Below are positions 1 to 64,000 of a stretch of 64,000 bases of DNA, piece by piece. This stretch comes from Botryllus schlosseri. Its lineage: Eukaryota. The notes beneath the pieces were generated by a model. It made no database searches and had not been told where the DNA came from. It saw only the letters and a list, made by a program, of their open reading frames with translations. Position numbers and translations under genes: made by a program. Each line of letters begins with the position of its first letter. The first letter of the stretch is position 1. The stretch is taken from contig CM119372.1 in NCBI GenBank assembly GCA_051294905.1, positions 21,020,001 through 21,084,000 on the forward strand, in the 5' to 3' direction.

Positions 1-702
1 CCACTGGTTGGAATTGAACCAAATTTGGTGAGCATCGTTTCTATAGACAGCCTAACACTTTCATGGGGTTAACAGAAAATCTTCAAATTTTTTATTATTC
101 ATTTTTATATAATAAATAGGAACTTTCTTCTCTTGTAGCAAAGCGGATACTGGCTGGATTTGAACCATATTTTGTTTGTAGGCTTAAATTAGGTAACCTA
201 ACAATTTTATCAAGTAGCCAGTACGATTTGAGAAAAAAAGTCATTTTTGAAGAGCCCTACTGTTCATGACCGTCCACGTTTAGAGTTGCATCTCAAAGAT
301 GCTAAAATAAGCCTAAATATAATCCAAGCAATACGATCGTCCACTTTGACTGACTGAATTTCTAAAAACACATTGATAGCTTCCACATCTTACGTTTATA
401 TATACTGTCTGCTATCGGCACAACAAAGTAGGCCTATTTAAAAATACCAAAACAGATTCAACATACCACATCTCTTGCAAAGGCTTTTGCTTTCATTCAA
501 TTTTCCATCAAACTTCTTTAAATCCTCCTTTGTGGTGAGTTGCTTTGGTCTTCTTCTAGGATCAATTCCGATATTGTTTTATCATATACAATCTATGGCG
601 GGATAAAAGTTTCGGATAAGTTCTAAAACGAACACAATTTTCCACACAAAAGTCAATTGCCACACGAAATGCCAAATGCTGCGGTCTCATTTTACAAGGT
701 AT

Positions 703-1850
703 GGCGAGGAAACGTAGTGGTACGTTCCATTATAGCTAAACACCAATGAATTGCGGGTTCGAGCGTGACACGTCGACTCCATAATTCCTACCGAAGTGTT
801 GGCCGTTTATCTAGGCTCCTCCTCGCCATCTGATTCGCATAGCCATGTCTTAAAAAGCCTAGGAGTGGGCCGTGCTGTAAGTGGGCAGATGGTTGCCGAT
901 GCACCCGGCACTTGGTGAATTCGGCCGCACAAACTCGGCACTTGGTGAATGCGGCCCTCGGGAAATTTTGAAATGAAGTGTATTTACAGCTATTAATATG
1001 AATTATCAAACTAATAATAGTATCATCAAGTGATTCGTCAATCTTGTAAGGAGGTCAGGGCATCCGTAGATCGCGCAGTCACGGCGTGATTAGATCACGG
1101 ATCGCGTAGCCACGGGAAATAACACAGCGCTCATATACCGACCACGCGCGGTCTGCTTGGAATCGATGGCGTGAGTCACGGGCCTGTGTCGTGTAAGTTT
1201 TGAGAAGATGGATCTTGGCGTTGTATGTGAGATCAAAACTGTGGAACATCAAGCGGCGCTTCTTCGTTTATCGATCACGACAAGCCAGTGTTCCTCATCA
1301 ACAAATGTTTCGCATGATCACGTCAAAATAAATTATTTTTTGCCTTTGGAGAAACGATTCCACTCTGGGATTAGGGTGTCTCGATAACACGGTTGAAGGA
1401 TCCCAAGATTACGAGATCTACCACGAGCCACGACACGTTTAAATTTCCTTTTTGATACTGTTCATTCATACTAAATGCATTTCTAATGCGAAGGTGTTCT
1501 AGTGCCAATTCCTCCAAGGGCCGAGTTCACCAAGTGAAGAGCGTCGCGTTATTTCCCGCAATTACGCAATCAGTGATCTAATCACGCCGTGACTGTGTGA
1601 TCTACGCATGCCCTGACCGCCGTACAACATTGACAACCACTCAAAGTGCCAAGTTCACCGGCAAACATTCCAGTAACCAATCATGGTGACCGGTACCGCT
1701 ACGAGATCTACCACGGCCGAATTCACCAAGTGCCGAGTTCACTGGTAATCGGGCAGATACGGAATAATAATAATAAGAACCGGCCTGGTGTAAAATGACC
1801 AGTGTAGTCAAACCACCACCATGAACACCACAAACAAACAAATAAACATC
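703..1850 (+). mobile_element. tRNA-derived SINE interrupted by a DNA element
   Basis: Degenerate tRNA-like head (B-box-like gggttcgag at ~755), body shared with other copies, (CAAA)n tail at ~1829-1847. Confidence 0.7.
891..1750. mobile_element. Composite non-autonomous DNA element with 8-bp TSD
   Basis: TSD GGGCAGAT at 883-890 and 1751-1758; inverted subterminal cggcacttggtgaa motifs; inner ~70-bp inverted repeat at ~1029-1100 / ~1570-1641. Confidence 0.8.
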
Positions 1851-2951
1851 TAACAAGGAAAAGAAATTACCTTTGCAGCCTTTGACAAACACAGTTACCA
1901 TTGAAACCAGCAATTAAGGTCTTATTCGAAAGCAGAATAACAACTGTTTTAGTGGACATATCAAATCAAATGTTGGAAAGTTCATGTAAAATAGCCCAAA
2001 ATATTATCTTACTGTGACCATATTCCATCAATATGGTCTGGCTAGCCAAATTCTCTGGCCAACATAATCAAGCTGCGTTTGGTTTCAACGATTAATAATC
2101 TTGTCACTGGATTCGAGGTATAATTGCACTCAAATATCAAATTTTGCTCCATTAATCAACATCAGGTTGAAAATTTCCATTCTTGCACCAACTTTTATAA
2201 AATCATGAATGAGTGTTCTACAGGAATGTATCTATATGACTTATATACCTAGAAAATTCAAGCATAAATATTATGATATACCGTAGGTATAGGTACCGGT
2301 AATTCAGATGTTTGAAGCGAATTATAGTGGTCTAATTTCACTAAATTAGAGCGAAATGCCAGCAATATAATTGTAATCTAATTCGGAAAAACGGTTTAGC
2401 TCTAATTCTAACCTGGAAAAGCTGAAACTTTTCTATAGTTGTCTACACCTGTTTTGCAGAAAGTCAAACAGCTCTAGGCGTCATATACTACAGGCAATTC
2501 GAAATACCCCATAAGCTATATGCTACTGCATATATACCTTTAACCCGCTACCTCAGTCAGTCACAATTCCTATATATTTACGGCATTTACCATACAGAAA
2601 GAGCGAACTATGCCTGGCTGCGACCTTTTGCGCTTCAAATCTTTGTATGGCGCGATGACGTAAAATTTGAATCGCCGAAATATTCTAGAAGTCACGCATT
2701 GATAATCATATTCCTAAACGTACAACATATCACTTATTTAGTTATTCTCTGAATAAAACTATTAACCATACTCGTTGAACATGCGAGATTACCGAAAGAG
2801 CGAATATATATATAATGAAGATCATATATATCAGAGGAAAACAAAACTATTCGACCTTAGAGCAACAACACGAATATACAACACCGGTGACATCCTCACG
2901 CAATAAAACGAAGGGAGAACATTGTTTTCTAATGGATAGAACGAAGCTACC

Positions 2952-3196
2952 GCATGAGATCGAACAAAACCGGATAGAATTCATCGTGATTGAATGTACC
3001 GACAAAGTCATCCTTTCTACGTATTTTAGTCGTACCCGCGAGAGATAGAAAATTTGCATTATTAGGTTAACTACCGGATATAACGAAGCCTAATGCATGA
3101 GATGGAACAACACCGAGTATGAATTTATTCTGATTGAATATAACCACAAGACCATCCTACTACGTATTTTAGACATTCCCTCGACACTTAGAAAAT
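2952..3196. repeat. Diverged direct repeat, period ~143 bp
   Basis: gcatgagatcgaacaaaacc...ctacgtattttag...tagaaaat (from 2952) vs gcatgagatggaacaacacc...ctacgtattttag...tagaaaat (from 3095). Confidence 0.7.
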
Positions 3197-3409
3197 CAGA
3201 ACCTAATCGAGATGATCCCGGATGATCCTTTTACGGTTTTGTGTTTGCTGGGAGGCCACAGTAGCCGAGCACCAATAAAACCCATACCAACCAACCAACT
3301 AGCAAGTGTCGCTTAATTGCACCGTCGGAATTTAACGAGGTTTGTTAAAAATCTTCGTAGCATCCACGGATAAATCATCGGAAACGAGCTGTATAGGCTA
3401 GGTTTAGAC

Positions 3410-4433
3410 CAGGTATTACCGACACGCGACCCACCAGGTGTGTTTGCGGCCCACGACCGGGAAAATTATATCATTAATGTATTTCTAAATGCTTGAAATA
3501 ATTTGATTTTAAAATTTTGATCGTTTACGCAAAGATTTATTCCCTCGCTTTCGATATCCCCATTCTGCTCACAAAAGACGACAGTACGAAAAGACTGAAT
3601 CCACCTCTCCCTGACACTAGCAATTAGCAAGTCATGGTCAAAACAATGCAATGGTTTTCAACCTGTGGTCCTTGAAGCACTTTTAGGGGGTCCGCAAAAC
3701 CTCACAATTTGGAAAATGGTTGCTGACCTAATTTTTATTTAATTTTTAAATTAGGGAAATTACAACCGCTAAAACGTCATGACTCACATCAACAGAATGA
3801 CCGTCTTAGATGAAATATCTTACTGCGCAAACTCATTTTAATAACCAAATTGCCAATAACCTACTGATAAAAATATAATTGCTGTTTAGAGGTGTTTTGT
3901 TGGGGTTTGTGGAAAGGTTGCAAAAGGATGGTCAATCAGCGTGACTTCGAAATTTTTACCCAAACCCATTTTATGCGTGATATACATACCCACTATTCCT
4001 GAACCACAATAGTAAGATGTTATTTTCAAGTAAGGTCATTTATTGCTGTTTATCACTATTAGCCTACAGTTAATATTTGCACAATATCCGGTTTCACGGT
4101 AATTGAGCTAAAGTTGAGCTAAATTTGAACTAAAACTCCGTGACAGTTCAAAAAGGATCCGCGGAGCCAAAAAGGTTGAGAATCGCTGACATAATGGATC
4201 TGCCTTACACTCGTGAGCATCTCCAAGAGCATCTCCAAGCGGCCTTGACACTAGAAAGTCAACGGCCAGCTATCAGCATCAGGTTGCAGCAAAGCGCGTC
4301 TTGCCCTTTCACCTATATGCTAATAGCTAATCAGGTGCCAAATATTAGGTCTCGACATTACAATCGTGCGGCCCTGTGGCGTCGATCAAGTTTTGAAAGT
4401 GGTCCGCGACCCATTTTGAGTTGGCGACCCCTG
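3410..4433. mobile_element. hAT-type MITE containing a nested MITE (3649-4188)
   Basis: CAGG...CCCTG ends, perfect TSD GTTTAGAC; inner element homologous to 49853-51021. Confidence 0.85.
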
Positions 4434-5362
4434 GTTTAGACGGTCCAAGACTTGCACCAGCGATGCGTACGACCAAAGCAGCCTAGTCCGTAAACCCTCT
4501 ATTCTGCCACCATGCAGAAAAACAAGTTCCAAACTGTTTAATCAGTTTAAAATACGATATTTCATGTTTCTAATAAATGAACGGCCGTTCAATTTATTTC
4601 ATTTTGGAATTGAGACTTAAAAATCTAGTATATTTGGCGGGAAACTTGCGGACCGATGGCCGAGTACCACTATAGTGAAGAGTAGGCATACTATAGAAAA
4701 GTGGAGAATCATACATATTTTGTATTTCAGATCCGGGTTCTATTATCCGGAGTTCTACTATATAATGTTACATATCATATACTGTAACTTGTTGTTATCT
4801 CGTTTTTACAGTCATAGACTTCAGATTTTGAAATATTTTTGGATCAGGATGGAGTTGGACTGAAAAATATGACAGTACGTTTATCAATGTTTTGAATACA
4901 CGCTGATTTTACCACTGTGACCCGTCTTGATTTCTGAAGTGCTATGCAGTAGATTATTTCCGAGGCGCTGCCCTGTCATTGGAAGCTCTGAAACATAATG
5001 TCCGATCCAATAGTCCTGGACAGGGAAACAAGATTGGGAGATAGTAACCAAAGCGGCTGTTTGTTTGATTTTGTTTTTGTGACTTACACGTGTGGACCGT
5101 CGAAACGAGCGGCCCAGTGATATTATCGATTCATTTGACACTTACGTGCATTGTATATATGCTTATGTAGGGAATTTCCGACTTCGGGGTTTGTTCTCGA
5201 GGCTGTGGTAAATATCATAGAGATATTTATCACATCGTCCTCTTCATCTATTTATTTTCAAACCCTCCATGAAATTTGCAGCATTGAGTCAGGTAATTTT
5301 CGAACTTCTGTTGGCTGTAATCGCATATCGTGGCCACCAAACAAACATTCTGCCATTCACCA

Positions 5363-7418
5363 TATGTTTGTTTGCTTGTTTATGGTGTATTCATGGTGTT
5401 TGTCGACTATTATGGTCATTTACACTAGACCGATATTATTCTTATTTTCCGTAATTGCCGACTTATAGCACGGCCCACCTCTAGGCTTTTGTAAGACACC
5501 GCTGACGCGGATGAGGTGACGAGCAGACATGGGGTAATCGTGATTAGTAATCGTAATCGATTACGACGATTACAGCATTTCCAAGTAATCGTAATCGCAA
5601 TCGATTACATTCGGAAAAAATCCGAAGTAATCGTAATCGTAATCGACTACTTCACATATCTAATCGATTTCTTTGTGAAAGAACGATTACTTTTCATTCG
5701 TGCAATGCCCATGACATAAACTGAACTATGAACATTCATGAGCAACGAAGAGTGTGATTTAAAACAGGATTTGGATAGCAGAAATGTCGGGTTTTCAAAC
5801 GCCTCTGTACTCATTATTGCGTCACAAGTATTAGCTTGGTTCTTGATTGCGTAACGAATTATCCGCACGTAGTAAATATATATTCGATGTAAATAATGTA
5901 GTACTGTGATTGTAAGAACACCCGCTGTGGATTATGTCACTGCACTGATCATTACACTGCACACGCCACTACATCGCAGCAGGATAATAATCACCACACG
6001 GCCTAGTTTCGAATAGTAACGTATGTATATGTACAAATTGTACATTGCACAATGTATAGATGTTTTGTTATGCTTAGGTAAACGCAATCTGACCGTAGCT
6101 GATTGGCGAGCGGTAGGCCTATTTACGTATACAATGGACAACGATTTGAAATTTTGTACCCGTCAAATTAAACATGACAATTTCTACATCGAAGCATTAA
6201 AAACCAGGCTGCTGATAAAAAAAATCATAACCGAGCCTTTATTTTCCGTTACTCGTATAACGGCAGATCGAAATATAGGCCTATGTATTAAGTGGATTGC
6301 AGTCAGAACTTTACCTTATCATATATTCTCATACGGCCCTACTTAAAACGGGCAACAATTGTTCTTTCGCAAGTTTATACTCATCATTCGGTTATGTCAC
6401 TAGCCATCCGCTTACACACCATGTTAGCGTGGATTTCAGCTAGAATCAGTACCGAAACAGCACTTCGCCACCGCCATTCTCAAAAATGGTGATCTTGTGC
6501 TCCCCATAAGGCGATCAATAAAGCCTGTGGCGGGCGAAGTCCCCCATAACCCCCTTAAAGGCCGTGCTTTTCACAAGAACTGGAAAACACGATTTGATGC
6601 GATGGATCCGCTGTGAATTTGCTGTCAAGGCGCGCCAGGCGCGAATATTTAGGCACATAATTTACGACTATAACTTTATTGTATGTTGTTAACTCGTGAC
6701 CTCCTGTCTGCTATATAGTCAGCAGATATTGGAGTTGCCCAAACGTAGCGGACGAAAAGAAAACTAAACGAAAAACTTTTGTGAGACGCACCAAAAATTG
6801 TCATTTATGCACGCGGTTCATCATTTTCCTCAGTGAGTGCCCCCGGTGGCATTTGTATTGTGGGGCTGAGATTGAGAAGACTATTCTTCGCGACCATCCA
6901 GCGCGGCTATGGACAATGGACAAATACACAATGTTTCGGCCAATGTAGCATGTCTTGTGTTGCGGCGCGGTATTGGCTGGCACCGAAATGCCTATTTCTG
7001 TGTGAATCATGCCATGGTATATTATGTCATACACAGGAAATGACGTCATTTTATCTCATTTAAAAAAATAGACCTTCTCTCATGAGGCCTTTTCATCGCA
7101 TTGTTGTCTTCCAAAGATAACAAGAAGCAAAATGAATGTAATCGTGAGTAATCGTGATTACTTTTCCAAAGTAATCGTAATCGTAATCGATTCCCACTAC
7201 TCGCTGATTTTGCTGTAATCGTAATCGCGTGATTCATAAGTAACCGTAATCGCAATCGATTACATTCATGAAGTAATCACCCCATGTCTGGTGGCGAGTA
7301 GGAGCCTAGGTAAACCCCCAACACTTAGGTATCGGAATTCTGAAGTCGACCTCGGTCGGACTCGAACCCGCACCCATTGGTGTTGCAGCCGCGGATTATA
7401 CCACTGCGCTATCTCGTG
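5363..7418 (-). mobile_element. tRNA-derived SINE (tRNA-Cys-like head) split by a hAT element
   Basis: Minus strand: A box TAGCGCAGTGG, ggctGCAacac loop, B box GGTTCGAGTCC; body resumes left of 5524 with a (CAAA)-like tail. Confidence 0.8.
5524..7290. mobile_element. hAT-type non-autonomous element with (GTAATC)n subterminal arrays
   Basis: TIR CAGACATGGGGT/ACCCCATGTCTG; TSD GTGACGAG/GTGGCGAG. Confidence 0.9.
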
Positions 7419-7562
7419 ACATTCACCATATGTATTAATTACAATACAAACAAGTATACAATGAATATCGCTAATTATTGTCCGTTGTTTCATAAAGTGC
7501 TCGAGTCAAATATACATCCATCCAAATCCCTTATGTTCTTGATAGCACGTTATTCTGCTATT

Positions 7563-8705
7563 CAGTGGTCGGGAACCTTTTTCGACCGAAGAGCCATATT
7601 AGCCCAATATTTTCGATTGTAACTCCCAAAGAGCCATACATGTCAATCAACTGTTACGTCACAATTAAACATCCGTGACGTATTGGTAGCACTTATATAT
7701 GGGCTTCGTAGTGTGCGCCATATTTTTCTGCCTACATGGGTATAATAGGTGGAGCGAAACATGGTCACTACAACAGTACATACCCAGCGTGTGATACGTC
7801 AGTGACGTGGGGTTGGGGGAGGAGTCAGATGCCGTCAGGATGAGTGAAGGAAATTGTGAACCCTTCAATGGTTATTGGTATCTTCTATCGATGTTTATTA
7901 ACGACTAGATTTTGAACATTTTTATTCCGAAGTAATGGTATTTTCATGTATTGTTCGGAAATGAAGCGCGAAAGGAGAGGTAAAAGGCTCACAAGAGGCA
8001 AAGACGGGCCAAGCCTCATCTGTGATAGCGCAACTCATCGTAAGTAGCTTAACTTGAAATTAATGATCACTGATATTATTCAAATGTAATTGCCGCGCTA
8101 ATTCTGAAAATCATGTATTGATCGACTTCTAAAATATTCGGCGTAACCTAAGGTTGCGCTACACACCTGCATTTTTACGGCGGTGCGAGAAAGCTACTAA
8201 TCAATAATGAAAATGGATAGCTATGGCACTGATTTCAATTTGATCTTGTAATTGTCAATGTCACTTCCAAGGCATTTTATTCATCGGCGTGGATAGGGAA
8301 AACAATGTGTATTTGAATACTGCATTGTCCTACAAGGGCCGCCATGTTTTCTTTCGTAAATCAAGGTAGGCCTATCGTGCAATCCAAGATTTCTAGGCGC
8401 GCGTTGATGGTTAGATCGAATTCGATAGTGGTGTTAGTCACCAGCGCGACAGCAACTTACATTCTGGGATTTTGAAAAGAGGGCGGTACGAGCCCCTAAC
8501 TCTGGATACCCCACTGACTCTCTTGACCTATCAAAAACATGCTTATGCTACCACGAGAATAATTATTCTCGCCTTCTTGAAAATATATCAACAAGTTTCT
8601 GCAATATTGATAAATTCAGTAAAAATAAAAAACATTATCAAAGAGCCATATCTTATACCCAAAAGAGCCATATATGGCTCGCGAGCCATAGGTTCTCGAC
8701 CACTG
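7563..8705. mobile_element. hAT-type MITE
   Basis: TIR CAGTGGTCGGGAACC / GGTTCTCGACCACTG; gagccata subterminal motifs; TSD degenerate (tgctat). Confidence 0.8.
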
Positions 8706-8807
8706 TGCTATATAGTTTAGATAAGAATTTTTACAGAAGTTTCTCTGTTCCCATTCGCCCAGCTTATCTTTTTCTGAAATGAAAGAATGAAAACTGTTAT
8801 TAATTAA

Positions 8808-9760
8808 ACTGGTCAACAAAATTAAAAAACAATTTTTGGCATAACATCTGAGAGCCGTTTCCGGGATTTTCGAAGTTGCTGATTTATGAATATCACATTG
8901 TAGTTTTGGCAGATTGGCTATTGTTCAGATGATATTTATACCCCTAAAAAAGCCCAAAATTACTGTATTTAGCATTTAATATTTCACTTGATGGGTAGAC
9001 AATCGTAGTTTTTTCTAATTTTATACTGCGCATAAATAGATAATTTACTATGAAGAACCGTCATGTCGTTCTCAGTCATTCTATAAATATTAACATGACC
9101 TGGTGCGAAATATTTGTTTGTGAAAAAAGCACTTTGTCAAGCATAAAAATTGTACTTTTGCACAACGGAAATACATATTCTACTCACTACTGTATCAATT
9201 GGTCATCATACCAAGATTACAGAGGTGTATAAAGCTATAAATTTTGTCCTTGAAAAGCTTAACTACAATACCCATATGCGTCTCATTTCTTTTGACTTGT
9301 AAATATATAATTTTCCGCTGAGTCAAAAAAGTGGGTATACCTATAGGATCCCTATGAAACGAGAAGCTTAAATCATGTATCTTTGATAGATTTGAGATTC
9401 GAATACAGATGAAAGATTCCAACTTCATATTAGGAAGGAGTTCACTGCATGGAATTTATCTCAAGATGTAGTAAGTAAAACTTTTCAGATGATCACAAAG
9501 CACCCAACTACAAACAGTTGGTCCGAAAATTCGTATCCACATATGGAAAACTTGGAGCAAACATGAGCAATTGAGCATAAAAGTTCACTCCCTGTTAAGT
9601 CATATTGATATATTTCCTGATGATGTTGTTGATTTGCAAGGGGAGAGGTTTCACCAAGATATCAGAACAACAAAAGAAAGATATTAGGGCCGATGAGATG
9701 AACATATTATGCAGACCATTGCTGGAACCTTTCGAGAAACTGCACTAAATTTCTTACTGG
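8808..9760 (+). mobile_element. Decayed CMC/Chapaev3-like DNA transposon with transposase C-terminal relic
   Basis: ~9350-9750 reads EKLKSCIFD...LSIKVHSLLSHIDIFPDDVVDLQGERFHQDIRTTKERY*GR, matching the recalled Chapaev3 motif KxHxLHSHLDxFP...EQGERFHQDI...ERYQGRW; stops present; ends approximate. Confidence 0.75.
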
Positions 9761-10912
9761 CGAAAATCGTACAAAAAACAATTGTGCTTTAAAATAAATG
9801 AATAATATATATTCCAACTGATTATTTCAAATTTACAATAGATGCCTGACGTAAAACTGATTGAATTAATGCCACGTTATTTGAGTATGTAAGTAAATAC
9901 TTATATACGTGACTGGAGTTTATTTATCACTGTAAATCCGCAAGGTCGTATTGAACACTTCATAACACTTTTTTCTGCGTACAGACACACTTTTTGGGCA
10001 TATAAACGCATTGGGTCATTATCGTCGCAACGCTTCTGCGTATTTCTCCGTTTACATGTAACACTTCGCCACTGCGGCTTATTTTCAAGAAAATATATAC
10101 TTGGTAATTTATCATCAATTTTGCATTCATAAACCATCGCTACGTTTGGAGATCACATTAAATCACGGTATATGTAAAATAATATTACTCACTTGACCCA
10201 ACACTAAGTTTAAGGATAATATTTCAATGAAATATACATATTTCCCTGTGACGCAGAGGGGTCACAACCTTCGTTACGGTAGAGCGCGCTCGATTTCAGT
10301 TTGGATTTGAATTGGTGGTTCGTCAAGCTTCAGGCAGAGAGTAGGGTACACGAAAAAATTTGGCGAAATGGATATATTGAAGCAGTTTCTGCTACCTGAT
10401 GGCGTAAAGGATCATAACATCCATGTACTGTAAGGTATGGAAATGCGGTAAATGTTATTGAATGTATGTAATGTGAGAATAGTCATAAAATTAACTCGCT
10501 TTGACATTGCAGTAACGTCGTTTGTTTTAGATGTTTTAGCAGGCTACTGATATCCCTTATTCATATGAATGTTCTTTAGATGTTTTGTAGTATATGATTC
10601 GTCTGATATTATTGCTGTATGATCGAGCTTCGAATCTGATAATATACCAGGCTGCGACCAGGTCCAGTACTACGGTACTGATGGGAAGCTGCTATAAAAG
10701 TAAATTTTTTGACATATGGATAAAGGGATGTTCTCTCTATCCACACTGAAATATCACTATGTAGGCGATATTGTGGTCCATTGTGGACAAGTACTGCAAT
10801 GTCAGCAATTGAATGCCGGTATGACAGTCATGCAACGGTTTTGATTGTTTTTCAACTGCAACACATTTTACACTGTAGGCCTACTGTTTATTCCAAGTGG
10901 TAAGGTGTTAAC

Positions 10913-11758
10913 TAAAGCGATTTTTTTGACATGTCAAAATAGGTCAGAATTTTGTCAAAATTGTACCGTTAGGTCAAAAATTGCCAAAATTCTTTACAAA
11001 ATCAAAATTTTGTTGGCAACTTGCATTTCGTTTGTATCATAGATGATTGCACTGTCGGTGAACTTATCATTTTACAATTTACATCTTGTAGCCTACTTTA
11101 TAGTCCTACCGTTGTAGATGGACCATCGTCTGCTCATTGTGAATCATTAACTGTCAAATGAAACAAATACTCAACGTAGCCTATTGCACTATCCTAACTG
11201 AAGCAAGACTGCGTGGCATTGGTTCTTCTATTAGAAACCGTATGATGAATAATTGCGATGTAGACAACTTTGTCATAATGAGAGAGAGAGTGCAGTGTAC
11301 GCACAACTTCAGTGTTGCCGGCCAACAACTGCAGCTGGTGAACATTCTTTCTTCATTCTTGCCAAGCTACTTAGTTAGGACAGACACTTTCTACCCGAAA
11401 ATGTAGGAAAGTATCTTTGTTTGTTACACAACAAATTTTTAATTATTTCTACCATAATACGAGATGTAACTAATACTAGAATTATTCATGGGTCCAGATT
11501 TCGATAAAATAAGTTCTTTTTCGTGTAAAAATTTGTCAATTTTCATGCTAAAAGATTTTTTCAGGTCAAATTACTTCGGAAGAACAGACAGCTCCAGCCA
11601 GAAATAAAGATAAGTTCCGTTAATACAATTCTAACACTATGTGAGAAACACCTAATTTAAGTACATGGGGTCAAAATTAAGTTTTTCATCATCAAAATAT
11701 GTGTGAATTTGAATTTTTTAGTCAAAATCTTACCTTTTTAGGTCAAAAAAATCGCCCC
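10913..11758. mobile_element. ~850-bp TIR element; inverted copy at 30144-30945
   Basis: Ends gcgattttttt / aaaaaaatcgccc; internal sequence matches the reverse complement of 30144-30945. Confidence 0.75.
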
Positions 11759-11892
11759 AATAATAGCACAGCCAAACAAACAATCTTTTCAACAAACCAT
11801 GGATCACAAGGGGTAGTATTTGTTTTCCCCAATCCCCAAATTTGACTTTTCTGAGTTTATTGTGATACGGTAACTGAACTAAACTCTATTTT

Positions 11893-14800
11893 GCAGGTAG
11901 TATGTATTGAACTTGGCACCTTTTTGAAATGCATTTGCTGTATGGAATACTGGTAAGCATCACGGTGTTTTGTAAGTGAACTGGTATATCCTTAGAGAAT
12001 GAATTTGATTCTGTTGCAATCGGTTATCTTTGTGATAAAGATTTTTATGAATGTTTGCTGGTAAAATTTCACAAAAATTGTTAACAATCCAGGAAGTATA
12101 CTAACTGTGCCAGAGTAAAATTGGTGGTAACGTCATGTGCAACTTTCCATTCCATTACTCAATTATTCTATGAAATACACCCTTCTGTCACGCACAACTT
12201 ATTGCTGAAAAAACTGTATCCAGTATGATATCTGCGTGATTACTGAGCAGTTCATTTGTATTGCGAATTTTGGCATCAAATATTTCTTTTCAATAGTCTT
12301 GGATTGATCCTCAAATTCGTTCAACTGATGTCCACTCTTTAAAAAGAGCCCCCTGGGTCTACCGTGCCTGCGTCATCAGACAATGTTGACAGTGACGTGA
12401 GGAGTCGTTCGTAACGGGTTTTGTGCCGGCACAGTCATCTTATGTGATACAGACCTTTGTCTCAAGAGCCCATGGATACATGTGATTATGTAAGCCAATT
12501 TTTTCATTTTATATATCACCATTGATTATGTAATTTGCTGGTTTTTGCAGTCCTACTTTTCTCACGAACTATCTCGCAGAGTAGCTTACGGGCTATTCGA
12601 TATGAGCTGAAAAAGGCTTCATCTGTGTACACTGTACAGTACAGTGTACCCTGAACTGTGTACACTGAACAGAGATGTAGTTGAACGTAATGAGCTTGTG
12701 TATCTTGTACTTTAACTATTGCTTACTGAACTATAATGGGCTAGGTCAGTGGTTCTCAACCTGGGGGGCTGAGCACCTCTCCTGCGCTTCTGTAACCTAT
12801 CTGTGTGAAATATTTATATTTACTTCTGCATCAAATTTACAATTTTCCTTTGTAATGTTTCGTATTTTCTAGGAGCAGCATTTGGATTTGACCAGTAAAA
12901 AAAAGATCCGTCATGGCACGCCACGAATCAGGGACTCATCAAGCCTGGGTTGCGGCTGATGGAAAGAATATGAAAAATGCCCTAATGTGCAGGTAGTATG
13001 TATTGCAATTGGCACCTTCTTGAAATGCATTTGTTGTTTAAAATACTGGTAAGCATCGCGGTATTTCGTAAGTAAACTGGTATATCCTTAGATAATGAAT
13101 TTGATTCTGCTGCATTCGGTTATTTTTATGAATGTTTGCTGGTAAAATTCCACTAAAATGATTAACAATCCTGGAAAGTATGCTACTCGTGCTGTAGTAA
13201 AATTGGTGGTACGGTCACATGCAACTTTAACTTTCCATTACAAAAATTATTTGTTCTATGAAAGACACCCTTTTGTCACATACAAATGTATCCAGTGTGA
13301 TTTCTGCGTAATACTGAATGCCGGTGACGTCATATTTTGTGATACGATTTTTGATGTACAACGTTCTTTCGAGTTCTCTACTAGTTGCTGACGATTACCC
13401 CTGACGAGTCTCAGCCGAAAATATTCGGGCTCATTTCAATATGCGTATACTATTCAATTTTATATTGAAGTTTTGCACCTCGAAGAAGCTGTTCGAATAT
13501 TGAATAGTTCCCTTGTATTGCAAATTTTTGAAACAAGTATTTTCTTTTCAACAGTCTTGGATTGATCTTCAAATTCATCCAACTGGTGTCGACTCTTCGA
13601 AGAGACCCCCTGGTTCTACCGTGCCTGTGCTAACAGACAATGTTGATAGTGACGTGAGGAGTCATCTGAACGGATTTTGTGCCGGTGCAGTCATATTTTG
13701 CGATAATACTTTTGCCTCAAGAACCCATGGAAACATGTGATCATGTAAGTTTATTTATTCATTTCATATATCACCATTGATCATGTGATGTGCTGGTTTT
13801 TGCAGTCCTAATTTTCTTAATAACTATCTATATATGCGATATGAGCTGAACAGAGGCTTGATCTGTGTACATTGAACAGAGGTGTTCTTGAATGTAAAGA
13901 GCTGGGGTAACTTGTATTTAAACTACTGCTTACTGAACTATACTTGGAACATCAAATTGAGATCATTTCCCATGTCGTGCTAATTCCAAATAATTTCGTT
14001 ATTAAATTTAATCAGGAAGGAAGTCTTTTGAAAGATTGAGAACAATTACAATTACTGCAATGAAGGAAAAGTATTCAACACCTTCGATAAGATGTCACAA
14101 AGTTTTTTGTACTAAAGACAATCAATGTGTCCTTTGTCTGGTCAATTATTGTAATGGAAATCCAAACCCATAGGAATAACGATTCTACTATATTTATTTT
14201 CGGATCTTGTTTGTAATCAATTACATTTTCAGCAAAACGAGGTTGATGAAGTCAACTGTCTTCTTCTCCAAGCCAAATTGAGAGACAAGCTAATACAATC
14301 CAAGACCCAATCGCATGTCTTATTGAAACAGGTATCGTAATCTTTCTGTTTTGTGGACCATACAAATTTACATAGACTGTTCGTAGACGTACATAGACGT
14401 TCTGCTATAAATTTCATTCTGAGTTACAGTTCTGCATTCTCACTGTGGCCTGTGCGTCTGAATGTAAATGTAAATGTCAAAATGGCCGAATTGAAAAAAG
14501 CGCAGACCTAATTCAAGATATTTCTATTAGTCGTTATGCGAATTTTAGTCCTTCTCAGTGATAGGATTTCACATGTACCCGAGCGCCTTTCCTGCGCTTG
14601 TGTAACCTGCAGGTGTGAAATAGTTATATTTATTTCTGCATAAAATTTAGAATTTTCATTGACATATTCAAAACTTTGGAATTTAATCACATTTTCAAGG
14701 AGCACAACTTGGAGTCGACCAGTAGAAAAGAAGCAAACACCATGGCACGCCACGAATCAGAGATTGACCGATCCTGGATTGCAGCTGATGCCAAGAATAT
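11893..14800. repeat. Local tandem duplication of decayed coding-like sequence
   Basis: 11893-12735 matches 12989-13940; 12771-12975 matches 14581-14800. Confidence 0.85.
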
Positions 14801-16096
14801 AAAACTGCTTCAGTGAAAATGAAGTATTCAGAAACATTGTTGACGTTTTGAGCTACTATGCATTGGATTGTCATACCCTGAAGGAGTGGTTCTCAAACAG
14901 GAGAAAGCATTTGAAGGAGCGTGAAACCGCTGTCAACTAAAATTTTTTTCGCACATGGCAGCTTCTACTTATTTCTCTGTGTATGGTCAGAATTTAATAT
15001 TTCAATATTCTCTCATCAACAACTATTACCGTCACTGCCATCCAACTATCAGTTGGGATTTCTAGCGTTCAGGTTGCTTTTTTTAATTTCATGATACGAC
15101 GATAAGGGGTGTGTGAAATTTTTTTGCTATCATAACGGGGCGTGTCCAAATATGTTCAAGAACCAGTGCCCTAATGACTTCCAGATTTCATATTTTGCAG
15201 CAGACTGGCAAATAACAACATACTTTGTTACTTGTTTATCGTGGTAGTGGTAGTGAAACTGATGTATTCATTGTTTGTTTTTTTACAATAAAATTAGAAA
15301 TTTACAAGCCATAATTTGATCAATTATAAATATGTTTTAATGATTTGCGTTGATCATGTTTTCCGTTAATGGACGTAACCAATGAATTTGATTCCATGCC
15401 ATTGTCACAAAAGTTGAAGATACTAAATGATATTTTGGTATCACTATCCCTAATTCCCTATGCATTCATTTTCATGATTGAACGAGTTGCATGATATTTG
15501 TAGTGAGTTTGCTCTTGATCATTTGTGATGTTCGTGATTTCATGGACTATTCCGGAAACGGTTTCAACTGCTGATCTGAATTTATGAAACCCTGTCACAG
15601 CAGCTATTGGAAATTTCAATGTTTGCACGTATTTAATCACCCAGGTTGGGTATTATAAGCGTCATCTATTCATGAATCAATAAAATCTGATTTTATTTTG
15701 AGCCCTGCGTTCCGGTGACTAGTCAACCAGCTACTTTGAGGCTGAACACTTTTTAGGTAAACACTTTTAATTTAAACACTTCGCAACACTTCTCGGCGTT
15801 CAATTTTTGGATCACGTTTCGTGTTCAATTTTCCGGGTTGAGCAACACTTCAGAATTTACAGTATACATAATATCTGTGAAAGTCCATAACTATGATAAA
15901 TATAATACCCCTAAATATAGTGCTGTTGCAGTATTTTGGTTTAAAAGAGTCTCCTGCGTGAACAAATAACAAGTAGCCTATATGCGCAGCATACTGTCAT
16001 TAAAATTGCATCCATGTCGATGCGTGAGGCTTGGGTCGCGAGATGAAAAAAGTTTAAGAACCACTGATGTAGCCTACTTGTACATATTATTTCCAG

Positions 16097-16379
16097 TTCT
16101 CTACTAGTTGCTGACGATTAGTCTCCTCACTGCCATTGTTGAGTGTGTCAAAAGCCCAGAGTGACGGTGAACCGAGCCAAGAAGTCTGCGGCAGAGACGA
16201 AGATACGGGGCCATAAAAGACGAGTGTGACCGATGGTGGAAGAGTGCGAATGTGAAAAATCACCCGGAAGAACGAAGACAATGACTATTATACATGTTAC
16301 AGTGCATCCCGCCACGATTTCCTCGACAATAGAGTTTTGGTATCTGGAAGAGAGATTTATTGGTATAACGTATATATAA
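16097..16379 (+). pseudogene. Decayed paralog of the 21218-21559 exon
   Basis: PATISSTIEFWYLEERFIGITYI (16308-16376) aligns ungapped with PAVVHLTSQFQYNCERVQSIASI (21481-21549), 9/23 identical; several in-frame stops. Confidence 0.5.
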
Positions 16380-17569
16380 CTAATCGACCTGGTGCACAAG
16401 GCCATTGTGCAGAGCACCAAAAACGCAATATCAACAACAACAACAACACCATGTTACAGTCGACAAGCACCACTGTTGTCTGGGATCTGTTTGTTTTGTT
16501 GACACGAGTGTCACCCGAAAATATCGTCTAAATATGAATATATTATTCAATTGCTTTCCATTTAAAAATAAAGCTACACGCCGCAGAACATTAGTGTAAC
16601 TCTTGTCTCGGCCCGCCAACGTAGTTTCTGCTTCACATTTGGCGCGCTGGAAAAAATTATTTCCCACCCCTGCCCAACAGAATGTTGAAAGAACAAAACC
16701 ATTAAAATATGATTTTCACACAAAACGAAAACATTATAATGCATACTTATGGCAAATCACAGTAACTTCTGCGTTTCCCTTTTAGATGTCAGTTCCTAAA
16801 TGTGAAGCATCGCCTTGGAAAGTGTCATTGTATTTTTCGATCGAAACGCAACCGGATTACAGCAATTGCTGAATTACAAATCAGCCAATAAACGTTGGAG
16901 ATCTAACTGGCATTTCAGAAGGACAGTACTTTGATTACGAACCCCAACCTTCCCGGTGTATAGCCTGCGTTACTGCAAACGATGATAACGGGTTCGATTC
17001 GACTGATGATCAGGCCTAATTGCCTGCAACCAATGGTAGCGAAGACGGACGTGCCATCACAAATTATATGTATGAATTGAGTTTGTGTATTGACCTCCTG
17101 GGAAGTCATGACACTGGTTCAGGGCACCACTGCTGGGGCTCTCGGGAACACAGGTTAAGAAATGCTGTTCTATATCCACTCATCGTTCAAGAATTAAATA
17201 AAGTCAAAGATTATATCTAACTCATTGAAGCATACGAATAGGTTTGTTCGGAAAGGATGTACCAATTGGGGAAATTATAGACTCGTGGTGATGTGCATTA
17301 TAATTGTACAAGATCCACTCGAATAGTTACCAATGCAAGAGAATATCCATTCACACTGTAGATAGGAAAAAGAAATCAGAAATCTTTGCTATGCAATTTC
17401 ATCATAAATTGCGCAGATCACCATGCGGGAATTTATATTATTGCTGCCCCAGCTACAGATGGACACTGGACAGTTTGAGATACGTGATATATATCAATCC
17501 ACTTTCAATGCTTGCCAAGTTGACATGTTATTGTATTCGTAACATCACACCTCAGCGAAGCAAAATAAA

Positions 17570-17936
17570 TCAAATTGAAGAAATATAAGCTACTGCCATT
17601 TCGAAAATAAGGCTAATGTAGCAATAGTGATCACAGACATAGATGTAATTCACGTTAATAGGAATCCAAATCGTCTTTACCATCTGATTATTAGAACGGC
17701 AAACCTTCGCCCCTGAGGCACTAACTTCACTTAAGATAGTTCGAAGTGGTTTTCTTATAGTTACAGATTTCGGAACGCGAAAATTGTAAACAACAAACTT
17801 TCCAGCTGCAACTGCTTTAGGATCGAAAATGTTGTCTCGCAATACGGCCCTGCCGTTGTTTCTGGTAGAACTGGCGTTCCTGTTATTATCGGAAGTGGCA
17901 TTGTCAGGTTTGACGGTTAATTCATATCGCGTTTTC
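17570..17936 (-). CDS. Open frame after a possible acceptor; product unknown
   Basis: gtgtctag|AAA ACG... ~121 stop-free codons (KTRYELTVKPDNATS...GKFVVYNFRVPKSVTIRKP...); no recognised motif. Confidence 0.3.
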
Positions 17937-18532
17937 TAGACACATAGCGGGATTTATCAATTACGTCAACCCAGTGAAATCTTGCATGCCGACAGTCGCC
18001 ATCTAGAGCATAGGATTAGCACAGTCAGTAAGTTATGTTGCAATGAGCCTCTGATAAAATCTAGGATAAGATATCTCGAGAATAGATAGCCTACTATAAG
18101 CTACATGTAACATGTTCACCAGTTGCTCGGCGACGCACAGATTTTCCAGATTTGTATTCAAAACGAATCGTGACAATCACCCAATTCGGTTGATAGGTCG
18201 TTTCAGGTCAAGGCGATAACATGAATCAAACTTCTCTATGTCGACTCGCGAACATAACCTACATCCGTTTTGCTACCATGTGCGATAGTGAATTGCGCAG
18301 CTAATGATCATCGAAATGAAGAAATCAGAAGCCAGTATGAGTACAATAGTGAATTCACCTCAGGCTTCCTATATTCTGCTCCAGCTTAGTGTCAATATCC
18401 GTGAACTATGGTCGACATGGTGACATAGGCTATTACTTAACAATATATAACTTGACAATGCAGAAAAATAATTCTAAATGATCGAAAAATAGTTATCCCG
18501 AGTGCGATCACATCAGATTGGTGATTGTAGTA

Positions 18533-19756
18533 CAGGGGTTCTCAAAGGGTGGGCCATGGCCCACTGGTGGGCCACAGGGGCATTTGAGGTGGGCCACAAA
18601 GCTATTTAAAAATTTCAGAATTAATGTAAGTTAAGTTATATTTGTTATGTTAATCGCTACAAAATATATTATCTAATTATATGTAGGCTACATAAAACTT
18701 TTCATCCGACTCTCATGAGATGTAGTGTCACGTATGTAGTCACCAGCATGTACAAGTCGAAAACGTTCAAGAGAAACGGCGGCTTTTTCCACTGGCTATG
18801 ACAACCAACAGCTAACAGCAAATAAAATAATTTTGAGTATATAGTAACTGGAAGGTAATGCTGAAGTAAACAAGTATTCGGGAAGGTTCATGTGTCGTAT
18901 GCCGTTGAAAGGGGTATGCAATGAACTTGCAATGAAGTGTAATCGATGTATAGATTTACTGTACTTCGGCAGGTCGTATTATTGTAAGATAAAAATAGCC
19001 ATAATTGCAAATTCTGGTCAAGGTATACTGCACCACCGCAACGAATCGTAATGGATTGAGGATTTAACGGAGCGCATTATTCTTTGGAGCCAGTTTAAAA
19101 CTTCCTGCCTTCCTACAGAATGCAAGAGTCATATGAATTGATTGTATTATTGGATTGAATATTCTGACGTCGCAACTTCAGTTTGTTTTGGTTCAAGACA
19201 TATATTGTACATTGTACAGTAGGCATATTAAAAAAAACGCCTCCACTTCTCTGTAGGACCCAGTCACCAATGAAATATTTGAAGCTGGCCCAAAATGATT
19301 ATATTATTCCCCAGAATAGTGGAACTAAAATCCCAGACGCGCAGTGGATGCGGGGATTTGATCATTGTGTTTTGCGACACGAATGGTGCAGCGGACGATC
19401 ATAATATGCTCGGGAGTTTCAGCCTATGATGTACCAGCAGGCTGTAACTGCTGCACCCATACCCCCAATTAGGGGAGCTCAAAGGGGTCCAAGATTATTT
19501 CGATGGTCGTTTGTTGGAGCATATTTATTCAACTTGAAAAATTTCGTCGCGATTCGCGCGATTTCGTGTCCGGAATATATAGATTTAAAGATCAGTAAAT
19601 TAAGTGCAAAATGCGCATATTTTAGAGAAATAGGCATATCGACGCTGTTGATTACCACGAATTGAACAGGATTATGACTCCCAGATAAGAGGTGGGCCAC
19701 AGAACATTTTCAAATCGGAAAATGGGCCACGGCCAAGAAAGGGCTGAGAACCCCTG
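18533..19756. mobile_element. hAT-type MITE
   Basis: TIR CAGGGGTTCTCA/TGAGAACCCCTG; perfect TSD TTGTAGTA. Confidence 0.9.
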
Positions 19757-19971
19757 TTGTAGTATCTCAAAACAAATTTTGACCAATATATATAGTAGGA
19801 ACGGGGCCGGATTCCATTTTGAAGAAACACGATCGGAGTCTGAATAAAGAGTTTGTCGATCTGCCGGCACTATTGAATAGTATGGCAGATGCCAACATAT
19901 GTATTTACTGTGACGTGGCCTTATGTCGGCAGCAACATTTCTGAGTTATATCATTGTGTATCATACTGCAG

Positions 19972-20134
19972 CAGTCACAACATCATCGCCCACGACCGAC
20001 ACAAGTGCAGTATCTGCACTGGAATGCTACGATGCTACGGACGACGGGAAGAGTTACAGAGGATTTCGTTCCACCACTGAAGATGGATATCCATGTCAAT
20101 ATTGGTTCGAGCAAGCACCACATCGACACTCCCG
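19972..20134 (+). CDS. Exon: Ser/Thr linker plus first half of a kringle (plus-strand paralog)
   Basis: tactgcag|CA ... TCC CG|gtaact; VTTSSPTTDTSAVSALECYDATDDGKSYRGFRSTTEDGYPCQYWFEQAPHRHS. Confidence 0.92.
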
Positions 20135-20219
20135 GTAACTATATGTCGATTTTCGTCAGATTATGGGTTTGAGAATCATTAGGTATATGGGTGAACGTTT
20201 ATCTATATACATTTCACAG

Positions 20220-20359
20220 GACTGTTGAGAATTATCCTTTAGCCGGACTAGAGAAAAACTACTGCAGAAATCCGGACAATGAAGATAAACCCTGGTGTTA
20301 CTCTACTGATCCGAACATACGTTGGCAATACTGCCGGATATCACCATGTACACCCGAAG
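20220..20359 (+). CDS. Exon: second half of kringle (plus-strand paralog)
   Basis: tttcacag|G ... GAA G|gttggg; [46 protein letters not shown]. Confidence 0.93.
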
Positions 20360-20462
20360 GTTGGGGAGTTTAAATGTCGCGTAAACAGAAGTCTCATTTT
20401 ATAGTTTATAATTGGCATCAGCAATGGGATTATGATTATTGTATTTCTATTTATCGGAACAG

Positions 20463-20522
20463 GGGGTGCAAGAGATCAGAAAGACACAAGGCCAGTTTGG
20501 TATCTTCATTGCAATAACTCAG
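20463..20522 (+). CDS. Short candidate exon of the plus-strand kringle gene
   Basis: ggaacag|GG ... TCA G|gtgggt; 60 nt phase 1-1, open: GARDQKDTRPVWYLHCNNS. Confidence 0.5.
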
Positions 20523-21217
20523 GTGGGTATAGTCAAATATTCATGCGTTATCTTGTCCTGGGGTTACGTGTAAGGTTAGAGTTAGCTTTTGGGTTATTTT
20601 GAATAACTCGCTATCACGTCACTCGCTATCTTGAATGCCTCGCTATTACTAACCCTTTTAGCACAAAATTGAAATTGCAGTTGCAGGTAAAATATTTGCA
20701 CAAGAGTTACTTTCTACTCTAGCTTATCTTTGTGGCTGACGAGGTAGCGTGTCATCACTTAATAAAGCTCTGCGAAATTTCTGGCACTGGATAGGGTGGA
20801 AATTAACACTCGTGTAAGTCTTTTTACCTGCAGTTTCAATGCGGTGGCTTTCTGAGGAAATGGTCACTGCGAACAATTCTTTCACACCTTTATCTTTAAT
20901 ATGAGACGACACCATATTTAGAACGCGGTACCGCTTTATTTAAAAGACTGGTTATCCTGAAACTTTCGTCTCCATTTTAATGGCAATCTTTAGATGATTG
21001 GCGTGTGACACTTACGCTACATATACCAAATATATTTCTATATTTTGAGCAAAACTATAGCTGGGCCATGGCTAAAAATGACCAATAACCAATGTTCTAA
21101 CGTGGGCAGAGAGAAGGAGTGGTTTAACTTTGGGTCTTGATATGTATACATTTCATATTGCAAATATCCATGTAGTAGTTTTAAATTTATATGACGTATT
21201 TAATACGTACATTACAG

Positions 21218-21559
21218 AAAGTGTGACACAAGCTGTTGGGACCAATTTCTCCGTCACGCTCGTAAGTGCCTGTAACGTATACCAACCGCGGTATGGCTGC
21301 GAGATAGCGTACACCCTTTCTTCTGCTGCAAATAGAAGACAGAAGATTACTGTCGTGGTGGACGAGGGAAACATTGTCACAGGAGAACGTGCAGAAAATG
21401 ACTTGACGTACTACTATGCATACACGATCAACAAACCGAAAACAGTCACTTTCAATTTAACGATTGCTTCAAGTGCACAACCTGCTGTTGTTCATCTAAC
21501 AAGTCAATTCCAATATAACTGCGAGCGAGTTCAATCAATTGCATCGATTCAATTTAAAG
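21218..21559 (+). CDS. Exon: ~114-aa unrecognised, probably beta-rich domain following the kringle
   Basis: attacag|AA ... AAA G|gtgag; phase 1-1, 342 nt open: SVTQAVGTNFSVTLVSACNVYQPRYGCEIAYTL...PAVVHLTSQFQYNCERVQSIASIQFK. Confidence 0.8.
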
Positions 21560-22260
21560 GTGAGGTAGTGTCTATTTTCTAAGGGGATGGAATTATGAAA
21601 CAATGTATTGTGCTAGGTTTGCAGATTGTACAAAAATAGTTACTAATTAGATGCATCTTTACGTTTGCTAACGACAAGACGGAGGCGGGCCGCTATATAA
21701 CACTAATAAATACTAGAACACGTTCGATCGACTTGATCACCCATCAAGAAAGATATTCCCAGATATAATGCCAAAGAAGTCGCTTCTGAAAAAGACCTCT
21801 GCGGGTTATACGTGCATAGCCGTGACAAATACATAGTGCGACAGTCAAACGCAAACACGCTCACTACACGGCCCCTTCAATAATCGCAATTAATCTATGT
21901 ATTCCGCAATCCGGTGCGCAAAATCTAATCTTCGATATTGACCGGTAACGATGTATTTCTTTTTGAAAGACGAAGCCTGAGACCGATTCAATGATTACAA
22001 CTGCAAGATATTTCGGGCTTCACGGAAATGAGGACGATGAATATGCAGTGACACGATTCACGAACGATTTTTGCAAATGAATGTTACCACGGCATTTCAC
22101 GGCTTGGCATGTATCCGCTAAATTTGCAAAATATACGCGGATATTGAGGATCAATTGAAGATCTATACTACAATATGCAGATAGATTGAGCAGATGGGAT
22201 GTTAACTGACGGACAGACCGGCAGTCATAGTATTTGGGGGAATGGTTGTTGTATCTCATA

Positions 22261-23902
22261 CAGAGTTGAATCAATTGTAATTTGTAATTGAGCTGAATGT
22301 AATTAATTACATTTTTTCATGTAATTGTAATTGTAATTGTCATTTTAGCATTTCTATTTTGTGTAATTGTAATTGTAATTGTAATTTGATCAAATTTTGC
22401 TCAATTACAATCTCAATTACATTTTCATGGAAACCTGACAATCACAACATAAAATAATCATTTAATCAATCATTTATTCGTCGCACCAGTGAAAATCCGG
22501 TACGAACCAGGATGACGACGAGGGGCCTTAAGGCCTTAGTAAACTGTCACCACATGTAATAATTAGCCTATTTACATCGGTGTTCTATGCGTGGTGCTTT
22601 ATAACTAGATAATTCAGTCACGCTAAACTGTTTCCCATACTTCAGTAGCAACAGAAAACTTTGTGAATTACAATATAGGCTAAACCAATGGTTCTCAAAC
22701 TGGAGGCGTGCCCCCTTGGACGGTGTGAAAGCATCTGAACGGGGCACGACGGTCCAGTGAACTGAAATATTTTCCGTGCTTGGCCCGATTCACCTCCGTT
22801 TTAGGGTTATTGCTCGGTGTATAGTCGGAATTTCGTATTGGAGAATTCTCTCATCAACAGTCATAACCTTCCATACCATCAAACTATATGTAAGGATTGC
22901 TAACTTTTTGGTTTCATTGTGCGCTATGACGATAAGGGGGGCACGAAATATTCACTGTCATAAAGGGGGCGTGTCTAAAAAAGTTAGAGAATCAGTGGGC
23001 TAAACTAAATCTTAATGTTTCAAAAATGGATGAACAGCAAATAAACTCTCCTGAAATCTGTGCTGATCCATTTCCTACACCACGGTCAAAGTTTTTTTTT
23101 AATTCTCTGACCAGTACCGAGGCTTGTTGCAACAATAGCAAAAAAAATTCAAGTTTCCAACCAAGGCTTCATCAAACTTGATCAAGCATTTGTAGAGATG
23201 TTATTCCAATCTTACCTCAATCTTGGCGAAATTTACTGGGGCCAGAAACTTTTCACACCCTAATGTTCATCAAATGCAATCTAACAGTTTCCGAGCAAGT
23301 GAAAATGTAAATGCGAACCAAAATATTGTAATTCCTGGTTATCAGGAGGTTCTTTCCTTTTGCATTTATTTCAATTTTACGCACCTTATCGGTATCATCC
23401 TTATCGCTGACGCCTTATCAATTACATTTAATTATCCTAACTCAGCTCTGAGTAGCCTGATCGTTTGATTACATTTCATTGACTGTCCTGTATCCTATTC
23501 GCTGTTAGTCGCTCAAACCTTTGGTTCTTAACAGTCGCATGAAACATTTTTCTGTGTTTGTAGTTTTCAGTACTCATGATTAGGAATAGTCCGAATACGT
23601 TCGAGTTTTTTTTAATTAAGGGTATTCTACACATCAGGAATGAAACATGAATAGCTTGAGATTGTGCTAATTACGTCGCTGCAGTTGCCAAAGAACACCT
23701 CTTTACTGAATCAATTACCTGTTTAAAAGTAATTGTAATTGTAATTATAATTGTAATATATTACATGTTTAGCAGTAATTGTAATTGTAATTTGATATTT
23801 TTAGCATTGAGTAATTGTAATTGTATGTAATTGAAACATGCAAGGAAGAAATTGTAATTGTAATTGTAATTCAATTAAAATGTTGTAATTGATCCAACTC
23901 TG
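22261..23902. mobile_element. hAT-type element with (GTAATT)n subterminal arrays; nested MITE at 22686-22997
   Basis: TIR CAGAGTTG(A/G)ATCAATT; perfect TSD ATCTCATA; inner element TSD GGCTAAAC. Confidence 0.9.
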
Positions 23903-23959
23903 ATCTCATATTCATGGTGCTTGTCAACTGTACAGTATACAATGGGCATTTAGACCTTT

Positions 23960-24090
23960 GGAGCACGGCCCACTTCTGTTTTATTTAATACACCGCTTCC
24001 ACGAATGAGATGTCGAGGAGAAGAAGCCTAGATATAAATTGTGGAGTCAATCTCGGCCGGACTCGAGTGCGCAACCAATTGGTGTTGCAA
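23960..24090 (-). mobile_element. Partial copy of the tRNA-derived SINE
   Basis: agcacggcccac...agcctag...cggactcga...ttggtgttgca shared with 5363-7418; other fragments at ~37760-37860, 47375-48368 (split) and 56925-57040. Confidence 0.65.
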
Positions 24091-27000
24091 CATGAAAGCG
24101 GTCGGTGAACCTGCTCCAAAAGTAAATACTATTTCAATGCTGTAAACCTGAATGTTAAATTCACGACAGTACAAGCGATTCTAACTAATTGTAAAGATGC
24201 AGGCCATGCAGAGCGTGCGTTCTACAATCGTAATGTCCGCCCTCATATACAGATTTGCGTACCCACATATATCTCAACGAGTATAGTTTGAAAAGAGCCA
24301 ATCTTGGGATGGGGATCCTTAGGTATTGATTTAGCCAGAGGTGGTCAGAGTACTCAAGAAAGCTACTCTTGTAAAAACGATCGTAGTTCTTTCGCATAGA
24401 CAGTCAAATACTGCAAATTGAGCTATGCGAAAGGTGCAGAGCCTGATTCATATTGATGCATCCCGGGGGATATAAATTTTCGACAGCATAAGCATTCGTC
24501 CGCATCCTGGGATGGAAATGATAGCATTGATGTGGGAATGCGATACTAATCCCCCGTTTACTCGAACACCCCGATTTAGAAAATAGCATGGTATGGCGCC
24601 CTCCCCATATTATAAGGCCCGTAGTTTGGTCAAAGAGCAACACGGAGAAGTTGTGTCAGATACGGTGTTAACACTTTGCGCGATTCGTAAACGTTAATAA
24701 AAAATATGGCTGATCATAAAAATACCACATAGTGTAGCTTTATTTACGGAAAATAGAGTCATTACTACACCTTCTTTTATACTTCAACAAAAGTATGTTC
24801 TCTAGACAAAAGAACTGAAACTAATTTGAACTCAAAGTATGATACTGGAAATTGAAAGAGAAATATAAATACTACTTGAAGCATGTCTTTTGTCCAGAAA
24901 GTTGCAACAGTGGTCTGCTAAACCAGGTGTAAAGCTAAAAAAAAGTCAGAGTCCACTTTTGCGGGTTAGGAAACGCCATGGACTGCTAGATTACAATATG
25001 CTAGATATCACCACAATAGGTAAAAATTGGTAAAAATAGGTCACCACAATAGGTTAATGCTACATTACGAAATGGTAGTTTCCAATGCTATGAGGGCCAT
25101 ATTTACTGTGATGAAATATTTCATATGGGCGACAACGCGGTGTTAACGGAACCACGCAATCCGCAACCTAAATTATATTCACCGATACGTTCGTGAAATC
25201 ATATTATACTACTGTGCGCGAAGCGCCACGAAAATTCTGGGCTTTACTCAAGTGTTATTAAAATTAAATGTTGATTCTCCGTGAAAACAACCCCGAAATT
25301 CATCAGGCCATATTTCTGATTGGAGGATCAAACTACTTATACTTGACAAACTGAAAATCGCGAAAAGTAAATAAGTAGATTACAAAATATGACGAAGTAG
25401 AAGTAGCGCGGAATTAGATATGCTGGAGTAAGTTCCCAAGTAGCGGAAAACTACTTGAGTACTTCAAAAAAGTAGAAGTACTTCGTTACTGACCACCTCT
25501 GGATTTAACCTACAGCTAATCTCAGTGGATTCCACGATGACAAAAAAAAGGATTCTAATATTTTAATGAAAAAAGTGATGCATATTTTTTCTGGTATAAT
25601 CTCTGATATTTAATCCTGTTGAATAAAATAGCGAACTATCGACAAATGCTCCTGAAAATCAGAATACCTGACTGTTACTGAAGCCAGTTCCCTTTACATC
25701 AGTGGTTCTTAACCGTGCCTCCAGCGCCCTCAAGGGGCGATTTTGATTATGTCGGGGCGGAAACACTCAGGGTGGATATGGGGGCGCTGGGCTCAGGGGG
25801 GCGGTACGGGGGGCGCTGAAGCAAAATGGCTTCGCAGCAGATGGTGTAGTATAGTAAAGCATATCATTAACGAGTTTTCAGAGCAAATTAGGATTCGACA
25901 AAACGTGTCAAATCTCAAAATGTTTCAACGATGTTTGCTACATATATGTTCTCTCAAAAATTAAACATCAATTTCTGACTGTTTATACAAGTTTTTCACT
26001 TTTTTATTTTCGCGCTATGCGCGAATTACCGTTGCCAAAGTTTTAATTATTGGGTACCCTTCCCCCACGAAAAATACGCATTCTTTATCGAAAATGGTAA
26101 GAGGCATTTCGGCGTCGGCCATTACCACACCACGAGGCACGAAGGGGAGCGTGCCCCCCAGGTTGGGAACCACTGGTTTAGTACGTTTATGCGATTTCAA
26201 TATCTTTTGACTATTATAGCCAGCGGATAATAGCTCACAAAATAACAACATGCAACGAAGTAATTTTACCAACGAGCCCGCCCGAATATATTCAATTATT
26301 AATTACGTGCATGCATTGTCCAAGACCACAGCTCATTCAAAGATATCGGTGAATCTTATGGCGTGGGCTGACACGATAGGAAATGATAGCGATATATGTA
26401 ATTACCAATATTCTTGTCCGATTCATTCATCCGTTATGAAGAGAAAACTTTCGCGCCTAGGCGACCAGGCCTCATAAAACTTTGCTCAACATCAAAATCA
26501 CGCGACGCTGGGTCTTGGGGAAATCTCCACAGTAGTTAGGTTTATCACCCTATCGGGGCCCAACACCAACGATTTTTAAGGGGGCAAGCAACTTGCTGTT
26601 ACGGCCTGTCCTAATTGATGTTATCACAGTCTTTTAAATATGGTGTGGGAACGCTAGAGCATTTGAAAGTTTTGAAAGGGGGCGCTGGAGGGAAAAAGGT
26701 TAAGAACCACTGGCCTACAGTATTTCATACTGCATATTTTAACGTTTGTATCAGTAGGCCTATTGCGCGCGGTTTCATAGTTGCAAAATTCTCAATGAAG
26801 AGCTGGAATACCCAGAATAACAGGCATTGAGCATATATATTTACGCATCCCGATTCTAAGAAAAGTCTCGATGCGTTTTAACGGGCCGAAACCACGTTCG
26901 GATTTTCCGGATGAAATCGGGGTGGTCAATATAATATTAAAAAGCTAGTTACTGAAGAAAAGTTGATTGAAAGCGATTTTTCAACTATAGCAATTGTGAA

Positions 27001-28427
27001 AGTTCATTATAATTATAATGAATTACCACGTTGAATTGCAATAATTTCCTCTTGATGCAGCGGTTGATGACGTGTTCTGGGTAACCATTTTTAAGTAAGA
27101 TTTTGCGGATGTTATCAAGCTCCAATCTTAATTTGTTACTCAAACATATCATCAACGCTCTATGACCGAGGGTGCCTATGAGGTTGATTCTTCTGCGTCG
27201 GGGGCTGAAAGAATTCCAATCTCACAAATGATCGATATTGACCGACGACTTGTAATGCGGTGTGGTCAGCGATTTGCAACTAAATTCCATGACAGTTAGT
27301 GGTTTTCCTTTTAGTCTACAGAGAATAAAAATCACAAAGGAATACTCGAGTTAGTTTGCTAAATCGGAGACATGCCGCTGTGTCTAGCTGGTATTGTGGA
27401 TACATTGATTTTGCAAATTGACTTCCTGCTTTTTTCGCTAAGCAATCATCATATTTTCGTATAACTGTTCGATTAGCGCGAGGCACGATCATAGTAGTAA
27501 ATACCATCATCACAGACTCACATTTGCAAGTTACTGTAACGCAAATGTTTACCCCTTCCAGGTTTAATAACGTATGGGCCGCAAAGGGTATATTTTGGGT
27601 CGACACGGTGCCAGAGCTATCTTTTAATATGTATGTAATATTGTGGAATTTATTGCAAAAAAAAATCAAATCGTGTGCCACTGTTTCGAAGGTGACTCGA
27701 GTCAAGTCAAGTCAAGTCACGAGTCAACCAGCCAAACTAGCTGATATCCCCCTTGGATATGGCCAAATCTTGGTCACCGCTCCCTAATACTCCGGCCATA
27801 TCAGAACAAAGTACGAATCCGGCCTTTCAGCAAAAATCTGAATTTGGCTTCGGTCAAAAATAAAAATAAATCCGGCGGATATCCAGTGCATGGACTATCC
27901 ACGTCCTGCTCTGGCGGATAATGACGTTTGTAACGCATACTGTTCACGTTTTCTTCCTGTGTTTCATGGGTAGACCAATTTCATCGGTTAAAGTGCTCCC
28001 GCATTTATTGTTGTTGAGCGTTTGCTGATTGGAATTTCCCGATTCTCTGGAATTGCGACGGCAAATTCTGATTCCACAGTGCGGTTTTTGTTTGGTAATA
28101 CCGTGCCTGAGCTGCCGAGTTATAACCTATGAGTCAACCAAGCACATTTGTGTAGATCTCCCGAAGGATAGCGGTGCGGACCGCTTTTCAGAACTGGTTG
28201 TTTGCTGACTCCGGTGGCTCTATAAGGAAGATGGCTGCTGCCAGATTGTTTTCACACAATCAACTTTCATTTGAGATCACATATTCAGAGCTCGCAGTGT
28301 TTCAATGATGATCACATATATCACCGCAAATTATGAGACTCATCAGACCCAAACATTGACCAAACAAATTTAATCGCTATACTTGTTAAAAGCCGTCTCT
28401 GATAGATCGCTACATGAAATGCACGAG

Positions 28428-28518
28428 TCAATTGCGTGTTAAACCAGATATCATATATTTCCGACGAATGTTACAATTGAATACCATATCTGTTGAATAA
28501 ACCACTTGCTGCTTGTAT
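28428..28518 (-). pseudogene. Exon resembling the end of a ZP-N domain, followed by decayed sequence to ~27950
   Basis: tttacatttcag|A TAC... (R)YKQQVVYSTDMVFNCNIRRKYMISG; the phase-2 acceptor matches the upstream donor; the hydrophobic-F-x-C pattern resembles the last ZP-N strand. Confidence 0.45.
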
Positions 28519-29046
28519 CTGAAATGTAAAAGGGAAGTTTGTCAATTGCTAGTTATGATTCTGGTTCGTTTTATTAGTTGGTTATTATCAATTAAAAAAC
28601 CAAAGCATTCCGATAAGACGAAACGTTTGACTCATCGCCCCCTTATCAATCTAGACATATTTTAGTCGCTCCCTAAAGACTAGACCCATCAGACCCACCC
28701 ATCCTTATACTTTTTCGCATTATTTAAGTAGGTTGTATCCAATTTCTCAAGTATTCTTTTCTTGTATACCACTTCTACTTCCACCCTTCATTCCTCTCAA
28801 AATCGCCTTAAAGGGACGATATCGCCTACTTAGGGAACCACTGCCTACAGCCTAAAAATAACTGAGATTCATTCACTGAATGTCAAGTTACCGAATATAT
28901 CATAATTTAATGACAAGCGATGAAAATAAAGTGGCATGAGACAGTACGCGAATTCGATATATGACAAAGTGACAAAATTTACTAACGTAAATGCTATTAT
29001 TTTATACAAATGTTTGGCATTTTGGATTGTAATTACTTCGCTTCAC

Positions 29047-29467
29047 CTTCAACTAGCTGGAATTGGGCGTGCCCCGTTTATATTAGGCAACCTAACAATT
29101 CCATCGAGTATAGCCAGTGAAATCTGTATAGTTTGTTATTTCATAACATCACTGCGCAGTCAAACAAAAATCCGTCGCGACACGACTATTATATCTGATG
29201 CCAATTGATGATTGTTCGCGTGATTGAAACAGTTGGTGTCGTTAGTAATTCCCTTGATTGTGTACATTCCAAATGTGATGGCCATTTCATCAGCCTCAAG
29301 TTTCGCGCATACTGAGAATATATTGGTGAATTCGTTTTCAAAGAAAACCTGCATATTGGCACATTGGTTATTGACGAGGCAGTAACAGACGCAATGCCGA
29401 TACCCATCTTCGACACTTTGCCAACATCTAGAATTAGGCAGGCATCTGTAGTTGCGACATCAGCGTT
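29047..29467 (-). pseudogene. Decayed exon: EGF-like repeat running into a putative ZP-N domain
   Basis: catgcag|AA CGC TGA TGT... R*CRNYRCLPNSRCWQSVEDGYRHCVCYCLVNNQCANMQVFFENEF...; 421 nt fits phase 1 to phase 2 (AG|gtgaag) but has four in-frame stops. Confidence 0.55.
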
Positions 29468-29640
29468 CTGCATGTTGAAAATTACACATATGATTAATCA
29501 CAAGACACTTTTCATCGAGCACTATACTTGCGCAATGCGCACTATTCCTGTATATGATGGGGCGTATACATCATGCGTGCGAGTCCCAGTGCGATCAAAC
29601 AAATGAAGAGTTCGATATCATAAGTAAATAAAATACTTAC

Positions 29641-29757
29641 CTAATACGCATTGATCAGCCTGACGAACACGGCCAGCGTTACACTTGCATCGAACACTAC
29701 CGATGTTACTGGAGTACCGACATGTGGAATGCAATGGACACCTGCTACACGGGTTCT
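29641..29757 (-). CDS. Exon: EGF-like module (duplicate copy 2)
   Basis: ctttag|AG ... TTA G|gtaagt; NPCSRCPLHSTCRYSSNIGSVRCKCNAGRVRQADQCVL. Confidence 0.8.
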   Translation of the reverse strand, partial: RTRVAGVHCIPHVGTPVTSVVFDASVTLAVFVRLINAY

Positions 29758-30143
29758 CTAAAGTTGTAAATTATGAATAACAGTTACAGCACGTTATATA
29801 TTATGCTACGACTGATGATTCACTTAACGCCGTCTAACATGCATACCTACTCACATTTGTTATAACATTGGTTAAGAACAGGGGTGTCAAATTCAAATGT
29901 CCTCGTGGGACAATTTCCTGGTTTTTGTTGACGCCGCGGGCGCAGCATTGAATATGATATGCAGGATGTCTTGTGTCGTATATGCCTTATTTGACGGGAA
30001 GAAAATGGAAAAAGTCAGATTGAGACTGAGCTGATAGTAGCACTAAACTATTACCAAATAATTGAAAATCCAAATTTCGACGAGGGCCGCACAAAATGTT
30101 CTTGCGGGCCAAGTGGTTTACAAGGTGATTTATGTCATTAGTT

Positions 30144-30945
30144 TAAGCGATTTTTCACCTGAAAAATCAAAATTTTGACATTTTTAAACTTAAACTTAAA
30201 AAACTTAATTTTGACCAAATTTTGACTAACGTATGCAAATTAGCTGTTTTCCCACATAATGTTAGAATTGCACTACTTATCTTCATTTTTGATTGGAACT
30301 GTCTGTCCTTACGAAGTAGTTTAGCCTGAAATAACTTTTTTGACTCAAAAACGGACAAATTTTTACATGAAAAAACTTTATTTTAACGAAATCTGGCCGT
30401 ATGAAGAATTCCAGTAGTAACATCACATATTATGGTAGAAATAATAAAAAACTTGTAGTACAACGAATGATACTTTCCTACATTATCGAATAGAAAGTGT
30501 CTGTCCTTACTAAGTAGCTTGCCAAGAATGGAGAAAGAAAGTTGAATCCACTGAAGTTGCTGGTAACACACCATGTTGAAAATGGTGTCTACATCACAAT
30601 TTTTCATCACGCGCTTCCTGATATAAGAACCATGCAATGCCTACGCAGTTAGCATAATGCGGTACGTTGAGCATAACACCATGTCAACCTATTTGTTTCA
30701 TTTGAATGTTTATGATTCACAATGAGCAGACAATCGGCGGTCTACAACGGTAGGCCTATAAAGTAGGCTACAAGCTATAAACTGTCAAATGCTAAGTTCA
30801 CCGACAGTGCACAATCTACGATACAAACGAAATGCAGGTTGTAAAAAATGTTTGCCTTTGTAAAGAATTTTGACATTGTTTTCAACCTGACGCTACAATT
30901 TTGACAAAATTTTGACTTTCTTTGGCATGGCAAAAAAATCGCCCT
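30144..30945. mobile_element. TIR element, inverted copy of 10913-11758
   Basis: Reverse-complement similarity throughout; absent from the sister duplicate near 34770. Confidence 0.75.
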
Positions 30946-33448
30946 AGTCATTATAAAAGATTCAATGCAGCTAAATGACAACACTACCACTCAAATGCAG
31001 GACCTCAACTGCCGCACCCCAAAACCCCCAATTGGGGGGGGGCGAGCTCGAAGGGGGACCAAGATTATTTCGTGAATTAGCATAAATTATAGAGTATCTT
31101 TTGAAAATTTATGCAACTTTCAAAAATAAATATTTCGCGCTATGCGCGATTTCAAGGTGCCAAATATCATCATTTTTTGGTACTCTTCCCCCAAGAAAAG
31201 AACAAGAAAGATTTTTAGAAATGGACATATCGGCGTTGGCCAATACCGCGACGCGACGCACCAAGACATATAACAATTTAGGACATATTACATGCGACTC
31301 CAAGAAGTGTGCCAGAACGATCGGCAGCGTAAAAACCTTGGCCGAAAAGGACTGCCCTTACGCTGACCGAAAACTTCGTTATATATACAAAATACATATA
31401 GTTTTAATTGTCCATAGCCTAGGCGCCTAAATTACTGGCGCCGAATGTTCCTGTCTTGGTAATCTGAACCTCAGAAGACGAATTCCACTACTCAGTACGG
31501 CTGATTTCGTGGCAAAAGCGATCAACAAGATGAATGGGAGGGGGGGTCGGTCGGTTACCGGGGTCGGTTTATCACCCTGGGAGCCCAAGACCCAAGTTCT
31601 TTTGGGACCTGACTAAGTGCTGTTTCGTTCCTGTCATTGAGGGGTCATACCTTTACATCTCACTCAGCTCTACCGGTAAATCTGAATACGTCAGCAGAGA
31701 GGGGATAAAAATAGATAACAATATATATGCAATCCCCGATGATACTGCCCGATTCAATCATGAATTCATGAAATTTTTTGCGCTTCGCTCGTCTAGGCGA
31801 GAATGGGAGGCCCAATAAGCGGACACCCAATATTGATGACAAGTAGTCCCAAAGAGCGGGTAGACAAGGGGGGGTCTGGGGGCGAAGCCGCCCAGAAGTC
31901 CGGTTTATCATCCTATGGGGGGGCCAAGACCAACGTTTTCGGGGGGCTGACGAAGTGCTGTTACGGCCCTGCTCAAATGTATATTGGCTTTGAAAACATG
32001 CACAATCTGGGCAAAACAGCGACTTTCAAAACAACGAGTTCAAAATGGTGAGTCATTTATAATAGCGATTATCAAAACAGTGATTTTCATTATAGTGACT
32101 CATTCAGAGCGGTCAGACATTCATAATAGCGAGTATCAAAACAGAGCGGGACCTTTTAGCGAGGCATACGTAATAGTAAGTTTCAGAATCCCTATTGTCA
32201 TCATATCGACTCATTCAAAATACTCAAGGTTGGGGGTTAAGTTCAGTTACGGTCAGGTTTGCCTAAATGACTGGGAGTGGGTTTTGACACTATTTACACT
32301 ACTTTCTAGTTTGAATGACTCGCTATTATGACACTCGCGGTTTTGACAATGTGTTAGTTATTCGCTATTTCTATTTTCCATATTGGCACAGCAATGATGA
32401 AACTGAGAATGTTGGCTTTGTATAATATGCTGGTAAAAGTGAGTAAGCTAACATTCATCAGATTTTAGTGTCAGCCGTACACATCGCGATATGCTCGGTG
32501 GTAAGCAGTGAACATACACACGTTTTACATTGCTTTGCTGGGTTTCCCGATTTTGGTATTGGTTCTATACCCAGAAGGAAGATATGACTACATACGCAAA
32601 CTTTGAATACAATCAAATTCCAGTTCAGAAATATATTGTCGAAACTTGTGTGCAATTGCGAAGGATTAGCGGAATACATTTACTTTGAGAGTAGCTTGCC
32701 AATCGAATAAAGAACGCGCCTTCGCAACGGTTCGGTAGCAATAAATATGGGCGTTAATAATCGCCGAATAATAAAAACCCTCTCCAAATACGTTGATTTA
32801 CAAAAATCTATTCATTGAAAAGCTAAAACCTCAGATGCAAAAAGTTCGATCAAAGGCGAATAAGTAAACGCTCACCCGGCTCTCTCAGCGGATTAAACAA
32901 ACGTTTACAAAATTTAATCTAATCATGACATTCGTTCCAGCCGGAAGATTTTATTTCTTCGAGAGCAGGATTTCATCATCAAAGAGCCACAATGCCACAT
33001 ATGTCTGGCGCAGTGGTTCCCAACCATTGGGAAATTCCCCACTTGCGAAGAATCTAGCTAGGACCTATAGGTGTTTCTGGTCGGGAGCAGATGCACTTAC
33101 AAAAATAACTTACCAACAGTATATATACATATTTAAGGTGGCGCAACACTGAGATTACGTTGCATTGGGAGGTTTATCTTGATACACTTTCTTGGAGTAG
33201 GATATTATGTAAGTACATTTCCGGCTCTAAAAATTCAAAATTAATAATTCATAGTGATCAGTTGAAATACATTCATATGCATTTTGTGTTATAAATATGA
33301 TATGTATCTGATATTTGTCTTGAGGAGAGATTAGGGTCTGGCTTACTTATGCGCCCAAACCGAACTTCTTTGTTTTTGTCGAGTTTATATAGGCCTACGT
33401 ACCAAGTTTATCGTATTGCTAACAGCTTTCTGCTGAATCACTTTTAGT

Positions 33449-33852
33449 TAGGCTTGCATTTAAAACAAACAGTGTTTTAAAACACTTTGTTTAAAACATG
33501 TTAGTGTTTTAAACAAAGGCCTTTAAAAAAATTGTGTTTTTTTAAGTTGTAAAATTATGCCATAATTGTGTGAATACTTTCCAAAAACATGTTGCATGAG
33601 CATACGTACAATTACCACCCGATATAGCCGACTTTTATCGATATGGGATGGTTGGAACCCTCAAAATAGTCTGTTCAACATTAATAGTACAGATATTTCG
33701 TCAAAGGACCTATATCTACCCTATATTTTCAATTGTCAATGTCAATCCTCTATGTCGATCGTGACGCCATGGCCTAAAAAACATGTTGTAAATTAGGGCC
33801 TTGTTTTAAACATGTTTGTTTCAAACTGATTTTTGTTTTAAATGCAACCCTA
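33449..33852. mobile_element. hAT-type MITE (TAGGGTTGCA family)
   Basis: TIR TAGGCTTGCATTTAAAAC/GTTTAAATGCAACCCTA; TSD CTTTTAGT/CTTATAGT. Confidence 0.85.
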
Positions 33853-34227
33853 CTTATAGTGGGGAAATCAGTTGCGGAACAACTATAAAATCCGAATCTA
33901 GTCTGTTTTGAAAAAAAGTTACCTTTAACTTTGGACTATATTAGCCAAACCATTGGATCTAGATATCCATGAGTCAACTTGAGTTATAATCTGCCCAAAT
34001 TTTGCATAGACATTTCTATAAATACCATTGTTAGTTTGCGTTACGCTGGACAACTTATTACGTGTTATTTTATACCGCTTTTAGAAATACTGAAATCTAA
34101 TAAGTTAATCCAGTGCCGAGATGTGGTGAACGATATTAAATTCAATCCATTGATGGGGAGTCCCTGTGCGATCAAGCAAATGAAACAAAACAAAGATTTC
34201 GATGTCCTTGATATATAAAATACTTAC

Positions 34228-34341
34228 CTACGCATTGATCACCCAGACGAACACGACCAGCGTTGCACATGCATCGAACGATACCAATATTACTGAAGTG
34301 CCGACATGTGGAATGCCATGGACACCTGCTACACGGGTTCT
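34228..34341 (-). CDS. Exon: EGF-like module (duplicate copy 1)
   Basis: ctttag|AG ... GTA G|gtaagt; NPCSRCPWHSTCRHFSNIGIVRCMCNAGRVRLGDQCV. Confidence 0.8.
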   Translation of the reverse strand, partial: RTRVAGVHGIPHVGTSVILVSFDACATLVVFVWVINA

Positions 34342-35510
34342 CTAAAGTTGTAAATTATTATTACCAGTTATAACTCATTACATATTATGCTACGACTGAT
34401 GATTCACCTAACGCCGTCTGACGTGCATATACCTAATCACATGTGTTATAATACAGGTTAAAAACAGGGGTTTCAAATTCAAATGTCCTCGCTGGACGCA
34501 GCGGACGCCACGGGCTCAGCATGGAATATGATATCTAATATGTCTTTTGTCTTATATGCATTATTTGACGGGATGAAAAAGGAAAAAAAGTTATATTAAG
34601 ACTACGATCCAAGTCGGTTTTTAAAGTGAGTTTTGAAACTTTTCAAATCTGAAAAAGATAGTAGCACTTACATATTGTCAAATAATTGAAAATTCAAAAT
34701 TCAGTATTTCTACGAGGGCCGCACAAAATGTTCTCGCGGGCCGCGTGGTTGGCAAGTTGATACAATGTAATTAGATAATATTCATTGCAGCTAAATACAA
34801 CATTACTCAAATGTACGTTGGTTTTTTAAACATGCAGCATCCGGGCAAAACAGCTACTTTCAAAACAGTGTCTTCAAAATGATTAGTCACTTATAATAAC
34901 GAGTTTCAAAACAGTGTATTTAATTGTAGTGACTCATTCTGAGTAGCCAGACATTCATAATAGCGAGTATAGAAACATAGAGTGTCCTTTTAGCGATGCA
35001 TACGTAATAGTAAGTGTTAGAACACTGAGTGTCATGTTAACGACTCATTCAAAATACTCAAGGGTATGGGTTAAGTTAAGTTACGGCCAGGTTTGTTTAA
35101 ATGAGTGGGGGTTGTTTTTGACACTATTTACACTACTTTCTAGTTTGAATGACTCGCTATTATGACACTCGCGGTTTTGACAATCTGTTGGTTGGTCGCT
35201 ATTTCTACTTTCCAAGTTTAGAACAACAATGATGAAACTGAAAAGGTTGGATTTGTATAGCATGCTGGTAAAAGTGAGTAAGCTAACATTAACCAGGCTT
35301 TGGTATCAACCGTGCACATCGCTATATATTCGGAGGTAAACAAGCAACATACACACGTTTTGCACTGCTTTGCTGCGTTTCCCGATTTTAGTATTGGTTC
35401 TATACCCAGAAGGAATATCTGACTACATACGCCAACTTTGAATACAATCGAATTCCAGTTCAGAAATGCTGTCGAAACTTGCGTGCAATTTCACAGGATT
35501 AGCGGAATAC

Positions 35511-35593
35511 TTACTTTGAGAATAGCTTCCCATAGTCGAAAGTAACGCGCTCTCGCAACGGTTCGGTAACATTAATTCTAGTATTATTAATCG
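35511..35593 (-). CDS. Candidate exon (start of an SEA-like segment, or terminal exon)
   Basis: ttttcttattcag|CG ATT... INNTRINVTEPLRERVTFDYGKLFSK*; AA|gtaagt donor overlaps an in-frame TAA; the duplicate near 32680-32765 has lost its AG. Confidence 0.4.
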
Positions 35594-36127
35594 CTGAATA
35601 AGAAAACCAAATACGTCGCCAAATAAGTCGCCAAATACGTTGATTTATAAAAATAAATTGATTGACAAGCTAAAGCCTCCGATTCAAAAAGATCGACCAA
35701 AGGCGAATAATTAAACGCTAACCCGGTTCTCTCGGCGCATTAAACAGACGACGGCAAAAATAATTTATTCGTGACAGTCGTGCCAGCCGGCAGATTTTAT
35801 TTCTTCGAGAGCCGAATTTCATCATCAAAGAGCCACAATACCACATATTTCTAGCTCAGGGGCTCCCACCCGGTGGGAAATTCCGCACTTGTGCGGGATC
35901 TATAGATGTTTCTGGTATAGGAAACAGGCGCACTTACAGAAATAACCAACCTACAGTATATACATATTTAAGGTGCCGTAACACCGAGATTACGTTTGAA
36001 GTGAATGCAGACTATATAGGAATAAATCAAAAGTGGGTAATGACATAAAAAAGGTTAGGAGCTCCGGAGCGAGCCTGAGGTCCTGACCAATAAATAAAGG
36101 ATGCGATTTGAAGAATCAAACTCTTAC

Positions 36128-36259
36128 CTTTCTTGCAACCATTCATCAGTGATAAAGTGGTATCTTTGCACCGGCAGACGTAACTTTGGTGATAAAGATC
36201 CCAATATGGGTAGCACGCATCAGAATTTAAGCACTCTCGGTGGTCTCGACACGGATTTC
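36128..36259 (-). CDS. Exon: divergent EGF-like module 6
   Basis: gataag|GA ... AAA G|gtaag; NPCRDHRECLNSDACYPYWDLYHQSYVCRCKDTTLSLMNGCKK; 6 Cys, phase 1-1. Confidence 0.8.
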
Positions 36260-39200
36260 CTTATCAAATGATTAACGTATGAAATTATTCCTCATATGTT
36301 TCAGTATTGTCTGGCCATAGTTATTGAGATAAGCCATTCAGCGGACTCAAAGAAGACATGACAAATGATATAGATTATTGGAACATGGAAGGAATCCAGT
36401 GAAATCTACAAAGATGGGGATATCTAAAGATGAGACGACGACGTTGATAATGAATTGTATGTCTGATATAGGATAGGTATAGGCCTAGGATCTATTAGTC
36501 ATATAGTTTTGAGATGGTACTAAACATAATAACCAGGACCGAAACAGCAAAGACGCTTCCTTGCCAGTTCGGAAATTAATTGCGTTGGTGGGGATATCAA
36601 AAAGTACTATTTAAACCAGGGTTCGCCAACTCAAAACAGGCCGCGAGCAACTTTTCAAATTTCGTAGCGGCTGCGGGCCGCATGAATTCAATATCGATAT
36701 AAAATAGGCCACAAGGTCTAGCAACTGCTTTTTAAAACTTTACGTCAGTACAACGCTTTTCTCCCTAACATAGGCAATGGGCATAGTTACCACAAAAGAA
36801 GTAATATGAATACAAATTCAACAAAAATTAATGATTATCAATTTCATTTTACTCTGAACTCTGAGGTGTGCGCGATACCTGGCACTGCTGTTCAGCGACT
36901 ATGGAATTGATATTGGGCATAGCGAGAGACGTCACTAGCTAAAAACCATCTCCACGTAAAGCCTGATCATGTGGGGAAGCCCTAACCCGTTTTCTAACCG
37001 TCTCAGCCTTGGCAGTATACGAGAAACTGCCCGTCAAAGGCAATATGCCAATTCACATCAGCTGATTCTCCCTCGATGGAATGCTGTTGCCATCGCCAAA
37101 GCCGTTTTAGCTAGCGAGAAATAGTGATGCTGGGCACAGGAGAATAGCTTATTTTGAAACAACAACAAGAATATGCTGAAACTGTAATCATTTCAGCATA
37201 CAATTATTATATGGTTTATTATAGTCGAATGGTCCTCCGAGCGCGATTTAAGCGCAAAATATTTCCAATACCAAAGTCCCAAGAAGACTGACTGGACTTT
37301 GACCTCTTACCAATACCGAAACTGCTGCAAACTAAACCCCCAATCGGGGGGGGGGGAGTGAGCTCGAAAGGTGCATTACATCATTTCGGTGAATGAACAT
37401 ATATCACACGTCATGTTTTGACGACTCCCCAATGAAAAAATACGCAAAATTATAGAAAATAGAAACAGGCATTCGGCGTCGGCCATTACCACGCCACGAT
37501 ACATTGTATTAATGTATTAATGTGCAGGTGCACAACATAGTGGAGCTTATCGCCTTTTAAGGCCGTGTGCTCCGCGACACGAATTTCATAATGTTCAGAG
37601 GTCTTTGCTGTTTTTGTAATCTTGGGAACGTCATTCAATCTCTCTCGCAGTCATTCTTCATTCTCTCTCGCTCCCATGCGTCCCCATCGCAGTCATTGCT
37701 GCCGACTAGTACCATGGCTCACTTTGATTCTGGGCTTTTCAATGAACTACCATAGTAGTGAGGTCGGCGATGAGGAGCCCAGAGAAACCTCCGACACATA
37801 GAAGTTGGTCAGAACCGGGATTCGAACCAACGTCCATTGGTGTCGTGACCGACGCCACGATACATGAAGACATATGAAGTTACGGCCAATATGGACTCCG
37901 ACAAGTGTGCCAAAAGATCGTCTGCGAGAAAACCTTAGCCGAAGAGGATTGCCCTTATGTTGTCCGTAAACTTCGATGTATATAAGTCTAGTTGTCCATA
38001 GGTACTTAAATCGCTCGTGCCGAATTATCATGTCGTCGCAATCTGCACCCCACAGGACAAATAACATCCATTATAGAAAAATTATTTGCCAGTGAAGAAA
38101 TACCAATTTTGAATCGTGTGCTTACTTTAGTTTATTACGTTTATGCGTTTCAATATTTTTTGACTATATAGCGGACAAGAGGTACAAAATAGCAACATGT
38201 AACGAAGTAATTGTACCGACAGGCAAGCCCGAATATGTTTAATTATTAATTACGTGGCCTTCATTTTCCAAGACGACAGCTTACTCAGAGCTACTGGTAA
38301 ATCTGATTACGTGAGATGAGAGGATAAAAAGTTTACAGCGACATATATATGCAATTACCACCTATTGATTCATGCATTATAGAAAATTTCGGCACCTAGG
38401 GGGACCAGGCCACACAAAATTTGCTGATCATCGAAATCACACGACGGGGTTCTTGGGGACGAATCCGCCAGAAGTTTGGTTTATCATGCTATGGGCGCCC
38501 AAGACAATCGTTTTTAGGGGGACTTACGAAGTGCTGTTACGGCACTCCCTCTTTCCCATTTCCTTTATCACAGTCCTTACAATATGGGGGCGGCGCTTGA
38601 GCCCGATAATTATTGAAAGGGGGTGCTGGAGGAAAAAAGGGTTAGGAACCACTGCTTTAGACTATAAAGATATGTGTAAGAACACGCAAGTCAGTAGATG
38701 AACTACTTAGCCATGGATCTTTACTCACGAGAACAGCTGTAGCCATTTCCTAGGTCTCGCTCATCACAAACGCATTCGTAACCAAGCACAGAATCTTCAC
38801 TTAAAACGCACTTCGCTGTACTGTGGCAGGGATTATTGACGCAATAATCGATCTCTGTGAAAGTAAAGTTTTCCGCGTCAAATATAACGGTCTAATAATT
38901 ACACCGGTCTGCACTATTTTCGCGCCAGACTGTATTTGGGTCATTCTCATTTAATTTTGGGGCACTAAATCCGAATCTGGTATTATTTTGTTCCTATCAT
39001 GTCACATTTCGGGGATTACTTCTACTTTTTCGAGGCACTCAAGTATATGTTTCTATAGCTGCACTACAAAATTGGTTAGATTTTCAGACTTCTACTTCCA
39101 TGTGTACAGCTTCTCCCAAAATCTTTATAATTTGGAGTTTGAAATGTAGAAAGTAGTTTTGGGATAAGATTGCACCAATGTTATGAGTTGAATTATGAAA

Positions 39201-40466
39201 AGAACAATGACAAATAGCCACTTTATCACAGTATATAAATATAATCGCATAGATTAATTCATATTTGGTTAATTTGCGGGAAGATACATCTTATGATTTC
39301 GAAAGTTTTCCGGAAGTGTTGAAAGTGGGCGATGCTATTTGCCCACATTTGACGCTAGTGAGGTCATGAGGCCTTGGCAACGGGACGGGACGCCGAGTTA
39401 CTATTGCGTTACAGTAGCATAAGGCAAAACACGAAAATAAAACGTCGAAATATTTTTAAAAACATCACTAGAAGTTACTCAACACTAAGCTTTGGCTCTG
39501 TTATCTCAGTAGCAAAAAAACAAGGGCATTTGGATTAGGCCACTATTAACCACTTTGCTGGCCACCTTTTATGACTTGAGTTCTTCTACTCCATTCTGAT
39601 ATTTGTCATTATGTCATACGACCTCCTTGCTTCGTTTACAACCGTTTACAAACATAGGTCACAAAGGGTAGTAATTTGGGTCGCGACCGCACATGTAAAT
39701 TCACTGATTTTCTTGCGGCAAAATATTCTTCGCGCATAGCGCGTTATCCCGTGAATAGTTGGTGCATACCCACCTTTATGGGTGCTATACCCCATAATCG
39801 AGACACACAGAAGACACAGAGACACACTCATATTGTGCAGCAACAGCTCAGGTTTCATCAAAAATTCATTTAATAAAATAATTAATTTGTTGCTGTTATA
39901 CGCGCTCACTGAAGTTCTAAAAGAAAGTCAAAATTTGATTGATATATGAAATTCGCAGCGAAAAATCTCGACGTGATAAAGCAATTCTGAGCATAGAGCT
40001 AGAATTGGATTCACCAACCAAAAATTATCCTAAATCAATCATCAAAATGTTTGGCGCAATTTCATTTTTTGAAATTTGTATAGACCACTGTTATCACCGG
40101 CCCGGCCAATCAGCCTCCATAAAAATAGCGGTATCGACCAATTCCAGTCCTCCCAATGATGTCATTACTCCAACGATTGCTATAAGTGAGAGGGTCTTCA
40201 GTACTATCGATTTATAAAGAGCGGAGTGGGAGTTTAATTCCGCGCGGAAATGAAAAAAGTTGTAATTCCTAAGCTATAGGTTCAGCCAAGGATATATATA
40301 TCAGGGCTTTGGAGCAGCCGTAAATTTTAACTGCTCCAGCTCCGGCTCCGGAGCTCTCTTCTATCATACATTAGCTCCGTCTCCAGCTCCGGAGCCGCAT
40401 TATAACCACTGCTCCGGCTCCAGCTCCGGCTCCGGCTCTAAAATTATCGAATGGTTCTGTCTATAT

Positions 40467-42004
40467 CAGGGGTGGCCCGCAAATGTGGCCCGCGAGAGGG
40501 TTTAGCGTGGCCCGCGAGGTAATTTCCTATTATATTATCGAAAATGAATTGCTGAGATTGTGAACTTGCAATGCCAACCAAAAATTATAATTCTGGCTGC
40601 AACACTTGGGATGTTGATGACTAAAATATCGGTTCCGACGTATTGGCAGATCCAGGGTCCAGTCACATTTTGAGTAAATTGTCGTACATTACAATAAACT
40701 AAAATAGTAGCGAATTTTTTCTTGACGCTTCGCGTGTTTAATTGTCACACGATTTCTTGCTTGGTAGCCTACCCCCTACTGAAAATGAAAAAAACGTCTA
40801 ATTTACCCGATAGAGTATAACTGTATTCGCAATTACGGAAGAAAGTCTTCGCGTTTGCGCTCGCATAAAATCGTCTACGGTGAAATGTAGGCACAAAATG
40901 ATTGTCGCATATTATCGGAGACCTTCGATATCGATGTGTCCAGACGCCGAATAGTCGTGGCCTTGCAAACTGAGCCTAGCGGGTGGTATACAATAGACCC
41001 GCAATACTCTCCTAGTTTAGGGTTACCATATTTCTGTGACCCAAATTCCGGACACACTTTAGCGCCCACTAGTGGATTTCAAAATGAGTTATGACGTCAC
41101 GCTAGCAAATCTTCGCTCATAGACCAGAGGCGGTCACGATCCGGTTCAGGAGTATGTGACTGTGCGTTGTGTAACCGGGCCGGGAAGATGATGAGTTCGA
41201 AAATACAGGGACCGTAATTGTACATCGTTAAGTCGTGTTCATGTCCCATCGATAAGATTGTTCATCAGCCTTATGCTGGTGCGCACCACGGAGCTATATA
41301 ATCACCCCACATCCAGTGGTTTCCAACCTTTTATGGTCGCGACTCCATATCCAATTTGAAAATGTTTCGTGACCCAGATCAAAATTTGACGAGAAGTCAA
41401 TACCTTTGCCCAGACTTACTCACGGGCTATTTTGGACGCTGATTACGTTCAACATATTCGCGAACCCCAGAATAAAGGCAAACCACCCCCACGTTTTGAA
41501 CCATCATCGTTGAATAAAGCATTTACACGGCCTTAACGATCTCTAGGGAAATATCGTTCTTCTATAATTGTGATTACGGTTAGGCCTATTCCAGTGAATG
41601 AAGGTTGTTTTTATTTGTATTTTATTGCAGTTTTTGCGAGGGGGGTAGTCAACTTGATAAAATCAATAAATGTGATAGTAAATCACGTGCAGCGCGAAGA
41701 AAAATATCATGCATCACCATAAATATTCCCAAAAATAATGTTTTTATGTTGATTTACGAAAATATTATGATCTTACGCCAGGTCTTCAGAATTCCGGACA
41801 TTTGGCCTATTTTAGAAATTCCTCCCGGACGCTAGTTTGAACAGTGAAATTCCGGACATGTCCGGGAAATTCCGGACGTATGGCAACCCTATCCTAGTTT
41901 ATTTATAAACTTAGAAAATTTTACCCGCTTGGCGTGGCTAGTGGACCGCGCACTCGTTCGTCAATTTCATGTGCCCCTTTAGCCGGAAAGGTTGGCCATT
42001 CCTG
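40467..42004. mobile_element. hAT-type MITE nested in 40302-42437
   Basis: CAGGGGTGGCC...GGCCATTCCTG; perfect TSD GTCTATAT. Confidence 0.85.
41018..41891. mobile_element. hAT-type MITE nested in 40467-42004
   Basis: TIR TAGGGTTACCATA/TATGGCAACCCTA; perfect TSD TCCTAGTT; tccggac motifs. Confidence 0.88.
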
Positions 42005-43039
42005 GTCTATATAGATTACTAATCTACTAATAGGTTAGTTATCTATAGTCCGTCAGCCGTCAGTAACATCCGATGTAGCAACAAATACATATAGGTGCCG
42101 CCGTGCCGGCTTTTTACTTCATTCTGAATACTTGTCAATTGTCGACAACATCATAGTTGCACTAGAACGCAATTTACTCCATGCCATTGCTGTGCACAGC
42201 AATAAAATTCAGGCCTGGTGTTCAATTATGATAAATCAGCAGATGTGGTTGTTGCATATATAATAGCATCTTATGAAATAGGTCGGAGCCGGAGCTACTC
42301 CTGAAATAACGGGCTCCAGCTCCGGCTCCGGCTCCGGCTTAATTTTATGTAGAGCTCCGGCTCCGGCTCCAGCTCCGGTGAAAATGCTCGGCTCCGGGGC
42401 TCCGGCTCCGGGCTCCGGCTCCGGCTCCAAAGCCCTGATATATATGATATCATATATCATTGGTTCAGCTGAAGTTTTACTGTAATTAAATGTAATTGAT
42501 ACGGTATATACGTTTTCAGACTAGTGCTACGAATTACAAATTCTAATAGAAACTTGTCACATATTGATATCGACAGAAAAACATTAGCTCATATGCAAAA
42601 ATATGTCGCATTGGCGATGCCAGTATATATAGGCGGAACTTTCTGATGTCGGTGGGCTTTAGTCAGGGTTACCATATTTTGAGATCCGAAAAAGAGGAAA
42701 CTTTTCAAAAATTCTGAAAGCTCCACGACCGGAAAAGTAAACTGGTGATTTTGAACACTTTTCGACCGATCGTAATGTGTTGACTAAAAAAAGGTCACCA
42801 CTTTGAATCGGCTCCCGATACCGAGTGTTGTCTACAATAAAGTATTTAGAAATAAAGATACCAATGGTTTGTAACTGCATGGCAGCGCGGTAACTGCATA
42901 TCATGATCAGTATGTTAATGGAGTCTATGTTCGATATCGTGTAGTATTCGGTGATATTGAACCCTGATCACAGATGCTATGCAGTTGCTACCCCACCAGT
43001 TTCATTAGTAAAATCATTTCAGCACACGATTTGACTTGC

Positions 43040-43156
43040 CTCGACATGAACTTCCGTCTCCTTCGTAACCCTCCTTGCACTGGCAACGAAACCCGCTTGC
43101 GGACTCGATGCAAACAGCTTGACTATGACATGGCTCGTCCTCACACGGTAAGGACA
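43040..43156 (-). CDS. Exon: EGF-like module 5 (GC donor)
   Basis: cttgtag|TG ... CGA G|gcaagt; SLPCEDEPCHSQAVCIESASGFRCQCKEGYEGDGSSCR. Confidence 0.9.
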
Positions 43157-43219
43157 CTACAAGACAATCATGACCATTAGTCGGATTTCTTTAAATATTT
43201 CGCAACATCGAGTGCATAC

Positions 43220-43339
43220 GTCGACACACTTGCTTGCCATCTCCTTTGAAGCCGGTTTTACATCTGCATCGGAAAGAATCGCCGACAGGTTGGCAAGTAG
43301 CGTTGGCATGACACGGCTTCATGTCACACTGGGCTATTT
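43220..43339 (-). CDS. Exon: EGF-like module 4
   Basis: ttttag|AA ... CGA C|gtatgc; IAQCDMKPCHANATCQPVGDSFRCRCKTGFKGDGKQVCR. Confidence 0.92.
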
Positions 43340-45076
43340 CTAAAATTTATAAGTTGTATAAAGTTGCCATAAATCAAGGGTATTGAATGATCACGAATTC
43401 AGTAGTTATTCTAAATAAAGGTTCCTTGTGTAGGTTTAAATCAACATAGCGACGACGACTGTAATAACGAGCCGCCGCAACCGCAATATTTCAATATCGA
43501 CAGTGGTTCTTAAAACTTTTTAGGAAGCGACTAAAATTGTAGTCTTATATACATCTCGCGACCCAAACCACACACGCGAAGGATATACGTTTCTAATGTC
43601 AGTGTGATGAACCAGACCAATGAACGTATGGTAGGCTTTTATTAACAATATCCCGACTAGCGCCGACACAATTTTATTAACAAGTCCCGACTGAGCGCAT
43701 AGACGTAAGAAACGGATGGCGTCTGCCGAAGAGAGATTGTATCATGTTCCTATTCTCAAAGCTCCGGGAGCTGAACTGGTATTCAAGCATTGGAAAGATA
43801 TGCTTGTTAGTTTTATCAAAGCCGCGGACGATCGCCGTCGTCAGTCTTCTGCGTCAACCTCGTAGTTGGACAAGCGAGGAATAATGAATGGTTACCGGGA
43901 AACACGTCAGTCAGTATGCACTCTAAACGAAAAAGGTGTGTATACACATACAAATTTCCGAAAAGGGTGGTACGCGGAAACAGAACCTAACTCAGAATTA
44001 TATCGCGGCCATATATCCTACGTGTCAACGTGCATGCAAAATTAGAATTTGAATTTTGCACTCGAATAATACCGCGGTATAAGTCTGGGATAGGTACTGA
44101 TTTCGTGTGCCATGGGTATTCATATCCGTATATCAAGGGTGGTACACGGGGTGGAAATACGCACTCTTTTTGCTCAGAGTGTGCTACGTTTTCACGGACA
44201 TGTATAGGGAATAGAGGTTCAGAAACCAGTTTCACGCTGCGCAGTTCTATGACCCATAATAATTCATTACAAAAAAGTCAGTGAGTCAGTGAGGTTGATG
44301 TCAATGGAATGTCCCCTACATTGTTATCCTATGCGCTTTTTTTTTAATTCCTCGCTATGCGTATGTCAAAGGTTTACAGCCTTTTCTTATATGCACGAGC
44401 TCTCTGCAGAAAATTTATAAGCTCTCTGAACCCTGGATCATTGAAATTGGCAATTTAAGATACAAACCCAGCGATAACCAACAATGTTCGCCCTCATAAT
44501 AATATTCAGCCAAACCGCCGCAGCTCAAACCATGAGTTGGAGGGACCTCGTAGGTCGGTCCTAATTATTTTTAAAACAACACAATGTAAAGTATATTTGC
44601 ACAGATTAATTTAAATGGGAATTTTCCTCCGTCCTCGCGCGATTTAGTGTCATCGTGTTACGGTTATCCACCTGACTCCCCCCACAAAATATATATATAT
44701 GTATATAAGATGCATAATATACAGAATTGATCCCAACTGTATTCGTAATTAGGGTGGCGCGTTATAATCCTAATATCGAGTGTAAAAATAGCCTGACAGG
44801 TTGAATGCAAGTTGATGACCCATGCAACCAAGACGCCTATCTCCTTCCATATGATTTACGGTGAGAAAATTGGTATTTGCTTAAATCACGTAACTGCATG
44901 GCCAACATCATTGACGAGAAATAGCGGAAGCATCATGACGAATCACATTTGCGCTACCAATTATGGCGTATTCGTAATGTTAAAAGCTGATATGCTTTTT
45001 TGAACTCAGCCTCGCCATTTCAAGGTAATTAAATGCTGAGAATTTCATAATCAATCGTGCCTATATGATCACTTAC

Positions 45077-45196
45077 TCCGGCAACGAAAGCCATTGCCCT
45101 CATATCCCCGTGCGCAGGTACACGAATAGGAGTCATCTTCGGTGTGACGACATATTGCAAATCTATGACACGGGTTGGTTTTACACTGATTCGTCG
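45077..45196 (-). CDS. Exon: EGF-like module 3
   Basis: tttcag|CG ... CGG A|gtaagt; TNQCKTNPCHRFAICRHTEDDSYSCTCARGYEGNGFRCR. Confidence 0.92.
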
Positions 45197-45262
45197 CTGA
45201 AATCGACCAAAGGCAACATTATTCTCAATAACTTCGCGAAGCATTTACTGTTCAAAGCCCAC

Positions 45263-45379
45263 CCCGGCATGTTATTCCGTCTCCTTCGTATCCATCGCGA
45301 CACACACAGCGATGGTCATTTGCCGAAGGTAAACAAAAGGCTTTGATGTGGCATGGCGTTCCTTCGCATGGCAATGGCA
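45263..45379 (-). CDS. Exon: EGF-like module 2
   Basis: aattag|TG ... CGG G|gtggg; PLPCEGTPCHIKAFCLPSANDHRCVCRDGYEGDGITCR; phase 1-1. Confidence 0.9.
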
Positions 45380-45444
45380 CTAATTCGAAAGTAAATGAAC
45401 ACGGTATTAACCATTGATACGGTTGAAATTTAGTTGTTTCTTAC

Positions 45445-45564
45445 AGTGACAAAACTTGATTCCGTCTCCTCGGAGACCGTCATTACATTTACATGAGAAA
45501 TCATCATCGTTGTTTACGCATGAAGCGTTGACGTGACAAGGATCCACATCACATGGCAGTCTTC
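45445..45564 (-). CDS. Exon: EGF-like module 1
   Basis: ctacag|GA ... CAC T|gtaag; RLPCDVDPCHVNASCVNNDDDFSCKCNDGLRGDGIKFCH; 6 Cys, phase 1-1. Confidence 0.9.
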
Positions 45565-45896
45565 CTGTAGCCGAGAAAAATACTTTTATTGGAATTCTTC
45601 GAACAACTTGACTCTCGATGTGGACTATTGAAATAGGTGAAAACAGTGAACCGTTGTTTCGAATTCACACTACGAAGCTTCAGAATTATAAAAAATGGTG
45701 ATTTATGATTTTACAAACACGGTGATGAACATATATACGTCACGCATACGACTAAATAGTAATTGAATTAATAATTATTTTACAATGAGTAATCATTTGC
45801 ATGAATCTCACATCGATGGGATTATATGGCCGCAAAGAAGATTCGGGAGAGGCAAACACTCGTACAAAGTTATGTTTTACTTGGTAACATGTCAGT

Positions 45897-46980
45897 TAGG
45901 GTTGCATTTAAAACAAGACGTGTTTTAGAACACTTTGTTTAAAAATATTTTAAAGATGTTTAAATTATGTTTCAAACAAATGCCATTTCAAAAAAATCGT
46001 ATGTTTTAGGCCATAATTATGTTTTAATTGTCTAAACATACTTTCGAAAAACAGGTAGTATGAACCTTCGGTTGACTTGCACTAGAAATAAAAGACATAT
46101 ACGATATGAAATGGACGGAGTGCTCGACGCCGTCGTCGATTCAGCAGTTATTACACGTCAGCTGCATATCGCTTGAACCGAAAGGATGTTCTCATGATGA
46201 TGATGACTGCAAGCCGTAAAATTACATGCATGATGATATAGTCAAGATCATCGATATTCTTTGGCCGTGTAAGACACGGATCGGGAACCTTTTTCTTGAA
46301 GGATCCATGACCCTATTTCCATTGTTATATCGAAGATTTGATATACTCATGGCAATCAGCTGTGACGTCACGATTGCAGACTCGTTACGTCATGCTGACA
46401 CAAAATCGAAGTGGTAAACGGGCCATGTTCCGTACGTTTGTTGGTCACGCTCGTGACAATGACCAATAGAAGGGCTGAAAAGACTATTCTCAGAAATCAC
46501 AAGGCTTATAAATAAAACTGAATCGAATTATTGCTGAAGACGAAGAATCAGATGAAATTATTGATGAAATCAGTGTAAGCGACGAGTACCGACAGGAAAT
46601 AGACCGTTATATACCCTGTGACTCGTTTGAATTGCGGGCTTGTGTGTTCAATCACCTTAATATGAGGTGAAAATTTTACAAATCCCTCTATGGCCCTGGA
46701 TGACATATTTATGAATAACATTTACTGAAATTCTGGAAAAGTCAAGCAGTTGTTGTTTTATGCAACGCAATCTGCCTTGGAATCAGTGATTTTGTAGCGT
46801 CGAAATATATCTTGAGTACAAAAACTTCCAACTCATGCCGACAACTCGCACGGAGCAATATATTGTAATTTAAAATGTTGTTTTGCGTCTCTTGGAAATC
46901 ATGACCGAAAAAATGTTTTACAAAGGCCATATTGCAAAAATATTTGTTTTGGATTGATTTTTGTTTAAAATGCAACCCTA
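45897..46980. mobile_element. hAT-type MITE (TAGGGTTGCA family) inserted in a coding exon
   Basis: TIR TAGGGTTGCATTTAAAAC/GTTTAAAATGCAACCCTA; TSD ATGTCAGT/ATATCAGC (6/8). Confidence 0.85.
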
Positions 46981-47188
46981 ATATCAGCGGTACTTTCTGT
47001 TCCCTCTCTTGTCGATTCCGGTTCTGCGTCTAGGTCCATCAACAGAGTCGTCATCTCAGGAGGCACGGCCGCCAGCGAAGAAGTGATAACTTCCGTTTCG
47101 GTTTCTACCGAGCTTGGAGAGGTCATAGACGCCTCGTCGATTATCCCTTCGGTCGCAGAGTTCGTAGGCTTTGTCGAAGTGACATTGC
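46981..47188 (-). CDS. Exon: Ser/Thr/Glu-rich mucin-like segment, 3' end interrupted by a hAT MITE
   Basis: ctttcag|GC AAT... GNVTSTKPTNSATEGIIDEASMTSPSSVETETEVITSS...EGTESTAD; phase-1 acceptor; the original exon end and GT donor lie at 45879-45888 beyond the insertion. Confidence 0.8.
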
Positions 47189-47439
47189 CTGAAAGTATAG
47201 CAAAACGACTGATAGCTAAATCCATAGGCATGGCCGGGTGAAATCGAAAGGTTCAAATATAAATAACTAGCGATCGACTGCATTTCAAAACAGAATAAGC
47301 AGGTTCTCGGTAAATCTCGCCTGGGCACACTCAGCTACCCTTTATTGCTATACATACCATGAAGTGAATATATTTTGATTCCGTAGCTGCCGACTTATAG
47401 CACTGCCTACTTGTAAGCTTTTTAAGACACCGCCCAGGT

Positions 47440-48249
47440 CAAGGGTTCTTAAAGTATGGGTCACAACCCAAACATGAGTCGCAAAGGGTATAATGTTGGG
47501 TCGCGACGGCACCAGAGCGATCGTGAAATTCTTGCAACGTAAAAATTTATCCGCGTGATTTCCTTATACATAGCCGAGGTCACTGTGTTGGTACTATAGC
47601 CAATGATCAAGACACGCAGAAAAGTTGTTACTACAGTATGGCTTGTTCATGAAAATATGCGACCTTAGAATGAGGCTACACAATTTAGTTTGAATTCTTG
47701 ATGAGATTTGTCTGACATTGGTTTCTCTGGAAAAAGCCGTCGAAGACCATTGGGATACTTTAGTGTAGGCGTGTGCAACGGGCGGGCGCGATGTACAGGT
47801 CCGCCCTTTTGGTGCCGGAACCTATGAAGACCTGAAGTTTTGGCCAACATAAGATTGGGCAAAGTGCAGTGCCAAAAATATCGACAGCGATAGAACCTTG
47901 GTCAACATTGACCATCGCAGGTTGGCCAAAACCTTCGATATTGATATGTCCGGTCGTCGAAATGGTCGGCACCGAATAGTCACGTCCTGTACTCTGGGTG
48001 GACAGTAGCACAGATGCGACCCCCGCAGAGAAAAAATACACTCAAATTTGAAATCGCGTGCGTCAGACATGTTTGATAGATCTGCGTTGCGTACAACTGC
48101 TGTCTGCGCATTCTCTATGTCATGTATGCCCGTAAAAACATAGCGCATCAATATTAAAAATGTATACTTTTAGATATGTGGGGCTTGGGTCGCAAGATGC
48201 CATTACAAGTCAGATTTGGGTCGCGGTCTAATAAGTTTAAGAACCCCTG
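47440..48249. mobile_element. hAT-type MITE splitting a SINE
   Basis: CAAGGGTTCTTAAA/TTTAAGAACCCCTG; gggtcgc motifs; SINE halves on both sides; no clear TSD. Confidence 0.75.
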
Positions 48250-48595
48250 GCTTAATGAATAAGATGGCGAGGAGGAGCTTAGATGAACCTCCAACACTTC
48301 GACCTCGGTTGCACTATAACCAATCGGTGTTATGTAGCTGTGATGGATTATACCACTACGCCAGCTCGTAACAAACTTGGAAGGTAATTTCATGGTGCAC
48401 AGTTAAATTAGATCGTGCGATTTCAAAAGCCTGCGTGTGTGGTATTCACGTGAGCAATAGATATAAAGACAAGTATTTGAATATGAACATAACGATACCA
48501 TATGCATTGTGACGTCAAATTTGAACAGTGAACCCTTCCAAAACTATAGAAATATCGTGTGCACGGATGATATCCACGATTAGTACAAGCGCTAC

Positions 48596-48732
48596 CTGAA
48601 CAAGGCGATATCTGGCAGAATTCCCACGGTATTTTAGGGTGCATTGTGAAACACCACGGCTTCTCGTCGGATCCAGCAGGATTTCGGCAGTAGTTTTTGA
48701 CTAAACCGTCCGCGAGATAATTGCCAGGAGTC
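48596..48732 (-). CDS. Exon: second half of kringle C
   Basis: cttcacag|G ... TCA G|gtagc; TPGNYLADGLVKNYCRNPAGSDEKPWCFTMHPKIPWEFCQISPCS. Confidence 0.92.
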
Positions 48733-48763
48733 CTGTGAAGTACAGCAGTCTAAAACTCTAGAG

Positions 48764-49837
48764 CAGGGGTGGGCAAACTACGGCCCGCGGGCCGCATGCG
48801 GCCCGCAACACCGTTCTGTGCGGCCCGCGAGAGTCTAAAGAAACTTATTAAAAATATTGATGAAATGCGTACTAAAAATCGAATTCTTAGTATATTTCAC
48901 CATGATAATTCTAAAGCAGTATTTCCCAAACTGGAGGGCGTTAGGCATCTGAAGGGGGGCGTGAAGCTGAGCTCGAATGAAATTTTTTTTTCGCGCCTCG
49001 CGCGATTTCCAACCTATTTACAGTCATTCCTCGATATTTAGCCTCAATTACATATTTAAGAAGCTCTCATCCACAGTCGTAACCTTAAATGCCATTAAAC
49101 TATCCGTTAGGTTTGCTAGCGGCGGGGGGCGGCGCGAAGTCTTTCACCATCATATGGGGGGGGGCTTCCAAAGTTTGATAATCACTGTTCTAAGTTGAAT
49201 ACTTCAATAGTTCAATTTTTAGCGCGGCAGCCAGTTCGCAAGGCCCACGCAGTTTGAGAGGGTTCAACAGCTAAGCATCACAGAAATCCGAAGCGACATT
49301 GACATATTTCGGATCACGACTGTGATTTCTGATTGGCCACTTCATTTTCAATATTTCAGTGATGCAACGATTCGCGCGTGTCTTAGGTAAATTCGTTCTC
49401 TGTATGCGTAGAATTAGGGTATTTATATTTTATCTACATATAGTGGAAGCGTGTTTGAAGCTAACATGGTTATGATGCTGTCAGCATTGTGTGGCCTGGA
49501 ATTGAACCAAAAGTGGAATTAGTAAATCTATCAACAGATAGCTGCTCACAGATTTACATGTCAATCCGGCTCTAAGATCAGGACAGCCGACTTTCATCTC
49601 TATAGGTTATTGAGGTCGATCAGCCTATGAAATCTCGCCACTGTCTCTGGTGCGTGTACAATATCATCAAAGCAATCTGGTTTGCTAAGCATATATATTA
49701 TCTCCTAGCCCTCATTATATAATCAAATACCAATAATAATGCATTTTGGATTATAATCCCAATTTTACATAGTGCGGCCCGCGAATGGATTCAGATGTTG
49801 AATGCGGCCCGCGAGCTCAAACGTTTGCCCACCCCTG
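48764..49837. mobile_element. hAT (Buster/Charlie-like) MITE just upstream of a kringle-exon acceptor
   Basis: TIR CAGGGGTGGGCAAAC/GTTTGCCCACCCCTG; perfect TSD CTCTAGAG; cggcccgc motifs. Confidence 0.92.
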
Positions 49838-49852
49838 CTCTAGAGTCTAGAT

Positions 49853-51021
49853 CAGCGGTTCTCAACCGGGGGTCCACGAAGCATTTTCAGGGGGTCCGCG
49901 AAGCCTCTGAATTTACAAGATCATTTTTAACCGAATTTGAATTTTGTTAAATTAGGAAAATTACGAGGCAGTTTTTGTTTATTAGCAGTAGAACTCACAT
50001 CAACAGAATGACCGTCAAAGATGAAATATCCGGCTTGGCAGACTCATTTTAGCTACAAATTGCCATTATCCTACTGATACAAATATATTGCTGTTTTGTT
50101 GGGGATTGTGTAAAAAATAAATAGTGGCATTAGTAAGGTCAATCACCGACACTTGGATATGTTTGCAAAAATCCATTTTCTCCTGTGATATACATAACCA
50201 CTTTTCCATAATAACTTGAAGATTGGCTGCTAGATGGAAATGATCAGGCTTGACGTTAAATGCTCAATAAAAAATTGTTTGGTGCCATAATTGGTGCGAT
50301 CATGCCCAATTTTGTCGTCGGAAGCGTTACCCGTTATTATTACATTCGTCACAATACCACCTTTCTTTGTCTAAATCTGTGGTTCTCAAACTGGGGGGTG
50401 GGGGCGCACCTCCTTTGGGGGGCGTGAAAGAATCTGAAGGAAGGAACAAAGATGTGGTCAACTGATAAATATTTACATGCTTTGCGCGATTTACCTGCAG
50501 CTCGTTGTTGATGCTATGTGTTTAGCCCGAATTTCATATTGAAGAATTCTCTCATCAACAAGCATAACCATCCATGTAATCAAACTATCCATTGGGTTTG
50601 CTAGCATTCTGGTTTCATTTTGTGTTATGACAATAAGGGGGCGCGAAATTTATCACTATCGTAAAGGGGGGCGTATCTCAAAAAAACTTGAGAACCACTG
50701 GTCTAAATGGATTTTCAGCATTCGTTCATATCAAATCGAAGGTGCGGATTTTCAAGGCACGACCACGTATTTTAAGAAATGCAGGTGCAGAATGTGCTTT
50801 GAAATAATAAAAGTCAACCCAATTTCTGCATGAATAGGATGTCATTTTGAAGAAAGGTCATATTGTTGCTGTTTATCACTAGCCCTAAACTTATCAATTG
50901 CACAAGACAGATGATGATTGTGCGAATATTGAGCTAAATTTGATCTAAAACGTCTTGGGTCCGCGGGGGTCCGTGACGGCCCAAAAGGGGTCCGCGAAGA
51001 CAAAAAGGTTGAGAACCACTG
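49853..51021. mobile_element. hAT-type MITE with nested MITE at 50377-50700
   Basis: CAGCGGTTCTCAACC/GGTTGAGAACCACTG; inner element has perfect TSD GTCTAAAT. Confidence 0.85.
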
Positions 51022-52022
51022 CGCCGCTCTGTGTCTATCATGAACTTGCGTCCTCGTATATTATTAAGAATTAGCAATGTGACATCGTTGGTTAGCGTTC
51101 TCTTCGCAACCAACTTTTTATAAGTTTCTATTTCACACGAGCTCCACCCACATGCGGGTTCGCACCATATCTTGCATGGCCTTAAATTGCACTGCTTCAT
51201 ACGAGTGACATTCTAATAATTGTGTCCTGATGCATCATACCCGGAATGGCTGATTTGACGTTGTAAACAACTTCGATTCAAACCTTTGTTTCTAAGATTC
51301 AAAACGCATATTATATAAATTGCAGACTACGGCAGACCTGGGCAATGTGCGACCCGCGACGTGATTTTGAGCGGTCCGCGACAAGTTGCCTGGAATTCAG
51401 AACATAAAACCTACTTTTGAATGCTAATTCGAGGACTAAAATTGTAGCTTGTATAAACTGAACCGGACATTCGTTCACTATATGAGCCTGTTTATTTATT
51501 TGCCGCAATCACGTGCCCTACATGTCGCACATTGTACGCGTAATCCTGATTCGAAATAACGCCAATGTAGCAAAGTGTGATGTAACAAAAAGTCCCTATA
51601 GTTTCGTACAAACCTTCTTTGTGGCCATCGTCGCATTTACGCACTCTGTGCTTCAAATCGTTACGTGATACGTTTCAAAATTCCTACTTCGTAAAACAAG
51701 TCCATCAGTGCTGGTGATTAAACGATGAACGGGCGGGCATGCCAAAAAAGAAAGGTACGGGCCGACGGCCAAAATTTCAAGAAGATTCACAGCGGCGGCA
51801 GCAGCAGCAGCGGGCGAACCCGTCCTTTTGGTTTGTGGCGACCAGGTCGTTGTGGAGTATAATGTAGGTCGGTATTATGGAAAAAATGCGAAGACTGACA
51901 CTCAGCTAAGGAAGGGCGAATTTTGGAAGTACTGGTAGTTTCCATCAACAACAAAGGCTATTTCACCAAGCTGCACCCTGCTCAGGAGGCAGCGACCAAG
52001 ACAAGCTTTGTTGTATCCTAAA

Positions 52023-53589
52023 CAGAGTTGGAATAATTACATTATTTGAGTTCAATTACAATTACAATTACAATTACTTTCATGCATGTTTCAATTACAT
52101 TACAATTACAATTACTCCATGCTAAAAATATCAAATTACAATTACAATTACAATTACTCCTTGCGTGCTTCAATTACATTACAATTACAATTACAATTGC
52201 TGCTGTTGAACATGTAATTGAATAATCATAAATTCAACCGTGCTCCTTGACAACCGTAGCGTCGTATTTAACAACAATTCAAGTCTAGTTCAGATTGTGT
52301 AGTACTAAATGCGTTTATGTGCGTACATAGTATGCTATGTAAGATGTCATGGTGACGTAATATAAGCGTGTTTTGTATGCTCGGTAATTATGGCTCACGT
52401 AATTGGAAATGTAAAATGTTATTTACCTAATTTCCTATGGGTTAGGATTAAGGATAGGGTGCAGTATGTCGTTGAAAAAGTATTATAATATATGCACGTG
52501 TTGGATTTGCGTATATAGTATATAATTAAAGAAATTATATTATTTTTATCGAGGGACGTAGGAATTAGGATGAGGAGTAAAAACAAAACCGTGCTTTGTC
52601 AGATAAGACGATATATAATATCCAGTGGTCTGGTTAGTTAGCCAGACGAAGTAACGATGCAGCATCGTGATCTGAAATCGTATTGTAGATTGCCAACCCA
52701 CGGATAGACGCGCAAGATGTGAGTCACGGATGAATGCACCAACAAACGTACTGCAGAGCCGGCTAAAAGCAGCAAACTTTGTAGTCCTAGAGCTGGCGAT
52801 CCATGCGTCCAAATTTGATGCATCTGGTCTTTATCGCAAGCTATTGATGTACTAATTCCGAAAATACAAAATAAAATCTCGTCAGGGCAATGTAACTGCT
52901 CCAAAATAGCCGTTTAAGGCCGACTGTCCTGAAAAGTGAGAACGCTGCAGCAGCATGACCACAACAATTACCAATTACGCCCAGCGATTGTTCAGAACAA
53001 TGCCGATTCCCAGACTTTCACGACTATTTTTGGATGGTACCATTGCCTGGAAATATAATTTTATTGCGGAATCAGTGCGACACTAGCTTTCGATTAGGAC
53101 CATACATATCAAACTTCGACGCTTGGATCGCCAGCTATGGGACTATCAATTCTGTTGCTTTTAGCCGGCTCAGCAGTTCGCTTCTCGGCGTATTCAATCG
53201 TGAGTCACGTGTTGCGAATCCATCCGTTGGTTAGTAATCTAAAAATTGTATACAATGGCAGCCGAGGCCAGCATTGCGGTAAAAATATTTAAAAAAACTT
53301 CGCCAGCAAGGGCGCAGTCAAGGGCTTCCGCGAATGGATCCACCAAATTCCTTGTCGACATTTAAAGAGAATGCATTATAAGTCAATTATTTTATGTTGT
53401 GCCTGTCTAGTCTCAATAGCAATTTAATGTAATTGAAATTGTAATTGAGCAAAATTTTCGTCAAATTACAATTACAATTACAATTACACAAAATAAAAAT
53501 GCTGTAATTACAATTACATTACAATTACATTGAAAAATGTAATTAAATACATTCAATTACAATTACAAATTACAATTGATCCAACTCTG
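52023..53589. mobile_element. Second (AATTAC)n-array hAT element, opposite orientation to 22261-23902
   Basis: TIR CAGAGTTGGA/TCCAACTCTG; perfect TSD ATCCTAAA; internal ~135-bp inverted repeat at ~52687-52820 / ~53108-53240. Confidence 0.9.
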
Positions 53590-54674
53590 ATCCTAAATAC
53601 ATTTTGATGTCTTTATATAACATGGTGTCCATCGGTTAAAAAGAGCTTTAAATGTATCACGTTTTAGTCACCATCGTTTTGAATTATGACGACAACTAAA
53701 TATTATTTTTTGATAATCAACCGTCGCTTTTCCATTGCCCAATATCAAAACTTCCACTGAGCAGCATGTATTAGCAACGTAGGCTAATTCACTGCTTTCA
53801 ATACAAATACAATTAATAACCCGCAGAATAAAGTTTTAGACACGGCCCGCCAGCGTATTTCTGCTTTTCATATGGCCCCCGGAGGAAATTAATCCCCCAT
53901 ACCTCCGGAACACAGCATGGCCTTATAAGTGAAAATCAAATTTCCTTATAACTTCATCCCTCGGCGAACTTTTCATCGATGCTTGATCTTAAGCTGATAC
54001 CAGATCTCGTACCGACAAGAAAATATTTCTGCGGTAAAAGAGAAGGCTAACAGCTATATGCATTCACCAATTACATTTAACTCAGAGATGTTTTCGGTTA
54101 ATCCGAGGTCCGGTATCAGTCAATATCAAGCATCGGGATATAATACATGGATGGTAAGACGCAATGATTGCGTTTAAAATCAAAATAAATTAGGACTCTT
54201 TCATTGCTGAAGAGTTGGATGTTTCAGTATAAATCAAACTCATCGTGATTTCAAGAGTACAGCATTTCTCTCAGAAAGCTACTCGTCCTCCAGTTTAAGA
54301 ACCATTGTTCTAGGTGTTTACGCTATCCCTGTTTTATCACTGCATATCAATTTAAATAGACAGTACCGAATTAGCGTGCTTGGCGTGATCACAACCATCA
54401 CAAGGCGTAGAGGCGTTGAGAAAACCGATGACGGGATGTAGAATAAATAAAACATGATATGCTCTTAAAGATAAAATACAATAAGTTGCACATCGAGGAT
54501 ACGTGTCATAATATTATACTTCGACCGCTTTGAAGAACATATAGCATAGATGAAAATAAAACGCTCACAAAAACCAGTAATAATGGGGAAGAAAAATATA
54601 AAAATTAAGAGTCGAAACTACGTTGGTGTAAAATAAAACTCTGCGGCTTAAAACTTGATGGATAATATAGTTAC

Positions 54675-54891
54675 CACGTATGTAAATGTGGCGATTGGGC
54701 AATCCAATTTTGACAGGTACGTCCGTTTTCAGTGGTAGAGATATATCCCCTATAACTGCTTCCTTTGTCGGCAGCGTCGTAACATTCAATTGCAGGAGGC
54801 ATTGATAACGATATAGTATTAGTCATGGACGTTTCAAAATCCGGAAAATCTGACGGTGGCGTTGTTTCGCTTTCAGGCGAAGTGGTTTCGT
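54675..54891 (-). CDS. Exon: Ser/Thr/Pro linker plus first half of kringle C
   Basis: catacag|AC GAA ... ACG TG|gtaact; DETTSPESETTPPSDFPDFET...IECYDAADKGSSYRGYISTTENGRTCQNWIAQSPHLHT; paralogous to 58996-59308. Confidence 0.93.
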
Positions 54892-56659
54892 CTGTATGCA
54901 AAATATCAGTGTTCAACTCTCATTGACAAAATATACCGTTCGGTTTATAACAGACGTTGCACTAAAAACATATATTTGTGAAATTAAATAGTAACAGTCT
55001 CAATCCAAAAGTAAAATATAATTGTCTATAATGTGAAATAAGTTCGAGTTCGCAATGATGATGCGGATTTATTCTACCATACTAAATACTATGGTACAGT
55101 TTATCACTAAACAATATGTAGAGATTCAACTTTTGCAACTTTATTTTACAGCTTCCAGCAGGTTCCCAAATACTTAAGTTATGTGGTATGGTGTTTTAAG
55201 CTATTGGAGGAATCTTATATTGCAACTTTTCGCAACTTTTTTTCATTTTTTCATGCAATTAACTTTATGCCACTTTTTCGATTTTTCAACGTTTCAGGAA
55301 TTCCAACACGCAAGTTTTCACGGTCTTGACTGCAACAAAACTTGCCCTATAATTACCCCTTTATCCCTGCGACCTAAAATTGTGTTCTTCTGAAATCTCA
55401 TAGTGATAAACAAATTTCATAGCTTTCTTGGTTATTAAGTAATACCCGGCTTTTCTCGTGCCTAAAATCAGTTCGAATATATTAACTAAAACTACAGGGA
55501 CCCGCTGCAACTTAATTGTTGGTCGAGTCTACTCCGGCCTGGGACATTGCTGTTTGGTGTCGCACAATTGGTTAAATCCTGGCTCGATGATGGTGAGGAC
55601 ACAACTCCTATCGTGTTCTGGCTGGTGGTCGTGGTGAACAGATTTTGGCTAGACAAATGCGAGGGCCGAGAATGTACATGTTCCATCGTGGCATGTTATT
55701 ATAAAGGCACCAACCACTTCAGTGGCCCCGAAATATGTCATCGCCTATTATCCCAATCAAATCCTCCTCGAAATTTGAGACAGATATTTTGAATATAATT
55801 CCAAAAATTCATACATGGCAAAAGACAAATGGCATCCTGTCACCAAACTGGATGTCTTCCCGTAGCTTTTTCAAATTACAGACGATGTTACCTTCAAATT
55901 AACATTTGGTGCCATAAATGTATTCGCAAGCCTTTACCAGTCTACAGTACGTAAATCGTATTGACTCATATATTTTATCAATCTAACAGAATAATCAACT
56001 GTTTTGCAGCATCTCCTTCCTTTTTGCGAGATAGAACGACGTCTTGCGAAACGCATTTCCAGTGCATATGCAAAATGGACATTACGGAGGCTTTGCGGTG
56101 CCAACAAGCTATAAGTATGCCTACTTCAACGTCAACAGATTTTACTCTGAAAATGCGCAGTGTGCACCATGTTCGGTGACATAGCCTACCTGTTTCTGAA
56201 AGAGTTTTTTCAATCAGAGACTATGCACAGTATAGATTCTCCGAAATATAGGAATACCTATCCCAATAAGGAGCCTTATTAACCAATATATTGTTGCAAT
56301 AATATTTTGGTGAATATCATCCTGTATGTATACTATACTATAACCAGCAAACACTTGTACGTTGGGTCTCAAGTTATCATTATTAGTAGGCCTAGTATTA
56401 TAAAATAAGCAAGATGGCAGTTCTCCCCGCGAACGGTCTGGTGCTCGACGTGGAAGATTTTTAGGCAATAATTTCAAAGGGACACTGCGCTCTAAATAAG
56501 TTTTGGTCTCAAATTAATGTTGAGGGTGTTGAAAATATTTTCCTCAGAAAGCCAACCAGTGGATATTACCTGCAGCTGAAAGAGAGATCATTCGACTCAT
56601 CCTAGTGGTGCCAGGTTATTAGGCGACGGAATTTCGGCTCATGGATGCTGGATATAGAC

Positions 56660-57524
56660 CAGGGGCGGGCAACATACGGCCCGCGGGCCCGATCCGGCCC
56701 GCGGACAGTTTTGCCGTCTTACATGACAATGCGGCCCGCGGTCCCAGTCTTCCGAGATTCCCCACTATACTTGCTTACACACGTCAAATGTTAGGGACTC
56801 TATGTTATTATACACATGTATGCGCAGCGAGCGAGGGCGGAGCTTACGCGTTAGTTCATCGAAGCGAGAAGACTTGCATTATCGGCCTTTACGATGTATA
56901 CTCAACCCTAATGTCATTTGTGATAATCATGGTGTTTGTCGACTATAATGGTAATTTACACTAGGTCGATATTTCCTATTTTTTTATTCCGTAACCGTCG
57001 ACTTGTAGCACGGCACACTTCTAGGCTTTGTAAGATACCGCATATGCAAGAGTTCGCCAACTCAAAACGGGTCGTGGGCCACTTTCAAATTTCGTAAGAG
57101 GCCGCGGGCCACATGAATTCAATATCGGGATAAAATAGGCCACACAGCTGAACAACCACGATATCTCGTCACCTACTAAACCCGAATGAATTGATATCTT
57201 GGTAAATTTGGGGTACCGGGCCTATCGAACGCCTTGAACTCTTAATTAGGGATTGCACCGTGTGGATTGATTAGAGAGAAGCATACACGGCGGTGCCTGT
57301 ACGACGATGCTGTTCTCAAATCCACATTGTCTTCGTCATTATTGGCGAGAAATGGCTTTGAAGTTACATTGCTGTCGGTAAAATACATTCATTAAATACG
57401 ATTTATTCCCTGTATTTGTGGATAAATGGGCGAATAATGTAGCCTGTCGCTTCAGCAATCCGGCCCGCCAATGACCTAATTTTCCTATATTCGGCCCGCC
57501 GACTTCAGAAGTTGCCCGCCCTTG
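56660..57524. mobile_element. hAT-type MITE
   Basis: CAGGGGCGGGCAAC/GTTGCCCGCCCTTG; degenerate TSD ATATAGAC. Confidence 0.8.
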
Positions 57525-58119
57525 ATATTATAGACTTAGTCGTGTGGCATGAACATGAACAATGAGCATATACATATGTCTCAATATGTACTGTGCAAAT
57601 ACGTCGCTAGATTTTTGAAGTCCCTACCTCCATCAGCCCTACCACTAAATCTGATCACGTAGGCTGATAGTGGATACAAAATTAATAGCAATATATGCAA
57701 GTACCCATATTATTGACAAAATTCATTTATAACCTTCGAAGAATTTCTGCGTTTCTCGCGACTAGAATACGTATGCGTAGTGTGGCGATAAAAAGTCTTG
57801 TATTCGCCGTTACCTATTCTGACTCGTTTGTGGATCGCAAAATACGCGACACGGTAAGATTTTGCGTGCTTGCGAATCGTGTGTGTGATGGGTAGCGATA
57901 TAATGAACCGACTACGAATTCAAAGTGTGGTAATTGCTTTACGCAGGCCTTGATACCGTTGACTATGGAATCCACTCGTTGATCGTTTCTCTCCGATTTA
58001 GGTTCGTTTGCAACATAACATTGGAACTGCAACGTTTGTTTGTAATTTGGAATGTTTAGTTTAAATTTCCGATTATTAGAAGAACTTCGTTAGCACAATA
58101 ATACACTTATACTCGTAAC

Positions 58120-58256
58120 CTGAGCATGGAGATATCTTGCAGAACTCCCATCGAACAGCATGATTAGTCGTGTAGCACCACGGCCTTTGGTCTTCAGGGT
58201 TAGTATTTCGGCAATAGTTCTTCTCCAAGCCAGCCATAGGTAACTGTTCGGGAATC
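58120..58256 (-). CDS. Exon: second half of kringle B
   Basis: tttcgcag|G ... TCA G|gt; [45 protein letters not shown]; phase 2 to 1. Confidence 0.93.
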
Positions 58257-58995
58257 CTGCGAAACACAGCAGTTCAATGGACCGAAGAGACTGTTTTTTA
58301 ATTTATGATTAGGGCAAGGTGGGGAAAATGGGCCAAAAGACACACTTTTAGACATAAATTTATTTCGAACACAGAAATACAAATGAACATTAGCAAAACA
58401 ATAGATGAATATAAACGCATATTTTCAAAGTACAGCACCACTTGAGAAACTTGCCTTTATGTCCCCTTGTGCCCCATAGGCGAGGCACAATTGGACTGGC
58501 GGTGGGTTAACATGTGAGAGTATTAAAAGATTTAACACCTTATCAAATAGCAATAAACTGAGAAGTATTGCAGAAAAGGATGGATCAGCAGGTGTCCAGG
58601 ACCAGTTATAGTTTACACCACGATGTTTGTAATCGTAATATAACTACCGGCTTGCCGATCCACATTGATTATTATCGGGGGAGGTAACATCACCTTAATG
58701 CCCTCCATTTATTGATTGACACTTCAAGGGAAGTTTTCTAAGGGAATGATGGCGAAGATCTTGCTTCAGCACACTCTTCTTTTGATTTTCACATATCTTT
58801 TTTAATCTGCCTTTGGATATCAACGGGCCATCGTGTCACCGTCAAAATGGTGCCAATGTGTCCCATCCACTTCTTCTAAGCACCACGGTCAAATAAAATG
58901 GATTATAAATTTGTTTATCGATTCAAGCGCAACCCCTCGAAACTCTTTAACAACATCAAAGAAAATTCATCTAAATCGCCAAGACTTATTATTAC

Positions 58996-59308
58996 CATCT
59001 ATCATGAGCGTGTGGCGTTTGGGCCGACCAATTTTGGCAGGTATATCCGTTTTCAGTAGTAGAGATAAATCCCCTGTAACTCGTTCCGTTGTCGGCAGAG
59101 TCGTAGCATTCATTTTCAGGAAGCGTTGCTGTCGTTATAGTAGTTGTTGTTGTTGTTGTTGTTGTTGTTGTGGTGGTGGTGGTTGGGGTTGCTGTTGTTG
59201 TTATTGTTGTCGTTGTTGTTGTTTCAGTTGTCGGGGTTTCCAAATCCGGAAGATCTGTAGAGGATATTGACGCGGTAGTGGTTTTCGTCAACGGTGATGT
59301 GGTTTCGT
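58996..59308 (-). CDS. Exon: poly-Thr mucin-like linker plus first half of kringle B
   Basis: cattcag|AC GAA ... AGA TG|gtaata; DETTSPLTK...T-run...[42 protein letters not shown]; 313 nt, phase 1 to 2. Confidence 0.93.
59129..59231 (-). repeat. Coding (ACA/ACC)n trinucleotide repeat encoding poly-Thr
   Basis: gttgttgtt... run inside exon 58996-59308. Confidence 0.9.
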
Positions 59309-60238
59309 CTGAATGAGAATAAAGAACCATTATCTACAACATTTCACCGAATATGGTATAGCCTACACTACACCAAAACAGAGTAAAGACGCCGCAGTAG
59401 TCCATGACCAGGAATAGATACACAGGATGATACAAATCCTAACATGCAGCCCACAAGTTGGATTTGCTGCGACCTGCCAATTCTCTTCGCATACGTCAAG
59501 CCAGTCATTGAGATTCACGACAAAATCAGAAATTTACCATTCCCCGTTCGGCGTTAACACATTGCTACCGGTACTCGAGATATTACACGTGTGGCTTTCC
59601 AATCCCCTTTTACGGAGAAAGTACTTTCACAATAGATTTATCGCCGCACGCGAAGCACATATTTGACGCATATCACTTAAGCGGAGATGAATCTAAAAAC
59701 GGGACATATAACGGCACTCTTTTGTACCAATACAAAGCCGTTATATTACATACGTCCGAAGCTTTTGCGAACGTGCACGGGCGTCCTTGAATCGGCACTT
59801 TTTTCACAAAACCTTTTGTCAGACAGAGTCAGGAAGAGTGCACGGTTGATCATCTTTGAGGTGGATGAAAAAGCACATTTTATTATCTCAAATAGGAAGG
59901 GTTTGATAAAGCCTTGAATGGAGCTTGTAGCAATGTTTTTCTGATCTATTCACTGCTCACTTTGCTCACAGCGCTTATGCAGCTCACCTTAACGGAACCT
60001 CGTACCACAGCACGCACCGCCGAACCGTTCTTAACGAACCTGTTGAATGATTTATATCGAACGGATCAAGATTTTACATCTATATTACTCGTCAACATTT
60101 GTGCACTTGCACAGGCCTAAAATGCATCATATGGCTGATAATTTTATATGGGGCTTGTGTGATTATCTCTTACTACTATCTCTCTCTCTAATAGTTTCCC
60201 TAAACGCATGAGCGATCTCGTCTTCTTGTTGTTGTGAT

Positions 60239-61927
60239 CAGTGTTGCCAATTTAGCGATTTTGTCGCTAGATCTAGCGATTTTTCATTCGGTCAAGCGAC
60301 AAAAAATATCGATCTAGCGACTAGCGATAAATCTAGCGACTTTTGAAAAGTATTTAGCGATTTTCTAGCGATTTTTTTCACAAATATCTGATACCAATCA
60401 GTTTTGAGCAGCAAACATCATGGACGTTCACCATATCTTATGCACGCCACAGCGTCAGCACGCATCGCCGATTTGCATTCAGGTCGCGTGCATGGACATG
60501 AACGTCTGTACTGACTTTCTTGGTCATGGGAGCGAAGTTGGCCATCACTTTTCCAGCCATAAAAATCGCCAAATCCGCCAAGATCCTGGCCAATTGACCC
60601 CTAATACGAGCAATCACAATCATGCTCGTCCAATGAAATTTGCTATAGATTATACAAGGTCCGATATGCGAATTAATTCTTTACGCCCACGTCGGACGAA
60701 TGTGTAGGATTCCTTCCCTCCAAAACGGAAACCGCGAGCTACAAGATAACCGAGGAGAAAACTATTGTGCATCGGACCTACGTGAGCTGTAACAGTACTA
60801 ACACTGTTCGTACGAAGATCGAGATCATACGGGGAACGGGTTTAAATCGCCCTCCCCCAAATTGCTCGAATACAGAGTTTTATATCTGATTCACGTCAGA
60901 TAAATAAAATAATAAACGATTACGTCGCGTAGGCTACTTTTGATACTAACACAAAATGTAACAACACTCTGATACTCAAATAACCAAAAATGAAATCACG
61001 AGTTTCTATGCGTGCTGTCGGATAACACAAGAAGACTCTTAAATAGACTTTTGACAATAACTTTCTTCGAACCAAGCTCTATTCAGGATAATCACGCTAC
61101 TTATGCGGACAAATGTCATACGTGATAATTTATATAACATTGATCAGATGGATGGACACTTGGACAGGGATATAGAAATATGATTGGAAGGTCAGCCGCT
61201 GTAAGTAGCGATATATACTTAGCGGGTCGGCGCTCCTATTATTTTCTAAATTGCACGTCGCTACTTATAGTGGTCGGCGAACCCGGTGCGAGTCATGTCG
61301 TGTTCAAGTAGCCTATACTCCCACCCAGTTAAGCGAAGTTTAGCACTTTTCCCCAATTATCAGTATATCGCATCGCGTATTCACGGACGCATCGAGCAAG
61401 GCACATTTTCTATATCTAGGACGGTCAGCAGCAGTTTGTGTTACGCCTCTGTATAATGAGTGGTTATGACTGCAAACCTGGTCAGTGGTTACGCAGAGGG
61501 ATCTGGTTTGTTGAAATGTACCGCATAGTTCGTCCCGTTTTGAGATGACTGACAATCTGACATGAATTGTGCGTATTATGAACTCGAATTATGATACGGT
61601 TACCATATAGGTCCTCCTTTAGGAGGATTTGTCCTCCTTTTTCAGGAAATCGAAAATGTCTTCCGAGAACGCCTAAATGCCCTCCTCTTTGGTAATTCGT
61701 CATTCTTTATAGCTTTGACAGTCAGGTTAATGGACAGGCACAACTAAAAACGCCATAAATGACGCGAAATCTGCAATGCGGATGTACGTGTGGGTCTTTC
61801 AACAACTTTAGCAATTACTTCAGATTTAGCGACTTTTTCTAGCGATTTTGTTTCAAGATTTAGCGACATCTAGCGATTTTCGACACAAGTTTTAGCGATT
61901 TTTGTCCATCCGGAGTTGGCAACACTG
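60239..61927. mobile_element. hAT-type element with (TAGCGA)n subterminal arrays
   Basis: TIR CAGTGTTGCCAA/TTGGCAACACTG; GTTGTGAT on both sides, with 4 extra nt (CATG) on the right. Confidence 0.88.
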
Positions 61928-62336
61928 CATGGTTGTGATTGTGCGACGTGCGTGCACGTATGTATTAGCACCCACGTCTTGTGACTTGTTGGAGCAATAG
62001 GGATTAGGCTAGTCGATGCAACCGTTATTTTGTATTTCAGTTTGCTCATTTATTACGGTATTTAACCTATGAATAAATGCCAAGTTGCACAGGGCTATAC
62101 AAATACAGTTCCTACGTAGATTAGCACTTTAGCAGTCTTACATATGAGTGAGTGATGGATCGCCGTTTTATATAGGCCGACATAATGAACTCTGAATTCG
62201 TTACTCGATTCATAATAACTGCAGCGCCTGATGCTGTACTTCTATCATCTTTCAAAATGCAGTGACTTCGATCATGCCTCATACTTTGAAAATTCGACTG
62301 TACTTGACCTGAATCGTGTCAAAATGTGCTAGTAAC

Positions 62337-62470
62337 CTGGACATGGTGATATCTTGCAGTACGCCCACCGCACGTTTGGATTCGTCGTGTAACACCACGG
62401 CTTATCTTCAAAGTCGGGATTTCTGCAGTAGTTGTTCATCAATCCCGCTGCAGGAAATTTACCGGGAGTC
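62337..62470 (-). CDS. Exon: second half of kringle A of the minus-strand kringle-mucin-EGF gene
   Basis: tttcacag|G ... CCA G|gt; TPGKFPAAGLMNNYCRNPDFEDKPWCYTTNPNVRWAYCKISPCP with the kringle NYCRNPD/PWCYT/WxYC motifs; phase 2 to phase 1. First-half exon not found in the window. Confidence 0.93.
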
Positions 62471-64000
62471 CTGTGAAAGATATAAAATGAAAGCATAATA
62501 ATTAGGGATCCATGTCTGCAATTTCTGATTCGAATGCACGACATATTCGTTTTTACAGTATGTTAGGCCTAATATTATGCATTTGTGTTAATAATTTCAT
62601 CATTAGTGATGTGCAGAATATGTTTATTAATAGTTTTTTCTAATATTCATACTATTCTAATGTCCATACCATTCTCGTGTCCGTGTTCACGTAATCGCCG
62701 ACACTTCCAGTAACGTGAACAGCCCAAATCAATCTGGGGCTTACTTGAATTTGATCAGCGAGCAGTGCCATCCGGATGTTGTGCTAGTCACGATGATACA
62801 TTTCGTAATGTCGGAAATAATAGTCACCTCAATAATGGCTGAAATTACGCGACCCGGCGACACAATATACCTTTTAAACTATACTTAAGCACCCTTCAGA
62901 GCTTTCATTTCTACTTCCACTTGAGCTAGGCTTGCCACGTGTAAGAAATTGCTATAGTTCTACTGGTGATTGAGCAGATATTTACGATTACGTATACTTC
63001 TGCCAGCAACTGACTACTTTAACCATAGCTGGTTTAGTGGTATCATCTCTGCTAACAGCGAGGTAGACCCCGCCTCGATTTCCTGTTGGTTAAATGAACT
63101 CAGTTTTGTCATCTGATTGGGGCAGCTTCAACATTGTCTTTGAGACTGCGTGACCATGGGCAAACATGCGCCAATGAGCATTTTTTCATTTGCACCTTCA
63201 TGGTTATGTGAACGTGGCTTTTCTGTATATTGACTGGAAATGAATGCTGTAAAGCTTGCAATTGACGACAAAATGCGGGCTGTCATGAATGCAAAGTCGT
63301 TTCAGTCGTATATGATACCTTAAACAAGTAGCGAGGGAGCGATCCTTTTTGAAAGGTTCTATGTGAACGCGAGCGTGAACACGAACACGAACCTATGGCA
63401 TCACGTGAAGTCATATTGCTAGTTCTAGCCCTAAATTTCCGCGAAGTAATATACTAATGTAGCCTACACGATACCTAGCCACGACTCGGGTCACATGATG
63501 CCACTACGGTGCAAGTAAAGCGGACTATTCAAGCATCATGTATCAACTGGAACAATCAAATGCTATAAAAATTCCAAAAAATCGATGTTTTCGTCGGTTT
63601 GCGAACAATTTTGACGAGGAATTGCAAGGGAATATAAGCTTACGTCTTAACGGTCGAGTCTACTAGGCTAGACCGGATAATGTGTTCCTAAGGCATCATA
63701 TAGCTATTGCTACATAATAGGGCAGATTTGGCTTTTATGATAGGCCTTCAGAATATCATATCGAATCAAGATAGTTCCCATACGCCTGCTTTATTTTTTA
63801 CATTACACAACGATGCGTTCTTTATATCAACTTTGTTGATGTAGATCGTTGAGAATTATCAATTATTATTATGATAATTGTTATTGCGGGCCATGCTCAC
63901 AGCAGAGAGTCACTAAATATGAACAAAAGGAAAGCTGAATATTTCGAGCAAACTTTTCTAACAAAGCAAATAAAACTTTTGGAAAGGGCAAGCTGCATGC

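Follow-up and report, generated by a model that had tools for sequence, protein, structure and literature searches.

A gene for an extracellular kringle–mucin–EGF mosaic protein in Botryllus schlosseri

Exon chain and module content

The window, by which we mean the whole analysed stretch of 64,000 nucleotides from Botryllus schlosseri (contig CM119372.1 of assembly GCA_051294905.1, positions 21,020,001 to 21,084,000), carries on its minus strand a chain of 15 exons that runs from 62470 to 29641 and, when joined in phase, gives 738 codons with zero stops. The chain encodes, in order, the second half of kringle 1, complete kringles 2 and 3, a mucin-like exon, and nine EGF exons, and the 5′ end of the gene lies beyond the window edge. 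All 14 junctions are phase compatible (13 GT-AG and one GC-AG), as the original prediction had it; this agreement is partly selected because the exon boundaries were chosen by eye for frame fit and the donor of the mucin-like exon is the only phase-1 GT among the seven in frame. The 70 Cys residues of the model are all explained by nine EGF modules (54) and 2.5 kringles (16). No tRNA genes were found, and Rfam gave no meaningful match in 27–39 kb. The features, including a decayed exon and a candidate terminal exon downstream of the chain, are as follows.

62337..62470, minus strand: kringle 1, second half (entry/exit phase 2/1; Pfam Kringle E 1.9e-15)
58996..59308, minus strand: Thr-rich linker of 65 residues and kringle 2, first half (phase 1/2; E 7e-8)
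58120..58256, minus strand: kringle 2, second half (phase 2/1; E 2.7e-13)
54675..54891, minus strand: Ser/Thr/Pro linker of 34 residues and kringle 3, first half (phase 1/2; E 6e-7)
48596..48732, minus strand: kringle 3, second half (phase 2/1; E 5.5e-14)
46994..47188, minus strand: mucin-like acidic spacer exon, 64 residues (phase 1/1)
45445..45564, minus strand: EGF1 (phase 1/1; Pfam match)
45263..45379, minus strand: EGF2 (Pfam match; read depth of bin)
45077..45196, minus strand: EGF3 (Pfam match; read depth of bin)
43220..43339, minus strand: EGF4 (Pfam match)
43040..43156, minus strand: EGF5, GC donor (Pfam match; alignment of record 23 of run X2 ends at 43040)
38729..38854, minus strand: EGF6 (Pfam match)
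36128..36259, minus strand: EGF7, atypical spacing, six Cys (Cys pattern; no Pfam match)
34228..34341, minus strand: EGF8, short first loop (weak MSP1-type EGF match)
29641..29757, minus strand: EGF9, tandem duplicate of EGF8 (weak MSP1-type EGF match)
29163..29467, minus strand: decayed tenth EGF exon (acceptor in phase 1; TGA in frame at 29462-29460; 99 codons open beyond it)
28451..28518, minus strand: candidate terminal exon (phase 1; moderately hydrophobic tail of 22 residues, then TGA)

All five kringle half-exons match the Pfam Kringle model (PF00051; E 2e-15 to 6e-7), and kringles 2 and 3 are complete, each with six Cys spread over two exons. Three kringles with Thr/Ser/Pro linkers had been predicted; the kringles and linkers are present, but only 2.5 kringles lie inside the window since the first half of kringle 1 falls past position 64000. 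The Ser+Thr content of the linkers is 65% before kringle 2 and 38% before kringle 3. The nearest solved single-kringle chains are plasminogen K4 and apo(a) KIV (E 3e-19 to 1e-18), and judged by sequence the three kringles are of the plasminogen/apo(a) type. As the criterion for a lysine-binding kringle we used Asp54, Glu/Asp56, Tyr/Trp62, and Arg69, the apo(a) KIV8 type, four positions whose residues are named for KIV8 ligand binding in PMC11111404. Kringle 1 retains Asp54/Glu56/Tyr62/Arg69, a site predicted from residues, whereas kringle 2 departs from the set with Asn at position 54 and kringle 3 has lost it (Ala54, Ser56, and Pro69), leaving kringle 1 as the only one of the three with a putative lysine-binding set. 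An inverted kringle paralogue is present at the locus on the plus strand.

Nine EGF exons are found where at least six EGF-like modules had been proposed, and EGF1–6 (six of the nine) pass the curated Pfam cut-off. EGF8 and EGF9 have the MSP1-type EGF model as their sole match, a weak one (E 0.024 and 0.0013), and the Pfam scan gives no match for EGF7. An EGF Cys-spacing pattern, defined after the sequences had been inspected, is matched by 10 of the 3556 stop-free runs of the minus strand, namely the nine exons and a run at 29459, and by none in 30 shuffled strands. EGF8 and EGF9 share 89% DNA identity in the exon and 84% in the flanks, an excess that is not significant (p 0.18), with seven non-synonymous and four synonymous codon changes; on this likeness, EGF9 is best read as a recent tandem duplicate of EGF8.

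Joining of the modules and read coverage

The predicted mucin-like stretch corresponds to the 64-residue exon at 46994..47188, in which Ser+Thr make up 33% and Asp/Glu number 13. How it is joined to its neighbours bears on whether the locus holds two adjacent genes instead of one: the first, apo(a)-like, with the kringles (plus mucin) and closing where read-through meets a stop, the second with the EGF array. The weak donor of the mucin exon would suit two genes, as would the stops met by the unspliced read-through frames, after 57 codons for kringle 3 and at 46967 for the mucin exon. Against this, few acceptors of the gene are as strong as that of the mucin exon (score 10.2), and neither 1.4 kb intron between kringle 3 and EGF1 contains a signal-peptide exon compatible in phase. 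ATG frames at 47908 and 46231 were considered as start exons and rejected; both are hydrophobic but have no phase-1 donor, and the former lies inside a repeat.

Read depth was taken from runs X1 and X2, which were taken as RNA by guess and whose reads, aligned at 90% likeness, were swamped by repeats; the coverage reading uses 10 of 30 bins. X1 reaches a depth of 58.1 at mucin position 47086; its record terminates 94 letters from there, leading to 46993, which is the predicted mucin donor plus one base shared with EGF1. The same 94-letter distance could also lead to 47179. If exons alone were covered at the mucin depth, the bin with EGF2 and EGF3 would have an X1 depth of 20.64, and 20.7 was observed. 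Five exon-free bins have X1 depths of 0.7–2.8; three others (32762-33428, 39432-40098, and 43434-44100) reach 6.95, 10.1, and 26.6, and we read them as repeats, the depth of run X15 being raised there too. Repeats dominate the remaining bins. Record 23 of X2 departs from the genome precisely at the EGF5 donor, 43040. The X2 depths of the EGF2+3 and EGF4+5 bins are 3.15 and 3.48, each against 9.7 expected from the mucin depth, and this shortfall to about one-third again suits two genes. The raw-read run X23 has a depth of about 0.2–1.7 in the bins used. Among the 15 joints listed (there are 946 further joints), none is a splice joint at any predicted junction. The X1 record end and depth link the mucin exon to EGF2-3, so that one probable RNA run indirectly supports the mucin-to-EGF splice, and we regard two separate genes as distinctly unlikely. 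We infer that kringle, mucin, and EGF exons belong to a single transcript, indirect read support covering its mucin-to-EGF part.

The 3′ end and the ZP question

Further EGF sequence and a ZP-like remnant had been predicted downstream. A tenth EGF exon does lie there, in decayed form, and no ZP domain was detected; within the region around 28.4-29.4 kb to which ZP similarity had been ascribed, the 29.2-29.5 kb segment is this decayed exon with its TGA. Its EGF identity is based on Cys spacing, position, and acceptor; against a profile of the other nine modules it scores 0.6 bits, which is not significant (equalled by 139 of 2000 shuffles). Beyond the EGF there are 64 open codons with two Cys spaced 26 apart, and a further Asp-Cys follows downstream in a different frame; this Asp-Cys may resemble the Cys spacing of ZP-N.

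Sequence searches gave no match to ZP, neither in 24 frames of 28.4-29.5 kb scanned with Pfam nor on the whole minus strand, and no ZP-C was found downstream; they were run without a ZP positive control, and a very decayed half-domain could escape them. The 28.4-29.5 kb segment had one match among solved structures (E 1.9, unrelated, no ZP) and two among 1.84 billion representatives, both unrelated repeat proteins. A word-indexed search gave six candidates, none of which passed, and in the ESM Atlas the segment reached EGF-like clusters at 0.76-0.77, under any useful level. Single-sequence folds of the ZP-candidate segment were of low confidence (pLDDT 44 and 46) and uninformative. In the two probable RNA runs the 29.2-29.5 kb segment appears in unspliced contigs only, at intron-like depth (X1 4.77 against 23.0 expected), and an X1 contig carries the in-frame TGA with zero differences. 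The tenth EGF exon is probably excluded from the main mRNA.

These results bear on the proposal of an EGF-array and ZP coat protein of the HrVC120 type, in which 29.2-29.5 kb and 28.5 kb would be ZP-N remains that were recently lost or are allele broken. The rarity of runs reaching 99 codons (13 of 3556 on the minus strand) and the further Asp-Cys would fit such remains, as would the tenth EGF before 64 open codons, which parallels the incomplete EGF described ahead of the ZP domain of HrVC120 (PMC9265791). In the ascidian vitelline-coat proteins HrVC120/HrVC70 and CiVC57 the same source describes a long row of EGF modules and, after it, an incomplete one. HrVC120/CiVC57, however, end in a ZP module (ZP-N with four Cys plus ZP-C), a signal peptide and gonad expression being further marks of such coat proteins, and kringles and a mucin stretch are not part of the architectures described for these proteins. 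With no ZP in the searches, a stop codon in frame, and intron-like coverage, the vitelline-coat comparison is unsupported; the product is not a coat protein of this type, and ZP remains are rather unlikely.

In the stretch 21600-29630, position 28518 is the best of 396 AG sites, and the exon beginning there probably supplies a short C-terminal tail, with a hydropathy maximum of 1.15 (mean over 11 residues); the stretch with aligned reads stops short of 28451..28518. The phase compatible with EGF9 gives the 22-residue tail; the original prediction apparently used a different frame, which ends at 28428.

The in-frame TGA could also be the first lesion of a decaying gene, either a transcribed pseudogene or a relaxed copy; the seven non-synonymous against four synonymous changes between EGF8 and EGF9, exon identity not significantly above that of the flanks, and the loss of lysine-site residues from two of three kringles point the same way. 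We hold decay to be very improbable, given 15 exons across 33 kb free of stops and frameshifts, retention of all 70 Cys, intact splice sites, and exon-shaped X1 coverage.

Proposed product and known systems

The locus holds a genuine animal gene, its predicted extracellular product combining three kringles, a presumably glycosylated spacer, and nine EGF modules, the Pfam matches and the open 738-codon model bearing out the predicted mosaic. No Pfam match to trypsin, astacin, or SEA was found on the minus strand, which was scanned end to end in the window with stops read as X and as 82 ORFs of at least 48 aa and 108 ORFs of at least 40 aa. The predicted absence of a protease domain thus holds at Pfam sensitivity, and applies to the window only because the N-terminus lies outside it. 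A catalytic domain such as an astacin at that N-terminus would turn the same exons into the kringle/EGF targeting arms of a protease. Besides the position of the 5′ end, this draws on kringle, EGF, and ZP being listed among astacin accessory domains (PMC9848320) and on a three-kringle protease reported from urochordates (PMC6337849). The window content gives no hint of an enzyme, and plasminogen-group proteins are described with trypsin at the C-terminal end (PMC9643190), where none was found here; we consider a catalytic N-terminus unlikely.

We favour, as reasonably likely, one gene for a non-catalytic extracellular glycoprotein with at least three plasminogen-type kringles, a mucin hinge, a nine-EGF rod, and a probable short tail, acting as a tether or adaptor. 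Such a gene would start beyond the window, where further kringles may be encoded, and would have been assembled as phase-1 exon cassettes were duplicated and shuffled. O-glycosylated Ser/Thr linkers would space the kringles, the acidic mucin-like part would form a hinge, and the nine EGF modules would form the rod, the decayed tenth exon being skipped. The product would most likely serve as a tether or matrix adaptor in which kringle 1, with any kringles further upstream, holds lysine-exposing partners, kringles 2 and 3 bind another ligand or serve as spacers, and the glycosylated linkers and EGF rod provide reach and protease resistance. This functional reading takes as analogues the flatworm protein Tmed-krg1 and apo(a), whose interkringle linkers bear O-glycans (PMC11555715).

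A bolder and quite improbable extension is that an independently evolved, protease-free kringle array of the apo(a) kind was grafted in an invertebrate onto an EGF and ZP coat gene that is now shedding its ZP, with the tenth exon and the frames after it as fossil and the tail at 28518 as replacement. If so, the protein would serve in a coat or as an adhesion tether that grips lysines, and the convergent plus-strand paralogue would join the same kringle to a different domain. In marine invertebrates it is common for a lineage to have its own mosaics of phase-1 modules, and the surprise is therefore modest once the ZP is dropped. Because the proposed terminal ZP domain is absent from the searches, the gene looks like an uncharacterised outcome of ordinary domain shuffling. 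The locus displays ongoing turnover of exon cassettes in its recent EGF duplication, decayed EGF exon, and inverted kringle paralogue.

No protein of this architecture was found in sequence searches, which were weak: the linker and kringle 3 exon gave 11 candidate orthologues, none of which passed; a kringle/EGF alignment whose profile was reduced to EGF columns gave 24 matches, none with Kringle listed; and our own EGF profile found an EGF beside the kringle in none of 80 metagenome kringle loci. Nor was the architecture found described in the open-access literature searched. The top EGF-profile matches (24 of 393 candidates) are invertebrate EGF-array matrix/adhesion proteins (Tmed-ap1, fibrillin-like, and nidogen-like), none of the 24 with Kringle or ZP listed (seven rescanned); many of their EGFs are calcium binding, whereas here the hydroxylation motif is present in EGF1 only (one of nine). 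Membrane mucins combine PTS, SEA, EGF, and TM regions; the window yielded no SEA match and no transmembrane segment, the candidate tail being of moderate hydrophobicity. The kringle type is common in the plasminogen/HGF group, and the activators tPA, HABP2, HGFAC, and FXII also combine EGF and kringle, but with EGF before kringle and a terminal trypsin; the present chain has the opposite order, and trypsin was not detected.

Tmed-krg1 of the flatworm anchor cell likewise has several kringles and no described protease domain; its knockdown is non-adhesive and a lysine-binding tether has been proposed (PMC9229212). Compared by that description, it differs in having six kringles, predicted membrane segments, and no described EGF array. 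Apolipoprotein(a) of primates and hedgehog likewise has tandem plasminogen-type kringles, Ser/Thr-rich linkers, and no active protease, and its KIV8-type residues recur in kringle 1. Here, unlike in apolipoprotein(a), the kringles lead into the mucin exon and an array of nine EGF modules, no protease-like domain was found in the window, and the 15-exon model, its Cys equalling the module count, lacks the single unpaired Cys used for apoB linkage; orthology is unlikely. Protease-free kringle arrays are few in the literature searched (apo(a), hedgehog apo(a), and flatworm Tmed-krg1), and a kringle-first, EGF-rod architecture would be an added invertebrate case with a testable lysine-binding site.

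Exon structure and modules of the mosaic gene

The minus strand of the window carries a real mosaic gene, as the original prediction of a kringle-mucin-EGF protein had proposed, with the following exons in the window.

62470 to 29641, minus strand, 15 exons of the kringle-mucin-EGF gene, placed by reading frames and splice sites

The joined exons give 738 codons free of stops, and the 70 Cys of this chain correspond exactly to the 54 of nine EGFs and the 16 of two and a half kringles. Intron phases are concordant at 14 of 14 junctions (a phase-2 intron splits each kringle and the remaining junctions are all phase 1), an agreement that is partly selected because exon boundaries were set by eye and the mucin exon donor is the sole phase-1 GT among seven in its frame. 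Of the 14 introns, 13 have GT-AG borders; the intron that follows EGF5 has GC-AG. The DNA of the window is animal-like (~40% G+C; CpG observed/expected 1.06, not depleted), with numerous short repeats.

All five kringle half-exons match the Pfam Kringle model, bearing out the predicted three kringles except that the first half of kringle 1 lies outside the window; the gene therefore starts upstream of the window, where additional kringles may be encoded. Among single-kringle solved chains, plasminogen kringle 4 and apo(a) KIV are closest. Kringle 1 carries Asp54, Glu56, Tyr62, and Arg69, the set named for ligand binding by apo(a) KIV8 in the available part of PMC11111404; in kringles 2 and 3 this set is incomplete. 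The interkringle linkers comprise 65 residues (65% Ser+Thr) and 34 residues (38% Ser+Thr), and the mucin-like exon encodes 64 acidic residues with 33% Ser+Thr. At least six EGF modules had been expected and nine EGF exons were found: EGF1-6 pass the curated Pfam cut-off, EGF7 has no Pfam match, and EGF8 and EGF9 weakly match the MSP1-type EGF model. The O-fucose spacing motif is present in 4/9 EGFs and the hydroxylation motif in 1/9. EGF9 arose when EGF8 was copied in tandem together with its flanking intron (~1.8 kb; copies at 29581-33161 and 34158-35996), and the lower copy is broken by repeats at about 30142-31971.

Read evidence and the end of the gene

Reads were aligned over 28760-48759 only, in an alignment swamped by repeats. 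Among the 15 joints listed (946 further joints are in the alignment) none is a predicted junction, and the raw reads of run X23 are too shallow for a junction test. Indirect signs that mucin and EGF exons share one transcript come from X1 and X2, two runs presumed to be RNA. One X1 record, with depth 58.1 at position 47086 of the mucin exon, has its end 94 letters from there; counted as for record 15 of the DNA-like run X15, this end is 46993, the predicted mucin donor plus a single G common to the EGF1 start, whereas the opposite counting direction gives 47179. For bin 44768-45434, coverage of EGF2 and EGF3 alone at 58.1 predicts a mean X1 depth of 20.64, and 20.7 was observed, with X15 at single-copy depth. 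X1 depth is 0.7-2.8 in five exon-free, repeat-poor bins. X2 record 23 aligns at 43040-43273, and its 154 unaligned letters begin exactly at the GC donor of EGF5. Against one transcript, X2 EGF bins stand at 3.15 and 3.48 versus 9.7 expected, and X1 depth is 7-27 in three further exon-free bins, which we read as repeats. The kringle 3-mucin junction is predicted from phase, a strong acceptor, and the finding of no compatible start exon as an alternative; that the locus holds two separate genes is distinctly improbable, and the mosaic gene is probably expressed. At 47086 there is an A/C variant, with the C form in 4/4 aligned runs and both forms in X2.

The ZP-like end originally predicted did not hold. 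Two exons were considered beyond EGF9.

29467 (acceptor, 173 bases past EGF9), minus strand, decayed tenth EGF-like exon with an in-phase TGA two codons in (29462-29460)
28451-28518, minus strand, candidate terminal exon

The TGA is not a lone assembly error, because an X1 contig spans it with zero differences. It is followed by 99 open codons, the first 35 of which have EGF Cys spacing, a pattern matched by 10 of 3556 minus-strand runs and by none in 30 shuffled strands; with a profile built from EGF1-9, however, the score of the exon is not significant (139 of 2000 shuffles reach it). X1 and X2 cover the region with unspliced contigs only, at depth 3-7, and its bin has depth 4.77 against 23.0 expected; low depth alone is weak evidence, but the coverage pattern is nonetheless intron-like. 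A stop here might point to a decaying gene, which we hold very improbable beside the open chain upstream. Searches of the segment with Pfam, solved structures, 1.84 billion representatives, words, and the Atlas, run without a ZP positive control and thus liable to miss a decayed ZP-N, gave no ZP signal, and no ZP-C was found downstream. A ZP coat protein, or a relic of one, is quite unlikely. The acceptor at 28518 is the strongest of 396 downstream and, in the phase set by EGF9, opens 22 residues before a stop; this moderately hydrophobic tail is too short and too polar for a clear membrane anchor, and the exon, outside the read-aligned stretch, is only a candidate terminal exon.

Neighboring features

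19972-20134 and 20220-20359, plus strand, convergent kringle gene (linker and one kringle)
21218-21559, plus strand, phase-1 exon after this kringle, encoding a 113-residue beta-rich domain
17684-17935, minus strand, stretch of 84 codons, protein-like in composition, whose acceptor and donor (both phase 0) are plausible; no match in Pfam

The convergent kringle exons share 70-76% DNA identity with the minus-strand kringle exons, and their kringle has all four lysine-binding residues. For the 113-residue domain neither Pfam nor PDB gave a match and the Atlas gave no firm one, and a search for further exons of this gene found none. At 16151-16528 long frames without a Pfam match overlap on both strands, and a hydrophobic stretch in the minus frame may be mere antisense of the plus frame. 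The short element at 37757-37849, under thousands of partly aligned X23 RNA reads, is probably a high-copy transcribed repeat; it is not a tRNA gene and has no Rfam match. A minus-strand frame at about 27030-27150, without a Pfam match, is reminiscent of the C-terminal region in reverse transcriptases of the Penelope type.

Proposed role and comparison with known proteins

Scans of the window's minus strand detected neither a trypsin or astacin domain nor SEA or ZP, in agreement with the earlier view that no protease domain is visible. As the gene start lies upstream, an N-terminal protease could be encoded there, but we consider this unlikely. The architecture suggests a non-catalytic extracellular tether, a role that is inferred throughout, in which one or more lysine-binding kringles would sit at the far end and glycosylated spacers, as in apo(a), and an EGF rod would form the remainder. 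Available parts of the literature describe glycosylated interkringle spacers in apo(a) (PMC11555715) and a flatworm kringle-only tether, Tmed-krg1, with an adhesion phenotype (PMC9229212).

A kringle together with an EGF array in one protein was found neither among 24 profile matches nor among 80 kringle loci, and the literature searched held no description of the kringle-mucin-EGF architecture; because such searches have little power where animal proteins are concerned, the architecture is unrecognized here rather than shown to be new. The suggested likeness to egg-coat proteins fails on the ZP module, the defining feature of HrVC120 and CiVC57, which was not found here (architectures and ZP Cys counts as given in the available parts of PMC9265791 and PMC3543715, respectively). 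By their own defining test, as set out in the parts available of PMC6337849 and PMC9643190, the plasminogen-group proteases also do not include this gene. The kringle half would work similarly to apo(a) and Tmed-krg1, although the protein is a member of neither.
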